A stretch of 64,000 bases of DNA from Patescibacteria group bacterium. GTDB taxonomy: Bacteria; Patescibacteriota; Dojkabacteria; J137. This document shows, piece by piece, positions 1-64,000 of the stretch. Location of the stretch: assembly GCA_963169855.1 (NCBI GenBank), contig CAUJCN010000002.1, forward strand, positions 645,608-709,607. The letters run 5' to 3'. The translations under genes were made by a program, and so were the position numbers. Within the stretch, counting starts at the first letter, position 1. The number at the start of each line of letters is the position of its first letter. A model generated the notes under the pieces. The model was not told the origin of the DNA, searched no databases, and saw nothing but the letters and a program-made list of their open reading frames with translations.

Positions 1-133
1 AGAAAATCAACACCTGGAAAATCTGGAGATGGAATCTTTGGAAAGATTGGTGGATTATTCAAAAATATTCTTCCTTAAAGTTCACACAGTCATTGTATAA
101 GTTATAGCAAACAGAGCAGCGAATCGTTAAGGT

Positions 134-463
134 TTAGAGCAGAGCTTCGTCGTAAAAATCCTCTTCGCGTTTTTCTCTCTCAGCTTCAAGAAAGTCTTTA
201 ATTATCTTTAATCTGCATTCTCTGTCGGTAACAGTTGGGGGGATTAGTTTATTTAGATGTACGAGTAATCGTGTAATTCGCAATTTGTCACTTCCAGTGA
301 ATCTTTCTGGTAGATTGAAGAAAGTAAGGGTGTTGTTGATTAGAGATAACGCCTCGTGAGTATTCATTTTTGTGGTCGTAATTCTTTTCGCAAAATCTAT
401 TCGCATGTAATAATAAAGTAGCGCCAATTCCCTTTTTTCTAAAATTTCTGAATTACTAAACAT
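134..463 (-). CDS. hypothetical protein, 109 aa, divergent from ftsZ
   Basis: ORF only; no recognisable motif. Confidence 0.3.
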   Translation of the reverse strand: MFSNSEILEKRELALLYYYMRIDFAKRITTTKMNTHEALSLINNTLTFFNLPERFTGSDKLRITRLLVHLNKLIPPTVTDRECRLKIIKDFLEAEREKREEDFYDEALL

Positions 464-671
464 AAATTTAATATTTTTTCGGAAAGAATCTTACTATGAA
501 TCAAGTTTTGTATCAATATTTTAATCAATGTTGGTTGAAGGCTAAAATTTATTCACAGGAAAGTCTAATAATGAACAATCTTGTTACCCAGCTAGAGCCT
601 TTTTAACTGAAATCTATTGCAATTTCCACTTTTCTCTTATAGACTATAGCTGTTAAATGTAAATTTTAATC

Positions 672-1802
672 TTGAATATTATGTTAGTAAAACCGCAGGC
701 ATCGTTAAATGCAAAGATAAAAGTAGTTGGAGTAGGTGGAGGAGGAAACAATGCTCTTAACACCATGATAACTGAGTACAATATCCCAGACGTTGAATTT
801 ATCGCGGTAAATACTGACGCACAAGCTTTGCAAAATTCCAAAGCTGATTTAAAACTTCGAATTGGTGAACAAATTACGAGAGGATTAGGCTCAGGAGGAA
901 ATCCAGTAATTGGAAGAAAAGCTGCAGAAGAAAGTGTAGATCAAATTCACGAGCACTTAGCTGGAGCAGACATGGTTTTCATTACTGCTGGAATGGGAGG
1001 GGGAACTGGAACAGGCGCTGCACCAATCGTTGCAGGAATTGCTAAGAACTTAGGAGCTTTAACTGTTGGAGTTGTAACAAAACCTTTCTTCTTCGAAATG
1101 AAGAAAAGAATGGATTCAGCTGTAAAGGGAATTGAAGAATTAAGAGACAAGGTAGATACACTTATCGTTGTTCCTAATCAAAGATTATTAGAAACTTTAG
1201 AAAAGAATGTAAGCTTCTACGAAGCAATGAAAAGTGCAGACGATGTCCTTGCTCAGGCTGTAAGAAGTATTGCAAACTTAATTACTCAAACAGGTTTAAT
1301 CAACGTAGACTTTGCCGATGTTAAGTCAGTCATGGCTGATGGAGGAAGTGCGTTGATGGGGATCGGAATTGCGTCAGGAGAGAACAGAGCTGCAGAGGCT
1401 GCAAAACATGCTATAGAAAGTCCACTTCTAGAAGTTTCAATTGATGGAGCAAAGGGGGTTCTTTTCAACGTGATTGGAGGAAAGGACATGGGAATGATGG
1501 AGATTTCTCAAGCTGCAGAAATTGTAAAAGAGAAAATTGCACCAGATGCTACATTCATTTTTGGAGCAAATATTGACCCTTCATACGAAGATAAAATCGA
1601 AGTTACTGTGTTAGCTACAGGATTCGATATTGACTACATTACTGGGGAATTCACAGCTCCTGGATTAACAAGATCAGTCGAAAATACATTAGATCCTTCG
1701 AAGGTTGGACTAGGATTGAGAAAAGAACCAGTTAAGACACAGTCATCTTCACAGGATGATGATGAAATCGAATCTATGCCAAGTTTCTTAAGAAGAAAAT
1801 AA
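672..1802 (+). CDS. ftsZ: cell division GTPase FtsZ
   Basis: Tubulin/FtsZ signature [13 protein letters not shown] and N-terminal GVGGGGNNA. Track start is TTG at 672; an in-frame ATG lies at 681. Confidence 0.95.
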
Positions 1803-1838
1803 GAAAGAAAGACTAAAAATTGAAAAGATGAAAGACGA

Positions 1839-1867
1839 AATCTCAGGTAAAACTGAGATTTTTTATT
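1839..1867 (+). terminator. rho-independent terminator after ftsZ
   Basis: Hairpin AATCTCAG-GTAAAA-CTGAGATT followed by TTTTTATT. Confidence 0.6.
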
Positions 1868-2032
1868 GCGTGTTTTGAATACGTTTGGGTAATTTAAAGA
1901 TAATGGCACACGCTGGAGATAAGTTACTAGTCAGCGTATTGTCAACAAGATTCCTGTGGGGGAACGAAGTACGCTTCTTACTTTTGGATCTTTTAACCTT
2001 TAACCTTTTATACTTTACAGCCGAAGGCTGGC

Positions 2033-2926
2033 TTATACTTCTCTTGCAATAGCAACGTATCTTTGAGAATTGTTTCCTGCAGGGTAGCAAGTGAATAGAG
2101 TAAGAGTTCTTTTTCCTTGAGTTCCTGTAATAATCGAAGTATCTGTAGGATTTACGATCTTACTTTTGAACATTTTATAGTTGAAAGTTTGTCCTTCTAT
2201 TTCTATTGAAATTGCATCTCCAACTTTTAGCTCAGGAAGAAAAGTGAAAGCTACGTAAGGATCAGTTCTCTGTGGATTGTAGAGTGGGGCTGCACTGTGT
2301 CCGTAAACTACCATGTTATTTTTTACATCAGAAATCGGAAGTCCAGTTCCCTGAAAGTGAGCTAACTGAGTCTGTAAAACTTGGTTGTAAACAGATTCAG
2401 TTGTACTTTCAACGTTCGATTGAACAGGTAATCGGTTAATTCCTAAAGAAGGAATAGAAATATAGAAAGTTCCATGGAAATTTCTACTGATGGTATCGTC
2501 TTGAAGAACGTGCTGATCAAGCGCATTCTGAATTAATTCAGAAAGTCCTGAAGGATTTGAAACAAATTCGGTGTTTACGATGTATGAATCAGCGACAGGA
2601 GTGATATTACCTTGGTTCAGGTAGCCATAATTAACTTCCACCATTTGCTTAATTTCTGGGAAAAACTGTTGATAAATGAAGTAAACTCCAGCAACAACTA
2701 GGATTCCTGGAACTAAAATTCCTGTTAGGGCAGATAATGATGTAAGCTCTTTGAGAGAATGGTATACAGATGTTAAAATACTACCTAAAGTTAACGAACT
2801 TTTTTTTGTAGTGCTTGGACTATTTGAATATAGCCTGTAGTTAATCTCGTCGAGAGCTGAGTAGCCGACAGAGGCCGTATTTTTTCGGTAGGTATACAAG
2901 TTCATAGTTAAAAGTGCTACTACCAT
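2033..2926 (-). CDS. sortase family transpeptidase
   Basis: N-terminal TM segment; C-terminal catalytic motif LTLFTCYPAG (sortase TLxTC) with conserved downstream R (RYVAIARE). Confidence 0.7.
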   Translation of the reverse strand: MVVALLTMNLYTYRKNTASVGYSALDEINYRLYSNSPSTTKKSSLTLGSILTSVYHSLKELTSLSALTGILVPGILVVAGVYFIYQQFFPEIKQMVEVNYGYLNQGNITPVADSYIVNTEFVSNPSGLSELIQNALDQHVLQDDTISRNFHGTFYISIPSLGINRLPVQSNVESTTESVYNQVLQTQLAHFQGTGLPISDVKNNMVVYGHSAAPLYNPQRTDPYVAFTFLPELKVGDAISIEIEGQTFNYKMFKSKIVNPTDTSIITGTQGKRTLTLFTCYPAGNNSQRYVAIAREV

Positions 2927-2947
2927 AATATTTGTTATTGCTAATAA

Positions 2948-4222
2948 ATGTCAATATCCTCAGAAGCTAAAGAGAAGGTAAAGTCATTACTGACATTGGG
3001 GAAAAAGCAGGGATACCTAACGTACGACGACATTCTAGATCAATTTAATGATATCGAAGATAATCTTCAATTATTGGATTACATAGTAACAACTCTACAA
3101 GAAGATGAAATTGAAATAATCGAACCTAACGAAGCCGACGAATTTGGAGGTTCAGCAGGAGGTTCAAAGATGACTTTTGAAGAGAAAATCAGAATCCTTA
3201 AGCAGATCAAGTCTCATGTTAGTACAGACCCAATTAGAGCTTATTTGCATGAAATTGGAAAGATCCCATTGTTGAGTGCAGAAGAAGAAGTGATTCTTGC
3301 AAAAAGAATGGAAGATTCAGATAAAGAATTGTGGGGTGTAATTAAGAAACTTGCAGATGAAGATGTAGATCCTGTTTACGAGAAAGCAGCGAAATTAATA
3401 AAAGCAAACAATTTTAAAAACTCAACAGTTGTAGCTGCTAAAAGAAGAATCGCAGAAAAAGACAGAAAATATCAGAATAAAGTAATATCAACAGGGCTGG
3501 AAGCTGAAACACTTCTAACAACCGCAAACTTAAGACTGGTTGTATCTATCGCTAAGAACTATCTAAAAAGAGGCCTAGACCTTCTAGATTTGATTCAGGA
3601 AGGAAACTTGGGTCTTATGAAAGCTGTTGATAAGTTTGAATACCGAAAAGGTTTCAAATTCTCTACATACGCAACTTGGTGGATTAGACAAGCTATTACT
3701 AGAGCTATTGCTGACCAGGCAAGAACAATCAGAGTTCCTGTTCACATGATTGAAACTATTAACAAGCTAAGTAAAGTTTCAGCTCAGTTAGCATCTAAGT
3801 TGGGTAGAAAGCCAACAACTCAAGAAATTGCTGAAGAAATGAAGCTTGGGGTTGATAAAGTTAATGAGATCATAAAAATTGCTCAGAAGCCACAATCGCT
3901 TGAGGCACCAATCAGTGACGACCCAGAAAGTAGTAGTTTAGCAGAAATTATCCCTGATGATTTCACAGCTTCCCCTCAAGAAATGTCTACTTGGTCATAT
4001 CTAAAGAAACAGATCAATGATATTCTTTCAACACTATCGGACAGAGAAAGAAAGGTTCTTGAATTACGGTTTGGGTTAAGGGATGGGGTAGCTAGAACCC
4101 TTGAAGAAGTTGGGCACGAATTCAACGTTACAAGAGAGAGAATTAGACAAATCGAGGCTAAAGCTTTAAGAAGAATGAAGAGTGATGAAATCGCTCAAGC
4201 TCTTAAAGACTACCTAAACTAA
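2948..4222 (+). CDS. rpoD: RNA polymerase sigma-70 factor RpoD
   Basis: Region 2 [41 protein letters not shown]; region 4 [12 protein letters not shown]...[16 protein letters not shown]. Confidence 0.95.
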
Positions 4223-4401
4223 AATCAGAAGAATAAAGCTAGAAGCTCGAAAACAGCTGCTAGCTTTAGAAATCCCTGCGTGTTTCTAACGAGGCATGCG
4301 GGGATTATTTCTTTTACCTTTGATTTTTCTGCTTTTCAATTTAAACTGTGTATTAGTTTATTTCTAACTTAGATCTTCGGATCTTCAAATATTTATAACT
4401 T

Positions 4402-5205
4402 ATGTCAAAGAAGAAAAGATTTATTCCTTGGATCGAACAATCAAAATTCGATTTGAAAGCAGCAAGGATTTCTATGGAAGCTGGCTATTATGAATGGGCT
4501 TGTTATCAATCAGTTCAGTCAGTTGAGAAAGCTCTAAAGGCAGTTGTTGTCCATGCTGGGTGGGTTCCGCCCAAGACACATAAGCTAGGGGTTTTGGTTA
4601 GCATGGCAAATAAAGCTAATCACTTATTCCAAGAGGTTAAATTCAACTTTAGAAAACTTGAATCCTATACATTTATTTCTAGATATCCATTCGTTTTCCC
4701 AAACAAAGGAGCCGAAGCGCCCCATACAATTTTGGAATATAGAGACGGGGAGACATGCATTGCTATTGCGGAAGAACTAATTTATAAAATAAACGAATTC
4801 ATCAATCAGAACAAAACTGATGGAGAGATTAATATAGATATGGAAAGATATTATTATTCAGAATCTGAGACTGATGCAAGAGTAGAGGAATCTGTTGGCA
4901 AAATCATCGCACAAAACGAAATCCAGGTATCTAAGATCATCTTGTTCGGAAGTTTTGCTAGAAATAGACAATCACCAAGAATGAGCACTATGGATCTTTT
5001 GATAATCGGTGAAACATCTATGAGCTTTATTGATCGAATGACATATATTCGAGAAATTACGAAAGGTGGAGAGCCAATTATCGAACCTATCGTTTACACC
5101 CAATCAGAATTTCAAAACATGCTCGAAGATGAGGGGGAAGGCTTCTTAGAATCAGCTATTAATGAAGGAAAAGTGGTCTGGGAGAAGAATCAGATCGTTA
5201 ATTAG
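4402..5205 (+). CDS. fused HEPN domain - minimal nucleotidyltransferase (MNT) protein
   Basis: N-terminal HEPN-like (EKALKAVVVHAGWVPPKTHKLGVL; ISRYPF). C-terminal Pol-beta-type NTase motif ILFGSFARN...MSTMDLLIIGE. Confidence 0.7.
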   Translation: MSKKKRFIPWIEQSKFDLKAARISMEAGYYEWACYQSVQSVEKALKAVVVHAGWVPPKTHKLGVLVSMANKANHLFQEVKFNFRKLESYTFISRYPFVFPNKGAEAPHTILEYRDGETCIAIAEELIYKINEFINQNKTDGEINIDMERYYYSESETDARVEESVGKIIAQNEIQVSKIILFGSFARNRQSPRMSTMDLLIIGETSMSFIDRMTYIREITKGGEPIIEPIVYTQSEFQNMLEDEGEGFLESAINEGKVVWEKNQIVN

Positions 5206-5235
5206 AATTATCAGAGTTCCCTTCTTCATCAGCAA

Positions 5236-5255
5236 ATCCCCACTTTCGTGGGGAT
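5236..5255 (+). terminator. hairpin ATCCCCA-CTTTCG-TGGGGAT followed by T-rich tract; probable terminator of 4402 gene
   Basis: Perfect 7-bp stem; T-rich (CAATATTCTTTTT) downstream. Confidence 0.45.
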
Positions 5256-5340
5256 CAATATTCTTTTTGGAGACACCAGCTTTCGTTGGATAAATATCTA
5301 TTAATTTCAAACTTTCATGAAATTGATAGTTAAAGCTAAA

Positions 5341-5360
5341 ATCCCGATTTACATCGGGAT
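5341..5360 (-). terminator. hairpin ATCCCGA-TTTACA-TCGGGAT; probable terminator of rny (minus strand)
   Basis: Perfect 7-bp stem; T-rich on minus strand after stem (TTTAGCTTT); convergent intergenic region. Confidence 0.45.
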
Positions 5361-5414
5361 AAAAGGATTCTGAACTTTTAGCAGCGATTTGCCTGCTAGA
5401 AATAAGAATCCCAG

Positions 5415-6947
5415 TTACTTAGCTTCTTGGACTTCTCTTGTTTCCCTAATGCAGGTAACCTTAATTACTCCTGGATAATTCTGAGTAGCCTCGATTTCCT
5501 TTGCAATATTGAATGCCATTACTTTAGTATCTTCATCATTAGCTTCATGAGGATTAACAATAACTCTGATTTCTCTTCCTGCGTAGATAGCAAATGATTC
5601 CTTAACACCTTTTTGCTTGTTAGCAATATCTTCTAATGCTCTAATTCTCTTTACGTAGTCTTCGTAGTTTTCAACTCTAGCTCCAGGTCTAGCTCCAGAG
5701 ATAGCATCTGCGATTCTAACGATTTCAGCTTCTACACACTTAGCATCGATATCATAGTGGTGAGCCTCGATAGCGTTAATCAAGCTGTCATTCTTGTAGT
5801 ATTTTCTAGCCAACTCAGCAGAAATGTGGTGATGTTGTTTTCCTTCTTCAGGAGCAACTTTTCCAATGTCGTGTAGTAAACAAGCAAGTTTAGCTGTTCT
5901 AATGTCAGCTCTAAGTTCCTTTGCTAATACTTCAGCGATCTTAACCATCTCCAAAGTGTGTTTTACTAAGTTCTGTCCGTAGCTGAATCTGTACTTAAAT
6001 CGACCTAAAAGCATGATAATTTCATTCGGAAGATCGTTGAAGCCAGTTTCATAAGCCATGTCTTCTCCAGTCTTTTTAATAACCTTTAGAAGATCTTTCT
6101 TTACTTTATCAACTGTTTCTTCGATAGATCCTGGGTGAACTCTTCCGTCAGAAAGTAATTTGTTTAGCGTTAAAGCTGCAACTTCTCTTCTGATAGGGTC
6201 AAAACAAGAGATTGTAACTTGATTTGGTGTCTCGTCAACAATTAAATCAACTCCTGTAAGTTTTTCGAAAGTTCGGATATTTCTTCCTTGTTTACCGATG
6301 ATTTTGCTTTTTAAAGTCTCATCATCAATTGTAATAGTAGTGGTAGTAGTTTCTGCTACATAGTCTGTAGCTGCAGAAGACATTGCTTCAACCAATAGGT
6401 CTTTTGCTTTATCATCAGCCTTTTGGGATACCTGTAGCTCAGATTCTCTGATCTTCTTTGCCATCCAGTCACTAAGCTCAATCTCAATTTCAGATTTTAG
6501 TTTAGTTTCTGCTTCTTCTCGAGTCATTTTTGAAACAGATTCTATTTCTTTCAATAGATCATCTCTCTTAGAATCGATATCTTGTTTAGCAGCAAGTAAT
6601 TCTCCTTCTTTCTTATCAAGCTGATTTAGTCTTGTTTCAATTGAAGTAGTTCGTTCGATCAGATTCTTTTCTCTGTCGTTCAGCAGTTTTTCTTGCTGTT
6701 GTAAGTGCTGTCTTGTTGAGCTAAGCGAAGCCTGTGCTTTTGATTCAATCTCTAAAGCTTTCTTTTCAGCTTCGATGATTTTTTCTGAGGCAATTCGGCT
6801 AGCTTTCTCGATAGCTTCTTGTTCTGACATTTGAGGTACAACAACACTCTGTGCAACAGGTGCGTTGTTCTTTTTTCTCATCTGAGAGTAGAGCATGAAG
6901 CCTAAGATAGCGATGATTACAAGTGCAAGAAGAATTAAAATTTCCAT
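5415..6947 (-). CDS. rny: ribonuclease Y
   Basis: N-terminal TM helix, long coiled-coil, KH domain (IGKQGRNIRTFEKLTGVDLIVDETP), HD domain (LLHDIGK, HHISAELA). Confidence 0.9.
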   Translation of the reverse strand: MEILILLALVIIAILGFMLYSQMRKKNNAPVAQSVVVPQMSEQEAIEKASRIASEKIIEAEKKALEIESKAQASLSSTRQHLQQQEKLLNDREKNLIERTTSIETRLNQLDKKEGELLAAKQDIDSKRDDLLKEIESVSKMTREEAETKLKSEIEIELSDWMAKKIRESELQVSQKADDKAKDLLVEAMSSAATDYVAETTTTTITIDDETLKSKIIGKQGRNIRTFEKLTGVDLIVDETPNQVTISCFDPIRREVAALTLNKLLSDGRVHPGSIEETVDKVKKDLLKVIKKTGEDMAYETGFNDLPNEIIMLLGRFKYRFSYGQNLVKHTLEMVKIAEVLAKELRADIRTAKLACLLHDIGKVAPEEGKQHHHISAELARKYYKNDSLINAIEAHHYDIDAKCVEAEIVRIADAISGARPGARVENYEDYVKRIRALEDIANKQKGVKESFAIYAGREIRVIVNPHEANDEDTKVMAFNIAKEIEATQNYPGVIKVTCIRETREVQEAK

Positions 6948-7126
6948 AAAACACCTAATAATAAGTATGTTTATGAAAATCCGTCAAAAAGTGGATCCGA
7001 GTGTATGGATCTTAAACACCAGTGCTAGGCGCTTTTTTATTATCTGTTAATAAATTTTCAAATATAAATCTATTATTAGTCACTTAATTGGTTCAGATTT
7101 TCATTAATAATTGGATTATATCACAA

Positions 7127-8371
7127 TTAGGAGAGCTTGAAGATTCGAATTAGGATGTCAAAAATATTAGAATCCTTCTTCTTTTTGGCCTTTAGACCGG
7201 GGTAATCATCATCGTTAGTTTTCTTCAAAGATTCACTTCCTGGGTACTGTCCTGGTTTTACAATTCCTCGCCTTTCTAATTCGAGTAGCATTTCGCCAAT
7301 TTTCTTATTTTTGAAGTCGATTACTCTTTGCATCGTTCCAGTCATTGTTTCAAGATCTTTGATCTTTCCTCTCAACCCCAAAAGTTCAGATTCAGCTTTT
7401 GTTGCCTTCTCGTTAGCTTCTTTGAAGCCTTTGGCATCTGAAACTAGTCCCTTGAAATCATCACTTTCGATCAACTTGTTAGTCAATTCATCCGGCGAAA
7501 CTCCCATGTTTAAATAGTAAGTTAGGGTAGCCTGAGAGATTTCTTTTCCGATCAATTTTGAATAAGTTTCTTTGATCATTTTTTCTCTTTCTTGTCTGTC
7601 CATCAGTAGAGGGGCTGATTTTCCCGCTGCTGGTCCGGAAGGATTCTTTGGAAAATTTGGTCTAGGAAATGACGAAGGCATTACCGGCTGCTTGGGAGTA
7701 GGAGCTCCTGAATCACCGAACATGTCGTCGAAATCGTCGTCAAGTAAATCGTCTAGATCATCCATCTCATCTATTGGGGCAGGTTTCTTCTTAGTGTTCT
7801 TCCCAATTTCCGGATTGGCCTTGATGAAATCGTTTAAACATTCAGCAAGTGCTTTTGCTAATTCGTCTAATTTTGCTTCATCCCTTAAAATCTTTTGATC
7901 CTCTGGATTATCAATGTACAAAAGCTCTAGCGCAGCTGCGATAGGGTGTGTTTGGTTCAAAATTAAAAGGCTTCCAATTTCATGATCGTGTTCGCTCTTG
8001 GCACCCTGCTTCTCGTAACCTGTCTTTTTCGACAGATTTTCCATCAAATACTCAGCTAGTTTTTGAGAGTTGTTATCGTCTGCAGCACTTCCGCTGTACC
8101 AGAATTCAAAACCTCTTTTTCCACCATCGTTGATGTGGATTTCAACAAATAGATCTCCTTTCTCTTCTGAGTAGCCTTGCGAATTGATCCAGTTTATTCG
8201 CTGCATTAAAGGTAGATCTAGAGGAACAGCTTTGTAGTCAACTCCTAAAGTATCAAGGTGAGGAAGAAGTTTTTTTAGAATACTTCTGGTAAGTTCTGCT
8301 TCTTTTAAATTTTCTACTACCACACCTGGACTCTCAGTAGTGTGAGCAGCTGAAACTAATAATCGTGGCAT
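7127..8371 (-). CDS. N-acetylmuramoyl-L-alanine amidase-like (Amidase_3) with disordered/coiled-coil C-terminus
   Basis: PRLLVSAAHT..., DLFVEIHINDG, SLLILNQTHPIAAALELLYIDNPED resemble Amidase_3 catalytic region. C-terminal half is low-complexity, acidic and P-rich. Confidence 0.55.
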   Translation of the reverse strand: MPRLLVSAAHTTESPGVVVENLKEAELTRSILKKLLPHLDTLGVDYKAVPLDLPLMQRINWINSQGYSEEKGDLFVEIHINDGGKRGFEFWYSGSAADDNNSQKLAEYLMENLSKKTGYEKQGAKSEHDHEIGSLLILNQTHPIAAALELLYIDNPEDQKILRDEAKLDELAKALAECLNDFIKANPEIGKNTKKKPAPIDEMDDLDDLLDDDFDDMFGDSGAPTPKQPVMPSSFPRPNFPKNPSGPAAGKSAPLLMDRQEREKMIKETYSKLIGKEISQATLTYYLNMGVSPDELTNKLIESDDFKGLVSDAKGFKEANEKATKAESELLGLRGKIKDLETMTGTMQRVIDFKNKKIGEMLLELERRGIVKPGQYPGSESLKKTNDDDYPGLKAKKKKDSNIFDILIRIFKLS

Positions 8372-8373
8372 GT

Positions 8374-9222
8374 TTAATCTATTAATGTGAGGATTTTATC
8401 TAGTTCCGTATCGTTTGTAAATGGAATAACGATCTTTCCTCCTTTTTGTGACCTGGACAGTGTCACCTTTTCTCCAAATTTCTGCCTTAAAGAGAACTCT
8501 ATGTTTGATGTCTTCTCGTCAATGATTCGCATGCTTTTTTTCTTTGGCATCTTTGAGCCTTTGTTCAGTCTTCGGACAAGTTCCTCTACGGCTCTAACTG
8601 AAAGGTGATCTCTCATAATAATCTTGTATGCTGCGATCATCATGTCATTATTTTTCAATCCAAGGAGACCTCTTGCATGACCTTCGGTAATTTTTTCATC
8701 CAAAAGTGCTTTTTTAAGTTCGTCTGGAAGAGTGAGTAATCTGATTTTGTTGGCAATTGCAGGTCGACTCAATCCAATTCTTTTTGAGATATCTTCATGA
8801 GACATATCAAAAGCGCTGATTAGCTGTTCAAATGCTAAGGCTTCCTCAATGGGATTTAAATCTTTTCGTTGAACGTTTTCGATCACAGCTAGTTCGAGCA
8901 TTTCTTGAGGAGTGGACTCCTTAACTACGACTGGAACTGTTTCCATTCCAGCTAATTTAGATGATCTCCATCTTCTTTCCCCGGCTATGAGTTCGTAAGT
9001 ATCTCCTTTTCGTGTTACCAATAGAGGTTCGATAACTCCGTGTTGCCTTATCGAATCTGCCATTTCCACAAGTGTGTCTGGGTTAATCTCTGCTCTTGGC
9101 TGATAAGGATTAGGTACAATAAGGTCGATAGGAAGGTTTGGGATATATCCCTGTGTTAAATCGGGCAACGTATTTTTGCTTATTAATGCTGAGAGTCCTT
9201 TTCCTAGTCCAGATTGTTTCAT
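8374..9222 (-). CDS. parB: chromosome partitioning protein ParB/Spo0J
   Basis: ParB box GVIEPLLVTRKGDTYELIAGERRWRSSKLAG; HTH region SHEDISKRIGLSRPAIAN. Confidence 0.9.
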   Translation of the reverse strand: MKQSGLGKGLSALISKNTLPDLTQGYIPNLPIDLIVPNPYQPRAEINPDTLVEMADSIRQHGVIEPLLVTRKGDTYELIAGERRWRSSKLAGMETVPVVVKESTPQEMLELAVIENVQRKDLNPIEEALAFEQLISAFDMSHEDISKRIGLSRPAIANKIRLLTLPDELKKALLDEKITEGHARGLLGLKNNDMMIAAYKIIMRDHLSVRAVEELVRRLNKGSKMPKKKSMRIIDEKTSNIEFSLRQKFGEKVTLSRSQKGGKIVIPFTNDTELDKILTLID

Positions 9223-9268
9223 TAATTATTAGTGATCTACTAATTTATATAGTATAGGTAAAATGTTT

Positions 9269-10060
9269 TCAAGGCTTTCTGCCTATATTAGGTCTTACTA
9301 AGGTATATTTGTTAATTATTTCGTCTACAAGATTTTCGTAAGCAAGTGCTCCAGGGGAGAATGGAGAATATTCCATAATTGTTAGTCCGTGAGAAGGAGC
9401 TTCTGATAATTTTATGCTTCTTGGGACTATTGTTTTAAAGACTTTATCGCCAAAAAACTCCTTGATCTCCGCTGTGACATCCTTGCTTAGGTTTGTCCTT
9501 GTGTCGTACATGGTCAATATGACCCCGCCTATATCTAAGCTCTGATTAAGCGAGCCCTTTATTAATTTGACTGTATTGAGAAGTTGCCCTAAGCCTTCGA
9601 GTGCAAAGTACTCGGACTGGACAGGTATTAAAACATTGCCTGCTGCAACCAAGCTATTGATTGTTAAAAGTCCTAAAGATGGAGGAGAGTCTATTAAAAT
9701 AAAATCGTATTTATCACTGATCTTTGAAAGGTGTTTTTTTAGAATACTTTCCCTAGAAAGAGCACTTACAAGTTCAATTTCTGCTCCAGCAAGTTCTATT
9801 GTGGAAGGCAAAATATCTAAGTTTGGAATTCTGGTTGGTTTTACAACTTCTTCGACTTCAGCATCTCCAAGCAACATTTCGTAAACTGTTCGAAATTCTT
9901 TGTATTCATTTTTTATTCCTAATCCAGAAGTTAGATTAGATTGAGGATCAAGATCTACAACTAGAACCTTCTTATCGTTCTTAGCTAAATAAGCTCCAAT
10001 ATTGATTACAGTTGTAGTTTTACCAACGCCTCCTTTTTGGTTTGTTACTGAAAATATCAT
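9269..10060 (-). CDS. parA: ParA/Soj partition ATPase
   Basis: Deviant Walker A KGGVGKTTT; overall ParA/MinD family. Confidence 0.9.
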   Translation of the reverse strand: MIFSVTNQKGGVGKTTTVINIGAYLAKNDKKVLVVDLDPQSNLTSGLGIKNEYKEFRTVYEMLLGDAEVEEVVKPTRIPNLDILPSTIELAGAEIELVSALSRESILKKHLSKISDKYDFILIDSPPSLGLLTINSLVAAGNVLIPVQSEYFALEGLGQLLNTVKLIKGSLNQSLDIGGVILTMYDTRTNLSKDVTAEIKEFFGDKVFKTIVPRSIKLSEAPSHGLTIMEYSPFSPGALAYENLVDEIINKYTLVRPNIGRKP

Positions 10061-10743
10061 TCTTCTGTCTCTTCGTTAGGTATAGTAGAGTATGTTCCTG
10101 CAGAAATTACAGTGAATTTGTTGATTGGCCAGTATCTTAGAATTACTTTTCCTTTGAACCATGATCTGTCTACGAATCCAATGTCTGCGTATCTTGAATC
10201 GTGACTATTATTTCGATTATCGCCCATTACAAAGTATCTTCCAGTAGGAACTGTTTTTGGTTCGTCGTTTTCCTTAATAAAACTTCCAGCTCTAGTGAAA
10301 GTTGCTGGTGGCAGGTAATCTTCGACAAGTTTTTCACCGTTAATATAAACATACCCATCTTTAAGTTGGACTGTGTCTCCTTCAACTGCAATAATTCTTT
10401 TTAAGAAATCGTTATAGCCAGGTTTCTGGAAAACAACTACATCGCCTCGACCATAATCGAGTCCTAATGATTTTCCAAACGGAGTTGGGCCAAGCCATTC
10501 ACTGAGTTTATTTGTTAGAATAATTTCCCCGCTATAGAAATTTGGTTCCATTGACTGTCCATCTATCTGATTTGGAGTAGCTACGAATAAGTAGATAACT
10601 ACGCAAATTGATAAAGAAATTATCAATGTTTGAAGGGCATCCAAAATAGCATAGGGTATTCTTACCCCAAAAACTTTTTTATTCTCAGGTCTTTTTACCT
10701 CAGGCGATAGCTCTAATTGTTTATCTGTTGTGTTTTCTTGCAT
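10057..10743 (-). CDS. lepB: signal peptidase I
   Basis: S26 signature GDNRNNSHDSRY; catalytic Ser region GQSMEPNF; N-terminal TM. Confidence 0.9.
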   Translation of the reverse strand: MQENTTDKQLELSPEVKRPENKKVFGVRIPYAILDALQTLIISLSICVVIYLFVATPNQIDGQSMEPNFYSGEIILTNKLSEWLGPTPFGKSLGLDYGRGDVVVFQKPGYNDFLKRIIAVEGDTVQLKDGYVYINGEKLVEDYLPPATFTRAGSFIKENDEPKTVPTGRYFVMGDNRNNSHDSRYADIGFVDRSWFKGKVILRYWPINKFTVISAGTYSTIPNEETEE

Positions 10744-13700
10744 TATTCAAGATTGATTTGAATTAAATCTCCTCCTAATTCTACACCTTTATCCGAAGAA
10801 ACTTCAGAATTCTTTAAAGAAATATTCGAAGCACTCACAGCTTCAGAAATTTCTGCAGTGTATTTTGTAATCATGGCATTAACTTTTTCACTTTGAGTTA
10901 CCACCTCCACTTTAACAGAATCACCCTGTTTAAATCCATTAGTCTTCCTTGCGGATTGAATATGTCTGATTATTTCTCTCAGAAGACCTTTCTCTAATAA
11001 TTCATCATCTAGGTTCGAATCAATACTTACACTAGTTGCATGATTCTTATCTTCAGCTGTTAAAATTCCATTGCCAGAAGATAATTCTCTCATTTCGTTT
11101 ACTTCCATAATATTTAACTCTTTCTGAAGAAGTAGTTTCATCCAGTCAGGGATTACAGGCAGTAGAGGATTAGTTGTAACTATTTCCATTCTTCGTAAAG
11201 GTTGTCTAACTTTTAATCCGTTAACAGTTCTCAACTCGTGACCCATTTCTGCGATTCTTCTTACAGCTGCCATTTCCTCTGTGTAATTTGAATATTGATC
11301 TACAAACTTCTGATCGTGTTTAGGGAATTCACAAAGATGAACTGAAATTGGAACTTCCAATCCTTCTGTCATTTCTCTATAAATCTTCTCAGAAATAAAT
11401 GGTGCAAAAGGTGCTAATAATTTTGAAGTTTCAACAAGTACATAATACAGAGTACCCATAGCTCCTTGGTTAGCATCTGCAAATCTATCTCTAGATTCTC
11501 TAATAAACCATTTAGAAGTATCATCTATCAAATCTTTCAGAGCTTTGATTGTTGCTGGAAGATCATAAGATTCCATACATTCATTTACTGATTTGATTGT
11601 TTCTTGAAGTCTTAAAAGAATCCAGATATCTAATTCATTTGTTACATTGTCGAACGGAATGTGATCCCATGGATGAGAATCGTTTTCCACCAATCTTTGG
11701 TTGTAAGCCATCTCTGGATTGGGACTCCAGTTATGCATATTTGCGTAAGTTACAAAGAAAGAATAAATGTTCCATAAAGGCAGTAGTGTTTCTTGAACTT
11801 GTGATTTCAAATCTTTTTCGGCAAAATCAATATCTCCACCTTTAAGTAGAGGACTTCCTAAGAAGTAAAGTCTCATTGCGTCTCCACCATATCTGATCAA
11901 AGTTTCCTTAGGATCAGGGTAGTTTCCGAAACTCTTGCTCATTTTTCTTCCATCTGTTCCCGCCATGTTTCCAGTACAGATAACATTTTTGAAAGGAATG
12001 TCATCAAACACTATTGTAGAAACTCTTAGTAAAACATTAAACCAAGCTCTAATTTGTCCAACGTATTCTGCAATATAGTCTGCAGGATAATTGTTTTCAA
12101 ACACCTCTTTGTTTTCAAAAGGGTAGTGGTATTCAGCAATTGGTACACTTCCTGAATCTAACCATCCGTCCATAACATCAGTAACTCTTTTGAATTCTTT
12201 ACCATCTTTAGTCAAAATGATTTGATCGCAAACGTCTCTGTGTAACCAAAGTTTCTTTTCTCCAAAGAACCATACTTTCTTTCCGTCTACTTCTTTTGCA
12301 GTAATTTCGCTGTTGTATTTAGACATTTCTTCGATACTTCCGCAAACGATTTCCTCTCCATCTGCAGCTCTCCATAAAGGCATAATTGTCGCCCAGTATC
12401 TTGTTCTAGAAATGCACCAATCTGGAGCATTCTTGATTACATCTGCAAATCTTCCATCTTTAAAGTGAGGAGGAACCCAGTTAATCTTCTGATTTAGTTC
12501 CAACATTCGGTCTTTAATTTTTTGCATGTCTACAAAGTATGCTTCTTGGGCTTTGTAGATTAAAGGATTATCTCCTCTAAAGAAAGCAACTCTGTGGTTG
12601 TAAACTTCTGATCTCAAAAGGTTTCCTTGAGTTTGGAGAGTCTCTGTAATATCTTTAACTGCACCTCTGTAGAATTTTCCTGTCCAAGGTCCAACTAAAA
12701 GATGTCCTTCGTCGTTAATATCTTGATGGCCACTTAATCCAAACTTCTTTCCAACATTGAAGTCTTCCTCTCCAAATCCTGGAGCAATGTGTAAAATTCC
12801 AGATCCATCAGTGTTTGTAACTCCTTCGTAAGCGTAGACTTTAAAGTCTTTTTCTGTAGTCTGAGGAACATAGAAATCAAAAACGGGTGTATATCCAAGT
12901 CCAACTAATTCGTTTCCTTTAAATGATTTTAGAACAATTACTTCTTTATTTTGGAAAGTATACGCAACTCTTTCTTTGTTCAATACGAATTTTTCTCCTT
13001 CGAATTCAACTAGAACATAATCGAATTCTGGATTTACAGCTAACGCAAAGTTAGAAGGAATTGTCCAAGGAGTAGTAGTCCAAGCAACAAGAGAAACTTG
13101 TTCACCTCCAAATAAATTGTTTGGGTCAGCATTGATTTTAAATTTTACGAAAATGCTTAAGTCGTCAATGTCTTTGTAGTTATTGCTCTCTGCAACTTCG
13201 AATTCGGAAACGGGAGTAGCGGTATCGGTAGAGAAAAGAGAAACTCTTCTATCTTTATAAACTAAGCCTTTATCCCACATTTGTTTGAAAACCCAAAGAA
13301 CGCTTTCGTTAAACTCTGGGTTCATTGTATAGTATGCGTTATCCATGTCTACCCATCTTCCAACAGAATCGATATACCAACCCCATTGATCAGTTACTTC
13401 TTGAATATGATCTCTACAAGCTGCTACATATTTATCAACTCCGTAAGCTTCAATTTCTTTTCTAGTATGAAGATTTAATTTCTTACTAACTTTTTCTTCT
13501 ATAGGTAGTCCGTGACAATCCCAGCCCCAAACTCTTCGAACTCTCTTTCCTCTCATTGTCCAGAATCGAGTTACTGGATCTTTAGTAATAGAGGATAGTA
13601 ACGATCCGTAGTGAGGAGTTCCTGTAACAAAAGGAGGTCCATCAATGAAAACGTATCTGTCATTTTCAGGTTTTTCGTCAATAGATCTTTGAAAAATGTT

Positions 13701-13775
13701 TTCATCTTTCCAAAATTTATTTACATCTTCTGAAAGTTTATAAAAGTCTTCTCGAGGGTTTGGTTGTTTGAACAT
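10743..13775 (-). CDS. ileS: isoleucyl-tRNA synthetase
   Basis: Class I HIGH-like PPFVTGTPHYGS, KMSKS (GRKMSKSFGN), WCISRTRYW editing/CP1 junction typical of IleS; 1010 aa. Confidence 0.93.
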   Translation of the reverse strand: MFKQPNPREDFYKLSEDVNKFWKDENIFQRSIDEKPENDRYVFIDGPPFVTGTPHYGSLLSSITKDPVTRFWTMRGKRVRRVWGWDCHGLPIEEKVSKKLNLHTRKEIEAYGVDKYVAACRDHIQEVTDQWGWYIDSVGRWVDMDNAYYTMNPEFNESVLWVFKQMWDKGLVYKDRRVSLFSTDTATPVSEFEVAESNNYKDIDDLSIFVKFKINADPNNLFGGEQVSLVAWTTTPWTIPSNFALAVNPEFDYVLVEFEGEKFVLNKERVAYTFQNKEVIVLKSFKGNELVGLGYTPVFDFYVPQTTEKDFKVYAYEGVTNTDGSGILHIAPGFGEEDFNVGKKFGLSGHQDINDEGHLLVGPWTGKFYRGAVKDITETLQTQGNLLRSEVYNHRVAFFRGDNPLIYKAQEAYFVDMQKIKDRMLELNQKINWVPPHFKDGRFADVIKNAPDWCISRTRYWATIMPLWRAADGEEIVCGSIEEMSKYNSEITAKEVDGKKVWFFGEKKLWLHRDVCDQIILTKDGKEFKRVTDVMDGWLDSGSVPIAEYHYPFENKEVFENNYPADYIAEYVGQIRAWFNVLLRVSTIVFDDIPFKNVICTGNMAGTDGRKMSKSFGNYPDPKETLIRYGGDAMRLYFLGSPLLKGGDIDFAEKDLKSQVQETLLPLWNIYSFFVTYANMHNWSPNPEMAYNQRLVENDSHPWDHIPFDNVTNELDIWILLRLQETIKSVNECMESYDLPATIKALKDLIDDTSKWFIRESRDRFADANQGAMGTLYYVLVETSKLLAPFAPFISEKIYREMTEGLEVPISVHLCEFPKHDQKFVDQYSNYTEEMAAVRRIAEMGHELRTVNGLKVRQPLRRMEIVTTNPLLPVIPDWMKLLLQKELNIMEVNEMRELSSGNGILTAEDKNHATSVSIDSNLDDELLEKGLLREIIRHIQSARKTNGFKQGDSVKVEVVTQSEKVNAMITKYTAEISEAVSASNISLKNSEVSSDKGVELGGDLIQINLE

Positions 13776-13841
13776 AAAGTTACTTTTTACAATAGCTTAT
13801 TTTATCATAATACATTATTAATACTATGATAAAATCGGCCG

Positions 13842-14552
13842 ATGGATAAAGAACCGATTAAAAAAATTGAGTCCAAATACGAGTCAAAACTTCGAGTATT
13901 TCTAAGTGCTAGAGAATACTTAATAATTTTCTTAAGTGCTATTACAGGCTTTGCAACTTTGGGATTAGCGGAATTGGAAGGAGCTGGTTATCAGAAAGAG
14001 TATATAGATAGAGTTAGACCTTTATATTCGTTCGGAGAATCTGCGCAATTTTCTGATTTAGCCGTAGAGCTTCAAGAGCTTATAACAGAGCTAGAGACTA
14101 ATCAAATTCCTTGGAGCGAAAGAATTCCAGCAATAAAAGCTCTCATTAAAATCTTCGGAGAGGAACTCCCAGAAGATCTTCCTGACACCGAGATTGAAAT
14201 TATGGCCCAACTTCACGAATACTATTTCTTACTAAAAGAAAGAAAGCTTTCAGAATTGAGCGACAAATCAAATCTTGTTATGTACGCTTTAATACTCATG
14301 TGCGTATTCGGATTAAAAGTATCTCAGTTGGAAAGGCGTTATGCAGTGCTATCTCAGGTTATAACTGAATTGAATTACTATGTGGCTGTGCAGGGTAAAA
14401 GAGGGACTGAACTCCAACGGTACTTTATGGAACTCATTCAAGATTGCCAAATAGGTCTTTATATAAACGAAGATGGCTTTTACGAAGCATCAATCGCTAA
14501 AATCAAGGACTCAGGAGGCCTTCCAATGCATACATCAGAGATGGAATTTTAA
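13842..14552 (+). CDS. hypothetical membrane protein
   Basis: ORF with one predicted TM (LIIFLSAITGFATLGLA); no recognised domain. Confidence 0.4.
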   Translation: MDKEPIKKIESKYESKLRVFLSAREYLIIFLSAITGFATLGLAELEGAGYQKEYIDRVRPLYSFGESAQFSDLAVELQELITELETNQIPWSERIPAIKALIKIFGEELPEDLPDTEIEIMAQLHEYYFLLKERKLSELSDKSNLVMYALILMCVFGLKVSQLERRYAVLSQVITELNYYVAVQGKRGTELQRYFMELIQDCQIGLYINEDGFYEASIAKIKDSGGLPMHTSEMEF

Positions 14553-14604
14553 TCATTATTCTGATTTCCTTTACAAAACTTAATTAACTCCATATAGTGT
14601 TTAT

Positions 14605-16428
14605 ATGGAAGTTTCCGAAATTCAAAATCTCACAAAATTACTAAGATTTCTATCAATAGATTCAACTACTAAGGCAGGATCTGGTCATCCAACTTCTTGC
14701 CTTTCTGCTGTTGAATTAATGGCGGCACTAGTGTGGGGCAATCACTTTAAATTTGATGTTGATTATCCAGAATATTCACATAATGATCGACTCATTTTCT
14801 CGAAAGGACATGCCGCCCCATTGTTTTATTCTCTATGGGCAGTTGCAGGAGGAATTCCATTTCAGGAATTAGATACCCTCAGAAAATTTGGAAGTAGATT
14901 AGAAGGTCATCCTACAAATAAATTTCCATTTGCAGTAGCTCCAACCGGTTCATTGGGACAAGGTTTGGCGATAGGAGCGGGCATGGCCTACAGCTATAAA
15001 TATTTAGATAACTTCAAAAATAATGTTTACGTTTTACTGGGGGACGGAGAGACAGAAGAAGGGTCGATCTGGGAAACAGCAATGTTTGCAGCTCACTATA
15101 AGCTTAATAATTTAATTGCAATTTTGGATGTAAACAGACTAGAGCAGGTGGCAGAAACCATGGCTGGTTGGGATTTGAATAGTTATGTTCAGAAATTTCA
15201 AGCCTTCGGCTGGGAAGTAATTTCTGAGGAAAATGGTAATGATTTTGAATCTGTAACAAAGGCTTACGATTCACTTCTTCAAAATAATTCGGATAAACCA
15301 AAGATATTAATAGCGAAAACATCGAAAGGGGCAGGAATTTCTTTTCTAGAAAACAAGGAAGATGCTCACGGAAAAGCATTAAATCAAGAAAAATATGAAG
15401 CTGCTTTGTTGGAATTGGGTTCGGTAGAAAAGAAACTTTATCCTTTGAAGAAACCGGGCGAATTTTTGGAAAGATATATAGAAGAACCCAAATCAGTAAA
15501 TAGACTAGACCTATCGTCAGAAGATAAAATTTCAACAAGAAAAATATATGGAAAAGTGCTTTCAAATATTTACGAATCTGGACACAATATAGTTGTGTTA
15601 GACGGTGGTGTGAGTAATTCCACCTATGCAGAAGATTTTAAGAAGGCTCATCCCGAAAGATATATTGAATGTTTTATACAGGAGCAAAATATGGTTGGAG
15701 TTGCATTAGGGTTAGAAAGAACAGGTAAAATTCCATTTGTTTCTACATTTGCAGTTTTCTTCACAAGAGCATACGACCAACTTAGAATGTCCGCATTAGC
15801 AGAAGCCAACATCAAGATTGTTGGAACACATGCAGGAGTGGCTATAGGAGAAGATGGCCCATCTCAAATGGGAATGGAAGATTTAGCATTGGCAAGATCC
15901 CTATGGAATTCAACAATTTACTATCCTTCAGATGTTTACGAAGCTGAGCAAGCTTTAATCGAAGCAGCGACTAACGAAGGGATTTTCTATATTAGGTTAG
16001 GAAGAAGCGATACGGAGAAACTTCATAAACAAGGAGATGAGATTAGAGAATCTACAATTTATTCTGAGCAAAGTAATATTAAGCTTATCTCTTCTGGGGA
16101 AACACTTTTAGAAGCAATCAAGGCAGGAGAGCAGCTCAAATCTGAAGGCATCTCTGTTCAGGTTATTGGATTGCTAAAACTAAAACCAATGGCCGATTTA
16201 ACTGCTCTCGATTTAGACAGTAATACAATCGTTTTGACAGTAGAGGACCATTACGAGGCAGGAGGTTTAGGAGAAGCGGTAAAAAGTGAGTTAGCTTCTC
16301 AGGGAGTTCAGATTCATTCGATGTTTATAAATAGACTGGCGGAAAGCGGATCGAAAGAGGATCTTTATATGTATGAAGGTTTAAATTCCTCTAGTATTGT
16401 AAAAAAAATCAAAGAGATCGTGGGGTAA
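14605..16428 (+). CDS. tkt: transketolase (single-chain)
   Basis: TPP-binding GSGHPTSCLSAVELMAAL, GDGETEEGSIWE; C-terminal pyrimidine-binding and C domains. Confidence 0.9.
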   Translation: MEVSEIQNLTKLLRFLSIDSTTKAGSGHPTSCLSAVELMAALVWGNHFKFDVDYPEYSHNDRLIFSKGHAAPLFYSLWAVAGGIPFQELDTLRKFGSRLEGHPTNKFPFAVAPTGSLGQGLAIGAGMAYSYKYLDNFKNNVYVLLGDGETEEGSIWETAMFAAHYKLNNLIAILDVNRLEQVAETMAGWDLNSYVQKFQAFGWEVISEENGNDFESVTKAYDSLLQNNSDKPKILIAKTSKGAGISFLENKEDAHGKALNQEKYEAALLELGSVEKKLYPLKKPGEFLERYIEEPKSVNRLDLSSEDKISTRKIYGKVLSNIYESGHNIVVLDGGVSNSTYAEDFKKAHPERYIECFIQEQNMVGVALGLERTGKIPFVSTFAVFFTRAYDQLRMSALAEANIKIVGTHAGVAIGEDGPSQMGMEDLALARSLWNSTIYYPSDVYEAEQALIEAATNEGIFYIRLGRSDTEKLHKQGDEIRESTIYSEQSNIKLISSGETLLEAIKAGEQLKSEGISVQVIGLLKLKPMADLTALDLDSNTIVLTVEDHYEAGGLGEAVKSELASQGVQIHSMFINRLAESGSKEDLYMYEGLNSSSIVKKIKEIVG

Positions 16429-16481
16429 TTTCTAGAATCTATTTTTTAATCTTATAGTCTTTTTTATTTTAATCTTTTTTC

Positions 16482-17693
16482 ATGACACCACTTTTAATTC
16501 TATTCGGTGCTACAGGAGACTTGGCTTCTCGAAAACTAATCCCATCGCTTTACTACATGTTTACCCAGGGAACTCTAAAGGGAAGGAGAATAGTAAGCGT
16601 GGCTAGAAGAGATTTGTCAGGAGAAAAGTATCACGAGTTTTTAAAGGAGAGCTTGTCTAAGGTCGGAAAATATGACGAAACCGATTTTAAAGCGTTTTGT
16701 GGCCATTTTGAATATTTCCAGCTAGACTTCAGTTCTCAAGATAGTTACGTTAAGCTATCGGAACTGCTAGATGGTCCTTATTGCAATTACACTAAATTCT
16801 TCTACCTAGCAGTTCCTCAGAATATTTATGTAGAGATTCTGCAAAATCTTTCTTCTAGTGGATTGGGACAAGGTGATGCAAGAATTATAATCGAGAAGCC
16901 TTTTGGTTTTGACCGAAAATCTTTTGACGAACTGGAGTTAGTTTTGTCCCAATTTGTGTCCGAAAGTCACATTTATAGGATAGATCATTACTTAGGAAAG
17001 TCAATTTTAAGAAGTTTGCCAAGATTTATTCCGAATCGAGATCAAATCTCTGAAGTTTACGTTAACTCTAACGAAATTCTGGGGGTAGAGAACCGAGGAG
17101 ACTTCTACGACATTAACGGTGCTTTTCGAGATGTCGGAGGTAACCACCTGTTAGAAGCCTTTGCTCTAATATTCAAGGAAGAACAAGACAGATTGGAATC
17201 TCTAAAACAGATAGTTACACCTTCCGACGAAGAAATTGTAAGCTCATCAAGGATAGGGCAATACGAGGGATACTCAGAAATTGAAGGTGTTCAAGACGGT
17301 TCAATCACAGAGACGTATTTCAACATTACTTTAAAAACAAAAGACGGGATTAAATTAAATTTAGAAGGAGGTAAAGGACTCGCTGAAATAAAAAAGTATG
17401 TAAAAGTGATTTATAAGGATAATTCGGGATTCTATGTGGATTATGGACCTGACCAAAAGGTCTGCGAGATAAAGGACGGGGAAGAATTCGTTTGCTATGA
17501 CTTCGAAGATTCAAAAGACCATTACGTTAGAGAGTACGCTATGCTTTTAGAAGAAGCATTTAAATCAAATAAAGAGTATTTTATTTCCAATGAAGAAGTT
17601 GAGGAGCAGTGGAGAATTACAGACGCAATTCTAAAAGTTTGGAGGGACAGGAAGGTAAATTTATTTAAATATAAGAAAGGAGAAAAAATATGA
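16482..17693 (+). CDS. zwf: glucose-6-phosphate 1-dehydrogenase
   Basis: N-terminal LILFGATGDLASRKLIPSLY; G6PD active-site motif RIDHYLGK. Confidence 0.9.
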   Translation: MTPLLILFGATGDLASRKLIPSLYYMFTQGTLKGRRIVSVARRDLSGEKYHEFLKESLSKVGKYDETDFKAFCGHFEYFQLDFSSQDSYVKLSELLDGPYCNYTKFFYLAVPQNIYVEILQNLSSSGLGQGDARIIIEKPFGFDRKSFDELELVLSQFVSESHIYRIDHYLGKSILRSLPRFIPNRDQISEVYVNSNEILGVENRGDFYDINGAFRDVGGNHLLEAFALIFKEEQDRLESLKQIVTPSDEEIVSSSRIGQYEGYSEIEGVQDGSITETYFNITLKTKDGIKLNLEGGKGLAEIKKYVKVIYKDNSGFYVDYGPDQKVCEIKDGEEFVCYDFEDSKDHYVREYAMLLEEAFKSNKEYFISNEEVEEQWRITDAILKVWRDRKVNLFKYKKGEKI

Positions 17694-18598
17694 ATCAATC
17701 AATAGTAATAGTTGGACTTGGAAAAATGGGTTCAGCATTTGCAAGAAATTTAGTAGACAAGAGAGTAGTCCCAATTTTATTTAATCGAACACATTCTATA
17801 GCGGAAGATTTAAGTACAGAGTTGGGTGCTACAAGCATCATGGATTTATCTGAGATTGCAAAAATAAAGACTCCTAGGATTGTCGCTACATTTCTTCCAG
17901 GAGGAGAAGCAACTAACGAAATTTACTTCGGCGAAAATGGGATTTTTAACCACCTAAATCCAGGTGATTCGGTAATCGACTTTTCCAATGGACATTTTTC
18001 GGACGATATTTCACGTGTGACCGAATTTGACCAAAAAGAAATCAATTACTTTGATTGTGGAATTTCTGGTGGTCCGAATGGAGCACAGTTTGCGCCATGT
18101 ATGATGGTGGGTGGAAAATCCGAAGCGTTTGAATCGATAAAAGAATTATTTGAAATAGCAGTTTCAAAAGGGGGTGGCTATCAACTAGTGGGGGATTCTG
18201 GAGCAGGTCACTTCGCTAAAATGGTTCATAATGGAATAGAGTACGGAATGATGCAATCAATCGCGGAAGGATTTAATATGCTTAAAAACTCTGATTACGA
18301 TTTCAATTTACAAAAGATCGCTGATCTTTATTCAAAGGGAAGTGTGATTGAGTCTAAATTAATTGATTCTTTGAAAGAAGGTTTTGGACAATATGGAGAT
18401 TTGTCCGAATTTAGTGGGATCGTAGAGAATACTGGAACGGGGCAGTGGTTTGTAGAGGAAGCCAAAAAGAAGTCTTTAGATCATCAATCTATCGAAGCAG
18501 CAGTTGATTTTAGGCTAAATTCACCTAATCATATGACTTTTACGGGTAAAATCCTCTCTGTAATGCGTTCTATCTTTGGAGGACACTCAATCGTATGA
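17690..18598 (+). CDS. gnd: 6-phosphogluconate dehydrogenase (decarboxylating), short-chain form
   Basis: Rossmann IVGLGKMGSAFARNL; MVHNGIEYGMMQSIAEGF catalytic-domain motif; overlaps zwf stop (ATGA). Confidence 0.8.
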   Translation: MNQSIVIVGLGKMGSAFARNLVDKRVVPILFNRTHSIAEDLSTELGATSIMDLSEIAKIKTPRIVATFLPGGEATNEIYFGENGIFNHLNPGDSVIDFSNGHFSDDISRVTEFDQKEINYFDCGISGGPNGAQFAPCMMVGGKSEAFESIKELFEIAVSKGGGYQLVGDSGAGHFAKMVHNGIEYGMMQSIAEGFNMLKNSDYDFNLQKIADLYSKGSVIESKLIDSLKEGFGQYGDLSEFSGIVENTGTGQWFVEEAKKKSLDHQSIEAAVDFRLNSPNHMTFTGKILSVMRSIFGGHSIV

Positions 18599-19449
18599 AA
18601 CCACAAGGATTACAGACACTAATCTATCTTGATGGCTGTGACGCTAAGGATACGCAAGAGATCAAAAATGAACTAGGATTTCTGGATGGACAGACTACAA
18701 ACCCTACATTACTCAGTAAAAATAGTGATATTAGAAAGATGCTTGATTCTGGTAAGAAATTCTCAGAATCGGAATTGTTAGAACTATATAAGTCTGAAAT
18801 TCAGAGAATTGACTCAATTATAGGAGGAGGATCAATATCTGTAGAGGTTTACGCTGATGATACGAGTACAGTAGAAGATCTTGTAGCTCAAGGTCTCAAA
18901 TTCTCCAAGTGGGCAAAGAATATCCATGTTAAAGTTCCTGCGACATTAATTGGGTTGGGTGCTATGAATAAATTACTAAATTCGGGTATTCAGGTTAATG
19001 TAACGCTTTGTTTCTCGCAAGAGCAAGGTGCTGCTATAAGTGCCCTAAGCAGGGGGTTTGATAACGTTTACGTATCACCTTTTATAGGCAGGCTGGACGA
19101 TATTGGTCAAGATGGAATGAGCTTGGTAGAGAATATCTATAGAATGTATTCTGAACAAAACGACCATCACGTAAGAACTTTAGCAGCTAGCGTCAGAGAC
19201 GTTTCTCAGCTAGTCAGAGCAATTGAGGTAGGAGCTGAAATAGTTACTGCTTCAAAAAAGGTGCTTATCGAGTGGAAAGATCGAGGATTCCCTTTAAAAT
19301 TAGATCAAGAATACCAGAGAAAAGGAAGTCCGATTCCATACCAAGACTTCCCTTTGGACGAACCTTTGAACTTCTATAATCTTAATCACGAATTGACTTC
19401 AAAAGGTCAGACCCAATTCGCTGAAGATTGGAAGAGCATGATAGAATAG
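18595..19449 (+). CDS. tal: transaldolase/fructose-6-phosphate aldolase family
   Basis: TTNPTLL motif (transaldolase TTNPSL), Schiff-base Lys region; 4-bp overlap with gnd. Confidence 0.75.
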   Translation: MKPQGLQTLIYLDGCDAKDTQEIKNELGFLDGQTTNPTLLSKNSDIRKMLDSGKKFSESELLELYKSEIQRIDSIIGGGSISVEVYADDTSTVEDLVAQGLKFSKWAKNIHVKVPATLIGLGAMNKLLNSGIQVNVTLCFSQEQGAAISALSRGFDNVYVSPFIGRLDDIGQDGMSLVENIYRMYSEQNDHHVRTLAASVRDVSQLVRAIEVGAEIVTASKKVLIEWKDRGFPLKLDQEYQRKGSPIPYQDFPLDEPLNFYNLNHELTSKGQTQFAEDWKSMIE

Positions 19450-19453
19450 CTCT

Positions 19454-20383
19454 ATGAAAACAAGGACACTTTTCTTCGGTTCGGGCAGTTTTGCCAAAGA
19501 AATTTTGAAGACTCTCACAGAGTTAGATTTTGTAGAACTTGTTGGTGTTGTAACTCAACCAGACAAACCGTTCGGTAGAAAAAAGGAACTTAAGCCTACG
19601 GAGCTTGGAGAATATGCACAGTCATTAAATTTATCGCCAATTTTTAAACCTGAGAGAATAAAGCTGGAGGGAGAATCTATTCTTGATCAAACGCAACCAG
19701 AACTTATTATAGTTGCTGCATATGGTCAGATAATTCCTAACTTCGTTCTAGAATATCCTAAGTACAAATGCTTGAATCTACATGGCTCAATTCTGCCTGA
19801 GTTGAGAGGTGCTGTGCCTGTTCAAATGTCGATTCTCCAAGGATTAACCGAGACAGGGACAACTCTTCAGATAATGTCGGAAAAAATGGATGAAGGAGAT
19901 ATAGTGAGAAGCTCGAAAATTGAAATCCGGAATTCGAAAAATGCTGAGGATCTAATGTCTGAACTTAGTATTTTGGGAGCTCAGATTTTAAAAGATTGTT
20001 TGCAAGATTATGTAGACGGAAAAATAACTCCCGTTCCTCAGGATCATTCAAAAGCGACGTACTGTTACAAAGAAGATTTGGCTAAAGAAAAAGCTGAGAT
20101 CACCTCAGAAACTTCAATTGATGTTGCCGAGAGGATGGTAAGGGCTTTCTACCCTTGGCCATTAGCTTGGTTTAAGAATAAGGAAGAAAAGATAATTCAG
20201 ATTCACGAAGCTGTTTTGTCAGCATTTAATCCAAACTTACCCGCGATGACTTTGTTCAGGAAGGATAAATCGCTTTTCTTGCAGCTTAAAGATGGAGTTT
20301 TGGAACTTAAAAGAGTAAAGCTCGAAGGTAAGCCAGAAATGGGTTCGCCAGAGTATTTGTTCATGTCCGAATCTAATCTATGA
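19454..20383 (+). CDS. fmt: methionyl-tRNA formyltransferase
   Basis: Formyl_trans_N with LNLHGSILPELRGAVPVQ (canonical NxHxSLLPxxRG) plus C-terminal domain. Confidence 0.9.
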   Translation: MKTRTLFFGSGSFAKEILKTLTELDFVELVGVVTQPDKPFGRKKELKPTELGEYAQSLNLSPIFKPERIKLEGESILDQTQPELIIVAAYGQIIPNFVLEYPKYKCLNLHGSILPELRGAVPVQMSILQGLTETGTTLQIMSEKMDEGDIVRSSKIEIRNSKNAEDLMSELSILGAQILKDCLQDYVDGKITPVPQDHSKATYCYKEDLAKEKAEITSETSIDVAERMVRAFYPWPLAWFKNKEEKIIQIHEAVLSAFNPNLPAMTLFRKDKSLFLQLKDGVLELKRVKLEGKPEMGSPEYLFMSESNL

Positions 20384-21672
20384 CCCCTGTAGAATCCAAA
20401 TCTAAAAGAATCTACGCTTTAGTAGATTGCAACAATTTCTACGCTTCCTGTGAGCGTTTGTTCCGTCCAGAGCTTAATGGAAAACCTGTAGTTGTTCTTT
20501 CTAATAACGATGGATGCGTAATTGCTAGATCAAATGAAGCAAAGGACTTGGGAATTCCTATGGGAGCTGCAGCATTCAAGTTTAGAGATATTTTCGAAAA
20601 ATATAATATTAACCTATTTTCGACAAACTTCACTCTTTATGGAGATATTTCGAACAGAGTAATGAGTCTTCTGCGGGAAATGTCTCCGCAGCTAGAAATA
20701 TATTCTGTAGATGAAGCGTTTATGATTTTTGATAATGCAGGTTTCGACATAGAGGAATACTGTAGAAAAACAGTAGATAGAGTTTACAAGGAAGTCGGAA
20801 TTCCTATTTCAATTGGAATCGCAAAAACAAAAACATTAGCGAAGCTTGGGAATAAAATTGCTAAGGATAATCCAACTATATATAAAGGAGTATTTAATTT
20901 TGAAACCGTGGAAAGCATGGATGACATACTGAGGCCTTTGAGAGTGGAGAAAGTTTGGGGAATCGGGAGAAAAAATACGAAGAGGTTAAACGAGCTTGGG
21001 ATTTATAATGTTCTGGAGCTAAAAAATGCTGATAGAGCAGTGATAAAGAGTTTTCTTACGGTTTCGGGAGAAAGAACTTTGTTGGAGCTAAATGGAATTC
21101 CTTGCATAGAAATGGAAGAGTCTGAAATTAAAAATACCATACTTACCTCCAGAACTTTCGCTAAAACAACTAATGATTTAAAACATCTTAAAGAAGCAGT
21201 CTCTAGTTTTGCCTCGCGTGCTGCAGAAAAGCTAAGAATGGATGAATGTGCTTGCACCTTTGTGACTGTTTATATCTCGACGAACTACCATAAAGAGACA
21301 GACGATCAGTATGAAGCGTCTTGGACAGAAACTTCGATTAGCCCAATAAACTATACTCCCAATATTATTAAATTGGGTATGGAGGCTCTGAAGAAAATTT
21401 ATAAACCTGAATTCAAATACAAGAGGTTAGGAATAGTTTTATCGGGGATTGTTCCTGCGTCCGAAACAGTGGTTAGTTTATTTCAGACAAATGAAGACCA
21501 AAAAGTAAAAGAAAATATTTTAGGTGGTTTGATAGACAAAATAAATAGTGTGGAGGGGAGAGACTTTGTCAGATTTGCTTCCTCGGGTCATGGAGATGCC
21601 TGGAGAATGGGACAACATATGGTTTCAAACCGATATACGACCGATTGGAATGAGTTGCTAGAAATTGAATGA
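20380..21672 (+). CDS. Y-family DNA polymerase (DinB/UmuC-like)
   Basis: N-terminal ALVDCNNFYASCE, VVVLSNNDGCVIARSNEAK (IMS/UmuC family). Confidence 0.9.
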   Translation: MTPVESKSKRIYALVDCNNFYASCERLFRPELNGKPVVVLSNNDGCVIARSNEAKDLGIPMGAAAFKFRDIFEKYNINLFSTNFTLYGDISNRVMSLLREMSPQLEIYSVDEAFMIFDNAGFDIEEYCRKTVDRVYKEVGIPISIGIAKTKTLAKLGNKIAKDNPTIYKGVFNFETVESMDDILRPLRVEKVWGIGRKNTKRLNELGIYNVLELKNADRAVIKSFLTVSGERTLLELNGIPCIEMEESEIKNTILTSRTFAKTTNDLKHLKEAVSSFASRAAEKLRMDECACTFVTVYISTNYHKETDDQYEASWTETSISPINYTPNIIKLGMEALKKIYKPEFKYKRLGIVLSGIVPASETVVSLFQTNEDQKVKENILGGLIDKINSVEGRDFVRFASSGHGDAWRMGQHMVSNRYTTDWNELLEIE

Positions 21673-21745
21673 TTCGGACTTGAAATTGTCCCAAATATTT
21701 ACTATACTTTCTTAAGAATTTTATAGATATTAATTATTTATTTGT

Positions 21746-22444
21746 ATGAATTATCAGCAAAACCAAAATGGAATGATGCCAATGCAACAGCAACAGGCGC
21801 CTAGCTTAAAAGCTAACAAAATGAACAGATCTATGGGCTTCGAGCAATTGATGCCTCTTATTTCTTTCGTGCTAATTGTAGGAATCTTTCTAATGACAGC
21901 TTACGCATTGTTCTTTAATGCAAGTGAATCTGTAACACAGAGAATCTTACGAAAGGCTAGCCAAGTTACAACTCTAAACAACAACGAAATGTTGGGTGCA
22001 GCAGTTGTTCAAATTGAAGATGTTGAATCACTAAAGTCAGAGAATGAAATTCAAAAAGAGATTTACAAAGACGTTCAGAATGGAGACTTTGCAGTAGTAT
22101 TATCAAACAGAATGATCATCTACCGAGAAGCTTCACACCAAAAGATTTACGAGGGAAATACTCCATCACAGGAGCTAAACTCAAGAAATCAAGCTCAATT
22201 AAATACAATTAGTGAAGCTGCAAAAACTGATGGAATCATTCCACAGGACTCAACATCAACTCCTCAAGTTCTTGTTGTAACAGATGTGGCTCAACTACAA
22301 TCTCAGAATCCAGAGTTCTATGCTAATGTTCAAGCTAACGACTTGTTAGTAATCTATGCTGCAGAGAGTAAGATCTTTGTATTTAGACCATCTACAAATC
22401 AAATTGTTCAAAAAGGTAACGTAACTACAAACATTACATTGTAG
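21746..22444 (+). CDS. hypothetical membrane protein with Q-rich N-terminus
   Basis: ORF; one TM (LISFVLIVGIFLMTAYALFF). Confidence 0.4.
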   Translation: MNYQQNQNGMMPMQQQQAPSLKANKMNRSMGFEQLMPLISFVLIVGIFLMTAYALFFNASESVTQRILRKASQVTTLNNNEMLGAAVVQIEDVESLKSENEIQKEIYKDVQNGDFAVVLSNRMIIYREASHQKIYEGNTPSQELNSRNQAQLNTISEAAKTDGIIPQDSTSTPQVLVVTDVAQLQSQNPEFYANVQANDLLVIYAAESKIFVFRPSTNQIVQKGNVTTNITL

Positions 22445-22461
22445 CTCCAAATTAACTTCTA

Positions 22462-22500
22462 AAACCCTGAATGGGAGCAGTCTCATTCAGGGTTTTTATT
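22462..22500 (+). terminator. rho-independent terminator
   Basis: 12-bp perfect stem AAACCCTGAATG / CATTCAGGGTTT followed by TTATT. Confidence 0.75.
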
Positions 22501-22662
22501 GACTTATACTTTTCTTTCTGTTTAAATAAAGTAGTTGGCAATAACTTGTACTTTGTGGCCATCTTAAAAAAGTTCTTGGAAAAATGAAACTCAAACTTTT
22601 TTTACATAATATTGACTTCAGTTTTCTTTTTTGTTTAACTGTAGGAGTACTAATAAAAAATA

Positions 22663-25600
22663 ATGCACATAAAACTATTTGTATCTAAAACCTTAAGAGT
22701 GAGAGCCCTTGTCATATTGGCAGTACTTGCATTTTTATTTGTACCTACAACAGTTTCAGCATCATCAAACACCCTAAACTTCCAAAGTAAGATAGTAAAC
22801 CTAGTAGATGGAACAAACATCGACACAGGAACCCCAGCTTGCGTAGTAGCAGGAAACGGAAACGATTCATGTGACTTTAGAGTAAACATCTTCGATGCAT
22901 CAAGTGGAGGAAATCTATTATTCAGCGAAGATCACACAGATACAGAAATTGGACACTACAACGGAATATTCAATCTAGAAATAAACAGCGTTTGTAACGT
23001 AGTAAGTGATACAGGAACAGATGGTAATTGGACTGATGCAGGAAATGGATGTATATCAAATGGAGGAGTAGACTTCTCAGCAACAGATCTATGGATAGAA
23101 ATAGAATTTGACCCAACAGGCACTTCAACATTTTCAGAAACATTTAGTAGAGTAGAAATCAGAGATGTAGCTTCTGCTAGATATGCTGTACACGCAAGTT
23201 ATATTGATGGGTACACTTCTGGAGACTTCGTATTCTTTAAACCAAATGCAGTACAAACAACAACAAGTACTAATACATTAATAAATTTAGAAACAACAGC
23301 AAATACAGCAAATCCTCTTTTAGTATTTAACGAGAATGGAGCGGGCACACCTGATTTATTAAGATTACAAAATACAGGTAACTCTGTATTCACAGTAGCA
23401 AACGATGGAAGAGTAGGAGTATTTGTAGCTCCAACAGCAGACACAGCATTAAGAATAGAGTCAGCATTACAATCAACATACAACGCAGGTAACTACGATC
23501 CTCTAACTGTTATTACAACAAATGATACGACAGGAGGAAGAACATATGGAGTAAGATCGGTAATTAATACAGGAGCAGCAAATGCACCCGGATCATTAAG
23601 AGCTTTAAGAGGAGAGATTCTATATTCATCAAGTGGATCATCAGCAGGATTTATGACGCCCGTAAGTGCATTTATGCATGTAACGGGAGGAACACTAACT
23701 GGAACAGCAGTGGGACTTTCAGGAACAACAAGAAACACAGCAGGTGTAGTAGGTACACTACAAAACATTAACTCATTCGCAGAAAACTTGATAGGAGGAA
23801 CAGTAGCAACACACCAAAATGGTTACTTCAATCATAGTAATGCTGGTACAGTGACTGGAAGAATGGCTAACCATTCTCTTTTTTCATCCAATACTAACAC
23901 TGTAGGCGAATTTTACTTAGGTACAGAAATCTTTCTATTAAATGGCCCCGCGGGGTTTGTTGATAGGGGTATGATCGGTATTGCAAGCAATGTTGGTAAT
24001 GAAGGAATAGTAGACGAAGACTTTTTAGGAATACAAAACCTTGTAACAAATTCTGTAGGCGGTACAGTTAATCAGACAATGTTTGGACTACGAACACAAG
24101 TAACGAATGACGGAACTATCTTAGGCGACCTAATTGGATACGATTATGCTTTATTTAATACTGGGACAGTAACAGGAAATACTTATGGATACAGAGGATC
24201 TGACCCATATTCAACAGTAATCTTAAATGACTTTACAAATTCACTTTCCATATCAGCATCTGGGGATGTAGCGTTAAATGGAGGAGTAATTTCAACAACA
24301 AATGCTGGTACACTGGATATGTTCGCAAGCAATGTAACTACCCTTAACTTCGGTAGAACTGGAGCAAACGGAACTCTTAACTTAATGGGAGGGGATTCGG
24401 ATACTGGTTGTACACTTAACGGAGTAACTGGAGACTTCTCTTGTACTGGTACGATTATTGGTAGCGTATCTGGAGCATTCTTTGAGGATGGTGGAAATTC
24501 ATTTGGAGGTACAGCAGTATTAGGTACAAACGATACTTTCAACCTAGAAATTGAAACTGATGGATCTACTGCAATTATCATCGATACAAATCAAGATGTA
24601 GATATACTACAAGCATTAACCGTAGGAGGAGATTTTTACTCTCAAGCATTTGCTGGATTTGGAATTAATCCAACTTCGACAGCATTCGCAACATTTGCGG
24701 GTGCCTCTGTTAACGAAGCATCTTTAAATATTGATAGTTCTTTTGGAACAGATGTGGCCGCACCAAATAGTGGAGACTTATGGTGGAACGGTACAGAGCT
24801 GTTCTTTTATGATGGAACTTCTAATGTAGACTTGTTAGGTGGAGGGGTTTGCGCAACTTGTTTTGAACAAGGTGGAAATAGTTTTGGAGCTGCTGCAGTT
24901 CTTGGAACAAATGATACCAATGCATTAAGTTTTGAAACAAACGGAGTTACAAGAGCTACCTTCGATACAGCAAATGGACTAAGCTTTGGAAATGGAATTG
25001 CAATTACTTCTGGAGCAGGTACAGCAATATCAGTTACTACTGGAACAACTGGAGCACTAACTCTGGATTCTGGAACAACAGGGGCTGTTAACCTAGGAAC
25101 TAATGCAAATGCTAAGACTATAACAATTGGAAATGTAACTGGAGCAACGGGAATTGTTCAAAGAGTCGGTACAGGAAACTTTTCACTAGATGGTGTGGGT
25201 GGTTCAACTTATTCAATAGGGGCATCGACAGTAGCAGGAACAATAACAGTAGGAGGAACAGCACAGACAGGAACTATGACACTTGGTTCATCCTCAGCAG
25301 CTAACATAATCAACTTGGGAACCGGAACTGGAGCAACAACAATTAACATAGGAAACAATAATGCTGGGGCTATAAATGTCGGAACATCTGCAAACGCGCA
25401 AACAATTACAATAGGAAGTACGAATACTTCTTCGACACTAATTCAAAGGGTTGGAACAGGAAATTTCAGTTTGGATGGAGTTGGAGGATCGACTTACACT
25501 GTAGGAGCATCAACAGTAGCTGGCACAATCACAATCGGTGGAACAGCACAAACAGGAACAATGACACTTGGTTCATCCTCAGCAGCTAACATAATCAACT

Positions 25601-27414
25601 TGGGAACAGGAACTGGGGCTACAACAATTAATATTGGGAATAATAACGCTGGGGCGATAAATGTCGGAACATCTGCAAACGCTAAGGCTATTAATATTGG
25701 AAACGCTACTGGTGCAACAAATTTAAATCTTGACGCTGGTACTGGAGGAGTAGCAATCAACACAGCAACAACAGGAACAATAGTAATACAAAGTGGAACA
25801 ACGGGAGCAGTAACATTTGACTCTGGAACAACAGGAGCAGTAAATATTGGAACTAACGCTAATGCAAAAACAGTTAGTATAGGTTCTGTGACAGGAGCAT
25901 CAGTACTTAACCTAAATGCAGGAACAGGTGGAATGTTTATAGCAGTAGCAGCAATGCCTGCAGCGGCAGCGGGAAATCTACCTGTTTGTTGGAATGCTGC
26001 TACAGGTTTGTTAAGAAGAGGAGGAAACCAAACACAATGTAATCCTTCTTCTGCACGGTACAAGCATAATATTGTAGATATTGGTTTGGGTATAGAAACA
26101 TTGAACCAAATTAGACCTGTGAGCTTTACATATAATAGTAATAATGAAAATTCTTACGGTTTCATAGCTGAAGAAATGGCAGTTATAAATGAATTATTTG
26201 TTACACGAGATGAAGAAGGTATTCCAGATTCTGTAGATGGCGACAAGCTATTACCTATAATTATTTATGGAATTCAGCAACTAGACGACAGAGTAATTCT
26301 AAATACTGCGGGAGTTCTATCATTAAACAACACTAGTTTGGCTCAAAACGGAAATAGTTTTGGTGCACCAGCAGTTGTAGGAACAAACGATAACAATACT
26401 TTGAGTTTCGAAACAAACGGAGTTACCAGAGCTACGTTTAATACTGCAAACGGATTAAGTTTTGCAAACGGAATAGCAATGACATCTGGAGCAGCAACAG
26501 CAATATCAATAACAACAGGAACGACCGGAGCATTAACATTAGATACGGGAACCACTGGCACAATTGATATAGGAACCAATGCTAACGCAAAGACCGTTAA
26601 CATAGGTAGTATTACAGGAGCTTCAGCACTCAACTTAAGAGCGGGAACAGGGGGAATTCTTATTCCTACTTCTGGGCTTGGAGCAGTCGTCACAGGAAAT
26701 AATGTACTTTGTAGAAACAACACTTCTACAAGACTTTTCATCGGTGCTAGCCAAACTGCATGTAACCCATCGTCGGCAAGGTACAAACACGATATTATTG
26801 ATATTAGCTTAGGAATCGATGCAGTAAGAGCGATGAGACCTGTGTCTTATACGTACAACGAAACCAATGAGCTAGCTCTGGGATTCATCGCAGAAGATAT
26901 GTTCTTGATAGATCCTCGGTTAGTGGTTCTAGATGAAGAAGGTTTACCAAATGCTATAGACACAGATAGAATTTTGCCGATTTTAACAAAAGGATTGCAA
27001 CAAGTAGACTTAACTGTAACTACATTGCAGACAACCGTCGCAAGCCTTCAAACAACAGTTACAGACAATTACAACGCATTAACAATTCAAGATGCTAATC
27101 TGATGAATCTATATACAGCACTCGAGGTAAGGGTTGCTGGACTGGAGAGTAGAGTGTTATCCTTGGAAAATGGAGCAGACTCAAGTGTTGTAGGTGAGGC
27201 GACAATTCTAACGGGAACAGACGAAATTGAAGTTACCTTTACATCTCCAATGACTAGTATCCCTGTGATTCAAGTCACTCCAATAGGTCAGAATTTTTTA
27301 TCGTTCACACATAGATTCGTTGTAACCGATAGAACAGTAAATGGATTCAAAATAAAACTGGATGGACTTTCTCCAGATGACTTCACTTTTGGCTGGGCTG
27401 CGAGGGCTCCATAA
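22663..27414 (+). CDS. giant secreted G/T/N-rich repeat (beta-helix-like) fibre protein with two internal intramolecular-chaperone (peptidase S74-like) autoprocessing domains
   Basis: Signal peptide (LVILAVLAFLFVPTTVSA). The module GGNSFG..AV.GTND occurs three times. Two S74-like domains start at CNPSSARYKH(N/D)I and carry GFIAE(E/D)M and LLPII.YGIQQLD / ILPILTKGLQQVD. C-terminal coiled coil. Confidence 0.8.
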   Translation: MHIKLFVSKTLRVRALVILAVLAFLFVPTTVSASSNTLNFQSKIVNLVDGTNIDTGTPACVVAGNGNDSCDFRVNIFDASSGGNLLFSEDHTDTEIGHYNGIFNLEINSVCNVVSDTGTDGNWTDAGNGCISNGGVDFSATDLWIEIEFDPTGTSTFSETFSRVEIRDVASARYAVHASYIDGYTSGDFVFFKPNAVQTTTSTNTLINLETTANTANPLLVFNENGAGTPDLLRLQNTGNSVFTVANDGRVGVFVAPTADTALRIESALQSTYNAGNYDPLTVITTNDTTGGRTYGVRSVINTGAANAPGSLRALRGEILYSSSGSSAGFMTPVSAFMHVTGGTLTGTAVGLSGTTRNTAGVVGTLQNINSFAENLIGGTVATHQNGYFNHSNAGTVTGRMANHSLFSSNTNTVGEFYLGTEIFLLNGPAGFVDRGMIGIASNVGNEGIVDEDFLGIQNLVTNSVGGTVNQTMFGLRTQVTNDGTILGDLIGYDYALFNTGTVTGNTYGYRGSDPYSTVILNDFTNSLSISASGDVALNGGVISTTNAGTLDMFASNVTTLNFGRTGANGTLNLMGGDSDTGCTLNGVTGDFSCTGTIIGSVSGAFFEDGGNSFGGTAVLGTNDTFNLEIETDGSTAIIIDTNQDVDILQALTVGGDFYSQAFAGFGINPTSTAFATFAGASVNEASLNIDSSFGTDVAAPNSGDLWWNGTELFFYDGTSNVDLLGGGVCATCFEQGGNSFGAAAVLGTNDTNALSFETNGVTRATFDTANGLSFGNGIAITSGAGTAISVTTGTTGALTLDSGTTGAVNLGTNANAKTITIGNVTGATGIVQRVGTGNFSLDGVGGSTYSIGASTVAGTITVGGTAQTGTMTLGSSSAANIINLGTGTGATTINIGNNNAGAINVGTSANAQTITIGSTNTSSTLIQRVGTGNFSLDGVGGSTYTVGASTVAGTITIGGTAQTGTMTLGSSSAANIINLGTGTGATTINIGNNNAGAINVGTSANAKAINIGNATGATNLNLDAGTGGVAINTATTGTIVIQSGTTGAVTFDSGTTGAVNIGTNANAKTVSIGSVTGASVLNLNAGTGGMFIAVAAMPAAAAGNLPVCWNAATGLLRRGGNQTQCNPSSARYKHNIVDIGLGIETLNQIRPVSFTYNSNNENSYGFIAEEMAVINELFVTRDEEGIPDSVDGDKLLPIIIYGIQQLDDRVILNTAGVLSLNNTSLAQNGNSFGAPAVVGTNDNNTLSFETNGVTRATFNTANGLSFANGIAMTSGAATAISITTGTTGALTLDTGTTGTIDIGTNANAKTVNIGSITGASALNLRAGTGGILIPTSGLGAVVTGNNVLCRNNTSTRLFIGASQTACNPSSARYKHDIIDISLGIDAVRAMRPVSYTYNETNELALGFIAEDMFLIDPRLVVLDEEGLPNAIDTDRILPILTKGLQQVDLTVTTLQTTVASLQTTVTDNYNALTIQDANLMNLYTALEVRVAGLESRVLSLENGADSSVVGEATILTGTDEIEVTFTSPMTSIPVIQVTPIGQNFLSFTHRFVVTDRTVNGFKIKLDGLSPDDFTFGWAARAP
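25159..25685 (+). repeat. near-perfect 285-bp direct tandem duplication inside the giant gene (two 95-aa units QRVGTGNFSLDGVGGSTY...NVGTSANA)
   Basis: 25159-25400 and 25444-25685 are almost identical at nucleotide level (e.g. ATGACACTTGGTTCATCCTCAGCAGCTAACATAATCAACTTGGGAAC in both). Confidence 0.8.
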
Positions 27415-27476
27415 TTGACAGTCAAATTCCCCGTTGCCCATAAGTATAGTAGACAAAGGTGGCGCTTGCGCTATTG

Positions 27477-27505
27477 TTGTCAAGTCCAGGTGACAGTGCT
27501 ATAAT
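27477..27505 (+). promoter_or_regulatory. sigma-70-like promoter (TTGTCA-17 nt-TATAAT) upstream of 27525 gene
   Basis: -35 TTGTCA 27477-27482, 17-nt spacer, -10 TATAAT 27500-27505. Confidence 0.5.
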
Positions 27506-27524
27506 GGAAGAGTTACATTATTGA

Positions 27525-28847
27525 ATGAAAAACGAACAACTTTTCAATCAAGAAGCTCAAAGCTTAAGCATTTTATCTTTTTTTGAGAGATTGCTTAGCT
27601 CCTTTAATATCCCTGTAAAGAAAAATACTGTATTGCTTTATGTCCTTATGAGCATGATTATGGGGATGGTTGGAGTCGAGGATGACAGAAACAAAGCTGA
27701 TTTAGCACCTGCAAACTCACCAAGAGTTCCAGTATCAAATATAACTCCAGTTGTCGAAGGTGAATGTGTCGTATTAAAGAACGGTCAGAATGGGGTAAAT
27801 ATTAGAGTAGGCCCAGGGACTTCATTTAATATTCTTGGGCAAGCCTACGACGAAGACATTTATACCTACACAGGAAATGTTTCAGAGGATGGATGGTACG
27901 AAATTAACCTTCCAGACGGAACTTTAGGCTATATAACTGGCCAATTCACAGATCAATTATCTTGTGACGACTCAATTGAAAAAGTTGAATCTAGGAATCC
28001 TAATCTACATTATTTGTCTAAGACTGAGTTAGGCGGTGATCACGGAACTCTCACAGTGTTCGGACTAGAAAACTATGGTTTCAGTTTGCCTCCAGAAATC
28101 CTCTATGCAATATACAGTGTTATAAGAGATTCTGCACAAGAATACTTCGGTACGACAGTCAATATCCCAACAGCTATGGTATTTACAACACAGGACGAAA
28201 TCTTGAAGCTGGCACCTAACGGAAGGGCTGCCTTGCGAAGACAAGAAGAAATGACCGGTCAGGACACTTACCTTAGAGGAGTAAATGAAAAATTTTCTTT
28301 TGCTGGACACTTTCTTGCCCCTTACTCAACTATTGCAGGAGATGTCTACAATGGTGTGTTTATTTCTATAGATATGGTTCAAGATATGAGTGACTTAGTA
28401 CAGATTATTGCTCATGAAGATACACATGCTGTAGGTGGAAATATAACTGGTCACGAAGAAGTTTGGAATTCTCAAATGCGTAGATATGAATATGATTATT
28501 CAACTGATAATCTTGCAGTATACTTTGAAAGAATGGCTGGAGTAGGGTACATATCTGCATTAGATACTGATGGTTTAAATGAATGCAACTATACCCTAGA
28601 TCCGGATTTGTGTCTAAGATTCAAAGATGCTTTTATGGAAGTACTATACCCTCAGCAAGGGGATGTAGAAGAAGTTTTTGCCGTTGATATCGAAGCCTCA
28701 GGTGCAAATGTTTCTGTAAGTATACCTGTAGAACCCTATACTTTGACTACTGTTGATTCTGAAGGCAATGTAATTATTCTCTGGGATGGATTTAAGCAGG
28801 GAGATAGGTATTTCGACAAAGATATGAAACTAGTGGTAGAGAATTAG
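27525..28847 (+). CDS. membrane-anchored SH3b-domain protein with putative HExxH zinc metallopeptidase motif
   Basis: N-terminal TM; SH3_3-like VNIRVGPGTSFNILGQAYDEDIYTYTGNVSEDGWYEINLPDGTLGYITGQF; HExxH in IIAHEDTHAVGG. Confidence 0.5.
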   Translation: MKNEQLFNQEAQSLSILSFFERLLSSFNIPVKKNTVLLYVLMSMIMGMVGVEDDRNKADLAPANSPRVPVSNITPVVEGECVVLKNGQNGVNIRVGPGTSFNILGQAYDEDIYTYTGNVSEDGWYEINLPDGTLGYITGQFTDQLSCDDSIEKVESRNPNLHYLSKTELGGDHGTLTVFGLENYGFSLPPEILYAIYSVIRDSAQEYFGTTVNIPTAMVFTTQDEILKLAPNGRAALRRQEEMTGQDTYLRGVNEKFSFAGHFLAPYSTIAGDVYNGVFISIDMVQDMSDLVQIIAHEDTHAVGGNITGHEEVWNSQMRRYEYDYSTDNLAVYFERMAGVGYISALDTDGLNECNYTLDPDLCLRFKDAFMEVLYPQQGDVEEVFAVDIEASGANVSVSIPVEPYTLTTVDSEGNVIILWDGFKQGDRYFDKDMKLVVEN

Positions 28848-28943
28848 CAAATTCTTTCAAAAAGGGTTCAAAAAACAATCGAACTTGAGGTATAATTCTT
28901 TGCTGATTCTCCTCAGCACTTACGTGCTTCGGAGAACATAGAT

Positions 28944-29018
28944 TCCTTGATAGCTCAATGGTGGAGCAGCCCGCTGTTAACGGGAAGGTTGCAGGTTCGA
29001 GTCCTGCTCGAGGAGCCA
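28944..29018 (+). tRNA. tRNA-Asn (anticodon GTT), CCA encoded
   Basis: Manual fold: acceptor TCCTTGA/TCGAGGA (one G-U), D-arm GCTC..GAGC, anticodon loop CTGTTAA, T-arm GCAGG-TTCGAGT-CCTGC, GCCA 3' end. Confidence 0.85.
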
Positions 29019-29125
29019 TGAAAAATCTTCAAACTTAAGTTCACAAAATCTAGAATATAATTTAATCTCAGGACGAGAAGCCTGTCTTCCGAAGCGAAGC
29101 GTAGGGAGAAGTCCTGCTCGAGGAG
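29000..29125 (+). repeat. 26-bp direct repeat of the tRNA-Asn 3' end (AGTCCTGCTCGAGGAGCCATGAAAAA) at 29000-29025 and 29100-29125; att-like
   Basis: Exact 26/26 match 100 bp apart; the first copy is the tRNA 3' end itself. Confidence 0.7.
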
Positions 29126-29246
29126 CCATGAAAAAGAAAAATTAAAATCGAAAAGGCGAGAAGATGAAAATTTTTAAGATGTAGGATTAGAAAATCTCCA
29201 AGCAGTAACTACTATTCAACTCAAGACGAATTCCAAAGATGCAAAG

Positions 29247-29882
29247 TTATAAAGGATTTACGAAGGTTTCGTCAATTCTGAATACCCCTGGAGATTCTAT
29301 ATAGAATTGAAATCTGAGAGTACTTGTGTTTGCAGGCACAGACATGTTGGCAATATATTGCTCATAATTTGTACTAATATTGTCTAAATTTAGACTATAA
29401 GAATCTATCACGGTCTTCTTCTTGTTCATTGCATAAACTCTTAAGATACCTTTTCCTGTTCCTTCGGCAACTCTGATTTTAGCTCCAAACTCAATGTTAG
29501 AAATACTACCTTTAGTGATGTTTACATCCTGATAAATACTTTGTCCGGATTTGAATTTAGAGACATCGTTTTTATTTTGAACCTCTGCATAACAGTTACT
29601 ATCTGTAGATAGAGTAGGGAATCTGTTCACTTTGAATTGCGTAATGAAATTTTCATTGTAATCAATCTTAGACCAGTTTTCCTTGCGGCACTTCCAAAAG
29701 TCTGAATTCTTTAATAAATTTCTGTTTTTGACTAATTTGTACATGTAAATTCCCATGAAGTTAGGATCTGGATTCTCACGATTAAATGATAGGTAGTATT
29801 CATTGGTTTCCGGATCCTTATGGATACCCATATATCCAGGATTGCAAGGGGAGGATTTCCCACCCCAGCCAGCTTCAGGCAT
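29247..29882 (-). CDS. hypothetical protein (211 aa), no signal peptide
   Basis: ORF only; lies immediately beyond the tRNA-Asn att-like repeats. Confidence 0.4.
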   Translation of the reverse strand: MPEAGWGGKSSPCNPGYMGIHKDPETNEYYLSFNRENPDPNFMGIYMYKLVKNRNLLKNSDFWKCRKENWSKIDYNENFITQFKVNRFPTLSTDSNCYAEVQNKNDVSKFKSGQSIYQDVNITKGSISNIEFGAKIRVAEGTGKGILRVYAMNKKKTVIDSYSLNLDNISTNYEQYIANMSVPANTSTLRFQFYIESPGVFRIDETFVNPL

Positions 29883-29986
29883 TTTACTTGAGTAAACAAT
29901 AAGATTCTATCGGGCGATATTTTTCCGAACAGTTCAGAAACTTCTCTCTGAAATGAGAAAATGTTGAGCAGGGAAAGCGTCCGTCA

Positions 29987-30703
29987 TTAATTAAATCCTT
30001 TTAATTTATTAATTTCCTCGGGAGTTAATAGACGCCATTCACCTCGACTCAACCCTGCTACAGTTATGCCAGCAAACATACTGCGATCGAGTTTCTTGAC
30101 CTCATATCCAATTTCTTCGAACATTCTACGGACAATTCTGTTTTTCCCACTGTGGAGTTTGATCTCTATGATGTGGGGAGCGATATATGCAAGCCTGTCG
30201 GGTTGAATAAATCCATCTTCAAGTTCGACTCCAGATGCTAACCTGTCAAAATCCTTTCTAGTAATAGGTCTGTCTAAGGTTGCTGCGTATATTTTACTTT
30301 TCTCAAATTTCGGATGGGATAGTTTCTGATTTAAATCACCATCATTAGTCAAGATTATAGTTCCGGTAGTGTTCCAGTCTAATCTGCCGATAGGGTAGAT
30401 CTTTTCGCTTGTAGCTCCTGCAACTAAATCCATCACAGTTTGTCTGCCTTCTGGGTCTTCAGTCGAAGTAATAGTATTGGTAGGCTTGTTCAAAAGAATG
30501 TAAACCATTTCTTTTACAGTTGAGATTGGCTTTTCATCAACTGTAACTTTGTCTTTATCACTGACTTTGAATCCAGGTTCAAATATTTCTTTCCCATTTA
30601 CAGAAACTCTACCATCCTTAATAAATTCCACTGCATTTCGTCTGGAAGTTACTCCAGAGTGGGCTAAAAACTTATTTAAGGGCATTACATCAACTTCAGA
30701 CAT
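29987..30703 (-). CDS. rluB: pseudouridine synthase, RsuA/RluB family
   Basis: S4 domain (LNKFLAHSGVTSRRNAVEFIKDGRVSVNG) and catalytic YPIGRLDWNTTGTIILTNDG. Confidence 0.85.
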   Translation of the reverse strand: MSEVDVMPLNKFLAHSGVTSRRNAVEFIKDGRVSVNGKEIFEPGFKVSDKDKVTVDEKPISTVKEMVYILLNKPTNTITSTEDPEGRQTVMDLVAGATSEKIYPIGRLDWNTTGTIILTNDGDLNQKLSHPKFEKSKIYAATLDRPITRKDFDRLASGVELEDGFIQPDRLAYIAPHIIEIKLHSGKNRIVRRMFEEIGYEVKKLDRSMFAGITVAGLSRGEWRLLTPEEINKLKGFN

Positions 30704-30764
30704 CGTATTTAATTATAACCTTATCTATAATACTATTTTACTATTGTGTAGTCATTACACAACT

Positions 30765-31298
30765 ATGATAAAATTAGGTATGAATGGAATAAAAATATTT
30801 ATATCGGCAAAAGAGAGTGATCTTTTTTCAAAAATTGTAAAGGAAAAAGATTTTACAGTTCTTAAGCCATTTAAAGATTCTGTCGAAAGAACTATTGCTC
30901 AAATAGAAGAGAGTGATGCTTTGATTTTTGATTATTCTGAAGATGTTGTAGATAGTTTGCTCCAGATTATTAAAGGTGTTGAATTGAAAAGGCAAATTCT
31001 AATTCTGATCCCCGAAAGTAACGCGAAAGGGGTTAATCCTTTTCTAAAGAATCTTGATAAGAAATTAGTAGAGATAAAACTTTATTCTGAAGAAAATCTA
31101 AAATCTCAGATCTCAAAATATATAAAAGATCTTGCTGAAAAATTAGGTTTGCAAAGGTACAATGTTGTCCTCGGACATAAGCATAAGAAGTATCTTGACT
31201 GGGCATCTCAAATTCACGGCAGCAGTCGTTCCGAAATTATAAGATATGCGTTGGATTATTTAATTTCTGCAGATCAAGGCTATAAAGCTGAGGAGTAG
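30765..31298 (+). CDS. CopG/ribbon-helix-helix regulator with N-terminal receiver/flavodoxin-like domain
   Basis: C-terminal YNVVLGHKHKKYLDWASQIHGSSRSEIIRYALDYL matches the RHH beta-alpha-alpha consensus (..RSElIReAl..yl). Track ORF 30549 trimmed to the in-frame ATG 30765 because the upstream part is antisense to rluB. Paralog of the gene at 40165. Confidence 0.5.
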   Translation: MIKLGMNGIKIFISAKESDLFSKIVKEKDFTVLKPFKDSVERTIAQIEESDALIFDYSEDVVDSLLQIIKGVELKRQILILIPESNAKGVNPFLKNLDKKLVEIKLYSEENLKSQISKYIKDLAEKLGLQRYNVVLGHKHKKYLDWASQIHGSSRSEIIRYALDYLISADQGYKAEE

Positions 31299-31354
31299 GT
31301 CGTTTTTACACTCTAACTTGCTCAAAAATTCCCAGTGGTGATAGACTTAATTCT

Positions 31355-31963
31355 ATGAAAGAGATAGAAATTAAATTCAGCATCACAGAAGATCAGCATA
31401 AATTGCTTCAAGAATGACTAGATAATAATGCAGATTTTGTTGGTGAAAAACATCATGTAGAATATTACTTAGATAATTCGGACACACCCTTTAAATTCGG
31501 ACACAGACTCGGATACATAGATTCAGAAAAGTATTTGAGGGTCAGGACTACAGGCCCTTCGTCAGGCTCAGGGGGTGACTCTGTCTGTTTGAAAATCTTT
31601 GCAGTAAATCAAGAAGATGGTACATCCAAAAACTTTGGCGAATATGAAACCAAAGTCGAAAATGGACAGGAAATGCTGAATATTTTAAAAGGTATAGGAT
31701 TTACAGACGAAGTAGTTGTCGACAAGACACGAAGAAGTTTTAAACATAAAAACTTTGAAATCGAGATCGACGAGGTAAAGGATCTTGGAATATTTGTAGA
31801 GGTAGAGCTAAAAGAGCACGATGATGACTTCGACGAAGGAATTAAGCAGATCTACACCTTCGTAAAATCAATTGGGATAACAAAATTCAAGATTCAAAAC
31901 AGAGGATACGTTTCTATGTTATGGAATCCAAATTACAGTTTCGCAGAAGATGTTACTCTATAG
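31355..31963 (+). pseudogene. CYTH-domain (CyaB/thiamine-triphosphatase-like triphosphate tunnel) gene interrupted by an in-frame TGA at 31415-31417
   Basis: ATG 31355 MKEIEIKFSITEDQHKLLQE-TGA-LDNNADFVGEKHHVEYYLDNSD...YLRVRTTG...FEIEIDEVKDLGIFVEVELK: EIEIKF and EIEIDEV..LG.FVEVE are CYTH signatures; same frame on both sides of the stop. Confidence 0.55.
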
Positions 31964-32010
31964 CTGTCTTATGATCATTCTGCTACAATTATTGTAGTGA
32001 ATTTTGATTA

Positions 32011-33120
32011 ATGAAAACTAATTTTGGAATAAAAGACATTTACTTCTTTATAATCTTTCTAGTATTCTCATTGCTAGCTCTAGTGTTATTTTCAAACTAT
32101 ATAAGTTTGATTTTATTGGCATATATTGTAGTAACTCTCTTCCATCCAGCTTATAGATTTATTGCAAGTAAACTAAATCGTGGATCAGCTGTAGCAATAA
32201 GCGTTCTTCTTGTTTTGATTTTCTTGTTAATACCTATATTCTTTATATTGTCTTTAACAACGGTAGAAATTAAGAATCTTGTAGAATCATTCACAGATCC
32301 AGTTAATTTAGGAAACCTTCAGAATAGTATCGATTTATTTGTAAATAGAGTGAATGAACTTTTAAGAAATATTAATCTTGGGTCTTTCCAAATAACTAGG
32401 GATCAAGTAAATATTGTTCAGGCCGTAAATAATATTACTCCAGAGCAGATTATTCAGGTTTTACAGACTACTTTGTTTCCATTTCTATTAGATACAGCTA
32501 GTTTCTTAGGTCAGGTATTGTTCGGATTATTCCTGTTTATAATTTCCTTGATTTATCTATTTCCTAATTACGAAAATTTAGGAAATGTATTCAAAAGATT
32601 CTCACCAATAGAAGACAAATTCGACGAACTTATCTACCAAAGATTTCGAAATACGCTGAAGGGAGTTGTAAGCGGAACATTCGTAGTGGCTATTTGTCAG
32701 GCGACTGCAGTTATCCTTCCTTTGATCGCATTAAATGTAGGTGCTCCAGTGCTTCTTTGGATTATTATGGTTATCCTATCAATAGTCCCAATTGGGTCTG
32801 GATTAGTTTGGTTCCCAGTAGGACTTATTATGATTATTTCTGGATTAGGTTCTGGAAACATAGGCTCAGTTATTGGAGGTATATTCGTCATTGTTTATTC
32901 TGCAATTATTATTAACGTTGTAGATACTGTATTAAGACCTAGATTAATGAGGAATGCAGTAGATATTCACCCTATGATTACAATCTTCAGCGTATTAGGA
33001 GGAATTACATTGTTTGGTATAATGGGAATCGTTTATGGTCCAGTTCTAGTTGTGATGTACATAACGTTAACTGAGATCTACAAACAAAAGTATTTAGATA
33101 AGAAAGATGAACAGATTTAA
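32011..33120 (+). CDS. AI-2E family transporter (PerM/UPF0118)
   Basis: 8 predicted TM helices; topology and conserved N-terminal helix pattern of the AI-2E family; 369 aa. Confidence 0.75.
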   Translation: MKTNFGIKDIYFFIIFLVFSLLALVLFSNYISLILLAYIVVTLFHPAYRFIASKLNRGSAVAISVLLVLIFLLIPIFFILSLTTVEIKNLVESFTDPVNLGNLQNSIDLFVNRVNELLRNINLGSFQITRDQVNIVQAVNNITPEQIIQVLQTTLFPFLLDTASFLGQVLFGLFLFIISLIYLFPNYENLGNVFKRFSPIEDKFDELIYQRFRNTLKGVVSGTFVVAICQATAVILPLIALNVGAPVLLWIIMVILSIVPIGSGLVWFPVGLIMIISGLGSGNIGSVIGGIFVIVYSAIIINVVDTVLRPRLMRNAVDIHPMITIFSVLGGITLFGIMGIVYGPVLVVMYITLTEIYKQKYLDKKDEQI

Positions 33121-33385
33121 AAGATTTGGAAAGGGAGTAGTTGCAGCGTTTCTTCTAGGGAGTATAAGCTTCTTAACATTTTTAGTCTATATGCTAATTA
33201 TAGGCATTCCTAAAACTCAGGCAAGAAACTACTACAATATGGCAGAGTCTATTTTAGAAATGCCAAACCCTTCGAAAGAAAGTATTCAGAAAGCTAAAGA
33301 TTATTTAGAAACAGCTTTGGTATTCTGGTCAGAGAGATATATTCAAGAAAAATTGAATGAAGTTAATTCACAAGCTGTCGAATAA
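33107..33385 (+). CDS. small hypothetical membrane protein
   Basis: ORF with one TM. Confidence 0.3.
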   Translation: MNRFKRFGKGVVAAFLLGSISFLTFLVYMLIIGIPKTQARNYYNMAESILEMPNPSKESIQKAKDYLETALVFWSERYIQEKLNEVNSQAVE

Positions 33386-33809
33386 CTGATTTTACAACTC
33401 CCCAAATCTGAAAATTCATCTCCGAAGTGATTACGATCTCGGGATAGTTGTCGTTCTCTGGGACAAGACGAACTTGTCCTGATTTTTTATGGAGCTTCTT
33501 TACCGTTAAGTCGCCATCGATTACAGCGATCACTATTGACCCATTCTGGGCATCTAGTGCTCTGTCGACGACAAGGACATCTCCGGAGAAAATTCCAGCG
33601 TTAATCATAGAGTCACCTTTGACTCGTACAAAAAATGTAGCTGCCGGATGCCTAATTAAAAGTTCATTAAGATCTATTGTCTTGTCTATAAAGTCGTCGG
33701 CAGGAGAAGGGAAGCCTGCTTTTACAGATTCCGTATAAAGAGGGATGTAATTTTTGGTTCCGTCTTCAGTAAGTTTGTAAACTGCACTTATCGAACTACT
33801 TTTCATCAA
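33363..33809 (-). CDS. stand-alone S24 peptidase (UmuD-like, no HTH)
   Basis: Ala-Gly self-cleavage site (VKAGFP), Ser nucleophile VKGDSMINAGI, Lys in TVKKL; 148 aa with no DNA-binding domain. Confidence 0.75.
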   Translation of the reverse strand: MMKSSSISAVYKLTEDGTKNYIPLYTESVKAGFPSPADDFIDKTIDLNELLIRHPAATFFVRVKGDSMINAGIFSGDVLVVDRALDAQNGSIVIAVIDGDLTVKKLHKKSGQVRLVPENDNYPEIVITSEMNFQIWGVVKSVIRQLVN

Positions 33810-34861
33810 TTGAATCCTCTTATCTGAGCAAGTTTTGTTAAGTGCTCATCATAAGTTTCCGATAGGTATGAATTACCACTGTCATCATGGAAGAAGAAGT
33901 AGTAAGTTGTTGAATCTGGATATAAAGCTGCTCTAATTGCAACGATTCCAGGGTTGCTGATTGGAGTTGGGGGAAGTCCTCCGACCCTGTAGGTGTTGTA
34001 AGGTGATTCGATCAAGGTATCCTCGATTAATACTGCGGCGTCGTTCTTTTTTGTGATGTAATTTACAGTAGCATCGGATTGTAGCCACATTCCTGCAACT
34101 AATCTATTGTGAAAGATGCTGGAAATTACTTCTTTTCTATCAACTCTGCTAGATTCTTTTTCTACAATCGAAGCAAGAACCAATCCTTGATAAAAAGTTC
34201 CAACTTCAGCAGTTGGAAGGTTTAAATTTGCCATTTCGAACTCAGTAGATACCTTGGCAACGAAGTTTCCAATGATTGTGTCTAGGATTTGGACGGTAGT
34301 TTGCTCGGGCAGGAATTCGTACGTATCTGGGAAGATAAACCCTTCAAGGTTTAGCCCTGCGGGTTTGAAACTTGACAGAGAAATTGCATTGTCCGCGGAC
34401 AGTAATTCTAGGTTAGGGGCATTTACGAAAGCCAAAAATTCTGTTTTAGAGAAAACTGAATTTTCTCCCAATTCTTCTTCAAGAACATCTGCAATTTGAT
34501 CAGATCTTAAGCCTTCTTTTATTGTAATTTTTATTCCGGGTTTGAAAACTCCTTTTTCCAAAATTGCAATCAATTCAGTTAGGCTCAAAGTTCTATTAGA
34601 AATAGTATATTCTCCAGTTTTTACTTCTGGGTTAATGTCGTTTATCTTTAAATACAGTTTGATAACTTCTTTGTTCTTAATCAAAGCTTTAGTTTCTAAA
34701 TCATCCAGTAAAGTATTGAAACTTTCACCTTCGGCAACTGTAAATTTAATCTCGTCTTCGATATTAGCAACATAATTAACCGATTCGTCGTAAGTTTTAT
34801 ATGCGATTAATCCTCCACCAATTAAGACTATTAGAATTACTAAAAAGATGATTTTCTTCAT
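33806..34861 (-). CDS. mltG: endolytic murein transglycosylase MltG/YceG
   Basis: N-terminal TM; YceG signature GLPPTPISNPG; 351 aa. Confidence 0.85.
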   Translation of the reverse strand: MKKIIFLVILIVLIGGGLIAYKTYDESVNYVANIEDEIKFTVAEGESFNTLLDDLETKALIKNKEVIKLYLKINDINPEVKTGEYTISNRTLSLTELIAILEKGVFKPGIKITIKEGLRSDQIADVLEEELGENSVFSKTEFLAFVNAPNLELLSADNAISLSSFKPAGLNLEGFIFPDTYEFLPEQTTVQILDTIIGNFVAKVSTEFEMANLNLPTAEVGTFYQGLVLASIVEKESSRVDRKEVISSIFHNRLVAGMWLQSDATVNYITKKNDAAVLIEDTLIESPYNTYRVGGLPPTPISNPGIVAIRAALYPDSTTYYFFFHDDSGNSYLSETYDEHLTKLAQIRGFN

Positions 34862-34864
34862 AAG

Positions 34865-35260
34865 TTAATGTTTTAAATTATCTAAATATTCCTGGAGAAT
34901 CTGTCTGGCAGATTCAGAATCGATGTTTTTATTTTTTACTTCTTTAAGATTCACTTTTGCTATTTCAGAGGTGTAGAACTCATTTATCATTCTTACTTCG
35001 ATGTTTTTTTCCTTCAAATACTCAGCGATTTTATTTATGTTCTCCATGTTTTTGTTTGGACCTTTGTAAGATGGATCCCCAATCACAACAACCTTAGGGG
35101 AGTATTGCTGAATAGCTTCATCGATTAACAGAATTAGTCCAGACACATCTTTGTATCCAGAAAGAAGCCTTCCAGAAAATGCAAAACTCTCAGTTTCATC
35201 TGAGTGAGCAAAGCCTGTCTTTTTTTCTCCGTAATCTAATGCAATAACCATGTAATGCAA
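34865..35260 (-). CDS. ruvX: putative pre-16S rRNA nuclease / Holliday junction resolvase-like RuvX (YqgF)
   Basis: N-terminal VIALDYGEKKTGFAHSD (RNase H-like YqgF motif); 131 aa. Confidence 0.8.
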   Translation of the reverse strand: MHYMVIALDYGEKKTGFAHSDETESFAFSGRLLSGYKDVSGLILLIDEAIQQYSPKVVVIGDPSYKGPNKNMENINKIAEYLKEKNIEVRMINEFYTSEIAKVNLKEVKNKNIDSESARQILQEYLDNLKH

Positions 35261-35298
35261 TACATTGTGATAAATAAAATACCCTCTAAAATCCGTTT

Positions 35299-35973
35299 AT
35301 GGATTTGAATAGATTATATCTTAATAACTGCTTTTTATGTGCTTCTGATGGTTCTATATTGTGTCCAAAATGCTTCGATTCGTATATCAGAAGGGGTATT
35401 CAGAGAAAGTGTCATGTTTGTGGAAATCCTGTTTATTCGGGTCTAATGCATAAGGAATGTAGGGATTATTCTTACTTAGATGGCGTTATTTATCTCTCAG
35501 ATTACTCTGAACTGGTGAGAGAGCTGATATTTTTAGGTAAATATTCAGGTTCGTACTCGATTTTTAAGGAATTTGGTAAATACCTCTATCAATTTAGTAA
35601 AGATGAATTGGTAGGTGGAAAAGGGCTAATCACATCTGTTCCGCTTCATAAGAGCAGATTTCTTGAGCGTGGATTCAATCAAGCAGAGATCTTTGGTAGA
35701 GAATTCAGTTTAAACTCACAAATTCCTTACTTCGATCTATTACAAAGGGTGAAAAAGAGCACAAAACAGTCCTCCTTGGACAAAGAACACAGAATGAGTA
35801 ATATTGCGAACTTGTTCAAAATCAAGGGCGTAGGGGCATATCTGAATAGATTTGATACTATTTACATCTGCGATGATATCTATACTACAGGAAGAACCTT
35901 GAGTGAGTGTGCAAAAGCTATCAAAGAGGTGTTTTCTGGGAAGATTGTAGGGGTTGTGGTGGCAAAGGTTTAG
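35299..35973 (+). CDS. comFC: ComF family phosphoribosyltransferase (ComFC-like)
   Basis: N-terminal Cys4 zinc ribbon (C..C....C..C), C-terminal PRTase motif IYICDDIYTTGRTLSE. Confidence 0.8.
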   Translation: MDLNRLYLNNCFLCASDGSILCPKCFDSYIRRGIQRKCHVCGNPVYSGLMHKECRDYSYLDGVIYLSDYSELVRELIFLGKYSGSYSIFKEFGKYLYQFSKDELVGGKGLITSVPLHKSRFLERGFNQAEIFGREFSLNSQIPYFDLLQRVKKSTKQSSLDKEHRMSNIANLFKIKGVGAYLNRFDTIYICDDIYTTGRTLSECAKAIKEVFSGKIVGVVVAKV

Positions 35974-36049
35974 CTCGAAATGGTAGAAAATATGCTATAA
36001 TATACGTAGGTATTAGAGATCCGCTATCAATAGCTCAAGGCTCTTGGAA

Positions 36050-36503
36050 GGGGATGTTTAATCGACAATAAGCCCAAAAGTTAGAAGCAAGTAGAGGTTT
36101 GTTAGAAGTTCCTCTTAAAATAAATTTAACCTTTTCTGAGAAATCAGGATCGTAGACGAAAACTAAACGTCAACAACCTTTACACAAATGCTGTAAACTT
36201 CGTATCTAATCTATTTGCTCCTAGAGCAACATTAGCATTAGCTGCTTAAGTGAACTAGCAGCGGATCGAATAAAGTAGAACCGCCGTTTGCAAACTCTTT
36301 CTCTTATGGGAGCTGCAAGCGTCACACAGTAAGAGTGGGTCGTTTAAATTTTCAGCTTTTTAGCTAAGCGACGAACGCAGAAAAAGCACTTAAGAATATT
36401 TTTTTAGTTTATAGTTCTTAAGGTAGTAATAAAACTGAATAAACTTGTAAAACCGATAACTTAGAAGTTTATATGGACAGGGGGGAACCCCTCATCTCCA
36501 CCA
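36050..36503 (+). ncRNA. ssrA: candidate tmRNA (ssrA)
   Basis: 5' GGGGATGTTTAATCGAC (tmRNA-type start with TCGAC); 3' CATCTCC-A-CCA pairs with 5' GGGGATG; internal reading frame ...GCTCCTAGAGCAACATTAGCATTAGCTGCTTAA = ...APRATLALAA stop. T-loop is atypical (GGGG-GGAA-CCCC). Confidence 0.6.
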
Positions 36504-36842
36504 ATTTTTTCTTTGCAAAAATTGAGTAAAGAGTTTGAGTGCAAGCAGGAGGTCTTCAGAAATGCGTATACATTGAGCTATTGCTCAAAACTCACACTCA
36601 AACACATCGCTGAGAAGGATCAAATATTCCAAGCAGGAAGATAAAACTTCTTACGTATTTTTAATTGAGGTACTGAGTTGGAAATACTTCCTGTAATTTT
36701 GTTTCACAGCTTGTCTAAACTGGGTAACTCATTTTGGAGTGCAGGCGCTTCGTTGGATCTCTCTTTTTGACCTTTTAACTTTGAGTCTTTAAACCTTACA
36801 CGCGAGTGTTATAATTGAACGTTTATTCCTTAATACATTTCA

Positions 36843-37691
36843 ATGGACTTGTTTACAGTATTGTTTTATCAGCCAATCTTCAACTTATTAGTAATTCTAT
36901 ATAGAGTCTTTGGAGAAAATCTTGGGCTTTCTATTATTGCTATTGGAATCTTAGTAAGACTTATTATGTTCCCTTTAACTCTTAGACAGGCAAAAATGAT
37001 GCCTAAGAACATGGAAACTAGGGAGAAGATGAACGAGATTAAAGAAAAGTACAAAGATGATAAAGAAAAAATGAATCAGGAAATGATCAAACTTAACTCT
37101 GAATCTATGCCTTATGTTTTGAGTGGCTGTCTTCAACTTATTCTTCAGCTAATAGTATTTATCAACGTTGATAGAGTAATTAGAAGCACTTTTGGGGGTG
37201 GAGTCTCTGAATTCAACAACTTAGCATACTCATTCGTTCCTGGATTTTCTCAGGATTACCAATTTAATGGGAATTTCTTAGGAATTTTTGATCTATCTCA
37301 AACACCATCTGGAGTTGCAAACATGGGCATAACAGCTGCGATTTACATAGGAGTAGTGATCTTGACAGGTATTGTTCAATATTTTTCTATGAAATTGGCA
37401 TTTGCTGCTCAGACAAAGATTACCGATATGATGGCAGAGCACAAAAAAGGAAAAGAAAAGAAGAAGAAAGACGAAAAGGAAGGCCAAAATGAGGACATGG
37501 CAAAGATCATGGCTCAAACTACAAAGCAAACCATGATTTTACTTCCAATTTTACTAACACTAGGAGCCTATAATTTCCCAATAGGACTGAGTTTCTACTG
37601 GATTACACAAGGAGCCTTTGCTATAATTCAACAGCTTTATATTAATAGGGTAAACCTAAAATCCGTAAAGCAGATGCTTGAAAAGCAATAA
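36843..37691 (+). CDS. yidC: membrane protein insertase YidC (short Gram-positive type)
   Basis: LSIIAIGILVRLIMFPLTLRQ (YidC TM2 motif), lysine-rich C-terminus, 5 TMs. Confidence 0.85.
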   Translation: MDLFTVLFYQPIFNLLVILYRVFGENLGLSIIAIGILVRLIMFPLTLRQAKMMPKNMETREKMNEIKEKYKDDKEKMNQEMIKLNSESMPYVLSGCLQLILQLIVFINVDRVIRSTFGGGVSEFNNLAYSFVPGFSQDYQFNGNFLGIFDLSQTPSGVANMGITAAIYIGVVILTGIVQYFSMKLAFAAQTKITDMMAEHKKGKEKKKKDEKEGQNEDMAKIMAQTTKQTMILLPILLTLGAYNFPIGLSFYWITQGAFAIIQQLYINRVNLKSVKQMLEKQ

Positions 37692-37715
37692 TTTATCTAA
37701 TTTATATTTTGAGTT

Positions 37716-38381
37716 ATGAAGCTCACAGCAAAAAAAAGAGAGATAACCGGAAAAAAGGTGAAAAATCTTAGAGCGCAAGGAATTGTGCCTGCTACGATTT
37801 ACGGACCTAAACGAGTATCTGAAAATATTCAAATAGACAGAAAAGAAGCAAGCGCTGTCTTTAAGCAAGTTGCTTTCAACAAATTCTTTACTGTAGAAAT
37901 TGATGGAGAAAAGCCAGTAAAAGCTCTTTTCAAAGAAGTGACTATTCACCCTTTGAAGAGTGAAGTTTTGAACATTGGATTCTACCAAATAGATGAAGAT
38001 AGTAAGATTACTGTTGAAGTGCCTATCCACTTTACTGGAGAGGCTCCAGCTGTAAAACAGAATCTTGGATTCTTGGTTACAAGCATGGACACAGTTGCAG
38101 TTCATTGTTATCCAAAGGACTTGCCAGATAACTTTGAAATTGATCTATCAACTCTAGAAAACGTTGGAGATTCTGTTCAAGTTGCAACTATTACTCTTCC
38201 AGCTGAAGTTGAATTCGATGCAAGTGTTGATGTTAACGCAGCATTAGTTTACATCGCAGCAGCTCAGAAAGTTGAAGAAGAGCCAGTAGCAGCAGAAGCA
38301 GAATTGAATGAAGATGGAACACCAAAGGTTCCTGCAGAAGGTGAAGCAGCAGCTACACCGGCCGAAGAATCTAAGGAATAA
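37716..38381 (+). CDS. rplY: ribosomal protein L25 / general stress protein Ctc
   Basis: KREITGKKVKNLRAQGIVPATIYG N-terminal L25 motif plus Ctc-type C-terminal extension. Confidence 0.85.
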   Translation: MKLTAKKREITGKKVKNLRAQGIVPATIYGPKRVSENIQIDRKEASAVFKQVAFNKFFTVEIDGEKPVKALFKEVTIHPLKSEVLNIGFYQIDEDSKITVEVPIHFTGEAPAVKQNLGFLVTSMDTVAVHCYPKDLPDNFEIDLSTLENVGDSVQVATITLPAEVEFDASVDVNAALVYIAAAQKVEEEPVAAEAELNEDGTPKVPAEGEAAATPAEESKE

Positions 38382-38420
38382 CTATAAAAAGGCTAAAAGA
38401 TTAAAGATCAGAAGCTCAAA

Positions 38421-38449
38421 AAAGACCCAGGGAAACCTGGGCTTTTTTT
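38421..38449 (+). terminator. rho-independent terminator between rplY and the convergent 38465 gene
   Basis: AGACCCAGG-GAAA-CCTGGGCT followed by TTTTTTT. Confidence 0.65.
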
Positions 38450-38464
38450 GTTACATATTACTTT

Positions 38465-38791
38465 TCATCCCTCAGATTCGGATCTAGGCAAACTAAATCT
38501 TCCAAAAAACGCATCGACCATTTTCTGAGCATCTGCAAGCGGGTCTCCTTCATAGTTTATTGGTTGTTCGTTTACTCTAATATTACTGTGTACGTGTAAA
38601 AATCCAAGATCTAACTTGTCTTCAGGTACTCCTTCAGATCTTAGGAGACTTAGTACATGCTCTTTTTGTTCATCTATAGCTAAGGAGAGTTCGTAATCTT
38701 CAAGATTTCGGTCCACTGCAATCTGAGGGGACACTTTGTTTGCAGCTATTGCTTCAATTGGTAAATCGATTTCATTTGGAACTTCAGACAT
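38465..38791 (-). CDS. hypothetical acidic protein (108 aa)
   Basis: ORF only. Confidence 0.3.
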   Translation of the reverse strand: MSEVPNEIDLPIEAIAANKVSPQIAVDRNLEDYELSLAIDEQKEHVLSLLRSEGVPEDKLDLGFLHVHSNIRVNEQPINYEGDPLADAQKMVDAFFGRFSLPRSESEG

Positions 38792-38943
38792 GTACTAATG
38801 ATTTAATAAATATTCCAGATGTTATCTTTCTGTAATTAGTATTGTCAACACTCCTGTACTAATTCCGAGATTCTAATATTTGAATTTTTTTTTAATCTTT
38901 ATCCTTCTAGTCTTTAAGCTTTTTTATCTATATACTATAGTTT

Positions 38944-40080
38944 ATGCAAAATACTCAATTAGACGTAGGTCTTGAAATTCAAAATTTAATAAAAAAATTA
39001 GACGCAGCACCAGCTATTCCCAAAACTTTAAGAGAGAAGGTTGATGGAATGATAATGCGTTTGGTAAAGATGAGCCAGAATGGAAACTATTCTCAGGAAT
39101 TTGAACCAGTATCCGAATATATAGAGTGGGTTTGTAGAATTCCCTGGGGAGCATCAACTCAAGAGAATTTAGATATTCAAAATGCGAAAGCAACTTTAGA
39201 TAAATATAATTATGGTTTAGAGCCAGTTAAATCTAGAATTTTAGAATATCTAGCTGTTCTAAAATTGAATTCAAATAGAGCACAAAGCACTGCAGCGCAG
39301 AGTGGCGATGTTAGTGTAGAGATGTCTAGACTTCAAGGAAACTCTTCTCATTCTCCTATTTTATGTTTTGTTGGAATCCAAGGAGTTGGTAAAACTTCTA
39401 TGGCGAAAGCTATCGCTCAAGCATTGAATAGAAAATTCATGAGAATTGCTTTGGGGGGACTTGGAAATGTAACCGAAATTAGAGGTATAACAAGAACTGG
39501 ATCAGTAAACGCAGAGCCTGGACAAATTATAAAATCCTTAATTAGAACTCAATCAATGAATCCACTGATTCTTCTCGACGAAGTAGACAAGGTTTCTGCA
39601 GATACGGGATTAAGATCAGATGTAATGGCGGCTTTACTGGAAATCTTAGACCCTGAGCAAAATTCAACATTCATGGATAAGTACTTAGATTTCCCAGTAG
39701 ATTTGTCTCAAGTTATGTTCATTACTACTGCGAATAACTTAGGTGGAATTTCCGCTGCTTTATTAGATAGATTAGAAGTGATTCGTTTTGGAAGTTACAA
39801 TGATAACGACAAAATTCAGATTGCCAAAAACTATCTTTTACCAAAAGTTCGAGAAGCAACAGGAATGACAGAAGAGCAGTTGTCTTTTGAAGATGATGTT
39901 TGGAGTTTGGTAATCAGACCTTTGGGATTCGATGCTGGTGTAAGACAACTAGAAAGAACTTTAACTGAACTTGCAAGAAAAGTAGCGTTAAAAATTGTAC
40001 AAGGAACAGCTCAATCTATAAGAATTACTAAGGATAACTTTAGAGAATTTATTCCTGAGGATATTGGTATTTACTCTTAA
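38944..40080 (+). CDS. Lon-like AAA+ ATPase module lacking the N-terminal LAN domain and the S16 protease domain
   Basis: Matches Lon from the pre-AAA helix (YIEWVCRIPWGAS, YGLEPVKSRILEYLAV) through Walker A GIQGVGKTSMAKAIAQAL, LGG...EIRG, Walker B LILLDEVDKV, LDPEQNSTF, LLDRLEVIRFGSY to the lid. The ORF stops where the Lon protease domain would begin. Confidence 0.75.
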   Translation: MQNTQLDVGLEIQNLIKKLDAAPAIPKTLREKVDGMIMRLVKMSQNGNYSQEFEPVSEYIEWVCRIPWGASTQENLDIQNAKATLDKYNYGLEPVKSRILEYLAVLKLNSNRAQSTAAQSGDVSVEMSRLQGNSSHSPILCFVGIQGVGKTSMAKAIAQALNRKFMRIALGGLGNVTEIRGITRTGSVNAEPGQIIKSLIRTQSMNPLILLDEVDKVSADTGLRSDVMAALLEILDPEQNSTFMDKYLDFPVDLSQVMFITTANNLGGISAALLDRLEVIRFGSYNDNDKIQIAKNYLLPKVREATGMTEEQLSFEDDVWSLVIRPLGFDAGVRQLERTLTELARKVALKIVQGTAQSIRITKDNFREFIPEDIGIYS

Positions 40081-40164
40081 AACTTGAAATTCGAAGATCG
40101 GAGTTAGAAAAGAAAAAGATCGAAATTTCGATCTTCAATCTTTTTGTTTTTCTGTCTTCTTTAA

Positions 40165-40728
40165 TTAGTCTTCTTTTCCGTCTAAGTAACCTTTGTATTC
40201 TCTATCTTTCTTAATCATAGCTTCTAAAGCTGTTCTTACTAATTGAGCTTTGTGAGTTCTTTTTACTTTTGAAGCCCAGTTTAAATATCTATCCATTTCT
40301 GGAGAAATAATCAAAATGAATTTAGAGTCTAATCTTCCGATAGCTTCTTTTACAGCTTCGTTGATTGTATCTACAACGTTTTTAGAGTTGTATGTGTACT
40401 GAACTAACTGTTTGCTGTTGTTTCCGTGAATTACTGCAAATTTATTAGAACTTTTGTCATCTTCCATGGTTATAACAACTTTTTTCTCTTCTAATGCTCT
40501 AGCGATCTGATAACCAATGTTTGCGTCTGAATCTGAAATTTCAGCAATTAAAATGTCTGTGTCTTTGATATTTTTATCTAGAGAAGCGAATGTTTTTGTT
40601 AGTGATTTTGAATCAATTTTTACTTCATTTACATTGTGTCCCTGCTTCTTTAGCTCTTTAATACCTTCACTGAAAATCTTTAGATTTTTGTCAGAAATTG
40701 CAGGTGAGTTAATTACTAATACTTTCAT
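40165..40728 (-). CDS. CopG/RHH regulator with N-terminal nucleoside-2-deoxyribosyltransferase-like (flavodoxin-fold) domain; paralog of the gene at 30765
   Basis: C-terminal FILIISPEMDRYLNWASKVKRTHKAQLVRTALEAMI (RHH consensus); N-terminal SDSDANIGYQIARALEEKKVVIT resembles the NDT-like D..G..E.G.A.A..K.V motif. Start taken at internal ATG (MKVLVINSP). Confidence 0.5.
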   Translation of the reverse strand: MKVLVINSPAISDKNLKIFSEGIKELKKQGHNVNEVKIDSKSLTKTFASLDKNIKDTDILIAEISDSDANIGYQIARALEEKKVVITMEDDKSSNKFAVIHGNNSKQLVQYTYNSKNVVDTINEAVKEAIGRLDSKFILIISPEMDRYLNWASKVKRTHKAQLVRTALEAMIKKDREYKGYLDGKED

Positions 40729-40854
40729 ACTGAATACTTGTTTGAACTTGAAATATAGATCGAGTATATCACTGGATTCCTGTTTAGGCAATAAATCTTT
40801 CCAAATTATTCTGACATTTTTCAAGACCCGCTTAATAATGTATTATATGAAGGT

Positions 40855-42066
40855 ATGATTTTTACACGAAAAAAAGGAAAAAACACAAAAGGCGCTACTA
40901 CTTTTCTTGCTATAGATATCGGAACAGAGTTCCTAAAAGTAGCATTATGTTCTCCAACAGACGACGGAATTGACGTTGTTGGGTATGTTCGATTACCTCA
41001 AAATCAAAGCAGTATGTACGCTGCATTTATTGTTGATGTAGAAGACGTAACAGAGCAGATAGATAAGGCGATTGGGGAAGTGATTCTTCAATCTCAGAAT
41101 CTTTTCGGAGACTCTTATGGAATTCCAAAAGAAGCTATTATCGGAATCGCTGGGGAATTAGTAAGTGGAATCAGTATGGTTGTAAACCTCGAAAGAGATA
41201 AACCAAAGGTAAAGATTACAGGAGCTGAGATCGAAAAAATTATTGAAAACGTAAAGAAGCAGACTTTCGATAAAGCAAAGGAAGAAATCGCAGAAGAATT
41301 AGCAGTTTCTCCAAAGCAATTGGTAGAAATTGAAACTTTCTTAAACAGTGCCTACATCGATGGAACTAGAGTAGTAGATCCAATTGGATACACAGGACAA
41401 GAACTTTCTTATAGAGTATTTACAACATTTGCTCCAGGAGTTCATTTAGATAGTCTTAATCAAATATCAGAAAAGATTAATCTAAAAGTGAATGGAATTA
41501 TCGTAGAACCTTATGCAGTTGCAATGAGCTTGAGATCCTTAAGATCAAGTGATGCAGGAGGAATCATTATTGATATTGGAGGAGGAACAACAGACGTTGC
41601 AATTATTAAATCTGGAGATGTTATTGGAACTAAAATGTTCGCAATTGGAGGAAGAGTTTTTACAAAAAGAATTCAAAATGGAATGGGCTATGACTACGAA
41701 ACTGCAGAAAAAGCAAAGCTAGATTATTCAGATAATAGACTTAAAGAACAAGAGCGAATGGAGATAAAAAGACTTATCGAAAAAGATATCGGAATTTGGG
41801 CTGAAGGTTTAGAAATCACTTTATCTGACTTTCAGGATGTGGGAGAATATCCTTACAATATTTATCTTTGCGGTGGAGGAGCATTACTTCCAGAGATTCA
41901 GGAAGCTATCATTTCTTACCCATGGATGAAGTATTTAAACTTTAAAAAGCATCCTAAAGTAAACTTTATCTTCCCAAATAGTGTAGATGGAGTTACCGAT
42001 AGAACAAAGTCTGCAACACTTCCAATAGATGTTGCAGTGTTGTCTCTAGCAAGAATGTATAAGTAA
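40855..42066 (+). CDS. actin-like ATPase of the FtsA/PilM family
   Basis: Phosphate-1 AIDIGTEFLKVAL, phosphate-2 IIIDIGGGTTDVAII; 403 aa. Confidence 0.65.
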   Translation: MIFTRKKGKNTKGATTFLAIDIGTEFLKVALCSPTDDGIDVVGYVRLPQNQSSMYAAFIVDVEDVTEQIDKAIGEVILQSQNLFGDSYGIPKEAIIGIAGELVSGISMVVNLERDKPKVKITGAEIEKIIENVKKQTFDKAKEEIAEELAVSPKQLVEIETFLNSAYIDGTRVVDPIGYTGQELSYRVFTTFAPGVHLDSLNQISEKINLKVNGIIVEPYAVAMSLRSLRSSDAGGIIIDIGGGTTDVAIIKSGDVIGTKMFAIGGRVFTKRIQNGMGYDYETAEKAKLDYSDNRLKEQERMEIKRLIEKDIGIWAEGLEITLSDFQDVGEYPYNIYLCGGGALLPEIQEAIISYPWMKYLNFKKHPKVNFIFPNSVDGVTDRTKSATLPIDVAVLSLARMYK

Positions 42067-42105
42067 AGTGTAAGTGTAAGTGTAAGTTCAAGTTTAAGTG
42101 TAAGC
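42064..42105 (+). repeat. hexanucleotide tandem repeat (AGTGTA)n, 3 perfect plus 4 degenerate units
   Basis: AAGTAA AGTGTA AGTGTA AGTGTA AGTTCA AGTTTA AGTGTA immediately after the stop of the FtsA-like gene. Confidence 0.6.
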
Positions 42106-42149
42106 TTTTGTAGAATTTAGCTATTGTGATTTCGAGCTTTTAAATATTT

Positions 42150-44132
42150 ATGTCAATTATAAACGCATCTAAAATTTTTACTGATCAGAACGAAGAGCTT
42201 ACTTTTATAGTAGAGAGAGTTCGAAACGCAGATAAAGATAAAGTTGCTGTTATTATCCCAGAAAATGCATTGGTTTTTAGTAGTCCTGTATCAATCAAAA
42301 TTCTCCAAAGAATGATGTACAAGGCGGACAAGTCTCCTATCATTGTTACTGAAGATTTATATGGGCAAAAATTCACTCAGAAGATAGGATTGGTAACTGT
42401 AGGTAAAACGAGCCAAATTACAGAAGAATTATGGGATATTGCCTTCAAAAGAAAAGTTAAATACAACAATAATCTTAGAGATTCGGATGGAGGAGAAATT
42501 CCAGCCGAACAAGTAGCAGCAGTTATTCCTGACTTACCTTCAGAAGTCGCTCCAGTAGAAATTGATGTTCCGCCGGAACCTTTAGTTCAAGCACCAATCG
42601 AAACATATCCAGAAGATACTCCAGCAGATGAGACTCAACCACAAGAATTGGAACCAATAGAACAGATAGACGAGGAAACAGCATCACTTTATAGAAAGCA
42701 AAGAGATAATCCAAAGGTCGTAACAGTAGGTGGAATAAGCGTTTACAGCGGAGGAGATGCAAAATTATTAAAGAGTCAGTTCAAAAATGTTAAAATCAGA
42801 ACTGTTAAAGATCAAGATATGGAAAGAACATTCGAACCGACAGCAGGAGCAAGCCGATTCACAGGTAAAGACTTTACAAAAGCTATAAGTCCAACAGGAA
42901 GAGTTTCAAACTTTTTCTCGAGACTTTTTGGAAGAAACAAACGAAAAGATTTAAATCCTGATTCTCCAAAGCGAAAATTAAGATCAAAAATTATTCTAGC
43001 TATTGTTGTAATAGCAGCACTAACAGCTGGTTACATGGTTTTATTCCAGTTCTCTAGCGTTGATATTAGAATTGTAGCAACCAAGCAAGATGTATCTGCA
43101 ACTTCTTCTGTAGTTTTAGATCCAACAGTAACAGAAATTGGTGAAGTAGGAGGAAAAATTACAATTCCAGGAAAAATTCTATCTCAGGAAGCATTTAGTG
43201 CATCTTGGACAGGAGAAGCTAATGGAGTAGGGAAGAAAGGAAACAAAGCTGGAGGAACAGTTACAGTTTTCAATAATTCTACAGCTCCAGTTTCTATCGC
43301 AGCTGGAACAAAAATTTTAAATAAAACTACTGGTAAATCTTACACAATTACAGAAGCTGTATCACTTGCAGCTGCAACTATCGACGATGTAGTTGAACCA
43401 GCTAAGAAAGAAAACGTTCCAATTTCGGCAATAGATTTTGGCCCAGAATACAATATAGATACTGCAACAACCCAAAATTATTCTATCGATGGATTAGATG
43501 ATGACGATGTTTTTGCTAGAAGTTTCAACAAAATTACAGGAGGAACAGTTCAAGAATTCGTTACTGTATCTCAAGAAAATATAGATAATTTGAAAAAGGC
43601 TAAAGAAGCAGAGTTCAAGACTCAGGCAGAAACAAAACTAAAAACTTTGATTCCTGGAGGCTCATTCCTGATCCCAGAAACAATAGTAATTGTAGAAACA
43701 AAAGTAACTACAGTTCCAAAGGTTGGGGAAGAAAGCTTAGACAAAACATTCGCTCTAACAATCGAAGCTAATGTTGTGGGGATTGTGATAAATAACAACG
43801 ACTTCAAAACTCTTGGAGAAATGCTAATTGCAGACTCTGGATCTTCTTCTGTGGTTAATCAATTAGACACTCCTCAGATCACGATGGTAACTAAAGGAGA
43901 AGGGGACATCTATACTCTTGATGTAACTACTCAAGGTTCTGTTGGCGAAAAATTAGAAATGGAAGAAATTGCTAGAGAAATTGCCGGAAATACAATTCCA
44001 AATGCTAAGAAATACTTAGAAGACTTAAGCGGAGTAGAAAGCTTCACTTTAAGATTTGGACCAGCATTTATTCCTGAATTCTTACAATTCGTACCTTCTT
44101 CGGTCGATAGAATCAGCATCAGAATTAACTAA
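42150..44132 (+). CDS. large hypothetical protein (660 aa) with acidic N-terminal region and one central TM
   Basis: ORF; TM ILAIVVIAALTAGYMVLF; no recognised domain. Confidence 0.4.
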   Translation: MSIINASKIFTDQNEELTFIVERVRNADKDKVAVIIPENALVFSSPVSIKILQRMMYKADKSPIIVTEDLYGQKFTQKIGLVTVGKTSQITEELWDIAFKRKVKYNNNLRDSDGGEIPAEQVAAVIPDLPSEVAPVEIDVPPEPLVQAPIETYPEDTPADETQPQELEPIEQIDEETASLYRKQRDNPKVVTVGGISVYSGGDAKLLKSQFKNVKIRTVKDQDMERTFEPTAGASRFTGKDFTKAISPTGRVSNFFSRLFGRNKRKDLNPDSPKRKLRSKIILAIVVIAALTAGYMVLFQFSSVDIRIVATKQDVSATSSVVLDPTVTEIGEVGGKITIPGKILSQEAFSASWTGEANGVGKKGNKAGGTVTVFNNSTAPVSIAAGTKILNKTTGKSYTITEAVSLAAATIDDVVEPAKKENVPISAIDFGPEYNIDTATTQNYSIDGLDDDDVFARSFNKITGGTVQEFVTVSQENIDNLKKAKEAEFKTQAETKLKTLIPGGSFLIPETIVIVETKVTTVPKVGEESLDKTFALTIEANVVGIVINNNDFKTLGEMLIADSGSSSVVNQLDTPQITMVTKGEGDIYTLDVTTQGSVGEKLEMEEIAREIAGNTIPNAKKYLEDLSGVESFTLRFGPAFIPEFLQFVPSSVDRISIRIN

Positions 44133-44273
44133 TCAGAAACTTTCTTGACATAGATTTTTCCTGCGAGGTATCATTCCTAGCAGGTTATTTATTCACCTGC
44201 TAAAATAGGGATAAGAATCAATGAGAATTTGATTTTTTATCTTTCATTTTTTTAATTTTTAGCTTTATTGTTT

Positions 44274-44579
44274 ATGGCAAAATCATTAAAGATCAAACCA
44301 ATCGGAGAATTCATTCTGGTTAAACCATCAAAAGAAGAAGAAACTACAGCTTCTGGACTTATTGTTCAATCAAGCGGAAAAGGAGAAAGACCACAAAAAG
44401 GTGAAATTGTTTCATTAGGAACAGGAAAATTAAGCGAAAAAGGAGAAAAAATTTCTTTCAATGTAAAAGAAGGTGATGTTGTTTATTTCAAAAAATATTC
44501 TCCAGAAGAAGTGGAAATCGACGGAGAACAATACTTAATCATGAAGGAAGCTGATATTTTAGCGATTTTAGCTGACTAG
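44274..44579 (+). CDS. groES: co-chaperonin GroES
   Basis: LKIKPIGEFILVKP...ASGLIV...GEIVSLGTG; ATG at 44274. Confidence 0.95.
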   Translation: MAKSLKIKPIGEFILVKPSKEEETTASGLIVQSSGKGERPQKGEIVSLGTGKLSEKGEKISFNVKEGDVVYFKKYSPEEVEIDGEQYLIMKEADILAILAD

Positions 44580-44593
44580 TTTTTCATCTTTAA

Positions 44594-46249
<1,656 letters not shown>

Positions 46250-46285
46250 GTTACTACGCCAAGGCTTCGTAACCTGACTAAGAAA

Positions 46286-46320
46286 AGATCCCGTCCGCCA
46301 TTGGCGGGCGGGATCTTTTG
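46286..46320 (+). terminator. rho-independent terminator after groEL
   Basis: GATCCCGTCCGCC-ATTG-GCGGGCGGGATC followed by TTTTG. Confidence 0.7.
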
Positions 46321-46432
46321 ATCTATAATTCGTTTTCACCTTTTGTTAACCCCGCATCTAGTGAGGGATCTTAATGATTTTGCTACCTCCGCAACAGGTG
46401 CGGGGTTGTAAGGATTTTGCTACAATAGGTGC

Positions 46433-46753
46433 ATGAAGAGATATCTAATCGATCCTATTTACTGGTATTTTGCCGTGTTCTTTAGAGATTTCGCTCAACG
46501 AAATTTTGTGAATCAGTACATTTTCTTTTTGAACAAGACGAACACAATTCCTATGGCAAAAAATCTTTTTGTTCCAATCTATAGAGACGAAAGTAGCATG
46601 GGGAAAGCAATCGGATTTATAATCAGATTTTTGTGGATTGGGTACGGAAGTGTAGTTTCATCAATAAAAATAATTCCATTTCTGTTATTTTCAGCTTTAG
46701 TTTTTGTACTTCCTATCGTGGGAGTTCTTTTGATTTTAAGTTCAATTTTCTAA
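46433..46753 (+). CDS. small hypothetical membrane protein (106 aa)
   Basis: ORF with C-terminal TM; stop overlaps start of the next gene (TAATG). Confidence 0.3.
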   Translation: MKRYLIDPIYWYFAVFFRDFAQRNFVNQYIFFLNKTNTIPMAKNLFVPIYRDESSMGKAIGFIIRFLWIGYGSVVSSIKIIPFLLFSALVFVLPIVGVLLILSSIF

Positions 46754-49302
46754 TGAGTAAGAATGTTAAGGTAGGACAATATTATCAGACGGACATTTTT
46801 TTTGATTTTAATCTGATAGACAACCAAACAGAGAGTTCTTTGGAGGAACTTGATTTCACTTTGGGTAGAGTATTCCGTTATCTTTCGATGATATTAGGTG
46901 CGATTTCGGCAGTAATACTTTTAGTGAATTACAGATTAAATGCCCTGTTGGCATTCAATCAGAATCCAGCATTCGCATTCTTCGTAGGAAGCGCAATGAT
47001 TCTTTATGTATATTCACTTTATTTACTTAGGGATAAAACTTACCTTCATAGAGGAAGAAGTCTTGTTAACGAGGATTTCAAAAACTTAAAATCTATTCAG
47101 TTTGATAAATATTTTGACTACAAGTCTGGAAAAATCTTAAGACTTTCGACAGAAAAAAAAGAATTATTCTTGGCGAATCTACTTAGAAATTTGGAAAACT
47201 ATTCAGATATTTCTTATGTTTTTGAACATAGAATAGGAATTAACTGGCAAGAATTTAAGCAGAAAGCAGATTTATACTTCTCTTCAATAGATATTACCTA
47301 CAGAGGAAATATTCTGAATTTTTTGAATGCGTTATTTCTTAATACTCTGTACTTTCAGCAAGATCAGGTCGATGTAGATATTCTTACAAATAGTTTCATT
47401 AAGTCTTTCTTAATTAAGCCATTGATGGAATTTGGAGTTACAGATGCAGATTTGGAAGGTTTAAAACTTTGGCAACAGAATGAAGTTCTTAAGAAAAATT
47501 ACCAAGAATCTTGGAAAACACTTTCGCAATTAAAACCGAAGGGAGACATAAATAGAAGTTTTACTTCGAGAGCAACACCAACTCTAGACGTTTACGGCGA
47601 AGATTTAACTCGAACATTTTCAGCAAAGAAATTCGAACTTTCTATTGGTAGAGAAGTAGAGATGAGAGAAATGGTGAGAATCTTACAAAAACCAGAAAAT
47701 TCAAATGTACTTTTGATCGGAGAACCTGGAACAGGAAAAACAAGATTCTTGCATCATCTAGCTACAAAAATGGTTGTGGAAGATATGCCAAAATCTCTTC
47801 AGGATTACAGATTAATCAAACTAGATTTAAACAAAGTATTTAATCAATCAAACGGTGCAGATCAATTCAAAGTTCTAATAGAGAAACTATTTAAAGATGT
47901 TCAGTTATCAGGAAACATCATTTTGGTTTTAGAAGAAATAACATTCATCTTAAATGTTAGAGAAGAAGCTAAAACAGAAATCGCTAATACATTGATTTCG
48001 TTAATCAAGAACTCTCAAATTAAAATCATTGCAACAACAAATCGAAATAATTACAACAAATTTGTTAAACCAAACAAGGCTTTAGAAAGTTTATTCGAAG
48101 TAGTGAATTTTCCAGAACCAAGTAGAATTGCTACAGTTCAGATTCTTTTAGATGAATCTTCGGAGCTGGAAAAGAAGTATGGAATTACAATTCAAGTAAA
48201 TGTAGTAAAGAGAATCGTTGAGTTCTCTCCAAGAATTGATTCAGACAGAGCGCTTCCTGATAAAGCAATTAATCTTTTACAAGAAGGAGTGATTTTAGCT
48301 CAGTCAAAAGGATTAAAATTTTTGAACGAATCTACGATTGATGAATTACTATCATCAAAAACAGGAGTGAAAGTTGGAGCGATTTCGGAATCTGAAATTG
48401 ATCGATTAAAGAAACTTGAAGAAGAAATGCATCAAAGAGTGGTTGGGCAGGAAGTTGCAGTTAGAAGTATTGCAATGGCAGTCAGAAGATCGAGAAGTGG
48501 ACTAAGTAGTGGTAGCAAGCCAACTGCTTCTTTCTTATTCTTTGGACCAACTGGAGTTGGAAAAACAGAAGCGGCAAAAACTCTTGCAGAAGTTTATTTT
48601 GGAAACGAAAATCTACTGATTCGAGTAGATATGTCGGAATACCAAGAAGAAGATAACCTAAAAAGACTTATCGGCTACATGGATGAAAAAGGGAACTATC
48701 AAGGAGGTTTCTTAACCGAAAAAGTTAGAGCTCGACCTTTCTCTTTGGTTCTATTGGACGAAATTGATAAGGCGAACAAAAAGGTTTTAGACCTTTTCCT
48801 TCAAGTTTTGGACGAAGGTTTCTTAACTGACGGAATGGGAAGAAAAACTGATTTCAAAAATACAATAATCATCATGACTAGCAACGCAGGTTCTGCAGAA
48901 ATTGCTAAATCAACTTCGGATGGCGAGGATTATAAAACTGTTTATGAAAAAGGATACGCAGCGTTAAGAGAATTCTTCAGGATAGAATTCCTAAATAGAT
49001 TCGACAAGATCATCATGTTCAAATCTCTAACTTTAATCGAAATCGAAAAGATAGTAGAGATAATGCTAAATTCATTACGAGAAAAACTTTTAACAAAGGG
49101 AATCAGTATGGTTTGGGATGCGAAGACTTTGGAAGAGTTAGCACAACTTGGATACAATCCAATTTTTGGAGCCAGAGAATTGAGAAGAGTGATTCAGGAA
49201 TCAATTGAAGATCAGGTAGCTCAAGGCATAACAGAAGGAACAGTTAAATCTGGAGACGATATCGTTTTCGAAGGTCTAACATTAAAAAACTCAGAAGATT
49301 AG
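46753..49302 (+). CDS. Clp/Hsp100-family double AAA+ ATPase with N-terminal membrane-anchored region instead of a Clp N-domain
   Basis: D1 Walker A LLIGEPGTGKTRF, D2 FFGPTGVGKTEAAKTLA, VGQEVAVRSIAMAVRRSRSGL, sensor LLDEIDKA...; about 270-aa N-terminal part with 2 predicted TM helices. Start moved to ATG 46753. Confidence 0.8.
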   Translation: MSKNVKVGQYYQTDIFFDFNLIDNQTESSLEELDFTLGRVFRYLSMILGAISAVILLVNYRLNALLAFNQNPAFAFFVGSAMILYVYSLYLLRDKTYLHRGRSLVNEDFKNLKSIQFDKYFDYKSGKILRLSTEKKELFLANLLRNLENYSDISYVFEHRIGINWQEFKQKADLYFSSIDITYRGNILNFLNALFLNTLYFQQDQVDVDILTNSFIKSFLIKPLMEFGVTDADLEGLKLWQQNEVLKKNYQESWKTLSQLKPKGDINRSFTSRATPTLDVYGEDLTRTFSAKKFELSIGREVEMREMVRILQKPENSNVLLIGEPGTGKTRFLHHLATKMVVEDMPKSLQDYRLIKLDLNKVFNQSNGADQFKVLIEKLFKDVQLSGNIILVLEEITFILNVREEAKTEIANTLISLIKNSQIKIIATTNRNNYNKFVKPNKALESLFEVVNFPEPSRIATVQILLDESSELEKKYGITIQVNVVKRIVEFSPRIDSDRALPDKAINLLQEGVILAQSKGLKFLNESTIDELLSSKTGVKVGAISESEIDRLKKLEEEMHQRVVGQEVAVRSIAMAVRRSRSGLSSGSKPTASFLFFGPTGVGKTEAAKTLAEVYFGNENLLIRVDMSEYQEEDNLKRLIGYMDEKGNYQGGFLTEKVRARPFSLVLLDEIDKANKKVLDLFLQVLDEGFLTDGMGRKTDFKNTIIIMTSNAGSAEIAKSTSDGEDYKTVYEKGYAALREFFRIEFLNRFDKIIMFKSLTLIEIEKIVEIMLNSLREKLLTKGISMVWDAKTLEELAQLGYNPIFGARELRRVIQESIEDQVAQGITEGTVKSGDDIVFEGLTLKNSED

Positions 49303-49435
49303 AAGGCTAAAAGATGAAAATTCCCAATCTGAAGTATTCAACTCACCGCACTTCGCCCATTGCTTACGACTCACAGCTCACAGCTCAATGCTCCAAGCTT
49401 GCACTTTAAACTTCACCCATATACAATAAGTTTAT

Positions 49436-49786
49436 ATGAAAAAATTCTATATCTTTTTAGCTACTTATTTAACAATCTTTACTTCTAAAGTTTCTGCTAC
49501 TGGAGGAGGCTTTGTTCAAATCCCCAACCCAACACCGATAGATTCATTAGAAGAGCTTGTTACAATGGTTGCAAGGCTTATTGTTCCTGTTTTCATTCTA
49601 ACTTTCTTGGCGATGTTACTGTACGGAGCTTTCGTTTACCTAACAGCTCAAGGTGATGATGCAAAAGTAGAAAAAGCAAAGAAAATAATAGTAACTGCAA
49701 TAATAGGATTTGTTTTAGCAGTTTTAGCTCCATCAATCGCAAACATAGTTGCTGGAATTCTTGGAGTAGAGGGTATCACTTTCTAA
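49436..49786 (+). CDS. VirB2/TrbC-like pilin paralog 1
   Basis: Signal peptide, TM1 (LIVPVFILTFLAMLLYGAFVYL), charged loop TAQGDDAKVEKAKK, TM2 (IIVTAIIGFVLAVLAPSIANIV). Confidence 0.55.
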   Translation: MKKFYIFLATYLTIFTSKVSATGGGFVQIPNPTPIDSLEELVTMVARLIVPVFILTFLAMLLYGAFVYLTAQGDDAKVEKAKKIIVTAIIGFVLAVLAPSIANIVAGILGVEGITF

Positions 49787-49788
49787 TT

Positions 49789-50418
49789 ATGAAAAATTTA
49801 CTGTTTTTAGTTATAGCCTTCATTTTTGTATTCCCTCTGTTTAGTCCAAGGGTAAATGCTCTTACTGCAGATCCAGATGTCTGTCTTCCACCACACGGAA
49901 TTCCATCTATGTGTCAGGATTCCTACACATTAGATAATAAATGTAATGTAGCAAGAATCATTAACCCAGAGGTTGATTGTTGTATTAACAAATGTACTAA
50001 CATTGATAATGGTTACGACCCAGATGCAGAATGTTCTGGTCCAGGAGATCCTGACTGCGATGTTACATCAGTACTTAATAGTCTAAATATTTTTGGAACT
50101 AAAATTCAGTACTCAAATGAAAAGATTCCATCTTTAGTTCAATTAGGTTTATCTGCATTTTTAGCAGTAGTTTCTTTTTACGCATTATTTAGAGGAATGT
50201 ATTTGTATTCAATCAAGAGAACTCAAACAACAGATGCTGCAGAAATAGGGAAGATCAACAAAGAATTTGGAAATATTATTATTGGATTTGTACTCGCATG
50301 GTCAGCAATCTTTATTGTAGAATTAGTAATGAGAATATTGGGTTTACCAACACTAACTCAAATTACATTAGAGCGAATCGACGATGGAAGTGCTTCAAAT
50401 GTAATTATTATTAAATAA
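49789..50418 (+). CDS. VirB2/TrbC-like pilin paralog 2 with Cys-rich extracellular N-domain
   Basis: Signal peptide; about 100-aa domain with 10+ Cys; TM1, loop TQTTDAAEIGKINKEFG, TM2. Confidence 0.5.
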   Translation: MKNLLFLVIAFIFVFPLFSPRVNALTADPDVCLPPHGIPSMCQDSYTLDNKCNVARIINPEVDCCINKCTNIDNGYDPDAECSGPGDPDCDVTSVLNSLNIFGTKIQYSNEKIPSLVQLGLSAFLAVVSFYALFRGMYLYSIKRTQTTDAAEIGKINKEFGNIIIGFVLAWSAIFIVELVMRILGLPTLTQITLERIDDGSASNVIIIK

Positions 50419-50419
50419 A

Positions 50420-50953
50420 ATGAAACTGAAAATATTTTTAACAACTGTAATTGGATCCCTAATGTTGAATGCAACTGTTCTTGCTCAAGGACTTGATCCA
50501 TTAGAGAATACAGGATTGGGTTTAGATGAAATCAAAATCCCGATATTTCCCGTCTTGTTCACAGATTTATCCAGATACAATACTGTTTTATCCTGGATAA
50601 CTTTTGCAGGAGGACTTCTTGTTTCTGGAATAATTATATTCTGGATTTACAGAATTATTCGATCTGGTTTAAAAGCGATGTCTGCGGAAGGAGATTCTGA
50701 GAAAATTGGTGTGGCTAGAAAAGAGTTGCAAGCTGCGCTAACTGGAATCGCATTTACATTTTTGGTTCCAATAGTTTTAAGTTTTGTTGGAATTATTTTT
50801 GGATTTGGAACAATGTTCGAATGGCCAAAGTCATTCTCAGGTTGCCAGGATACAAGTAAATATCAATATTATTTTCAGGCACTTGCTCAGGAGCCGAACG
50901 AAGAGGCAGCTGATCGAGAATGTAATCCTGATTTAGCAGATACAGATAGATAA
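50420..50953 (+). CDS. VirB2/TrbC-like pilin paralog 3
   Basis: Signal peptide; TM1 (LLVSGIIIFWIY), loop MSAEGDSEKIGVARKELQ, TM2. Confidence 0.5.
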   Translation: MKLKIFLTTVIGSLMLNATVLAQGLDPLENTGLGLDEIKIPIFPVLFTDLSRYNTVLSWITFAGGLLVSGIIIFWIYRIIRSGLKAMSAEGDSEKIGVARKELQAALTGIAFTFLVPIVLSFVGIIFGFGTMFEWPKSFSGCQDTSKYQYYFQALAQEPNEEAADRECNPDLADTDR

Positions 50954-50954
50954 T

Positions 50955-51308
50955 ATGGACTTATGTCAGTTTATTGGTTGTGATGTTGTTGGAGATGAGA
51001 ACTATCTCCTAAACTTTGGAAATATTATTCGAATGGGATTGAATATTATTTTCGGTGCCATTATTGTTTACGGAATTTTCATCATCATCAAAGCTGTTTA
51101 CAAAATTGTAGGAAGTGAAGGAGACGCGGGTAAAGTAGAGTCGGGACTAAACTCAATAAAAGGAGTGTACATAGGAATCGTTATGATTTTCGTGGGATTG
51201 ATTGGACTTGTTATTTTATTCGCATTGTTCAATATAACAGAACTTCCTGGAAATCCTGGACTACCAGGTTCAGACGAAGGTCCTGTAATCAACGACCCTT
51301 TCAACTAA
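50955..51308 (+). CDS. VirB2/TrbC-like pilin paralog 4
   Basis: TM1 (LNIIFGAIIVYGIFIIIKAV), loop GSEGDAGKVESGLNSIKG, TM2; G/P-rich tail. Confidence 0.55.
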   Translation: MDLCQFIGCDVVGDENYLLNFGNIIRMGLNIIFGAIIVYGIFIIIKAVYKIVGSEGDAGKVESGLNSIKGVYIGIVMIFVGLIGLVILFALFNITELPGNPGLPGSDEGPVINDPFN

Positions 51309-51442
51309 TATCCAACTTTAAACTTACAATCTTTATTCATATTCCTCTTGAATTTAGAAATTCGATATTAGAACTTACTTGTATCCTTGTATCTTCAGAT
51401 CTTTTCTTATAGAATGATGAAAATAGATATTAAAGATAATTT

Positions 51443-51913
51443 ATGAAAAAACTATTAGGCTCTCTCGCTGCAGTGCTTTTCTTTGTAGCTACTCCGCTAG
51501 TTAACACAGTTAGTGCACAAGATAATTTAATTTGTACAGTATTCCCATTTTTAAAGAATATTGGAGCATTCGGTATTAGCAACATCTGTGGAGGATTAAC
51601 AGATGAACAGCCAATTAACGAAGCAAGAAACTTAATTCAATTCGGATTAAATCTTGTATTTGTTGGAATTATTATCTTGGCAATTTACATAATTGTAAAA
51701 GCTGCCATTAACTACATCAGAAGTGAAGGAGATGATGAGAAGATCAAAGCTGCTAATAAATCAATTAAAGCAGTGTTCACAGGAATTATCGCTTTATTCG
51801 TTGGCATTTTAGGAATCATTTTGGTTCTTGCAATTTTCAACGCAACTGGAGCAGTAAATAATGATTTACCTGAAGGAAACTTTTTAGACCAAGATAATTT
51901 CGGTCCACAATAA
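51443..51913 (+). CDS. VirB2/TrbC-like pilin paralog 5
   Basis: Signal peptide; TM1, loop RSEGDDEKIKAANKSIKA, TM2. Confidence 0.55.
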   Translation: MKKLLGSLAAVLFFVATPLVNTVSAQDNLICTVFPFLKNIGAFGISNICGGLTDEQPINEARNLIQFGLNLVFVGIIILAIYIIVKAAINYIRSEGDDEKIKAANKSIKAVFTGIIALFVGILGIILVLAIFNATGAVNNDLPEGNFLDQDNFGPQ

Positions 51914-51915
51914 AA

Positions 51916-52653
51916 ATGAAATTTGTACGATTTCTAATCACAATAGGAATCATATTCCAAATAGTAGTGAGTCCTGTAAATGCCCAAATACAGGACTCTC
52001 CTTTTTCAGGAAATGATGCAAGTTCTTATCAATGTTTCGATAAGAACGGTCAGCCTGTAATTGACGATGGAGTTCCTCCACCATTAATTGTTAAAGATCC
52101 AAATTTAGATGTTTTCATTTGCGATACTAACGGAAACGGAGTATTAGATGCAGATGAATTAAGAGCTGTTCTTATTCCACCTAAACTTCAAGCAATCGAA
52201 GTCTGGTTTGTAAGAATTATTTATGTAGCTTGGGCTTTAGTTGGAGCATATTCATTTTACTTGTTAGTAGCCTTAGGTTACCAAGTAATGATTTCCAGAG
52301 GAGACCCAACATCTCTGCCAAAAGTTCGACAAAGAATTATCAATTTTATAATTGGATTTGCGTTAGTGTTCCTTGCAGTTCCTATCCTAGACACATTCTT
52401 CAGATTGTTAGGAATTAACAAGACTGTAAGTTGTTACGATGTTCAAATGCCAGGATTCCAATTCTTCTTTACAACACTTTGTAGCGGTAGCGATCCTTGC
52501 GCATTCACAGAAGCAGAAATTGGCGATGGAATTGTATGTCCTATTAGAAATGAATCTGTAAGGTGTAGTAGAGGAACAGAAAATTTCCTTTACGTTTGCG
52601 ATAACGATAGGCAAGTCTGGACTGGTGGAAGAACTGGTACTGGAGGAATTTAA
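51916..52653 (+). CDS. VirB2/TrbC-like pilin paralog 6 with Cys-rich N- and C-terminal extracellular regions
   Basis: Signal peptide; TM1, loop SRGDPTSLPKVRQR, TM2; C-terminal about 90 aa with 9 Cys. Confidence 0.5.
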   Translation: MKFVRFLITIGIIFQIVVSPVNAQIQDSPFSGNDASSYQCFDKNGQPVIDDGVPPPLIVKDPNLDVFICDTNGNGVLDADELRAVLIPPKLQAIEVWFVRIIYVAWALVGAYSFYLLVALGYQVMISRGDPTSLPKVRQRIINFIIGFALVFLAVPILDTFFRLLGINKTVSCYDVQMPGFQFFFTTLCSGSDPCAFTEAEIGDGIVCPIRNESVRCSRGTENFLYVCDNDRQVWTGGRTGTGGI

Positions 52654-52658
52654 GAATT

Positions 52659-54149
52659 ATGGAACTAAAAATAAAGTCTTACAAAATTGGTGAATCCACG
52701 CACATAGACGATTTTACAATCGTTAGTCCTTTTGTGGATCTTGTTCAAGAACTGAAAAATATCGAAACACTTATTCCAGGAAACGAAGTTAGGGAAATAA
52801 TTTTGACAATTGAAAACGAACCAATAATAATTAAAAAAGATGGGGAAGCTCAATCTGTAGATATTGTTTTCAAGGACAAAACTTTCGAAACGCTTGAAGA
52901 CTTATTCAAGGAAACATTTAATATTCAATTTCTACTAAACGAATGGGCTGGTAGTTTTATAGACGCATCATTAGAAGGTTTCGAGGATCAACAATCTTTA
53001 TCAGATTATATTTCAGCACTAGAACAATCAGACGATCAAATCATAAATGAAGCTCAGCTTGGTGTGGATCAATTGATCTCTCAAACTAATGAATCGGCAC
53101 CGGAAGATGCAAAAATACATTTGTTCAAAATCCAAGAACTAGGTCAAAAGATAAACGAATCGGATCAGAAACTCAGAGCATTTAACTCATATCAAAAAAA
53201 CTTAGATAAAAGAAAAATGATTAGGGATAACATTCAAAGAGAAAAAGAAAGATTAGTTCAGATTGCAACAGGATCAAAAGACTTAATTGAATCTAAATCA
53301 AAACTGCAAAACGAAATTACTGTAATGCTTGGGGGAGATAATCTCGATCAATTAAAACAAAAAACTGAACAAGTTAAGCAGAGCAGACTTTCAAAGCTTT
53401 TTGGGTATCTTACCGATACGACCTCAATGTATAAATTTGAAGAGGAAGAAAAAGAAAGAAAATTACGAATTCCTAAAGCGTTCGTAATTTTGCTTCTTAC
53501 TCAAACCCTTGCTTCTGTAGCAATGTTTTTCTTTACTGCAGATTTAATCGTGTTCCTGTACATGGTTTTATCTTATGTAGTGATAATTACTGCAGGAATT
53601 ATTTTCCAAATCTACTCTTTTGATCGATTAGGAACAATTGAGGGATTTGTAGAGGAAACAAAAACTAAGAAATTCAGTTTTAAGAACGATTCTTCTGAAG
53701 AAAAGTATTTGATTAAAAATGCATGGGTTGATGCTTTGAGTAAAGACTTGCAGGAAGTTGACAGATCGCTTTCCGTGAGATTAGGAAATACAACTTACGA
53801 TGAACTTCAGAACAAACTAACGAACTTAGAAAAAGATTCTGCGAATTTGAGTGATGAATTAAAAAAGATGGAATCTGAAAAAATGGATCAGGATGATTAC
53901 TATAAATTTAGAAGAGAGTTCGATATTTTCACAATCGAAAGAGAGAACCTGCTCGAGAATCTGAAGGGAAAGATAGACAATCAAGTGTTGGAGAATATAA
54001 AATATACAATAGCACAAATTGACGAGGCTAGGCGTGAAGCCGATAAACCAAAATTAAAGTTGCCTTTTATTATTTTTAACCTAAAGGAAAAGAATCAGTG
54101 GACAAAGGATATCGTGGCGAAAAACAATCAAATACTCTTCATAGAATAG
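52659..54149 (+). CDS. coiled-coil protein with two central TM helices (cluster component)
   Basis: ORF; heptad-rich, TMs AFVILLLTQTLASVAMFFF / LYMVLSYVVIITAGIIFQIY. Confidence 0.4.
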   Translation: MELKIKSYKIGESTHIDDFTIVSPFVDLVQELKNIETLIPGNEVREIILTIENEPIIIKKDGEAQSVDIVFKDKTFETLEDLFKETFNIQFLLNEWAGSFIDASLEGFEDQQSLSDYISALEQSDDQIINEAQLGVDQLISQTNESAPEDAKIHLFKIQELGQKINESDQKLRAFNSYQKNLDKRKMIRDNIQREKERLVQIATGSKDLIESKSKLQNEITVMLGGDNLDQLKQKTEQVKQSRLSKLFGYLTDTTSMYKFEEEEKERKLRIPKAFVILLLTQTLASVAMFFFTADLIVFLYMVLSYVVIITAGIIFQIYSFDRLGTIEGFVEETKTKKFSFKNDSSEEKYLIKNAWVDALSKDLQEVDRSLSVRLGNTTYDELQNKLTNLEKDSANLSDELKKMESEKMDQDDYYKFRREFDIFTIERENLLENLKGKIDNQVLENIKYTIAQIDEARREADKPKLKLPFIIFNLKEKNQWTKDIVAKNNQILFIE

Positions 54150-55906
54150 TTGCCCTTATTCTCGTTTTTGTATCAGCAACTTCTCCTGTACTTGCTAGAA
54201 GTTCATCTGAAATTGGACAAGACATTATCGACAAGCAAAACGAGATTGCTGCCAATCAAGAAAGACTTAAACAATCCGAAGCAAATAAAGCTTATTACGA
54301 ATCTGAATCTGCAAATCTGGCAGATGGAGTTCCTAAGCTAGAAGCTCAATTAAAAAAATTAGAAGAAGAGTTGAATGGAATAAAACTGGAAATTAGTATT
54401 TTAGAACAGCAACAAAAGTTAAAGGAACTCGAAAGAGAGCGAACACAGTTTGCTCAAAACGAAACTATTAAAGGCTCGTACATGGATTGGAAAAGTACCA
54501 GTCACGACGTAAGAATGTTTATTGACGAAGAGATAGATTTCTTAAAAATTCAGCAATATCAAAGCACAATTGCAGGAAATCAAGGTAAAAGCATTGATAA
54601 TCTAACGAATGAGTTAATCAAAATCGACGGTGAGATGACGGTGCTTGCTCAAAAGAAACAAGAGTTGGATGCGAAGCAGTTAGAAATTTCTGAACAGAAA
54701 AGACAACTCGAGGAACGATTGAATCAATTGAAATGGGGAGCTTTGGCAGAAGCAGGAAACATCACAGCATTGGGCTCTTCGATTAAACAGGCGGTGGCAG
54801 ATATTGCAGTGCTTTCAGCAGAACAAAGGGCGGCTTTAATTAGAGAGCAGGAGATTCAACAGAACAACCCAGGTTTACAAAATTCAGCGGGATGCGACGG
54901 TGCTTCGGTTCCTACAGGAAGTTTCTACTTCTGTGGAAATGGAAGAGATTTGTATCAAGGACACGGAGTTGGAATGAGTCAATACGGAGCTAAAGGAGCT
55001 GCTCAGAAAGGCGAATCAGCAGAAAGTATTTTGAATTTCTACTACTACGGAGCTACTGTTTCTACAATTGCAGAACCAGCAGAGATTTCAATCACGTATT
55101 GCCAAGGGAGTTCTTGGTTGGCAGAAACTTACAACAACTGTAACTATAATGGAAGTAATTACGGCCCAGTTATTACGGAAAGAATTGCATTAGTTGATTA
55201 CTTGGGAGGTTTAGGAGAAATGCCGTACAGTTGGCCTGAAGAAGCAAGAAAAGCTCAAATGATTGCAGCTAGGACATATGCTTTACGAAGAACAAACAAC
55301 GGAGATCCTAATTATCCAATTTGTTTGACTGCATCTTGCCAAGTCTCTAAAGTCAAATCGGGAGAAAATTATGAAAGACCTTTGGCAGTTGCAACCGCAG
55401 GAAAAGTTATTTTGCACAACGGTGGCTACATTGATGCTTTGTATTCTGCTGATAATAGTCAGAATGCTGGAACCGCAGATTGCGGAACTAGATTCCAAGA
55501 TGTTTATGGAAATCCAAACTTCGGGTGCGGTCCATATCTGGTTTCTGTAAACGATAATCATTGGGCATGGGACTCTAGAATGTACGGATGTTCTGCTAAT
55601 GGAGTAGCAACTCCTTGTGGTTTATGGCCTTGGAAAACAAGAACTTATACATATGCTCAATTCGATGAATTCTTAACTTGGGTTAGAGGAAATCTTTACT
55701 GGGAATTTGCTTCTGTAGGAAATACAACATATATTAGCTTTGAAAGAGATGCTTCTGGTAGAATCAAGAGAGCTAATATTCTAGGAACTGGAGGTTCGCT
55801 TTCAGTTGGAGGTTGGTGGTTCAAGAATGCTTGGATCGAATGGACTGCAGCTAGAGGAGAATATGATTATCTTTACAGTCAAACTTTAAATGTTGTTCAA
55901 CTATAA
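54098..55906 (+). CDS. SpoIID/LytB-domain peptidoglycan-remodelling protein with signal peptide and coiled-coil N-region
   Basis: GHGVGMSQYGAKGAAQKG and AQMIAARTYALRR (SpoIID/LytB family motifs). GTG start at 54098 overlaps the upstream gene; a signal-peptide-like segment IVALILVFVSATSPVLA follows. Confidence 0.75.
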   Translation: MDKGYRGEKQSNTLHRIVALILVFVSATSPVLARSSSEIGQDIIDKQNEIAANQERLKQSEANKAYYESESANLADGVPKLEAQLKKLEEELNGIKLEISILEQQQKLKELERERTQFAQNETIKGSYMDWKSTSHDVRMFIDEEIDFLKIQQYQSTIAGNQGKSIDNLTNELIKIDGEMTVLAQKKQELDAKQLEISEQKRQLEERLNQLKWGALAEAGNITALGSSIKQAVADIAVLSAEQRAALIREQEIQQNNPGLQNSAGCDGASVPTGSFYFCGNGRDLYQGHGVGMSQYGAKGAAQKGESAESILNFYYYGATVSTIAEPAEISITYCQGSSWLAETYNNCNYNGSNYGPVITERIALVDYLGGLGEMPYSWPEEARKAQMIAARTYALRRTNNGDPNYPICLTASCQVSKVKSGENYERPLAVATAGKVILHNGGYIDALYSADNSQNAGTADCGTRFQDVYGNPNFGCGPYLVSVNDNHWAWDSRMYGCSANGVATPCGLWPWKTRTYTYAQFDEFLTWVRGNLYWEFASVGNTTYISFERDASGRIKRANILGTGGSLSVGGWWFKNAWIEWTAARGEYDYLYSQTLNVVQL

Positions 55907-56545
55907 ATGAATCCTGCTTATAACCCAGATGCAAAAAAAATGATGATGATCCAGAAAATGGATCAAATTGTACCTAAATCTAACTTAGGATTTTTTGGGT
56001 CTGTTCAATATAGACCAAAAATGAGTTTTGAAGGTCAAAATAGAAACGAGAAAGTTTACATCATGGCAAGAAGACACTGGTTAACTAATATTGGATGGAT
56101 TTTCAACAACTTCATTTATCTTTTGATTCCCGTTATAGCGGCTTTGATATTAAATATTTTTGATACAAGGCTTCCAGAATTAAACAGACAAATCTATGCA
56201 GTGATTGTTCTAGGATACTACTCATTTGTTTTTACGAACATGTTTAAGAACTTTATTGATTGGTATTACGATATTTACTTTGTAACAAACGAAAAAGTTA
56301 TGGACGTTATTTTCAAGCCTTTTGCTTCTTATCAAATCGAAGAAATTCCTTTGGTCAGCATAGAAAGTGTGAGAGAAAAAACTCCTGGAGTATTGGCATC
56401 ATTATTCAACTATGGGAATATTACAATAACTACCGAAGCAAACGACAGAACTATGATATTCCCATACATTTCTCGACCTACAAAGGTTAGAGATATTATT
56501 TCAGACTTAGCTTTTGTGGCTAGATCATTCAACAATGGAAATTGA
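55907..56545 (+). CDS. membrane protein with bacterial PH (bPH_2/YdbT-like) domain
   Basis: Two TMs followed by YDIYFVTNEKVMDVIFKPFASYQIEEIPLVSIESV...GNITITTEA pattern. Confidence 0.5.
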   Translation: MNPAYNPDAKKMMMIQKMDQIVPKSNLGFFGSVQYRPKMSFEGQNRNEKVYIMARRHWLTNIGWIFNNFIYLLIPVIAALILNIFDTRLPELNRQIYAVIVLGYYSFVFTNMFKNFIDWYYDIYFVTNEKVMDVIFKPFASYQIEEIPLVSIESVREKTPGVLASLFNYGNITITTEANDRTMIFPYISRPTKVRDIISDLAFVARSFNNGN

Positions 56546-56753
56546 TTTAACGGCGATAATTGGACTGGTAAAAATATTTGCAATAGTAGTTGCTTTATTT
56601 CATTTGCTTGCAGGATTGTTTATCACAAGGCAAATTACAAGAATGAACAGGATAGTAAAAACTCAAAATGGAGTATTCATTTTTTTTGTTGCTGTCGGAT
56701 ACCTGATTTTACTTTCAGTAGTTCTACTGCTAATTATTACAATTCCTGTTTAA
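56514..56753 (+). CDS. small two-TM membrane protein
   Basis: ORF only. Confidence 0.3.
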   Translation: MWLDHSTMEIDLTAIIGLVKIFAIVVALFHLLAGLFITRQITRMNRIVKTQNGVFIFFVAVGYLILLSVVLLLIITIPV

Positions 56754-56783
56754 GAATTTTTAAAAATTCTATATACTGAACAT

Positions 56784-59627
56784 ATGGCAATTAAAGCAGA
56801 CTTTATAACCGGTAAACAAACTTTTGGAAATTGGGCGAGAGTATTCGCCTTTGTTCCTGAGGATCAATCAGGAAAAGAAATGTTTGTAGTGGCTAAGATC
56901 TACGTGGATAGTGATGAATTCAATCTTGATAATGCAGGAAAACTTCTTTTAGACGAACTTCAAGGAATCTATTTCACCGATACAAAGGAATACGCGGACC
57001 AAGTTAGTAGACTTGAAAACGCACTTTGGAAAATGAAAGGAAAGATGGAGTATATTCTTTCTAAAGAAGAATCTCTTGTACAAAAAGGTTTAGATATAGA
57101 ATTAGCAGTTGTAGTTTATGATGAAAGTTTTGCTTATGCAGCGATTGTAGGAGAGAGTAGAATTAAGATTTTCAGAGAAGGAAAACTAATTGATATTACA
57201 GAAGCACTTTCAGACGCTGCAGATTCTGGATTCTTCAAAACAGGAAGTCTAGAATTAGATGAAAACGACAGATTATTCTTGATCACATCTCAAGCATCAA
57301 AAGAGTTTGCAGATAAAGAATTGACTTATGGAGCAAGTGTATTAGCTTTCGACAAATTAAAAGCAGCTTACCCGGAATCTTCAGAAGGTACAGCAATGAT
57401 GATGGTTTACAAGGATTCAGCAATTCCTCTAGAAGTAGAAGAAGAGTCTGAAGTTGCTGCCGATCTTTCAGAGGAGGAAATTGAATCTAATCCTAGCCAA
57501 CTTGCTGGAAACAAACCTAGCGCATCTACAGCCCCAAATTTTGGTAGAGAAACAATGTCTGCAGTAACAGAAGTTTCTAGAATGACTATGTTCGGAGAAA
57601 AACTAAAAATGTTCTCTTCAATTGCAAAAGAAAATTTAGTTAAAGCAGGAAATTTCACAAAAGGAAAATTGATTGTATTAAAAGACAAAGTTATAGAATT
57701 AAACAACAAGAGACAAGGTAGAGAAGTTGAACAATTTGAAGAAGAATCTGAAGGAGAATACGAAACTATTCCTACTCAGGCTCCTGGGCAAAGAAGAGTC
57801 GCAGCAACACTTCCTGTTGTTCCTGCAGCAACTTCAAGATTAGATGATGAAGAAGGAGAAAACTTAGATTATTCTGATCCTGCAGTTAATGATTCTCAAA
57901 CAACTGAAGTTCCTCAAGAAGAGAACTCAGAGCTAGTTTCTGAACAACCTGTAGAACAGGCAGAAGTAAATCCATACGAAGAAATGGAATCTCATAATTT
58001 AAATGATGAATCGATTCACGAAGAATACGGGGAAGAACTACAGGCAGTAGATACACAAAGCAGATTAAATGATGAAGAGTACGAAGAGGATTACGAAGAT
58101 GAGGGATCACAGGAATTTGAAGATGAATCAGCACCAATGCCAGCAGTTCAACAAAGAATGATGCAGAGAAATATTTCTCAAGAACCGCAAGGTCTAAAAG
58201 ATAATGTATTAGGAAGAGTTTCTGGAGTTAAAGAAAAACTAACTGGATTCTATCAGAATAAATTAGGAAAGAATGGGGGAAGTACTATCTCAACAATATT
58301 CCAAAACATTCTTTCAATTCTACGAGAACTTATTACGAATGGAATTGAATTATTCAAAAAAGAAATTTTGGGAGTTGGAGATAACAGAAGAGACAGATTA
58401 ACTAGAGCAAAAAGAAGACGAAGAAACAGAATCATTTTGATTATCATAGTGATTGTTCTGTTTATCGTAATCACAAATTCGATTAGAAGTGCTCAAGAAG
58501 CTAGGGCTCAACAAGAACAATTAGATACAGCGAAATCAAAACTTACAGATTTCCAAAGCACTTATAGAACTTTGGACGCGAAAGTAAGTACAGCTAAAGC
58601 TGGTGGAGATGTTGGAAAGCAAAACTTGATCGCAGATCTAGACAGATTAAATGCAGAAATCAATGTTCAAAAACGAGATGGATTATTAGTCGATGATTTA
58701 AATACAGTTCAAAAGAATATCGAAACTACAAAAGACAAAGTATTAGATGTTGTTTCAATCACAACACCACAAGTTCTAGTTGATGTAGGAAAGAGTTATC
58801 CTGATGCGAATTTAGCAGATATTGAATACTCAAATGGAGGAGTCTACATTGCAGACCAAGGAAGAAACTTGATTTACAGAGTAGCAACAGCTTCGTTAAA
58901 TGGAGTTCCTCAGAGTTTTGTTTCTGGATTAGCTCAGCCATATGCTTTGGTTAGAAATGTAGATGGAGATATTATTTTCTACGATAACGATACAAGCTCA
59001 GCAATGGGAGTATTCGAATACGACAAAGAAAATAGCTTGAGTAGATACCCAGGATTATCAGCAAGTAGTATTGGAAAAGTTACTGAATCTTCATTGTTCA
59101 GTGGAAATAATTCACTTTACGAAGTAAGAGGATCAACAAGTCAGATTTTCAAAAGAGATCAAACAGGAGGAAGTTACGTTAGTGGAGGAGCAACTCAATC
59201 GGGAGAATTTAACACAAACTGGAGAGTAGACCCAGACTTTACGAACGCTGTTGATATCGCAACACCATACGAGATTTACGTGTTAATCAAAGGACAAGGA
59301 ATTAAGAGATACTTTGCAAGAGAAGCAAATACTTTGACAACAAACTTGTTATCAAATATTTCTCAGGCAGATATCAGTGCTGTTCAAAATGGATCATCAC
59401 TTGATGTAGTGGATTCATTTGTAGCTGTGGGAGATCCTGCAAACAAGAGAGTATTCTTGTTCAGAATTGATGATACAAACGAGAAAGGCTTAACTTTGAT
59501 TAAGCAATATGTTTACAGAGGAAATGAGAATGTATTTACAGATTTAGATGAGATTGTAATTGTGCCAAACGAAAGTGCATTGTATGTTCTTGATAATTTG
59601 AAGGTGATTAAATTACCTTTACAATAA
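56784..59627 (+). CDS. large (947 aa) multi-domain protein: N-terminal PP2C-like (probably inactive) domain, acidic linker, TM, coiled coil, C-terminal beta-propeller-like region
   Basis: LAVVVYDESFAYAAIVGESRIKIFREGKLIDITEA...DENDRLFLITSQ resembles a PP2C/SpoIIE fold with DSR changed to ESR; E/D-rich 220-330; TM IILIIIVIVLFIVITNSI. Confidence 0.4.
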   Translation: MAIKADFITGKQTFGNWARVFAFVPEDQSGKEMFVVAKIYVDSDEFNLDNAGKLLLDELQGIYFTDTKEYADQVSRLENALWKMKGKMEYILSKEESLVQKGLDIELAVVVYDESFAYAAIVGESRIKIFREGKLIDITEALSDAADSGFFKTGSLELDENDRLFLITSQASKEFADKELTYGASVLAFDKLKAAYPESSEGTAMMMVYKDSAIPLEVEEESEVAADLSEEEIESNPSQLAGNKPSASTAPNFGRETMSAVTEVSRMTMFGEKLKMFSSIAKENLVKAGNFTKGKLIVLKDKVIELNNKRQGREVEQFEEESEGEYETIPTQAPGQRRVAATLPVVPAATSRLDDEEGENLDYSDPAVNDSQTTEVPQEENSELVSEQPVEQAEVNPYEEMESHNLNDESIHEEYGEELQAVDTQSRLNDEEYEEDYEDEGSQEFEDESAPMPAVQQRMMQRNISQEPQGLKDNVLGRVSGVKEKLTGFYQNKLGKNGGSTISTIFQNILSILRELITNGIELFKKEILGVGDNRRDRLTRAKRRRRNRIILIIIVIVLFIVITNSIRSAQEARAQQEQLDTAKSKLTDFQSTYRTLDAKVSTAKAGGDVGKQNLIADLDRLNAEINVQKRDGLLVDDLNTVQKNIETTKDKVLDVVSITTPQVLVDVGKSYPDANLADIEYSNGGVYIADQGRNLIYRVATASLNGVPQSFVSGLAQPYALVRNVDGDIIFYDNDTSSAMGVFEYDKENSLSRYPGLSASSIGKVTESSLFSGNNSLYEVRGSTSQIFKRDQTGGSYVSGGATQSGEFNTNWRVDPDFTNAVDIATPYEIYVLIKGQGIKRYFAREANTLTTNLLSNISQADISAVQNGSSLDVVDSFVAVGDPANKRVFLFRIDDTNEKGLTLIKQYVYRGNENVFTDLDEIVIVPNESALYVLDNLKVIKLPLQ

Positions 59628-59651
59628 TTAGAATTCAATTTAGCTTAGACA

Positions 59652-59699
59652 GATCCCGCTATGGTTCGAGTGCCTCACCATGACTGCGGGATCTTTTTT
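59652..59699 (+). terminator. rho-independent terminator
   Basis: GATCCCGC...GCGGGATC stem with inner ATGGT/ACCAT stem, then TTTTTTC. Confidence 0.7.
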
Positions 59700-59752
59700 C
59701 TACTCAGTGTATTACGCAATCATGTTATTATTATGCATATCAATAAATAAGA

Positions 59753-60208
59753 TTGAAGACTTTAAGCACAAACAAAAAAGCATATTTTGATTACGAAATT
59801 CTGGATAAGTACGAAGCTGGAATAGAACTGTACGGCTGGGAAGTAAAGTCAATTAAAAGCACAAACTTCAATATTGCTTCCGCATATGTAACTCCAAGAG
59901 ACTACGAGATGCTTCTTGTGGGAATGCGAGTAGGACTATTAAAAGAGTCGTTCACTCAAGATAAGAATTTAGAAACAAGAAATCGAAAACTGCTTTTAAA
60001 TAAAAATGAAATCTTTCAAATAGTTTCTAAAACGAAAACCAAAGGACTTACGATCGTTCCACTGGAAGTATATTTAAATGACAGAGGCTACATTAAAGTT
60101 TTAATTGGAACAGCAAGAGGAAAGAAGAAATACGAAAAGAAAGACAAGGTTAAGAATAGAGACCTAGTAAAAGATTTGGAACTAGATAGGAAGCAGTACA
60201 ATTTCTAA
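59753..60208 (+). CDS. smpB: SsrA-binding protein SmpB
   Basis: KKAYFDYEILDKYEAGIELYGWEVKSIK, LLLNKNEI, basic C-terminal tail; TTG start. Confidence 0.85.
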   Translation: MKTLSTNKKAYFDYEILDKYEAGIELYGWEVKSIKSTNFNIASAYVTPRDYEMLLVGMRVGLLKESFTQDKNLETRNRKLLLNKNEIFQIVSKTKTKGLTIVPLEVYLNDRGYIKVLIGTARGKKKYEKKDKVKNRDLVKDLELDRKQYNF

Positions 60209-60232
60209 ATAGCTATATGATAAACTCAAGAT

Positions 60233-60793
60233 ATGGATGATTCAAAAACAATACAAAGTCAAAGTATAAAGCAGTTAATTGCTTACCTAGAGAAATTCGG
60301 ATTTAAATATTTAGGTCCAGGAGAGAATGGAGATGTTCTTTTTACTGCTCCAAACGGACAAGCAGTAACTGGCGAAGTTGCCTACAGATTTGTGAAAACA
60401 CAGTTAGCCCAACCTGCGAGCCAAGGAAGTGGAAGCCCAGAAACACTAAACATGCCTCAGAACATTCCTCAGATCGATCAAACTTTTGAATCAAATATTG
60501 AAATTGAAAAAGGTCCAGAAGAAGGAAAAATTGAAAGAGCTTCTGAACAAAAAGATGCAAATTCGCAATCATTGAGTGATCTGAAAGTAAAGAATAGTTC
60601 TCCAAGAATGAAGATTGCTAAAACAGCAATACCAATGCCTTTCGGGGATGGCTTTACACCAAAGACGTTCAAACCAGATGATACCAAGAGTATTCAGGAT
60701 TTTATTTCAAAGAAAGCTAGTGCAAATCATAGCGATCCAGAAGTGTGGCTGAAAGTTCTTTGGGAAAAATTCTTAAAAGAATTAGCTGCATAA
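60233..60793 (+). CDS. hypothetical protein (186 aa)
   Basis: ORF only. Confidence 0.35.
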   Translation: MDDSKTIQSQSIKQLIAYLEKFGFKYLGPGENGDVLFTAPNGQAVTGEVAYRFVKTQLAQPASQGSGSPETLNMPQNIPQIDQTFESNIEIEKGPEEGKIERASEQKDANSQSLSDLKVKNSSPRMKIAKTAIPMPFGDGFTPKTFKPDDTKSIQDFISKKASANHSDPEVWLKVLWEKFLKELAA

Positions 60794-60893
60794 TTCATAA
60801 TCTTCCGTTTTCTCACTTTATTATTAAAACTTGCATTGTTTTGCTGTAAAATAATAAAACATACAGACGAAAGTCCGTAAATTTTTGTTGTAT

Positions 60894-63353
60894 ATGCAAT
60901 CAGATATAATAGGAACTATTCTCATAGCGGCACTAATATTAGTACTAGTGATAGTGCTGATTTTCAGTATCTATTCATGGCTTCTTGATGAACTAAAAGA
61001 AAGAGTATTGATGGATAAATCTTTGAATCTTGTTTTCTACGAAATCAAATTAACCAAAAACAACGATGTAGAAATTAAGGCTATGGAACAATTGTTCTCT
61101 GGTTTAACAGGTTTTGCAGAAGATCTGAAAGGAGTAAAGCAATTCATTGGAGCTAGAACTTTTGTCAGTTTCGAACTAGTCGCTTATTATCAAAGTATTA
61201 GATTCTATGTTGTTTGCCCAAAAAAGATTTCCAGTGTTGTAGATAGATTGATTAACGGAACTTACCCAAGTGCAGAAATTCTAAAAGTTAAAGAATACAA
61301 TTTATTCCCAGATAGTGGTCATGTTTCTTACGGAATTCTAGAGCACGATAAAGATTGGAAAATCCCAATTCAAACTTATGAAGAATTACCTGTTGATAGT
61401 TTAGCTACGCTTACAGATGTAATGAGTAAACTAGGTCCAGGTGAATCCGCATGTTTCCAATTAGTTATCGCACCAGCTGGAGGAGGGTGGATTAATAAAT
61501 CTAAGGAGTACGCAAAAAAGATTAGAGAAGATGCACAACCAAAAGAAGCTAAGGAGGGAGAAAAAGCTCCTAAGCCACCAAAGCAGAAAGTTCCAGACGA
61601 AACTCTTCAGTTGATCGAAAGAAAAGCAGAAAAGAACGGATTCTTTTCAGATTTAAGAATTGTAGTTTGTTCTCCAGACAAATTTTCTAGTGAAAACCAC
61701 ATGACTAATATCGTTAGTACATTCGACCAATTCTCTAAGATTGGAGGAAACAAACTAAAAAAAGTAAAGATGAAAAAAGCTGCAGATAGAGCTAAGTACA
61801 AGAATATTGCTAGAGATGTAATCTACAGAATTCCAAGAAGCAAAGCAGTTTTAAATGCAGCAGAACTAGCTACTCTTTATCACTTGCCTAACAAGAATAT
61901 TCAAGCTCCGCATATCAAATGGATGATTTCTAAGAAACTTCCAGCACCAGACTTTACAGTTAATACATGGGAAAAAGATTACATGTATATTGGAAAGAAT
62001 ACTTTCCGAGGTTCAGAAAAAGAAATCTTCTTAAAACCAGATGCAAGACTAAGACACTTCTATATCATCGGACAAACTGGATCTGGTAAATCTGGATTTA
62101 TGTTGAGTATGATGGTTCGAGACATCAAGATGGGACATGGGTGTGCGTATATCGATCCACACGGTTCAGATGCAGATAAAGTTCTTCAACAGATTCCACC
62201 AGAGAGAATAGAGGACGTGATTATTTTCGACCCTTCAGATATAGAAAGACCTTTAGGATTAAACATGTTGGAATTTAAAACTCCTGCTCAAAAGACTTTG
62301 GTTACAAACGAAATGTTGAACATCTTCGATAGTTTATACAACTTGAAAGTAACTGGAGGACCTATGTTCGAACAGTACTTCAGATATGGAATTATGCTTT
62401 TAACAGAAGATATCGAATCAGGATCAACTTTATTAGAAATTCCTAAGCTCTTCGCAGACGAAGGTTATAGAAACTACAAACTTTCGAAATGTAAAGATCA
62501 GGAAGTTATCGATTTCTGGAGAAAGCAAGCGGAAGCAGCAGGAGGAGAAGCATCGCTAAAAAACATCGTTCCTTATGTTGTTTCTAAACTTGCACCATTC
62601 TTAACAAACGCTTATCTTAGACCAATTGTTGCTCAGCAGAACTCTACAATCGATTTTAGAGATATTATGGATAACAAAAAAATCCTGATCGCAAAGTTAT
62701 CTAAAGGTAGAATCGGAGAATTAAACGCAAACTTATTAGGAATGATCTTAATCGGTAAATTGTTAGTAGGCGCGTTAGAAAGAGACGATATTCCAGAAGC
62801 AGACAGAATTCCTTTCTACTTATACATCGACGAGTTCCAAAACTTCTTAACAGATGGAATTCAAATCATTCTTTCTGAAGCTAGAAAATACAAGTTATCT
62901 TTGACTATTGCTCACCAGTTCTTAGGACAGTTAACAAGACAAGGAGGAGACACAAAGATTAAAGATGCTGTATTCGGTAACGTTGGTAACAAAGCAATCT
63001 TCAGAGTTGGAGAAGAAGATTCACCATTCTTAAGAAAAGTATTAGACGGAGATTTAGAAGAGTCTGATTTACAACAGGCGGAAAACCTTACAGCATTTAC
63101 AAAAATCCAGGTTGATGGAAAACCTACCCCAGCATTCACGCTTAGAGCGGTTTACGGCGAGTCTCCATACGATATGATGACAGAACCTAACCCACAGCTT
63201 GCGGACTTAATTAGACAGATCTCAAGGCTAAAATATGGCAAAGATATTAGCCTTATAGAGAATGAAGTTAAGTTAAGAGGAAGCTTTATTAAAGAGAAGA
63301 CCGAGGAAGCTAAGAAACCAGGCGGAATGTTTGGTGGATTCCCTGGGTTTTAA
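60894..63353 (+). CDS. VirB4/TrbE-like type IV secretion ATPase (P-loop, FtsK/HerA superfamily) with N-terminal TM
   Basis: Walker A IIGQTGSGKSGF at about residue 397 of 820, followed by AYIDPHGS; Walker B FYLYIDEFQNF; AHQFLGQL. Size and motif positions fit VirB4 rather than VirD4. Confidence 0.65.
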   Translation: MQSDIIGTILIAALILVLVIVLIFSIYSWLLDELKERVLMDKSLNLVFYEIKLTKNNDVEIKAMEQLFSGLTGFAEDLKGVKQFIGARTFVSFELVAYYQSIRFYVVCPKKISSVVDRLINGTYPSAEILKVKEYNLFPDSGHVSYGILEHDKDWKIPIQTYEELPVDSLATLTDVMSKLGPGESACFQLVIAPAGGGWINKSKEYAKKIREDAQPKEAKEGEKAPKPPKQKVPDETLQLIERKAEKNGFFSDLRIVVCSPDKFSSENHMTNIVSTFDQFSKIGGNKLKKVKMKKAADRAKYKNIARDVIYRIPRSKAVLNAAELATLYHLPNKNIQAPHIKWMISKKLPAPDFTVNTWEKDYMYIGKNTFRGSEKEIFLKPDARLRHFYIIGQTGSGKSGFMLSMMVRDIKMGHGCAYIDPHGSDADKVLQQIPPERIEDVIIFDPSDIERPLGLNMLEFKTPAQKTLVTNEMLNIFDSLYNLKVTGGPMFEQYFRYGIMLLTEDIESGSTLLEIPKLFADEGYRNYKLSKCKDQEVIDFWRKQAEAAGGEASLKNIVPYVVSKLAPFLTNAYLRPIVAQQNSTIDFRDIMDNKKILIAKLSKGRIGELNANLLGMILIGKLLVGALERDDIPEADRIPFYLYIDEFQNFLTDGIQIILSEARKYKLSLTIAHQFLGQLTRQGGDTKIKDAVFGNVGNKAIFRVGEEDSPFLRKVLDGDLEESDLQQAENLTAFTKIQVDGKPTPAFTLRAVYGESPYDMMTEPNPQLADLIRQISRLKYGKDISLIENEVKLRGSFIKEKTEEAKKPGGMFGGFPGF

Positions 63354-63551
63354 AATAAATTTCAAATACCAAAAACCAAATTTCAAAATCACACTTCCTA
63401 ATATCCAATTCACTACGCATTTGATATAATTTCGGGACTAAGGTTTTTAGATCCACAGTTCTTTAAAAAAGTGAGATTTTAAATAATAGACCCTAGGCTC
63501 ATATAATGAGCAGTTCTTTCCTTGCTGAGGAATGAATCACGTAAGTATAGT

Positions 63552-63625
63552 AGGCCTTTAGCTCAGGTGGTTAGAGCACAGTTCTTATAAAGCTGGGGTC
63601 CGCAGTTCGAGTCTGCGAAGGCCTA
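63552..63625 (+). tRNA. tRNA with anticodon TAT (tRNA-Ile2-like, UAU); no encoded CCA
   Basis: Manual fold: acceptor AGGCCTT/AAGGCCT, D-arm TAGCTCAGGTGGTTAGAGC, anticodon stem CAGTT/AGCTG with loop CTTATAA, T-arm CGCAG-TTCGAGT-CTGCG. Confidence 0.7.
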
Positions 63626-63649
63626 CTATACTTATTCTTGATTCCGAAG

Positions 63650-63730
63650 TTAAAGCTATGGTCCGGAGTTCAAGTCTGCGAAGGCCTATTATTTGAGTTT
63701 AACTCTTTTCTTTTTAAAGCTGGGGTTCAG
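63650..63730 (+). repeat. degenerate direct copies of the tRNA 3' half (63650-63688: TTAAAGCTATGGTCCGGAGTTCAAGTCTGCGAAGGCCTA; 63714-63730: TTAAAGCTGGGGTTCAG)
   Basis: Compare tRNA 63584-63626 ATAAAGCTGGGGTCCGCAGTTCGAGTCTGCGAAGGCCTA. Confidence 0.65.
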
Positions 63731-63827
63731 TACTTATCACGCTCATCTGTGAGCAGTAATTCCTGAAATTCAAGATTTGATACTTCAAATTTCAGATTTT
63801 GAATTTCGAACGAAGTGAGTTAGATTT

Positions 63828-64000
63828 CTTTCAAGCCTCTAAATTCTTTTTCTTTATACTTCTTGCTCAATAGCTCGATGTATCTTTCTGTTGTAGCTAA
63901 AGATTTGTGACCAATGATTGCAGATAATTCTTTTACAGGAACACCGTTAGATAATTGAAACACCAAGAACGCATTTCTAAAATCGTTGACACTAGCTCCT
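63828..64000 (-). CDS. tyrosine recombinase/phage-type integrase, C-terminal part (gene continues beyond window)
   Basis: Reverse-strand translation ...NAFLVFQLSNGVPVKELSAIIGHKSLATTERYIELLSKKYKEKEFRGLKEI*: LGH.s...T..Y motif containing the catalytic Tyr. Confidence 0.75.

What the first reader, a model, noticed from the sequence alone, without database searches (positions are those of the whole stretch)
49436..63353. Non-canonical T4SS-like or pilus gene cluster with six tandem, divergent VirB2/TrbC-like pilin paralogs
What the sequence shows:
- Six consecutive plus-strand genes (49436-52653) are separated by 0-3 nt or overlap. Each encodes a leader followed by helix, short charged loop, helix.
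- The loop carries a recurring motif across the six: AQGDDAKVEKAKK, TDAAEIGKINKE, SAEGDSEKIGVARK, GSEGDAGKVESG, RSEGDDEKIKAANK and SRGDPTSLPKVRQR. This is the VirB2/TrbC pilin architecture.
- Two of the six (49789, 51916) have acquired Cys-rich extracellular extensions of 9-10 Cys each.
- The same operon-like run continues with a 2-TM coiled-coil protein and a secreted SpoIID/LytB-domain cell-wall remodeller (GHGVGMSQYGAKGAA), which would be a functional analogue of VirB1.
- It then carries a bPH_2 membrane protein, a small membrane protein, and a 947-aa protein with a PP2C-like N-domain, TM, coiled coil and beta-propeller-like C-terminus.
- After smpB comes an 820-aa VirB4-like ATPase (GQTGSGKS, DPHG, IDEFQNF, AHQ).
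- No VirB6, VirD4, relaxase or oriT is recognisable in the window.

Inference: the set looks like a pilus or contact apparatus rather than a conjugative DNA-transfer system. Six diversified pilins would fit variable surface filaments, perhaps for host or partner attachment in a small-genome symbiont.
Basis: partly seen in the sequence, partly recalled or inferred. Interest (0 to 1): 0.85.

Follow-up and report, generated by a model that had tools for sequence, protein, structure and literature searches.

The report
Conserved six-pilin array of a Dojkabacteria genome

Summary
The observation largely holds. Six co-oriented genes (49436-52653) encode homologous helix-loop-helix membrane proteins. 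Gene 1 passes the Pfam T4SS_pilin (PF18895) threshold; the other five are linked to it by direct sequence matches.

The window is a housekeeping chromosome stretch of a Candidatus Dojkabacteria (Patescibacteria/CPR) bacterium. Tandem arrays of 2-11 divergent VirB2-like pilins are already published for this phylum, including an essential six-pilin array in Southlakia. This is therefore a new member of a known kind.

- The 819-aa ATPase is T4CP/VirD4-type by sequence, not VirB4.
- No VirB4, VirB3, VirB6 or relaxase was found in the window, or in the roughly 10 kb beyond the ATPase in related genomes.
- One intergenic gap is 134 nt.
- The Cys-rich pilins have 8 Cys each, not 9-10.
- Pilin 4 has no leader.

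Added here:
- The six paralogs keep the same order in 11 Dojkabacteria genomes.
- Each evolves about as slowly as SmpB or ClpB and carries its own conserved Cys signature. This argues for six non-redundant subunits rather than variable surface antigens.
- The downstream genes (coiled-coil protein, permuted SpoIID, bPH, DUF5657, PP2C-fold/propeller protein) are syntenic within the class but unproven as pilus parts.

The parts
49436..49786 (+). pil1: VirB2-type pilin, 116 aa. Leader, TM1, AQGDDAK loop, TM2. No Cys.
   Evidence: PF18895 43.7 bits, above the gathering score of 26.6. TrbC E 0.033. NCBIfam Mbov_0395 pilin-like conjugal transfer protein 32.8 bits against a cut-off of 40. Orthologues show a median 52% identity and have 0 Cys in 13/13 sequences.
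49789..50418 (+). pil2: pilin paralog, 209 aa, with an N-terminal ectodomain carrying 8 Cys before TM1.
   Evidence: phmmer to pil1 gives E 1e-5. PF18895 13 bits. All 8 Cys lie at residues 32-90. Six Cys columns are conserved in orthologues.
50420..50953 (+). pil3: pilin paralog, 177 aa, with a C-terminal tail carrying 2 Cys.
   Evidence: PF18895 19.7 bits. phmmer to pil5 gives 2.9e-10 and to pil1 2.8e-5. Two Cys columns are conserved.
50955..51308 (+). pil4: pilin paralog, 117 aa, leaderless, with CxxxxC at the N-terminus.
   Evidence: phmmer to pil5 gives 2.2e-20. The stop-to-stop frame leaves no room for a leader. It is leaderless in the closest relatives too.
51443..51913 (+). pil5: pilin paralog, 156 aa. 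Leader, 2 Cys in the N-terminal segment, hairpin. Preceded by a 134-nt gap.
   Evidence: phmmer hits to pil4, pil3 and pil1. Gap measured. Duplicated in L021.
51916..52653 (+). pil6: pilin paralog, 245 aa. Has an N-terminal segment (2 Cys, EF-hand-like loop) and a C-terminal segment with 6 Cys.
   Evidence: PF18895 19.6 bits; EF-hand hits are sub-threshold. Eight Cys columns are conserved.
52659..54149 (+). cc496: 496-aa protein with coiled coils and two central TM helices. Fast-evolving and always follows pil6.
   Evidence: No Pfam or NCBIfam hit. TM at about residues 273-321. Present after pil6 in all 11 loci; BLASTP identity, measurable in 10 of them, has a median of 23%.
54098..55906 (+). 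Membrane-anchored coiled-coil SpoIID/LytB-domain protein (602 aa), a candidate peptidoglycan-opening enzyme. The domain is circularly permuted.
   Evidence: TIGR02669 122 bits; PF08486 4e-11. Permutation relative to 4rwr shown. Absent from this position in L016, L018 and L019.
55907..56545 (+). bPH212: membrane protein with a bacterial PH-like domain.
   Evidence: PF14470 bPH_3 19.8 bits, below the cut-off of 23. TM at residues 62-89. Syntenic in all loci.
56514..56753 (+). DUF5657 small 2-TM protein. The start codon is uncertain; an ATG lies at 56535.
   Evidence: PF18901 33 bits against a cut-off of 25. Syntenic in all loci.
56784..59627 (+). big947: PP2C-fold N-domain (1-215), acidic disordered linker, one TM (545-571), coiled coil, and a C-terminal repeat domain with NHL-like motifs.
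   Evidence: Foldseek top 50 hits are all PP2C, best E 7e-10, on a model with mean pLDDT 49. A profile search against PDB sequences gives only E 0.14 to tPphA. No Pfam hit. Family recovered only from genomes with the Dojkabacteria gene order, several of them labelled otherwise.
59753..60208 (+). smpB: a housekeeping gene lying between the cluster and the ATPase. Not part of the system.
   Evidence: PF01668 149 bits.
60233..60793 (+). p186: soluble 186-aa protein of unknown function, always directly upstream of the ATPase in Dojkabacteria.
   Evidence: No family hit. Syntenic. Not detectably related to the small gene upstream of the Uhrbacteria ATPase.
60894..63353 (+). T4CP/VirD4-type ATPase, 819 aa. 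One N-terminal TM, a DUF8128 domain, then a P-loop ATPase with a helical insertion. Walker A is GQTGSGKS; Walker B region is YLYIDEFQNF.
   Evidence: PF12696 TraG-D_C 25.6 bits against a cut-off of 22. Homologues carry PF26449 plus PF10412, PF02534 and PF12696, with no VirB4-type family (AAA_10 or CagE) among those listed. PDB profile hits are led by the coupling proteins DotL and TrwB; no VirB4 entry matched. hhalign E 2.7e-44 to the relaxase-adjacent plasmid ATPase, against probability 2.8% to that plasmid's VirB4.

Best explanation
The six genes are the Dojkabacteria version of the VirB2-like pilin array of the Patescibacteria type IV secretion system.

Shown or directly read from the sequence:
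- Each product is a small helical-hairpin membrane protein.
- Five of the six have an N-terminal hydrophobic leader.
- All 22 cysteines lie outside the TM1-loop-TM2 core. This fits an N-out/C-out hairpin with a short, positively charged cytoplasmic S-x-G-D-x-x-K loop.

Inferred by analogy with VirB2, TraA and TrbC:
- The hairpins are pulled out of the membrane and stacked into a pilus-like filament or channel lining by a VirB4-powered, Gram-positive-type (MPF-FATA-like) machine.
- That machine is encoded elsewhere on this roughly 0.8-Mb chromosome.
- The filament serves contact with, or exchange with, a host cell rather than conjugation.

Because the six paralogs are kept one-to-one and in order across the class, each with its own Cys signature, they most likely play six different structural roles. 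One reading is a Cys-free major subunit (pil1) plus specialised subunits whose disulfide-bonded ectodomains (pil2, pil6) decorate the surface or tip. They are unlikely to be interchangeable variants.

The next five genes (cc496, permuted SpoIID, bPH, DUF5657, PP2C-fold/propeller protein) are probably co-transcribed envelope proteins. SpoIID could open the wall, and the PP2C-fold transmembrane protein could sense or regulate. This part is inference from packing and synteny only.

The 819-aa ATPase is a phylum-wide T4CP-type ATPase whose nearness to the array is a class-specific accident of gene order or a loose association.
For: Pilin identity and paralogy
-.

Topology
- Cys positions and hydrophobic segments.
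- A conserved Cys signature for each paralog.

Organism and context
- Dojkabacteria names on the closest homologues.
- Housekeeping neighbours.
- The exact proteins occur on an 817,811-bp NCBI contig.

Conservation
- The order pil1 to pil6 is the same in 11 of 11 loci.
- Orthologue identity has medians of 37-52%, against SmpB 46% and ClpB 48%. Paralogs share 17-27%.

ATPase type
-.
- No pilins lie near the ATPase in other CPR classes.

Literature
- 441 VirB2 arrays of 2-11 genes at about 25% identity, and pilins near virB4 in only 1135 of 1948 assemblies (PMC12102498).
- Two Dojkabacteria genomes are scored VirB4-positive.
- The pilins are essential and lie within the T4SS cluster of Southlakia (PMC10633639).
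- Southlakia has six divergent VirB2-like pilins (PMC12857230).
Against: - No VirB4, VirB3, VirB6 or VirB8 homologue was found by Pfam scans of the window's ORFs of at least 110 aa, nor in the gene lists for the roughly 10 kb downstream of the ATPase in related genomes. The partner machine is therefore assumed, not seen.
- Genes 2-6 are individually below the Pfam threshold.
- In the papers read here, a Patescibacteria T4SS pilus is still described as a possibility rather than an observed structure (PMC12857230).
- The role of the five downstream genes rests on synteny within one class whose whole gene order is conserved, housekeeping genes included (GroEL, ClpB, SmpB, FtsH, PolA).
- SpoIID is missing from this position in 3 of 11 loci.
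Confidence: 0.68

Rival explanations
1. Self-contained, VirB4-independent pilus module. The six pilins, cc496, bPH, DUF5657, the PP2C-fold/propeller protein and the T4CP-type ATPase together form a machine peculiar to Dojkabacteria. The DUF8128 ATPase takes over the pilin-extraction role of VirB4.
For: - The whole block from the pilins to the ATPase is co-oriented and syntenic in every Dojkabacteria locus with full coverage.
- All of its products except SmpB and p186 have TM segments.
- No VirB4 lies within reach.
Against: - smpB interrupts the block.
- The same ATPase family occurs across CPR classes without pilins nearby.
- Its closest plasmid relatives occupy the coupling-protein position beside a relaxase, on plasmids that also carry a separate VirB4.
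- The Foldseek TM-score to TrwK is only 0.30.
- Dojkabacteria genomes in the published survey are scored VirB4-positive.
- Gene order in this class is conserved for housekeeping genes as well, so synteny is weak evidence.
Confidence: 0.1
2. The six proteins are membrane-resident hairpin subunits and do not form a pilus. They would be part of, or a lining for, a translocation channel or another membrane complex. This parallels the pilin-like conjugal transfer proteins of Mycoplasma ICEs; from my own knowledge, not checked here, no pilus has been reported for those.
For: - The best NCBIfam match of pil1, pil2, pil4 and pil5 is the Mbov_0395 family of pilin-like conjugal transfer proteins of monoderm ICEs.
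- Gram-positive T4SSs generally lack pili (PMC12102498).
- In the papers read here, a Patescibacteria T4SS pilus is described only as a possibility (PMC12857230).
- A fixed set of six conserved paralogs fits a defined-stoichiometry complex.
Against: - The PF18895 and TrbC similarity and the hairpin topology are those of polymerising pilins.
- Large disulfide-rich ectodomains on pil2 and pil6 make more sense on an exposed surface.
Confidence: 0.17
3. The region downstream of the pilins is a cell-wall or division module unrelated to the pilins. It would comprise SpoIID, a PstP-like PP2C transmembrane protein, bPH and the coiled-coil membrane protein. Its adjacency to the pilins would reflect only frozen gene order.
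For: - SpoIID enzymes remodel peptidoglycan.
- PP2C, TM and an extracellular domain together form the architecture of PstP, which appears among the fold hits.
- The window is rich in division and wall genes: FtsZ, FtsA, amidase, YceG, sortase.
- SpoIID is dispensable at this position in 3 loci.
- Housekeeping synteny extends on both sides.
Against: - Spacing from pil6 to cc496 is 5 nt, and the following genes overlap or abut.
- cc496 follows pil6 in all 11 loci.
- Wall hydrolases encoded next to the T4SS are essential in Southlakia, as cited in PMC12102498.
Confidence: 0.3

Closest known systems
VirB2-like pilin arrays of the Patescibacteria T4SS (Wang et al. 2023, PMC10633639; Quinonero-Coronel et al. 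2025, PMC12102498; reviewed in PMC12857230)
   Same: - Tandem, co-oriented PF18895/VirB2-like genes on a CPR chromosome.
- About 25% identity between copies.
- No relaxase.
- Six copies, as in Southlakia epibionticum.
   Different: - In Southlakia the array lies inside the T4SS cluster with virB4. Here no virB4 was found anywhere in the 64-kb window.
- Here the array is followed by a class-specific block: cc496, permuted SpoIID, bPH, DUF5657 and a PP2C-fold protein.
- The published suggestion is versatility towards host strains. Here the copies are individually conserved across a class.
VirB2/TrbC/TraA conjugative pilins of Gram-negative T4SSs (Pfam PF04956)
   Same: Leader, two hydrophobic helices and a short basic loop. 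TrbC gives a weak hit to pil1 (E 0.033) and hits 3 of 75 array members at E<=0.01.
   Different: - Below the family threshold.
- Monoderm host.
- Several copies carry Cys-rich ectodomains.
- No VirB5, VirB7, VirB9 or VirB10 context.
Mbov_0395/MMCAP2_0565 pilin-like conjugal transfer proteins of Mycoplasma ICEs (NCBIfam NF045849)
   Same: Best NCBIfam match for pil1 (32.8 bits), pil2, pil4 and pil5. Monoderm setting.
   Different: All scores are below the cut-off of 40. From my own knowledge, not checked here, the ICE proteins are single-copy. No ICE context was seen here.
Type IV coupling proteins (TrwB, VirD4, TraD, DotL) and the relaxase-adjacent DUF87 ATPases of Bacillales plasmids
   Same: - N-terminal membrane anchor.
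- P-loop domain with a helical insertion.
- TraG-D_C above threshold.
- Full-length profile match to the plasmid ATPase (E 2.7e-44).
   Different: - Chromosomal and phylum-wide.
- No relaxase or oriT partner.
- A long DUF8128 domain between the anchor and the ATPase.
- The T4CP homologue of Southlakia is reported as not essential (PMC12102498).
Tandem VirB2 paralogs of Bartonella and Anaplasma T4SSs
   Same: Several divergent virB2 copies in a row, as cited in PMC12102498.
   Different: Those are interpreted as antigenic or host-range variants. Here the orthologue conservation argues against rapid diversification.

Membership tests
Pfam PF18895 T4SS_pilin (VirB2-like pilin) | HMM score at or above the gathering threshold (26.6 bits) | tested here: met
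   pil1 scores 43.7 bits. pil2-6 score 10.6-19.7 bits on their own, but they are linked to pil1 by phmmer and jackhmmer. 41 of 75 array members match at E<=0.01.
Pfam PF18895 T4SS_pilin (VirB2-like pilin) | Leader, then two hydrophobic helices joined by a short polar loop | tested here: met
   Hydropathy and alignment support this. pil4 is the exception and lacks the leader.
Pfam PF18895 T4SS_pilin (VirB2-like pilin) | Polymerises into a pilus on a T4SS | not testable with these tools
   Needs imaging or biochemistry.
Patescibacteria VirB2 array (PMC12102498) | 2-11 pilin genes in tandem, or separated by one gene, on a Patescibacteria genome, with low identity between copies | tested here: met
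   Six genes at 17-27% identity. Dojkabacteria origin.
T4SS gene cluster (virB4-centred, within 20 CDS) | A VirB4 ATPase (AAA_10 or CagE_TrbE_VirB) near the pilins | tested here: not met
   No such hit in any window ORF of at least 110 aa, nor in the roughly 10 kb beyond the ATPase in relatives.
T4SS gene cluster (virB4-centred, within 20 CDS) | VirB3/PrgI, VirB6/PrgH, VirB8/PrgL or TrsD homologues | tested here: not met
   No Pfam or NCBIfam hit among the cluster proteins. The CONJScan profiles used in the literature were not available here.
VirB4 (for the 819-aa ATPase) | Sequence membership: VirB4_CagE, AAA_10 or CagE_TrbE_VirB | tested here: not met
   TIGR00929 scores 12.1 bits at the P-loop only, against a cut-off of 643. 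hhalign to a plasmid AAA_10 VirB4 gives probability 2.8%. No VirB4-type Pfam family (AAA_10 or CagE) appears among the precomputed annotations of the 120 listed homologues.
VirB4 (for the 819-aa ATPase) | Fold of the ATPase domain and two-domain layout | tested here: inconclusive
T4CP (VirD4/TraD/TrwB) | Sequence membership in T4CP families | tested here: met
   TraG-D_C scores 25.6 bits against a cut-off of 22. Homologues carry TrwB_AAD_bind and T4SS-DNA_transf. PDB profile hits are led by the coupling proteins DotL and TrwB; no VirB4 entry matched. The best NCBIfam hits are TraD and VirD4-like, all far below their cut-offs.
T4CP (VirD4/TraD/TrwB) | N-terminal membrane anchor plus Walker A and Walker B | tested here: met
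   TM at residues 1-35. GQTGSGKS and DEFQ lie in invariant columns of the family alignment.
T4CP (VirD4/TraD/TrwB) | Works with a relaxase or relaxosome | tested here: not met
   No relaxase family hit in the window. The plasmid relatives do sit next to a Replic_Relax gene.
SpoIID/LytB | Domain HMM above its cut-off | tested here: met
   TIGR02669 122 bits against 83.3; PF08486 43.7 bits against 23. The order of the segments is permuted relative to 4rwr.
PP2C phosphatase (N-domain of the 947-aa protein) | PP2C fold | tested here: met
   The top 50 Foldseek hits are all PP2C, best E 7e-10, TM 0.6 relative to the target. Caveat: mean model pLDDT is 49, and the N-domain ranges 45-82.
PP2C phosphatase (N-domain of the 947-aa protein) | Sequence membership and metal-binding Asp motifs | tested here: inconclusive
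   No Pfam hit at E<0.1. The profile search against PDB sequences gives only E 0.14 to tPphA. The catalytic residues were not mapped.

The most novel reading that the evidence does not exclude
In Dojkabacteria the six pilins would form a fixed-composition heteromeric filament or channel. It would be built by a class-specific envelope module (cc496, bPH, DUF5657, PP2C-fold/propeller sensor, permuted SpoIID) together with the DUF8128 T4CP-type ATPase, without any VirB4. That would be a new kind of pilus machine derived from T4SS parts.
Probability: 0.08. Interest if true: 0.7.

Novelty: new member of a known kind. Interest (0 to 1): 0.3.

Why it matters
Patescibacteria make up a large share of uncultured bacteria, and their T4SS with its pilin array is essential for epibiotic growth in the one species tested (PMC10633639). 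What the six pilins do is still open.

This locus adds a comparative point. In another class the array is detached from virB4, yet all six paralogs are kept in order and under ordinary purifying selection. That favours six distinct structural roles over antigenic or host-range variation. It also gives testable candidates: a Cys-free pil1 as major subunit, and Cys-rich pil2 and pil6 as exposed subunits.

It does not reveal a new kind of system.

Tried and rejected
- Promoter and terminator scan of 49000-64000: counts equal the shuffled expectation, so it says nothing about operon structure.
- Looking for the partner VirB4:
  - The exact-protein look-up returned only 11-19 kb Logan contigs. The 817,811-bp NCBI contig is not indexed for positions.
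  - The stored supplement of PMC12102498 is cut before the Dojkabacteria rows of Table S3.
  - I had no CPR VirB4 seed sequence that the capped searches would accept.
- Homology search with the 947-aa protein returned only 6 proteins, probably because its acidic low-complexity linker swamped the word filter. The structure model was therefore shallow (pLDDT 49), and the C-terminal propeller claim could not be tested. Only NHL-like motifs were read by eye.
- Homology search with pil1 found only close relatives (18 proteins), so it gave no outgroup context.
- BLASTP of big947, bPH212 and p186 against the Uhrbacteria neighbours of the ATPase found no similarity. The idea of a phylum-wide ATPase-plus-partners module was dropped.
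- Structure comparison could not separate VirB4 from T4CP. The call rests on sequence profiles.
- Literature search for DUF5657 and DUF8128 found nothing.
- Considered and rejected a mobile element or ICE. The context is housekeeping, GC content is even, and the gene order is conserved across the class.

Full report
WHAT IS THERE

The ORF map shows six consecutive + strand genes at 49436-52653, of 116, 209, 177, 117, 156 and 245 aa. They are followed on the same strand by:
- a 496-aa protein;
- a 602-aa protein;
- a 212-aa protein;
- a 79-aa protein;
- a 947-aa protein;
- smpB;
- a 186-aa protein;
- a large ATPase.

The spacers between the six genes are 2, 1, 1, 134 and 2 nt, with 5 nt to the next gene. 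The packing is tight, but there is one clear gap before the fifth gene.

ARE THE SIX A FAMILY, AND ARE THEY PILINS?

- They align over two hydrophobic helices joined by an S-x-G-D-x-x-K loop, with 17-27% identity to the first.
- In phmmer searches against all 283 six-frame ORFs of at least 50 aa in the window, every one of the six hits only other members of the six. The strongest link is pil4 to pil5 at 2e-20. Hydrophobic composition alone therefore does not explain the similarity.
- Pfam places gene 1 in PF18895 'Type IV secretion system pilin' at 43.7 bits, against a gathering score of 26.6. Genes 2-6 give the same family as a sub-threshold hit of 10.6-19.7 bits; it is the top hit for four of the five, and for gene 5 it ranks eighth. 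TrbC/VirB2 gives E 0.033 for gene 1.
- The best NCBIfam match for four of the six is the Mbov_0395 family of pilin-like conjugal transfer proteins of Mycoplasma ICEs, below its cut-off.
- Across 75 array members from this and related genomes, 41 match PF18895 at E<=0.01. The next family, TrbC, has 3.

Topology is self-consistent:
- Five of the six have an N-terminal hydrophobic leader.
- All 22 cysteines lie before TM1 or after TM2.
- Cysteines come in even numbers per segment: 8; 2; 2; 2; 2+6.

Both Cys-rich proteins have 8 Cys, not 9-10. Gene 4 has no leader, and its stop-to-stop frame leaves no room for one.

WHOSE GENOME?

The window carries the following genes:
- Cell division and wall: FtsZ, FtsA, sortase, amidase, YceG.
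- Partition: ParAB.
- Translation and RNA: RNase Y, IleRS, L25, tmRNA.
- Chaperones and proteases: YidC, a Lon-like AAA protein, GroEL, a ClpB-like ATPase.
- Metabolism and other: sigma-70, signal peptidase, pentose-phosphate enzymes.

GC content is an even 34-41%. The closest relatives of the ATPase and of the 947-aa protein are named Candidatus Dojkabacteria. The exact proteins occur on an 817,811-bp NCBI contig. This is a chromosomal region of an ultrasmall CPR/Patescibacteria bacterium, not a mobile element.

WHAT IS ALREADY KNOWN

- Quinonero-Coronel et al. 2025 (PMC12102498) searched 3,035 Patescibacteria genomes. They found VirB2-like pilins in 1,948 virB4-positive assemblies, with the pilin near virB4 in only 1,135 of them.
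- The same study reports 441 arrays of 2-11 pilin genes at an average of 25% identity, especially in Microgenomatia and Saccharimonadia. It also reports 5,713 T4CP homologues, mostly far from virB4, and almost no relaxases.
- Two Dojkabacteria genomes in their Table S1 are scored VirB4-positive.
- Wang et al. [quoted passage not shown]
- A 2025 review (PMC12857230) describes that array as six structurally conserved, sequence-divergent VirB2-like pilins.

The central observation of the finding is thus a further instance of a published feature.

THE ATPASE

The product starting at ATG 60894 (819 aa) is on record exactly. The evidence on its type is as follows.

- Pfam: TraG-D_C scores above threshold (25.6 against 22). 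DUF87, TrwB_AAD_bind and FtsK are weaker.
- NCBIfam: the best hits are TraD and VirD4-like models. VirB4_CagE scores 12 bits at the P-loop only.
- Homologues: there are 2,439 at E<=1e-5. The 120 listed carry PF26449 (DUF8128) plus TrwB_AAD_bind, T4SS-DNA_transf, TraG-D_C or DUF87. No VirB4-type family (AAA_10 or CagE) appears among them. NCBI names them 'TraM recognition domain-containing' or 'type IV secretion system DNA-binding domain-containing' protein.
- PDB sequences: a 30-sequence family profile is matched best by the coupling proteins DotL and TrwB. The weaker hits are a DNA helicase, a DnaA-related protein and Lon, and no VirB4 entry matched.
- Plasmid relatives: tblastn finds relatives covering 85% of the protein on Bacillales plasmids. 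On two such plasmids the relative lies immediately upstream of a Replic_Relax relaxase gene. A separate AAA_10 ATPase lies with TcpE and conjugal-transfer genes further on.
- Profile comparison: the family profile aligns with the relaxase-adjacent protein over 638 columns (E 2.7e-44, N-terminal domain included). It aligns with the AAA_10 VirB4 of the same plasmid only at the P-loop, at probability 2.8%.

I therefore call it T4CP-type by sequence and VirB4/VirD4-superfamily by fold. In Komeilibacteria and Uhrbacteria the same ATPase sits among DnaK/DnaJ or CysS genes, with no pilin in the 10 kb on either side. Its Uhrbacteria neighbours are unrelated to the genes here.

SYNTENY AND CONSERVATION

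Neighbourhoods of ATPase homologues at 78, 63, 57, 54 and 52% identity show the same order:

pilins, a protein of roughly 330-555 aa in the cc496 position, SpoIID, bPH, (DUF5657), a protein of about 800 aa, SmpB, a protein of about 186 aa (split into short ORFs in one frameshifted assembly), ATPase, Xer, FtsH.

A scan of one genome per GTDB species with the 947-aa family returned 13 loci. The named ones are Dojkabacteria, and some carry an automatic 'Saccharibacteria' label. Jackhmmer with the window proteins gave these results for the 11 loci with upstream coverage:
- All have ClpB-like, then pil1 to pil6 in the same order, then cc496.
- Each of pil1, pil2, pil3 and pil6 best matches its positional counterpart.
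- Positions 4 and 5 are a close pair that is not always resolved.
- There is an extra pil1-like copy in one locus and extra pil5 copies in another.
- SpoIID is absent from its place in three loci.

Orthologue identity to the window protein has these medians:

| Protein | Median identity (%) |
|---|---|
| pil1 | 52 |
| pil2 | 37 |
| pil3 | 38 |
| pil4 | 46 |
| pil5 | 49 |
| pil6 | 44 |
| SmpB | 46 |
| ClpB | 48 |
| ATPase | 63 |
| cc496 | 23 |

Each paralog keeps its own Cys signature. pil1 has none in 13 of 13 sequences. pil3, pil4 and pil5 have two. pil2 has six conserved Cys columns and pil6 has eight. The paralogs are therefore old, individually maintained, and not fast-evolving.

THE OTHER GENES

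- cc496 has no family hit and two central TM helices.
- The 602-aa protein is a membrane-anchored coiled-coil SpoIID/LytB protein. Its GHGVGMSQYGA segment (residues 288-324) aligns to the C-terminal end of SpoIID 4rwr. Residues 361-461 align to its N-terminal part. This is a circular permutation.
- The 212-aa protein has a sub-threshold bPH_3 hit. The 79-aa protein is DUF5657.
- The 947-aa protein has a conserved N-domain, an acidic variable linker, one TM and a conserved C-domain.
- Its model is poor overall, with pLDDT 49. Even so, the N-domain retrieves only PP2C phosphatases in Foldseek: tPphA at 7e-10, then PstP, PppA and SpoIIE. A sequence profile gives only a marginal, collinear tPphA match at E 0.14.
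Catalytic competence and the propeller claim remain untested.

HOW IT MOST LIKELY WORKS

Shown:
- Six homologous hairpin proteins of the T4SS-pilin family, with extracytoplasmic Cys-bearing ends.
- Conservation as a set.
- A T4CP-type ATPase 8 kb downstream.
- No VirB4, VirB3, VirB6 or relaxase in reach.

Inferred from VirB2/TraA biology and the Patescibacteria literature:
- The pilins are inserted in the membrane and then assembled by a VirB4-driven Gram-positive-type T4SS encoded elsewhere.
- The resulting structure serves host contact or exchange.

My own inference from the conservation pattern: the six have distinct roles, rather than providing surface variation.

The roles of cc496, SpoIID, bPH, DUF5657 and big947 as accessory wall-opening or regulatory parts are plausible. 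They rest only on spacing and on synteny within a class whose gene order is generally frozen.

VERDICT

The finding is real and correctly recognised as VirB2-like pilins. It is not non-canonical for its phylum. It is a new member of a known kind, the ATPase was mis-assigned, and the diversification story is not supported.

Noticed in passing
window 46633-49302 (+): The double-AAA+ ClpB/ClpC-like ATPase directly upstream of pil1 has two hydrophobic N-terminal segments (about residues 79-132), which suggests a membrane-anchored Clp unfoldase. It precedes pil1 in all 11 Dojkabacteria loci.
   Followed up: partly
window 54098-55906 (+): The SpoIID/LytB domain is circularly permuted relative to SpoIID 4rwr. 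Query residues 288-324 match chain residues 284-320, and query 361-461 match chain 64-181.
   Followed up: partly
L016, L018, L019 (about 8900-8960 in each): In three Dojkabacteria genomes the SpoIID gene is missing between cc496 and bPH, while everything else in the block is kept.
   Followed up: no
window 63552-63626 (+): A tRNA-Ile with anticodon TAT, found by both ARAGORN and Rfam. This is an unusual way for a bacterium to read AUA.
   Followed up: no
window 22663-27414 (+): A 1583-aa ORF with two stretches matching Peptidase_S74, the intramolecular chaperone of endosialidase and tail-fibre proteins. It is possibly a large surface fibre or adhesin.
   Followed up: no
window 4402-5205 (+): A single 267-aa protein fuses a HEPN domain to a nucleotidyltransferase domain. 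These are usually two genes of a toxin-antitoxin-like pair.
   Followed up: no
window 51916-52653 (+), residues 69-86 of pil6: An EF-hand-like DxNGNGxLDxxE loop lies in the N-terminal ectodomain of pil6. The Pfam EF-hand hits are just below threshold. It is a possible Ca-binding site on an exposed pilin.
   Followed up: no
L008 9528-12517 and L027 9560-12532: In Uhrbacteria and Komeilibacteria the DUF8128 ATPase is also immediately preceded by a small gene of 143-157 aa and followed by one of 178-188 aa. The Uhrbacteria upstream gene shows no BLASTP similarity to p186.
   Followed up: partly
L012, L013, L016, L019, L023: Several TPA assemblies titled 'uncultured Candidatus Saccharibacteria' carry the full Dojkabacteria gene order and the closest orthologues, so the labels look wrong. 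The 'Doudnabacteria'-labelled L026 also shows this gene order.
   Followed up: no
L021 / L006 (AP024679.1): In this complete genome pil6, smpB and p186 are split into several short ORFs and pil5 is present in extra copies. This points to frameshift errors in the assembly or to real decay.
   Followed up: no
window 35299-35973 (+) and 36050-36503 (+): A ComF-like protein (double zinc ribbon plus phosphoribosyltransferase, both below threshold) lies next to the tmRNA gene. smpB lies 23 kb away, inside the region under study.
   Followed up: no

Follow-up and report, generated by a model that had tools for sequence, protein, structure and literature searches.

Nested tRNA-Ile(UAU) relics at a conserved tRNA-recombinase junction in a Patescibacteria chromosome

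Results

Concentric tRNA-Ile copies at the window edge

The window analysed here is a 64,000-nt stretch of chromosome from a Patescibacteria group bacterium (Dojkabacteria; contig CAUJCN010000002.1). Its right edge is probably best read as a conserved resident neighbourhood, with nothing integrated to the right, in which insertions of small cassettes left nested, split tRNA-Ile genes. Three concentric tRNA-Ile copies lie there in the order A5'-B5'-live tRNA-B3'-A3'; decay grows outward, and the breaks all fall in the anticodon arm. The features of the junction are as follows.

60894-63353, plus strand: 819-aa membrane-anchored P-loop ATPase, DUF8128 / TraG-D_C, T4SS-coupling-protein-like (Pfam TraG-D_C 1.2e-5, DUF87; DUF8128 precomputed)
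63419-63441, plus strand: promoter-like box CATTTGATATAATTTCGGGAC(T/A)A, identical in the window and in relatives L006, L007 and L008
63442-63470, plus strand: A5', oldest tRNA-Ile 5' relic, AGGTTTTTAG..ATCCACAGTTCTT-TAAA (score 28 against a shuffle maximum of 26; p<0.002)
63481-63532, plus strand: B5', leader and 5' half of the dead middle copy, AAATAAT/AGACCCTAGGCTCATATAATGAGCAGTTCTT...GCTGAGG (collinear alignment to leader and tRNA, p ~0.006)
63542-63634, plus strand: C, the live cassette, tRNA-Ile(UAU) within a perfect 17-bp inverted repeat
63552-63626 (ARAGORN) or 63552-63625 (Rfam tRNA, 61.8 bits, E=1.8e-12), plus strand: live tRNA-Ile, anticodon TAT
63651-63692, plus strand: B3', 3' half of the middle copy, tRNA positions 37-74 and 4 trailer bases, 37/42 identical (88%)
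63708-63730, plus strand: A3', fragment of the oldest copy, tRNA positions 31 to ~50, T arm lost
63764-63807, no strand assigned: AT-rich imperfect palindrome with AAATTTCARAT-type motifs, specific to this genome; similar motifs at 63357-63390
63820-64000, minus strand: tyrosine recombinase, C-terminal 60 codons, the reading frame ending ...GASVNDFRNAFLVFQLSNGVPVKELSAIIGHKSLATTERYIELLSKKYKEKEFRGLKEI and stop

At the center of the nest is the tRNA(TAT) of a preliminary description, and ARAGORN and Rfam both recover it. The gene does not encode CCA. Its acceptor stem, together with 10 extra bp, forms the perfect inverted repeat that encloses it (63542-58 and 63618-34), and the long stem is retained in the MFE fold of the live cassette. 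Between 62000 and 64000, at E<=1, the live tRNA is the sole Rfam match: neither outer copy is detected as a tRNA, and no group I intron or other family appears. Independent Logan contigs from several runs match the region with 0 mismatches, so the arrangement is not an assembly artefact. Two Logan contigs stop at 63547 and 63589, which may reflect heterogeneity. From its TATAAT motif, the box at 63419-63441 would be a promoter; in relatives free of relics (clean relatives), a box of this type directly abuts the tRNA 5' end.

Downstream of the live tRNA, the two 3' relics follow at distances of 25 nt and 82 nt. B3' aligns locally with a score of 56 against a maximum of 26 among 200 shuffles (p<0.002), and the tRNA 3'-end 21-mer, allowing up to 3 mismatches, occurs across the whole 64 kb in the live tRNA and B3' only, with 0 expected. 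A3' aligns over 63708-63726 (19 nt) to tRNA positions 31-48, including an exact TAAAGCTGGGGT; its score of 26 equals the shuffle maximum, and a second significance test gives p ~0.002. Both had been described before, as a degenerate 3'-half copy at 63650-63688 and a fragment at 63714-63730, and both hold up with coordinates that differ by a few bases. The inverted repeat and the 5' relics had been missed. In A5', part of the D arm is gone and the relic terminates in the anticodon loop, still joined to the putative promoter in the register of the L007 tRNA. B5' is modestly significant (p ~0.006). Its D-loop now reads TATAAT, inside a hairpin (63497-63511), giving a promoter-like TTTAAA-18-TATAAT 45 nt upstream of the live tRNA. 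The B5' leader pairs with the B3' trailer (inverted repeat, 12 nt, 92%), and copies B and C have homologous leaders and trailers with a compensatory change. In the test for 5' and 3' relics, flanking control segments on both sides gave nothing. The rest of the 64-kb window has no other copy of the tRNA 3' part, and the 1.2 kb past its end yielded no additional tRNA-Ile fragment.

The halves of each outer copy overlap, A5' and A3' at tRNA positions 31-40 and B5' and B3' at ~37-47. Between them lie ~118 nt for B (63533-63650) and 237 nt for A (63471-63707). As every 3' relic is matched by a 5' partner on the upstream side of the live tRNA, what was inserted is the ~100-300 bp separating the halves. 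Neither interval in the window holds an ORF, and in none of the genomes is an integrase located between paired halves; both window intervals contain the intact tRNA of the same isotype, tRNA-Ile(UAU) at 63552-63625. More than one generation of relics is present, so the earlier description of serial events at a tRNA was right, although the classic attL-island-attR arrangement it drew on does not fit, given 5' partners upstream of the live gene and inserts this small. We rejected an outer tRNA interrupted by an intron, as Rfam finds no group I intron and the outer acceptor 5' strands are decayed. Simple tandem duplication was also rejected: TRF reports no tandem array, and beyond ~10 nt on either side of each copy the sequence is not repeated.

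The recombinase is a resident chromosomal gene

The minus-strand reading frame at the window edge is the C-terminus of a tyrosine recombinase, as the preliminary description had said. A public contig identical to the window over at least 11 kb (L001) runs 1.2 kb past the window end and completes the gene, which would span 63820-64674 and encodes a 284-aa, Xer-type protein. It matches Pfam Phage_integrase (PF00589, 4e-26) with a SAM-like N-domain (PF02899/PF13495), and its closest solved structures are XerA (4a8e, 5hxy) and XerD (1a0p). The NCBIfam matches are full-length (XerD over recombinase residues 9-273, XerA 8-275, XerC 9-272), with scores of 125, 119 and 116 bits that fall far under the equivalog cut-offs of 330, 220 and 335 (XerC/XerD/XerA models). 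Of the catalytic residues, two Arg (in TGVRISEL and NDFR), a His (GHKS) and the Tyr (TERY) are seen. In the HxxR box, Asn stands in place of the first His, invariantly so in 19 aligned family members, and in this genus the next His is also Asn. The best homologue in the phage collection shares 29.5% identity, and a metagenome scan with the protein returned relatives at <=31% identity only.

Synteny places this gene in the chromosome rather than on an island. Its place is unchanged in L009 (43% identity) as well as in L006, L007 and L008 (83-89%). Two of these, L007 and L008, carry the recombinase with no relics; the integrase of an insert would be missing from such an empty site. The family has at least 544 relatives in GTDB species genomes. 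Around recombinase homologues from distant Patescibacteria genomes, a tRNA-Ile(TAT) lies within 3 kb at 45 of 80 loci, a tRNA(CAT) at 61 and either of the two at 71; how the recombinase is oriented to the tRNA varies among loci. Being Xer-type, fixed in position in relatives with and without relics, and syntenic with tRNA-Ile(TAT)/tRNA(CAT) in most of the 80 distant genomes, the recombinase is a resident chromosomal gene and not the integrase of an island.

The left neighbor of the tRNA is conserved too. The ATPase gene stops at 63353, leaving 198 nt to the tRNA, in keeping with the ~200 bp previously given for the end of a T4SS-like cluster. DUF8128 homologues lie no more than 6 kb from the recombinase gene in 45 fetched loci, and ORFs with a T4SS_pilin domain occur at 49.4-52.7 kb. 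The ATPase product with an ATG start is matched in identical contigs, and an 822-aa version with a TTG start has no match. We rejected the T4SS-like cluster and the recombinase as a single ICE integrated at the tRNA, since the cluster is on the 5' side of the tRNA, has GroEL, ClpB and SmpB scattered through it, and keeps its synteny in relatives.

To the right, where an integrated element had been predicted, L001 holds the complete recombinase, a 125-aa small membrane/coiled-coil ORF and the start of a tRNA-fMet; relatives continue with tRNA(CAT) and FtsH. None of these is a mobile-element gene. The extension proposed earlier, past 64000 in search of a distal att copy, found none in the 1.2 kb beyond the window, and GC there (0.33-0.35 against 0.36 in the window) reveals no compositional shift. 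The 125-aa ORF looks DivIC/FtsB-like from its N-terminal membrane helix, coiled coil and AR..GE motif; as neither Pfam nor NCBIfam gives a match, we infer the name only. The order T4SS-coupling-protein-like ATPase, tRNA-Ile(UAU), convergent Xer-family recombinase, small membrane/coiled-coil ORF and tRNA-fMet is chromosomal and deeply conserved.

Two further possibilities for the recombinase were examined. An integron-like cassette platform was rejected: the match to integron-integrase models is partial (57.6 bits against a cut-off of 265), the copies are nested rather than tandem, and the recombinase can face either way relative to the tRNA. A search for a dif-like site identified none, and comparison of the window with relatives gave no conserved palindrome adjoining the recombinase gene. 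The palindrome at 63764-63807, absent from L006, L007 and L008, was rejected as a dif-like or inversion site on that ground and for want of convincing inverted repeats bracketing the inverted segments there. Cumulative GC skew is still climbing at the window end, with 65 kb of genome covered.

Nests recur in related genomes

Four close relatives have four different structures at the tRNA/recombinase junction, which marks it as a hotspot of rearrangement and insertion. The earlier term integration hotspot is apt to that extent; an island at the tRNA 3' end is not part of it. In L007, 3 nt separate the end of the tRNA from the stop codon of the recombinase. Flips of the tRNA cassette beside the recombinase are frequent; L007 and L008 have recombinases that are 98.9% identical.

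Nests in which an intact tRNA-Ile(TAT) is preceded by a 5' piece and followed by a 3' piece, all on one strand, are also present in L006, L009, L042, L052, L065 and L082, and the DNA between the halves is similarly small in these six. Long acceptor-stem extensions of differing sequence occur in the window, L006, L009 and L042, and not in the clean L007 and L008. A hairpin is inserted at the same D-loop position in L006 and L009. Nesting common to the window, L006 and the distant L009, as judged by protein identities, implies either long persistence, for which gene conversion or selection would be needed, or repeated independent events.

In this lineage, the 3' ends of other tRNA genes have also received small insertions recently: in the window, a 26-nt perfect direct repeat at a tRNA-Asn brackets an 84-nt insert, and after the tRNA-fMet of L006 an 86-nt perfect direct repeat brackets a GIY-YIG gene. 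Neither the 109-aa extra ORF of L006 nor the 191-aa one of L008 matches a known family.

Discussion

Origin of the nested copies

The insertion model that we favor would work as follows. A tRNA-Ile cassette of ~95-120 bp, whose leader and trailer lengthen the acceptor stem into a 16-23 bp inverted repeat, would have inserted twice into the anticodon arm of the resident tRNA-Ile gene. Each insertion would have broken the resident gene and taken over its essential function. The logic would be that of tRNA-dependent lysogeny, in which a host tRNA split at a short core is complemented by an incoming tRNA of the same isotype. We infer both that the copies arose by insertion, not local duplication, and which enzyme was responsible; any action of the neighboring recombinase on the tRNA site is putative. 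Counting against insertion, partner overlap ranges from 0 to 37 nt among genomes, which one site-specific enzyme would not be expected to produce. The modest significance of B5', the lack of an integrase between paired halves and the nesting common to the window, L006 and L009 weigh against it too. No intact element, free cassette or viral contig with this tRNA turned up: scanning viral contigs twice for tRNA patterns gave no hit, and the phage collection gave generic tRNA matches only.

The same variation in overlap and the same lack of a donor element suit a purely local origin, in which partial duplications, template switching or imprecise break repair at a palindromic tRNA gene made the copies and gene conversion preserved pieces of them, with neither incoming DNA nor a site-specific recombinase. 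That the window relics bear the acceptor allele of the live tRNA (AAGGCCT), and that the 3' relic of L009 follows the T stem of its own inner tRNA, also speak for it. We nevertheless think it unlikely. Neither duplicated flanks beyond ~10 nt nor a tandem array (TRF) is seen, and slippage would hardly yield concentric nesting whose breaks fall in the anticodon arm every time. In L052 the acceptor stems of inner and outer copies are different alleles, and each generation has its own leader/trailer inverted repeat.

Selection offers another account, in which the outer pieces are not neutral scars but working parts of the tRNA transcription unit, such as promoter, leader or trailer structures, or decoys by which a long pre-tRNA is directed to its processing. 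It draws on an architecture common to the window, L006 and L009 despite ~43% recombinase identity, on covariation in the extended acceptor stems, on the TTTAAA-18-TATAAT site in B5', and on a 265-nt region that folds better than its shuffles (z=-3.4). Close relatives L007 and L008 do without any of the outer pieces, however; the outer acceptor 5' strands have decayed (AGGTTTT, AGATTTC) and lost their pairing, the extent of the pieces differs between genomes, and the account leaves their origin unexplained. We regard it as very unlikely. Hardly credible, in our judgement, is the model of the preliminary description itself, serial islands entering the tRNA 3' end with the recombinase as integrase of an element to the right. 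The adjacency of tRNA, 3'-half repeats and tyrosine recombinase suggested it, and the protein does match generic PHROG 'integrase' families. Set against this are the housekeeping genes of the right flank, conserved in relatives; the failure to find a distal att copy or a compositional shift; the 5' partners upstream of the tRNA; and a recombinase that is present and syntenic in relic-free relatives and in the majority of distant family members. A Xer-type enzyme conserved across relatives, with no element to its right, is what that description had itself named as the finding that would speak against it.

A bolder and quite unlikely proposal is that the units are an undescribed, minimal kind of mobile element. 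Inverted-repeat-flanked tRNA cassettes of ~100-120 bp would enter the anticodon arm of the same-isotype resident gene, and a host tyrosine recombinase, perhaps the conserved neighboring Xer-like enzyme with the His-to-Asn change, would mobilise them in trans. They would recur across Patescibacteria and leave nests, and the cassette flips would be a further product. Such a cassette would survive because it replaces the essential gene that it breaks. If mobile, the units would rank with the smallest self-sufficient elements of a 'replace what you break' type.

The nests suggest that very small DNA units have repeatedly destroyed a single-copy, essential tRNA gene and taken over its place. For a recombinase family that is uncharacterised and widely conserved in the Candidate Phyla Radiation, they also provide a concrete target that can be tested (the anticodon arm; AGAGCACAGTT-CTTATAA-AGCTGGGGTCC). 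Deep linkage joins this recombinase to AUN-box tRNAs and a T4SS-coupling-protein-like ATPase in a conserved cluster that has no explanation so far. For annotation, a tRNA, tRNA fragments and a tyrosine recombinase together are not enough to call an integrated island in Patescibacteria.

Comparison with known systems

In classical attL/attR relics, 3' copies lie kilobases downstream with the island between. Here, by contrast, the live gene is enclosed by relics of both kinds, 5' as well as 3', with spacings of 10-25 nt and no island. The window does share with the tRNA fragments of integrated elements its direct repeats of tRNA segments adjoining a tRNA gene, with break points in a symmetric stem-loop. 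Attachment sites in tRNA genes reportedly fall into anticodon-loop and T-loop sublocations, an observation attributed to Williams in 2002.

Partial, non-canonical tRNA genes have been described in prokaryotes (bioRxiv 10.1101/2022.07.05.498093). A tRNA-Ile with a UAU anticodon is on record in a bacterium, Mycoplasma mobile (Taniguchi et al. 2013, PMC3575796). As there, the AUA decoder of the window has a genomic TAT anticodon and is not a CAT tRNA modified to lysidine; unlike the Mycoplasma case, the UAU gene is widespread in this Patescibacteria clade (50 examples among fetched loci), where it and the recombinase form part of a conserved cluster.

The recombinase resembles XerA of archaea and XerC/XerD of bacteria in size, two-domain layout, full-length alignment and conserved vertical synteny, and departs from all three in falling below the NCBIfam equivalog cut-offs and in having Asn as the first residue of the HxxR box.

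The closest parallel to the nests is tRNA-dependent lysogeny, in which integration at a short common core divides a host tRNA gene within or close to its anticodon region, and the lost gene is made good by an intact tRNA of matching isotype carried on the insert, a complete prophage that encodes its own lambda-type integrase (Guerrero-Bustamante & Hatfull 2024, mBio, PMC10865867). Copies A and B likewise overlap by ~10 nt and have the live tRNA between their halves, with no functional tRNA rebuilt at either junction. Unlike that actinobacterial system, the insert in the window is ~100-300 bp, contains no ORF, is nested twice and resides in a Patescibacteria host.

A concentric nest of tRNA-Ile copies

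Both ARAGORN and Rfam (61.8 bits) called a tRNA-Ile with anticodon TAT at 63552-63625, in line with the tRNA(TAT) that the preliminary description had proposed from sequence. The two decayed copies that it placed downstream were also borne out. A 42-nt copy of the tRNA 3' half at 63651-63692 (88% identical, position 37 to the 3' end plus four trailer bases) reached an alignment score of 56 against a maximum of 26 among 200 shuffles; a second, shorter fragment at 63708-63726, which contains an exact TAAAGCTGGGGT, is weaker yet above chance (p ~0.002). The tRNA 3'-end 21-mer, allowing up to three mismatches, had no further site within the 64-kb window, where chance predicts none. The locus sequence is identical in independent Logan assemblies from several runs and is therefore not an assembly artefact. 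Among Logan contigs from other runs, two short ones have an end here: one stops at 63547, 5 nt ahead of the tRNA, and the other starts at 63589, within the anticodon loop. Either strain heterogeneity at the cassette or simple low coverage could account for this.

Together with pieces upstream, these copies form a nest ordered A5'-B5'-C-B3'-A3', in which C is the live tRNA.

Features of the nest in the window, with p values computed against shuffles
63419-63441, promoter-like box; conserved, abuts the tRNA in relatives L007 and L008, precedes A5' in the window
63442-63470, A5'; decayed 5' part of a tRNA, set behind the promoter box in the register that the L007 and L008 tRNA keeps (p<0.002)
63481-63532, B5'; candidate second 5' half with its own leader (p ~0.006)
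63542-63634, C; live tRNA within a perfect 17-bp inverted repeat
63651-63692, B3'; 3' half of B (p<0.002)
63708-63730, A3'; fragment of A (p ~0.002)

Two flanking control segments gave no signal in the same shuffle test. The B5' assignment is provisional, drawn from a modest score combined with pairing to B3': the B leader AAATAATAGACC base-pairs with the B trailer GGCCTATTATTT. Leader and trailer are homologous between B and C, with a compensatory change (ATAAT/AGACC versus ATAGT/AGGCC; GGCCT/ATTAT versus GGCCT/ACTAT). Decay grows from the inside of the nest to the outside. Every break point lies in the anticodon arm, the 5' and 3' partners overlap by ~10 nt, and the DNA between partners (~118 nt for B, 63533-63650; 237 nt for A, 63471-63707) contains no ORF. 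We rejected a tandem array, as TRF found none and nothing is repeated beyond ~10 nt from each copy.

The live tRNA (63552-63625) decodes AUA with a genomic TAT anticodon, an arrangement uncommon in bacteria and known from Mycoplasma mobile (PMC3575796). In this Patescibacteria clade it is evidently standard. The neighboring gene annotated as tRNA-Met(CAT) in relatives strongly resembles tRNA-Ile(TAT) (score 51-65 over positions 8-66) and, given this similarity, may be a tRNA-Ile2-type gene.

The right flank contains no integrated element

The preliminary description had read the copies as the scar of islands serially integrated into the tRNA 3' end, with the element body to the right. A public contig (L001) matches the window without difference for at least 11 kb, then continues for a further 1,239 nt. 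The tyrosine recombinase, whose C-terminus, already noted in the preliminary description, is encoded on the minus strand from 63820, is complete there at 284 aa. Next to it, and divergent, lies an ORF of 125 aa that combines an N-terminal membrane helix with a coiled coil; it looks DivIC/FtsB-like, but a family-model search gave no match. The contig terminates within a tRNA-fMet gene. Relatives L006 and L008 share this gene order, followed by tRNA(CAT) and FtsH. Right of the recombinase we found neither a tRNA-Ile fragment, as a distal att copy would provide, nor a GC shift. Hence the right flank carries no element body.

In L006 (1307-1844), an 84-aa GIY-YIG (homing-endonuclease-like) gene directly follows the tRNA-fMet. 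A perfect direct repeat of 86 nt, made up of the tRNA 3' end and terminator, lies on both sides of the gene, which is missing from the corresponding L008 site. Contigs L001, L002 and L007, from other samples, all end within this tRNA-fMet.

The recombinase has the Xer domain layout, a SAM-like N-domain plus a catalytic domain, and aligns over its full length to XerD, XerA and XerC models, with scores far under equivalog cut-offs. Its nearest solved structures are archaeal XerA (4a8e, 5hxy) and E. coli XerD (1a0p), and its best phage-encoded homologue is 29.5% identical. When 19 family members are aligned, Asn invariably replaces the first His of the catalytic HxxR box (VNDLRHTF); in the genus of the window the following His is also Asn (VNDFRNAF; residues ~229-236, window 63970-63990 region). 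The protein is most similar to Xer-type enzymes and probably works as they do, but it belongs to a divergent family that scores below the curated cut-offs and has an active-site His replaced.

When one genome per GTDB species was scanned, at least 544 relatives emerged, nearly all of them, by name, from Microgenomates-type Patescibacteria (Levy-, Shapiro-, Dojka-, Curtiss-, Gottesman- and Daviesbacteria). Among 80 loci fetched around homologues, tRNA-Ile(TAT) lies within 3 kb of the recombinase gene in 45, tRNA(CAT) in 61, and either in 71; the subset with 6 kb on both sides (n=38) gave 29 and 34. By our estimate, chance would place a single-copy tRNA less than 3 kb from any one gene in <1% of ~1-Mb genomes. 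The observed proximity is far above this, so the linkage is an ancient conserved synteny. Forty-five loci also carry a homologue of the DUF8128 ATPase (819 aa). tRNA-Ile does not keep one orientation with respect to the recombinase: it is downstream and convergent in 30 cases, downstream and co-directional in 7, and upstream in 10. Across these loci (L008-L087; window 60894-64000), one or two tRNA(CAT) genes lie ~0.3-1.5 kb upstream of the recombinase; tRNA-Ile(TAT) is mostly on the downstream side, and a DUF8128/TraG-like ATPase is frequently present. This Xer-like recombinase/tRNA/ATPase cluster is deeply conserved across Microgenomates-type Patescibacteria.

The supposed island integrase is thus the Xer-type enzyme, constant in relatives, that the preliminary description itself had named as the contrary outcome. 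Its tRNA, copies and recombinase are all present and its island is not. That account, as it stands, is largely ordinary and partly wrong. We tested three defining features of tRNA-integrated islands, found none, and rejected that class.

The T4SS-like cluster (44618-60208) has T4SS_pilin-domain ORFs at 49436-49786 and weaker matches at 50420-50953 and 51916-52653, intermixed with GroEL (44618-46249), ClpB (46633-49302), a SpoIID-domain protein and SmpB (59753-60208). It is syntenic in relatives and looks like part of the chromosome, not like a conjugative element of recent acquisition.

The junction is a rearrangement hotspot

The comparison drew on ~65 kb of the window genome and 12-kb slices of the other genomes; the collections contain only four close relatives. 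Protein identities gave the tree ((window, L006), (L007, L008)) with L009 as outgroup; recombinase identity to the window is 89% in L006, 83% in L007, 82% in L008 and 43% in L009, and 98.9% between L007 and L008. In L007, the promoter box and tRNA are followed 3 nt on by the recombinase stop codon, with no relics. L008 is also relic-free; its promoter-plus-tRNA cassette is inverted, and a 191-aa ORFan separates DUF8128 from the tRNA. In L006 the block is inverted and carries a 109-aa ORFan, and 5' and 3' relics flank the live tRNA; the window has the direct orientation, with relics. Because four genomes show four structures, the junction is a rearrangement hotspot: around a constant recombinase, no fewer than two inversions and two small insertions have taken place. 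The cassette inverted between L007 (1382-1545) and L008 (6853-7580), with the 191-aa ORFan inserted alongside, spans ~135 nt; we found no convincing inverted repeats flanking it.

Nests recur in other genomes, and other tRNAs carry partial repeats

Partial self-copies lie within 700 nt of 11 of 50 tRNA-Ile(TAT) genes, against 1.4 expected from non-cognate flanks. Two-sided nests, defined as a 5' piece upstream and a 3' piece downstream on the same strand within ~200 nt, occur in L006, L009, L042, L052, L065 and L082. In L052, the live tRNA sits between the two members of a perfect 37-nt direct repeat, and the acceptor stem of the outer tRNA copy is different. Acceptor-stem extensions reach 17 bp in the window, 23 in L006, 20 in L009 and 16 in L042, all different in sequence, and only 11 in relic-free L007 and L008. 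Since other tRNAs are affected and nests are found with the tRNA at distances as different as 50 nt and 2.4 kb from the recombinase, the phenomenon is general to tRNA genes of this lineage and independent of recombinase adjacency.

Downstream of the CCA-encoding tRNA-Asn of the window (28944-29018) come an 84-nt insert and then a perfect repeat, 26 nt long, of the tRNA 3' end and trailer (29000-29025 = 29110-29135; region 28944-29135), with no recombinase gene in the vicinity. The insert contains ATATAAT, the motif GAGAAGCCTGTC and GCGAAGC mini-hairpins. In L006 (981-1161), tRNA(CAT) precedes a pair of 82-nt units that are 85% similar, both of which close with the final 16 nt of that tRNA. They share the 12-mer GAGAAGCCTGTC with the tRNA-Asn insert, and it occurs nowhere else in the window or 92 loci; this restriction points to a family of miniature insertions at the 3' ends of tRNAs. 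In L071 (4880-5440), a tandem array of 70-nt units with assembly gaps lies upstream of a tRNA-Met, each unit comprising the tRNA's 5' 17 nt and D arm, broken up by two hairpins (TCGTCCAAAGGACGA, TCAGCCTTTGGCTGA). Comparable hairpin or palindrome insertions interrupt pseudo-tRNA pieces in L006 and L009 (after GGTTAC), L052 (GTCCGAAATTTCGGAC) and L061 (CCCCGATTAAATCGGGG).

Origin of the nests

The best-supported reading of these sequences is serial insertion of small tRNA-Ile cassettes. A small cassette with a working tRNA-Ile would enter the anticodon arm of the resident gene, splitting it, and would be retained because it supplies the essential function lost by the split; the same process would then repeat inside the new copy. 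The anticodon arm is reportedly a classical target of tyrosine integrases. Overlaps between 5' and 3' partners range from 0 to 37 nt across genomes, and we found no donor, which together disfavor a single site-specific enzyme. The cassette may itself be what moves, with the activity supplied in trans; alternatively, large elements may have been trimmed with unusual completeness.

The main rival to cassette insertion is a local origin through duplication or break repair, together with gene conversion. Possibly, and compatibly with the other readings, the outer pieces function in transcription or processing: B5' contains a promoter-like TTTAAA-18-TATAAT, the extended stems covary, and nesting persists from the window to L009. 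Such a role leaves the origin of the pieces unexplained, however, and L007 and L008 do without them.

Our literature searches turned up no description of concentric tRNA nests or of the deep recombinase-tRNA synteny. The nearest comparison for serial cassette insertion is tRNA-dependent lysogeny, in which a host tRNA is split and complemented by an incoming tRNA of the same isotype (PMC10865867). In all seven genomes with nests, the halves enclose neither an element body nor an integrase. The nest therefore departs from tRNA-dependent integration in one of three defining features, an element body with its own integrase, but shares the other two.
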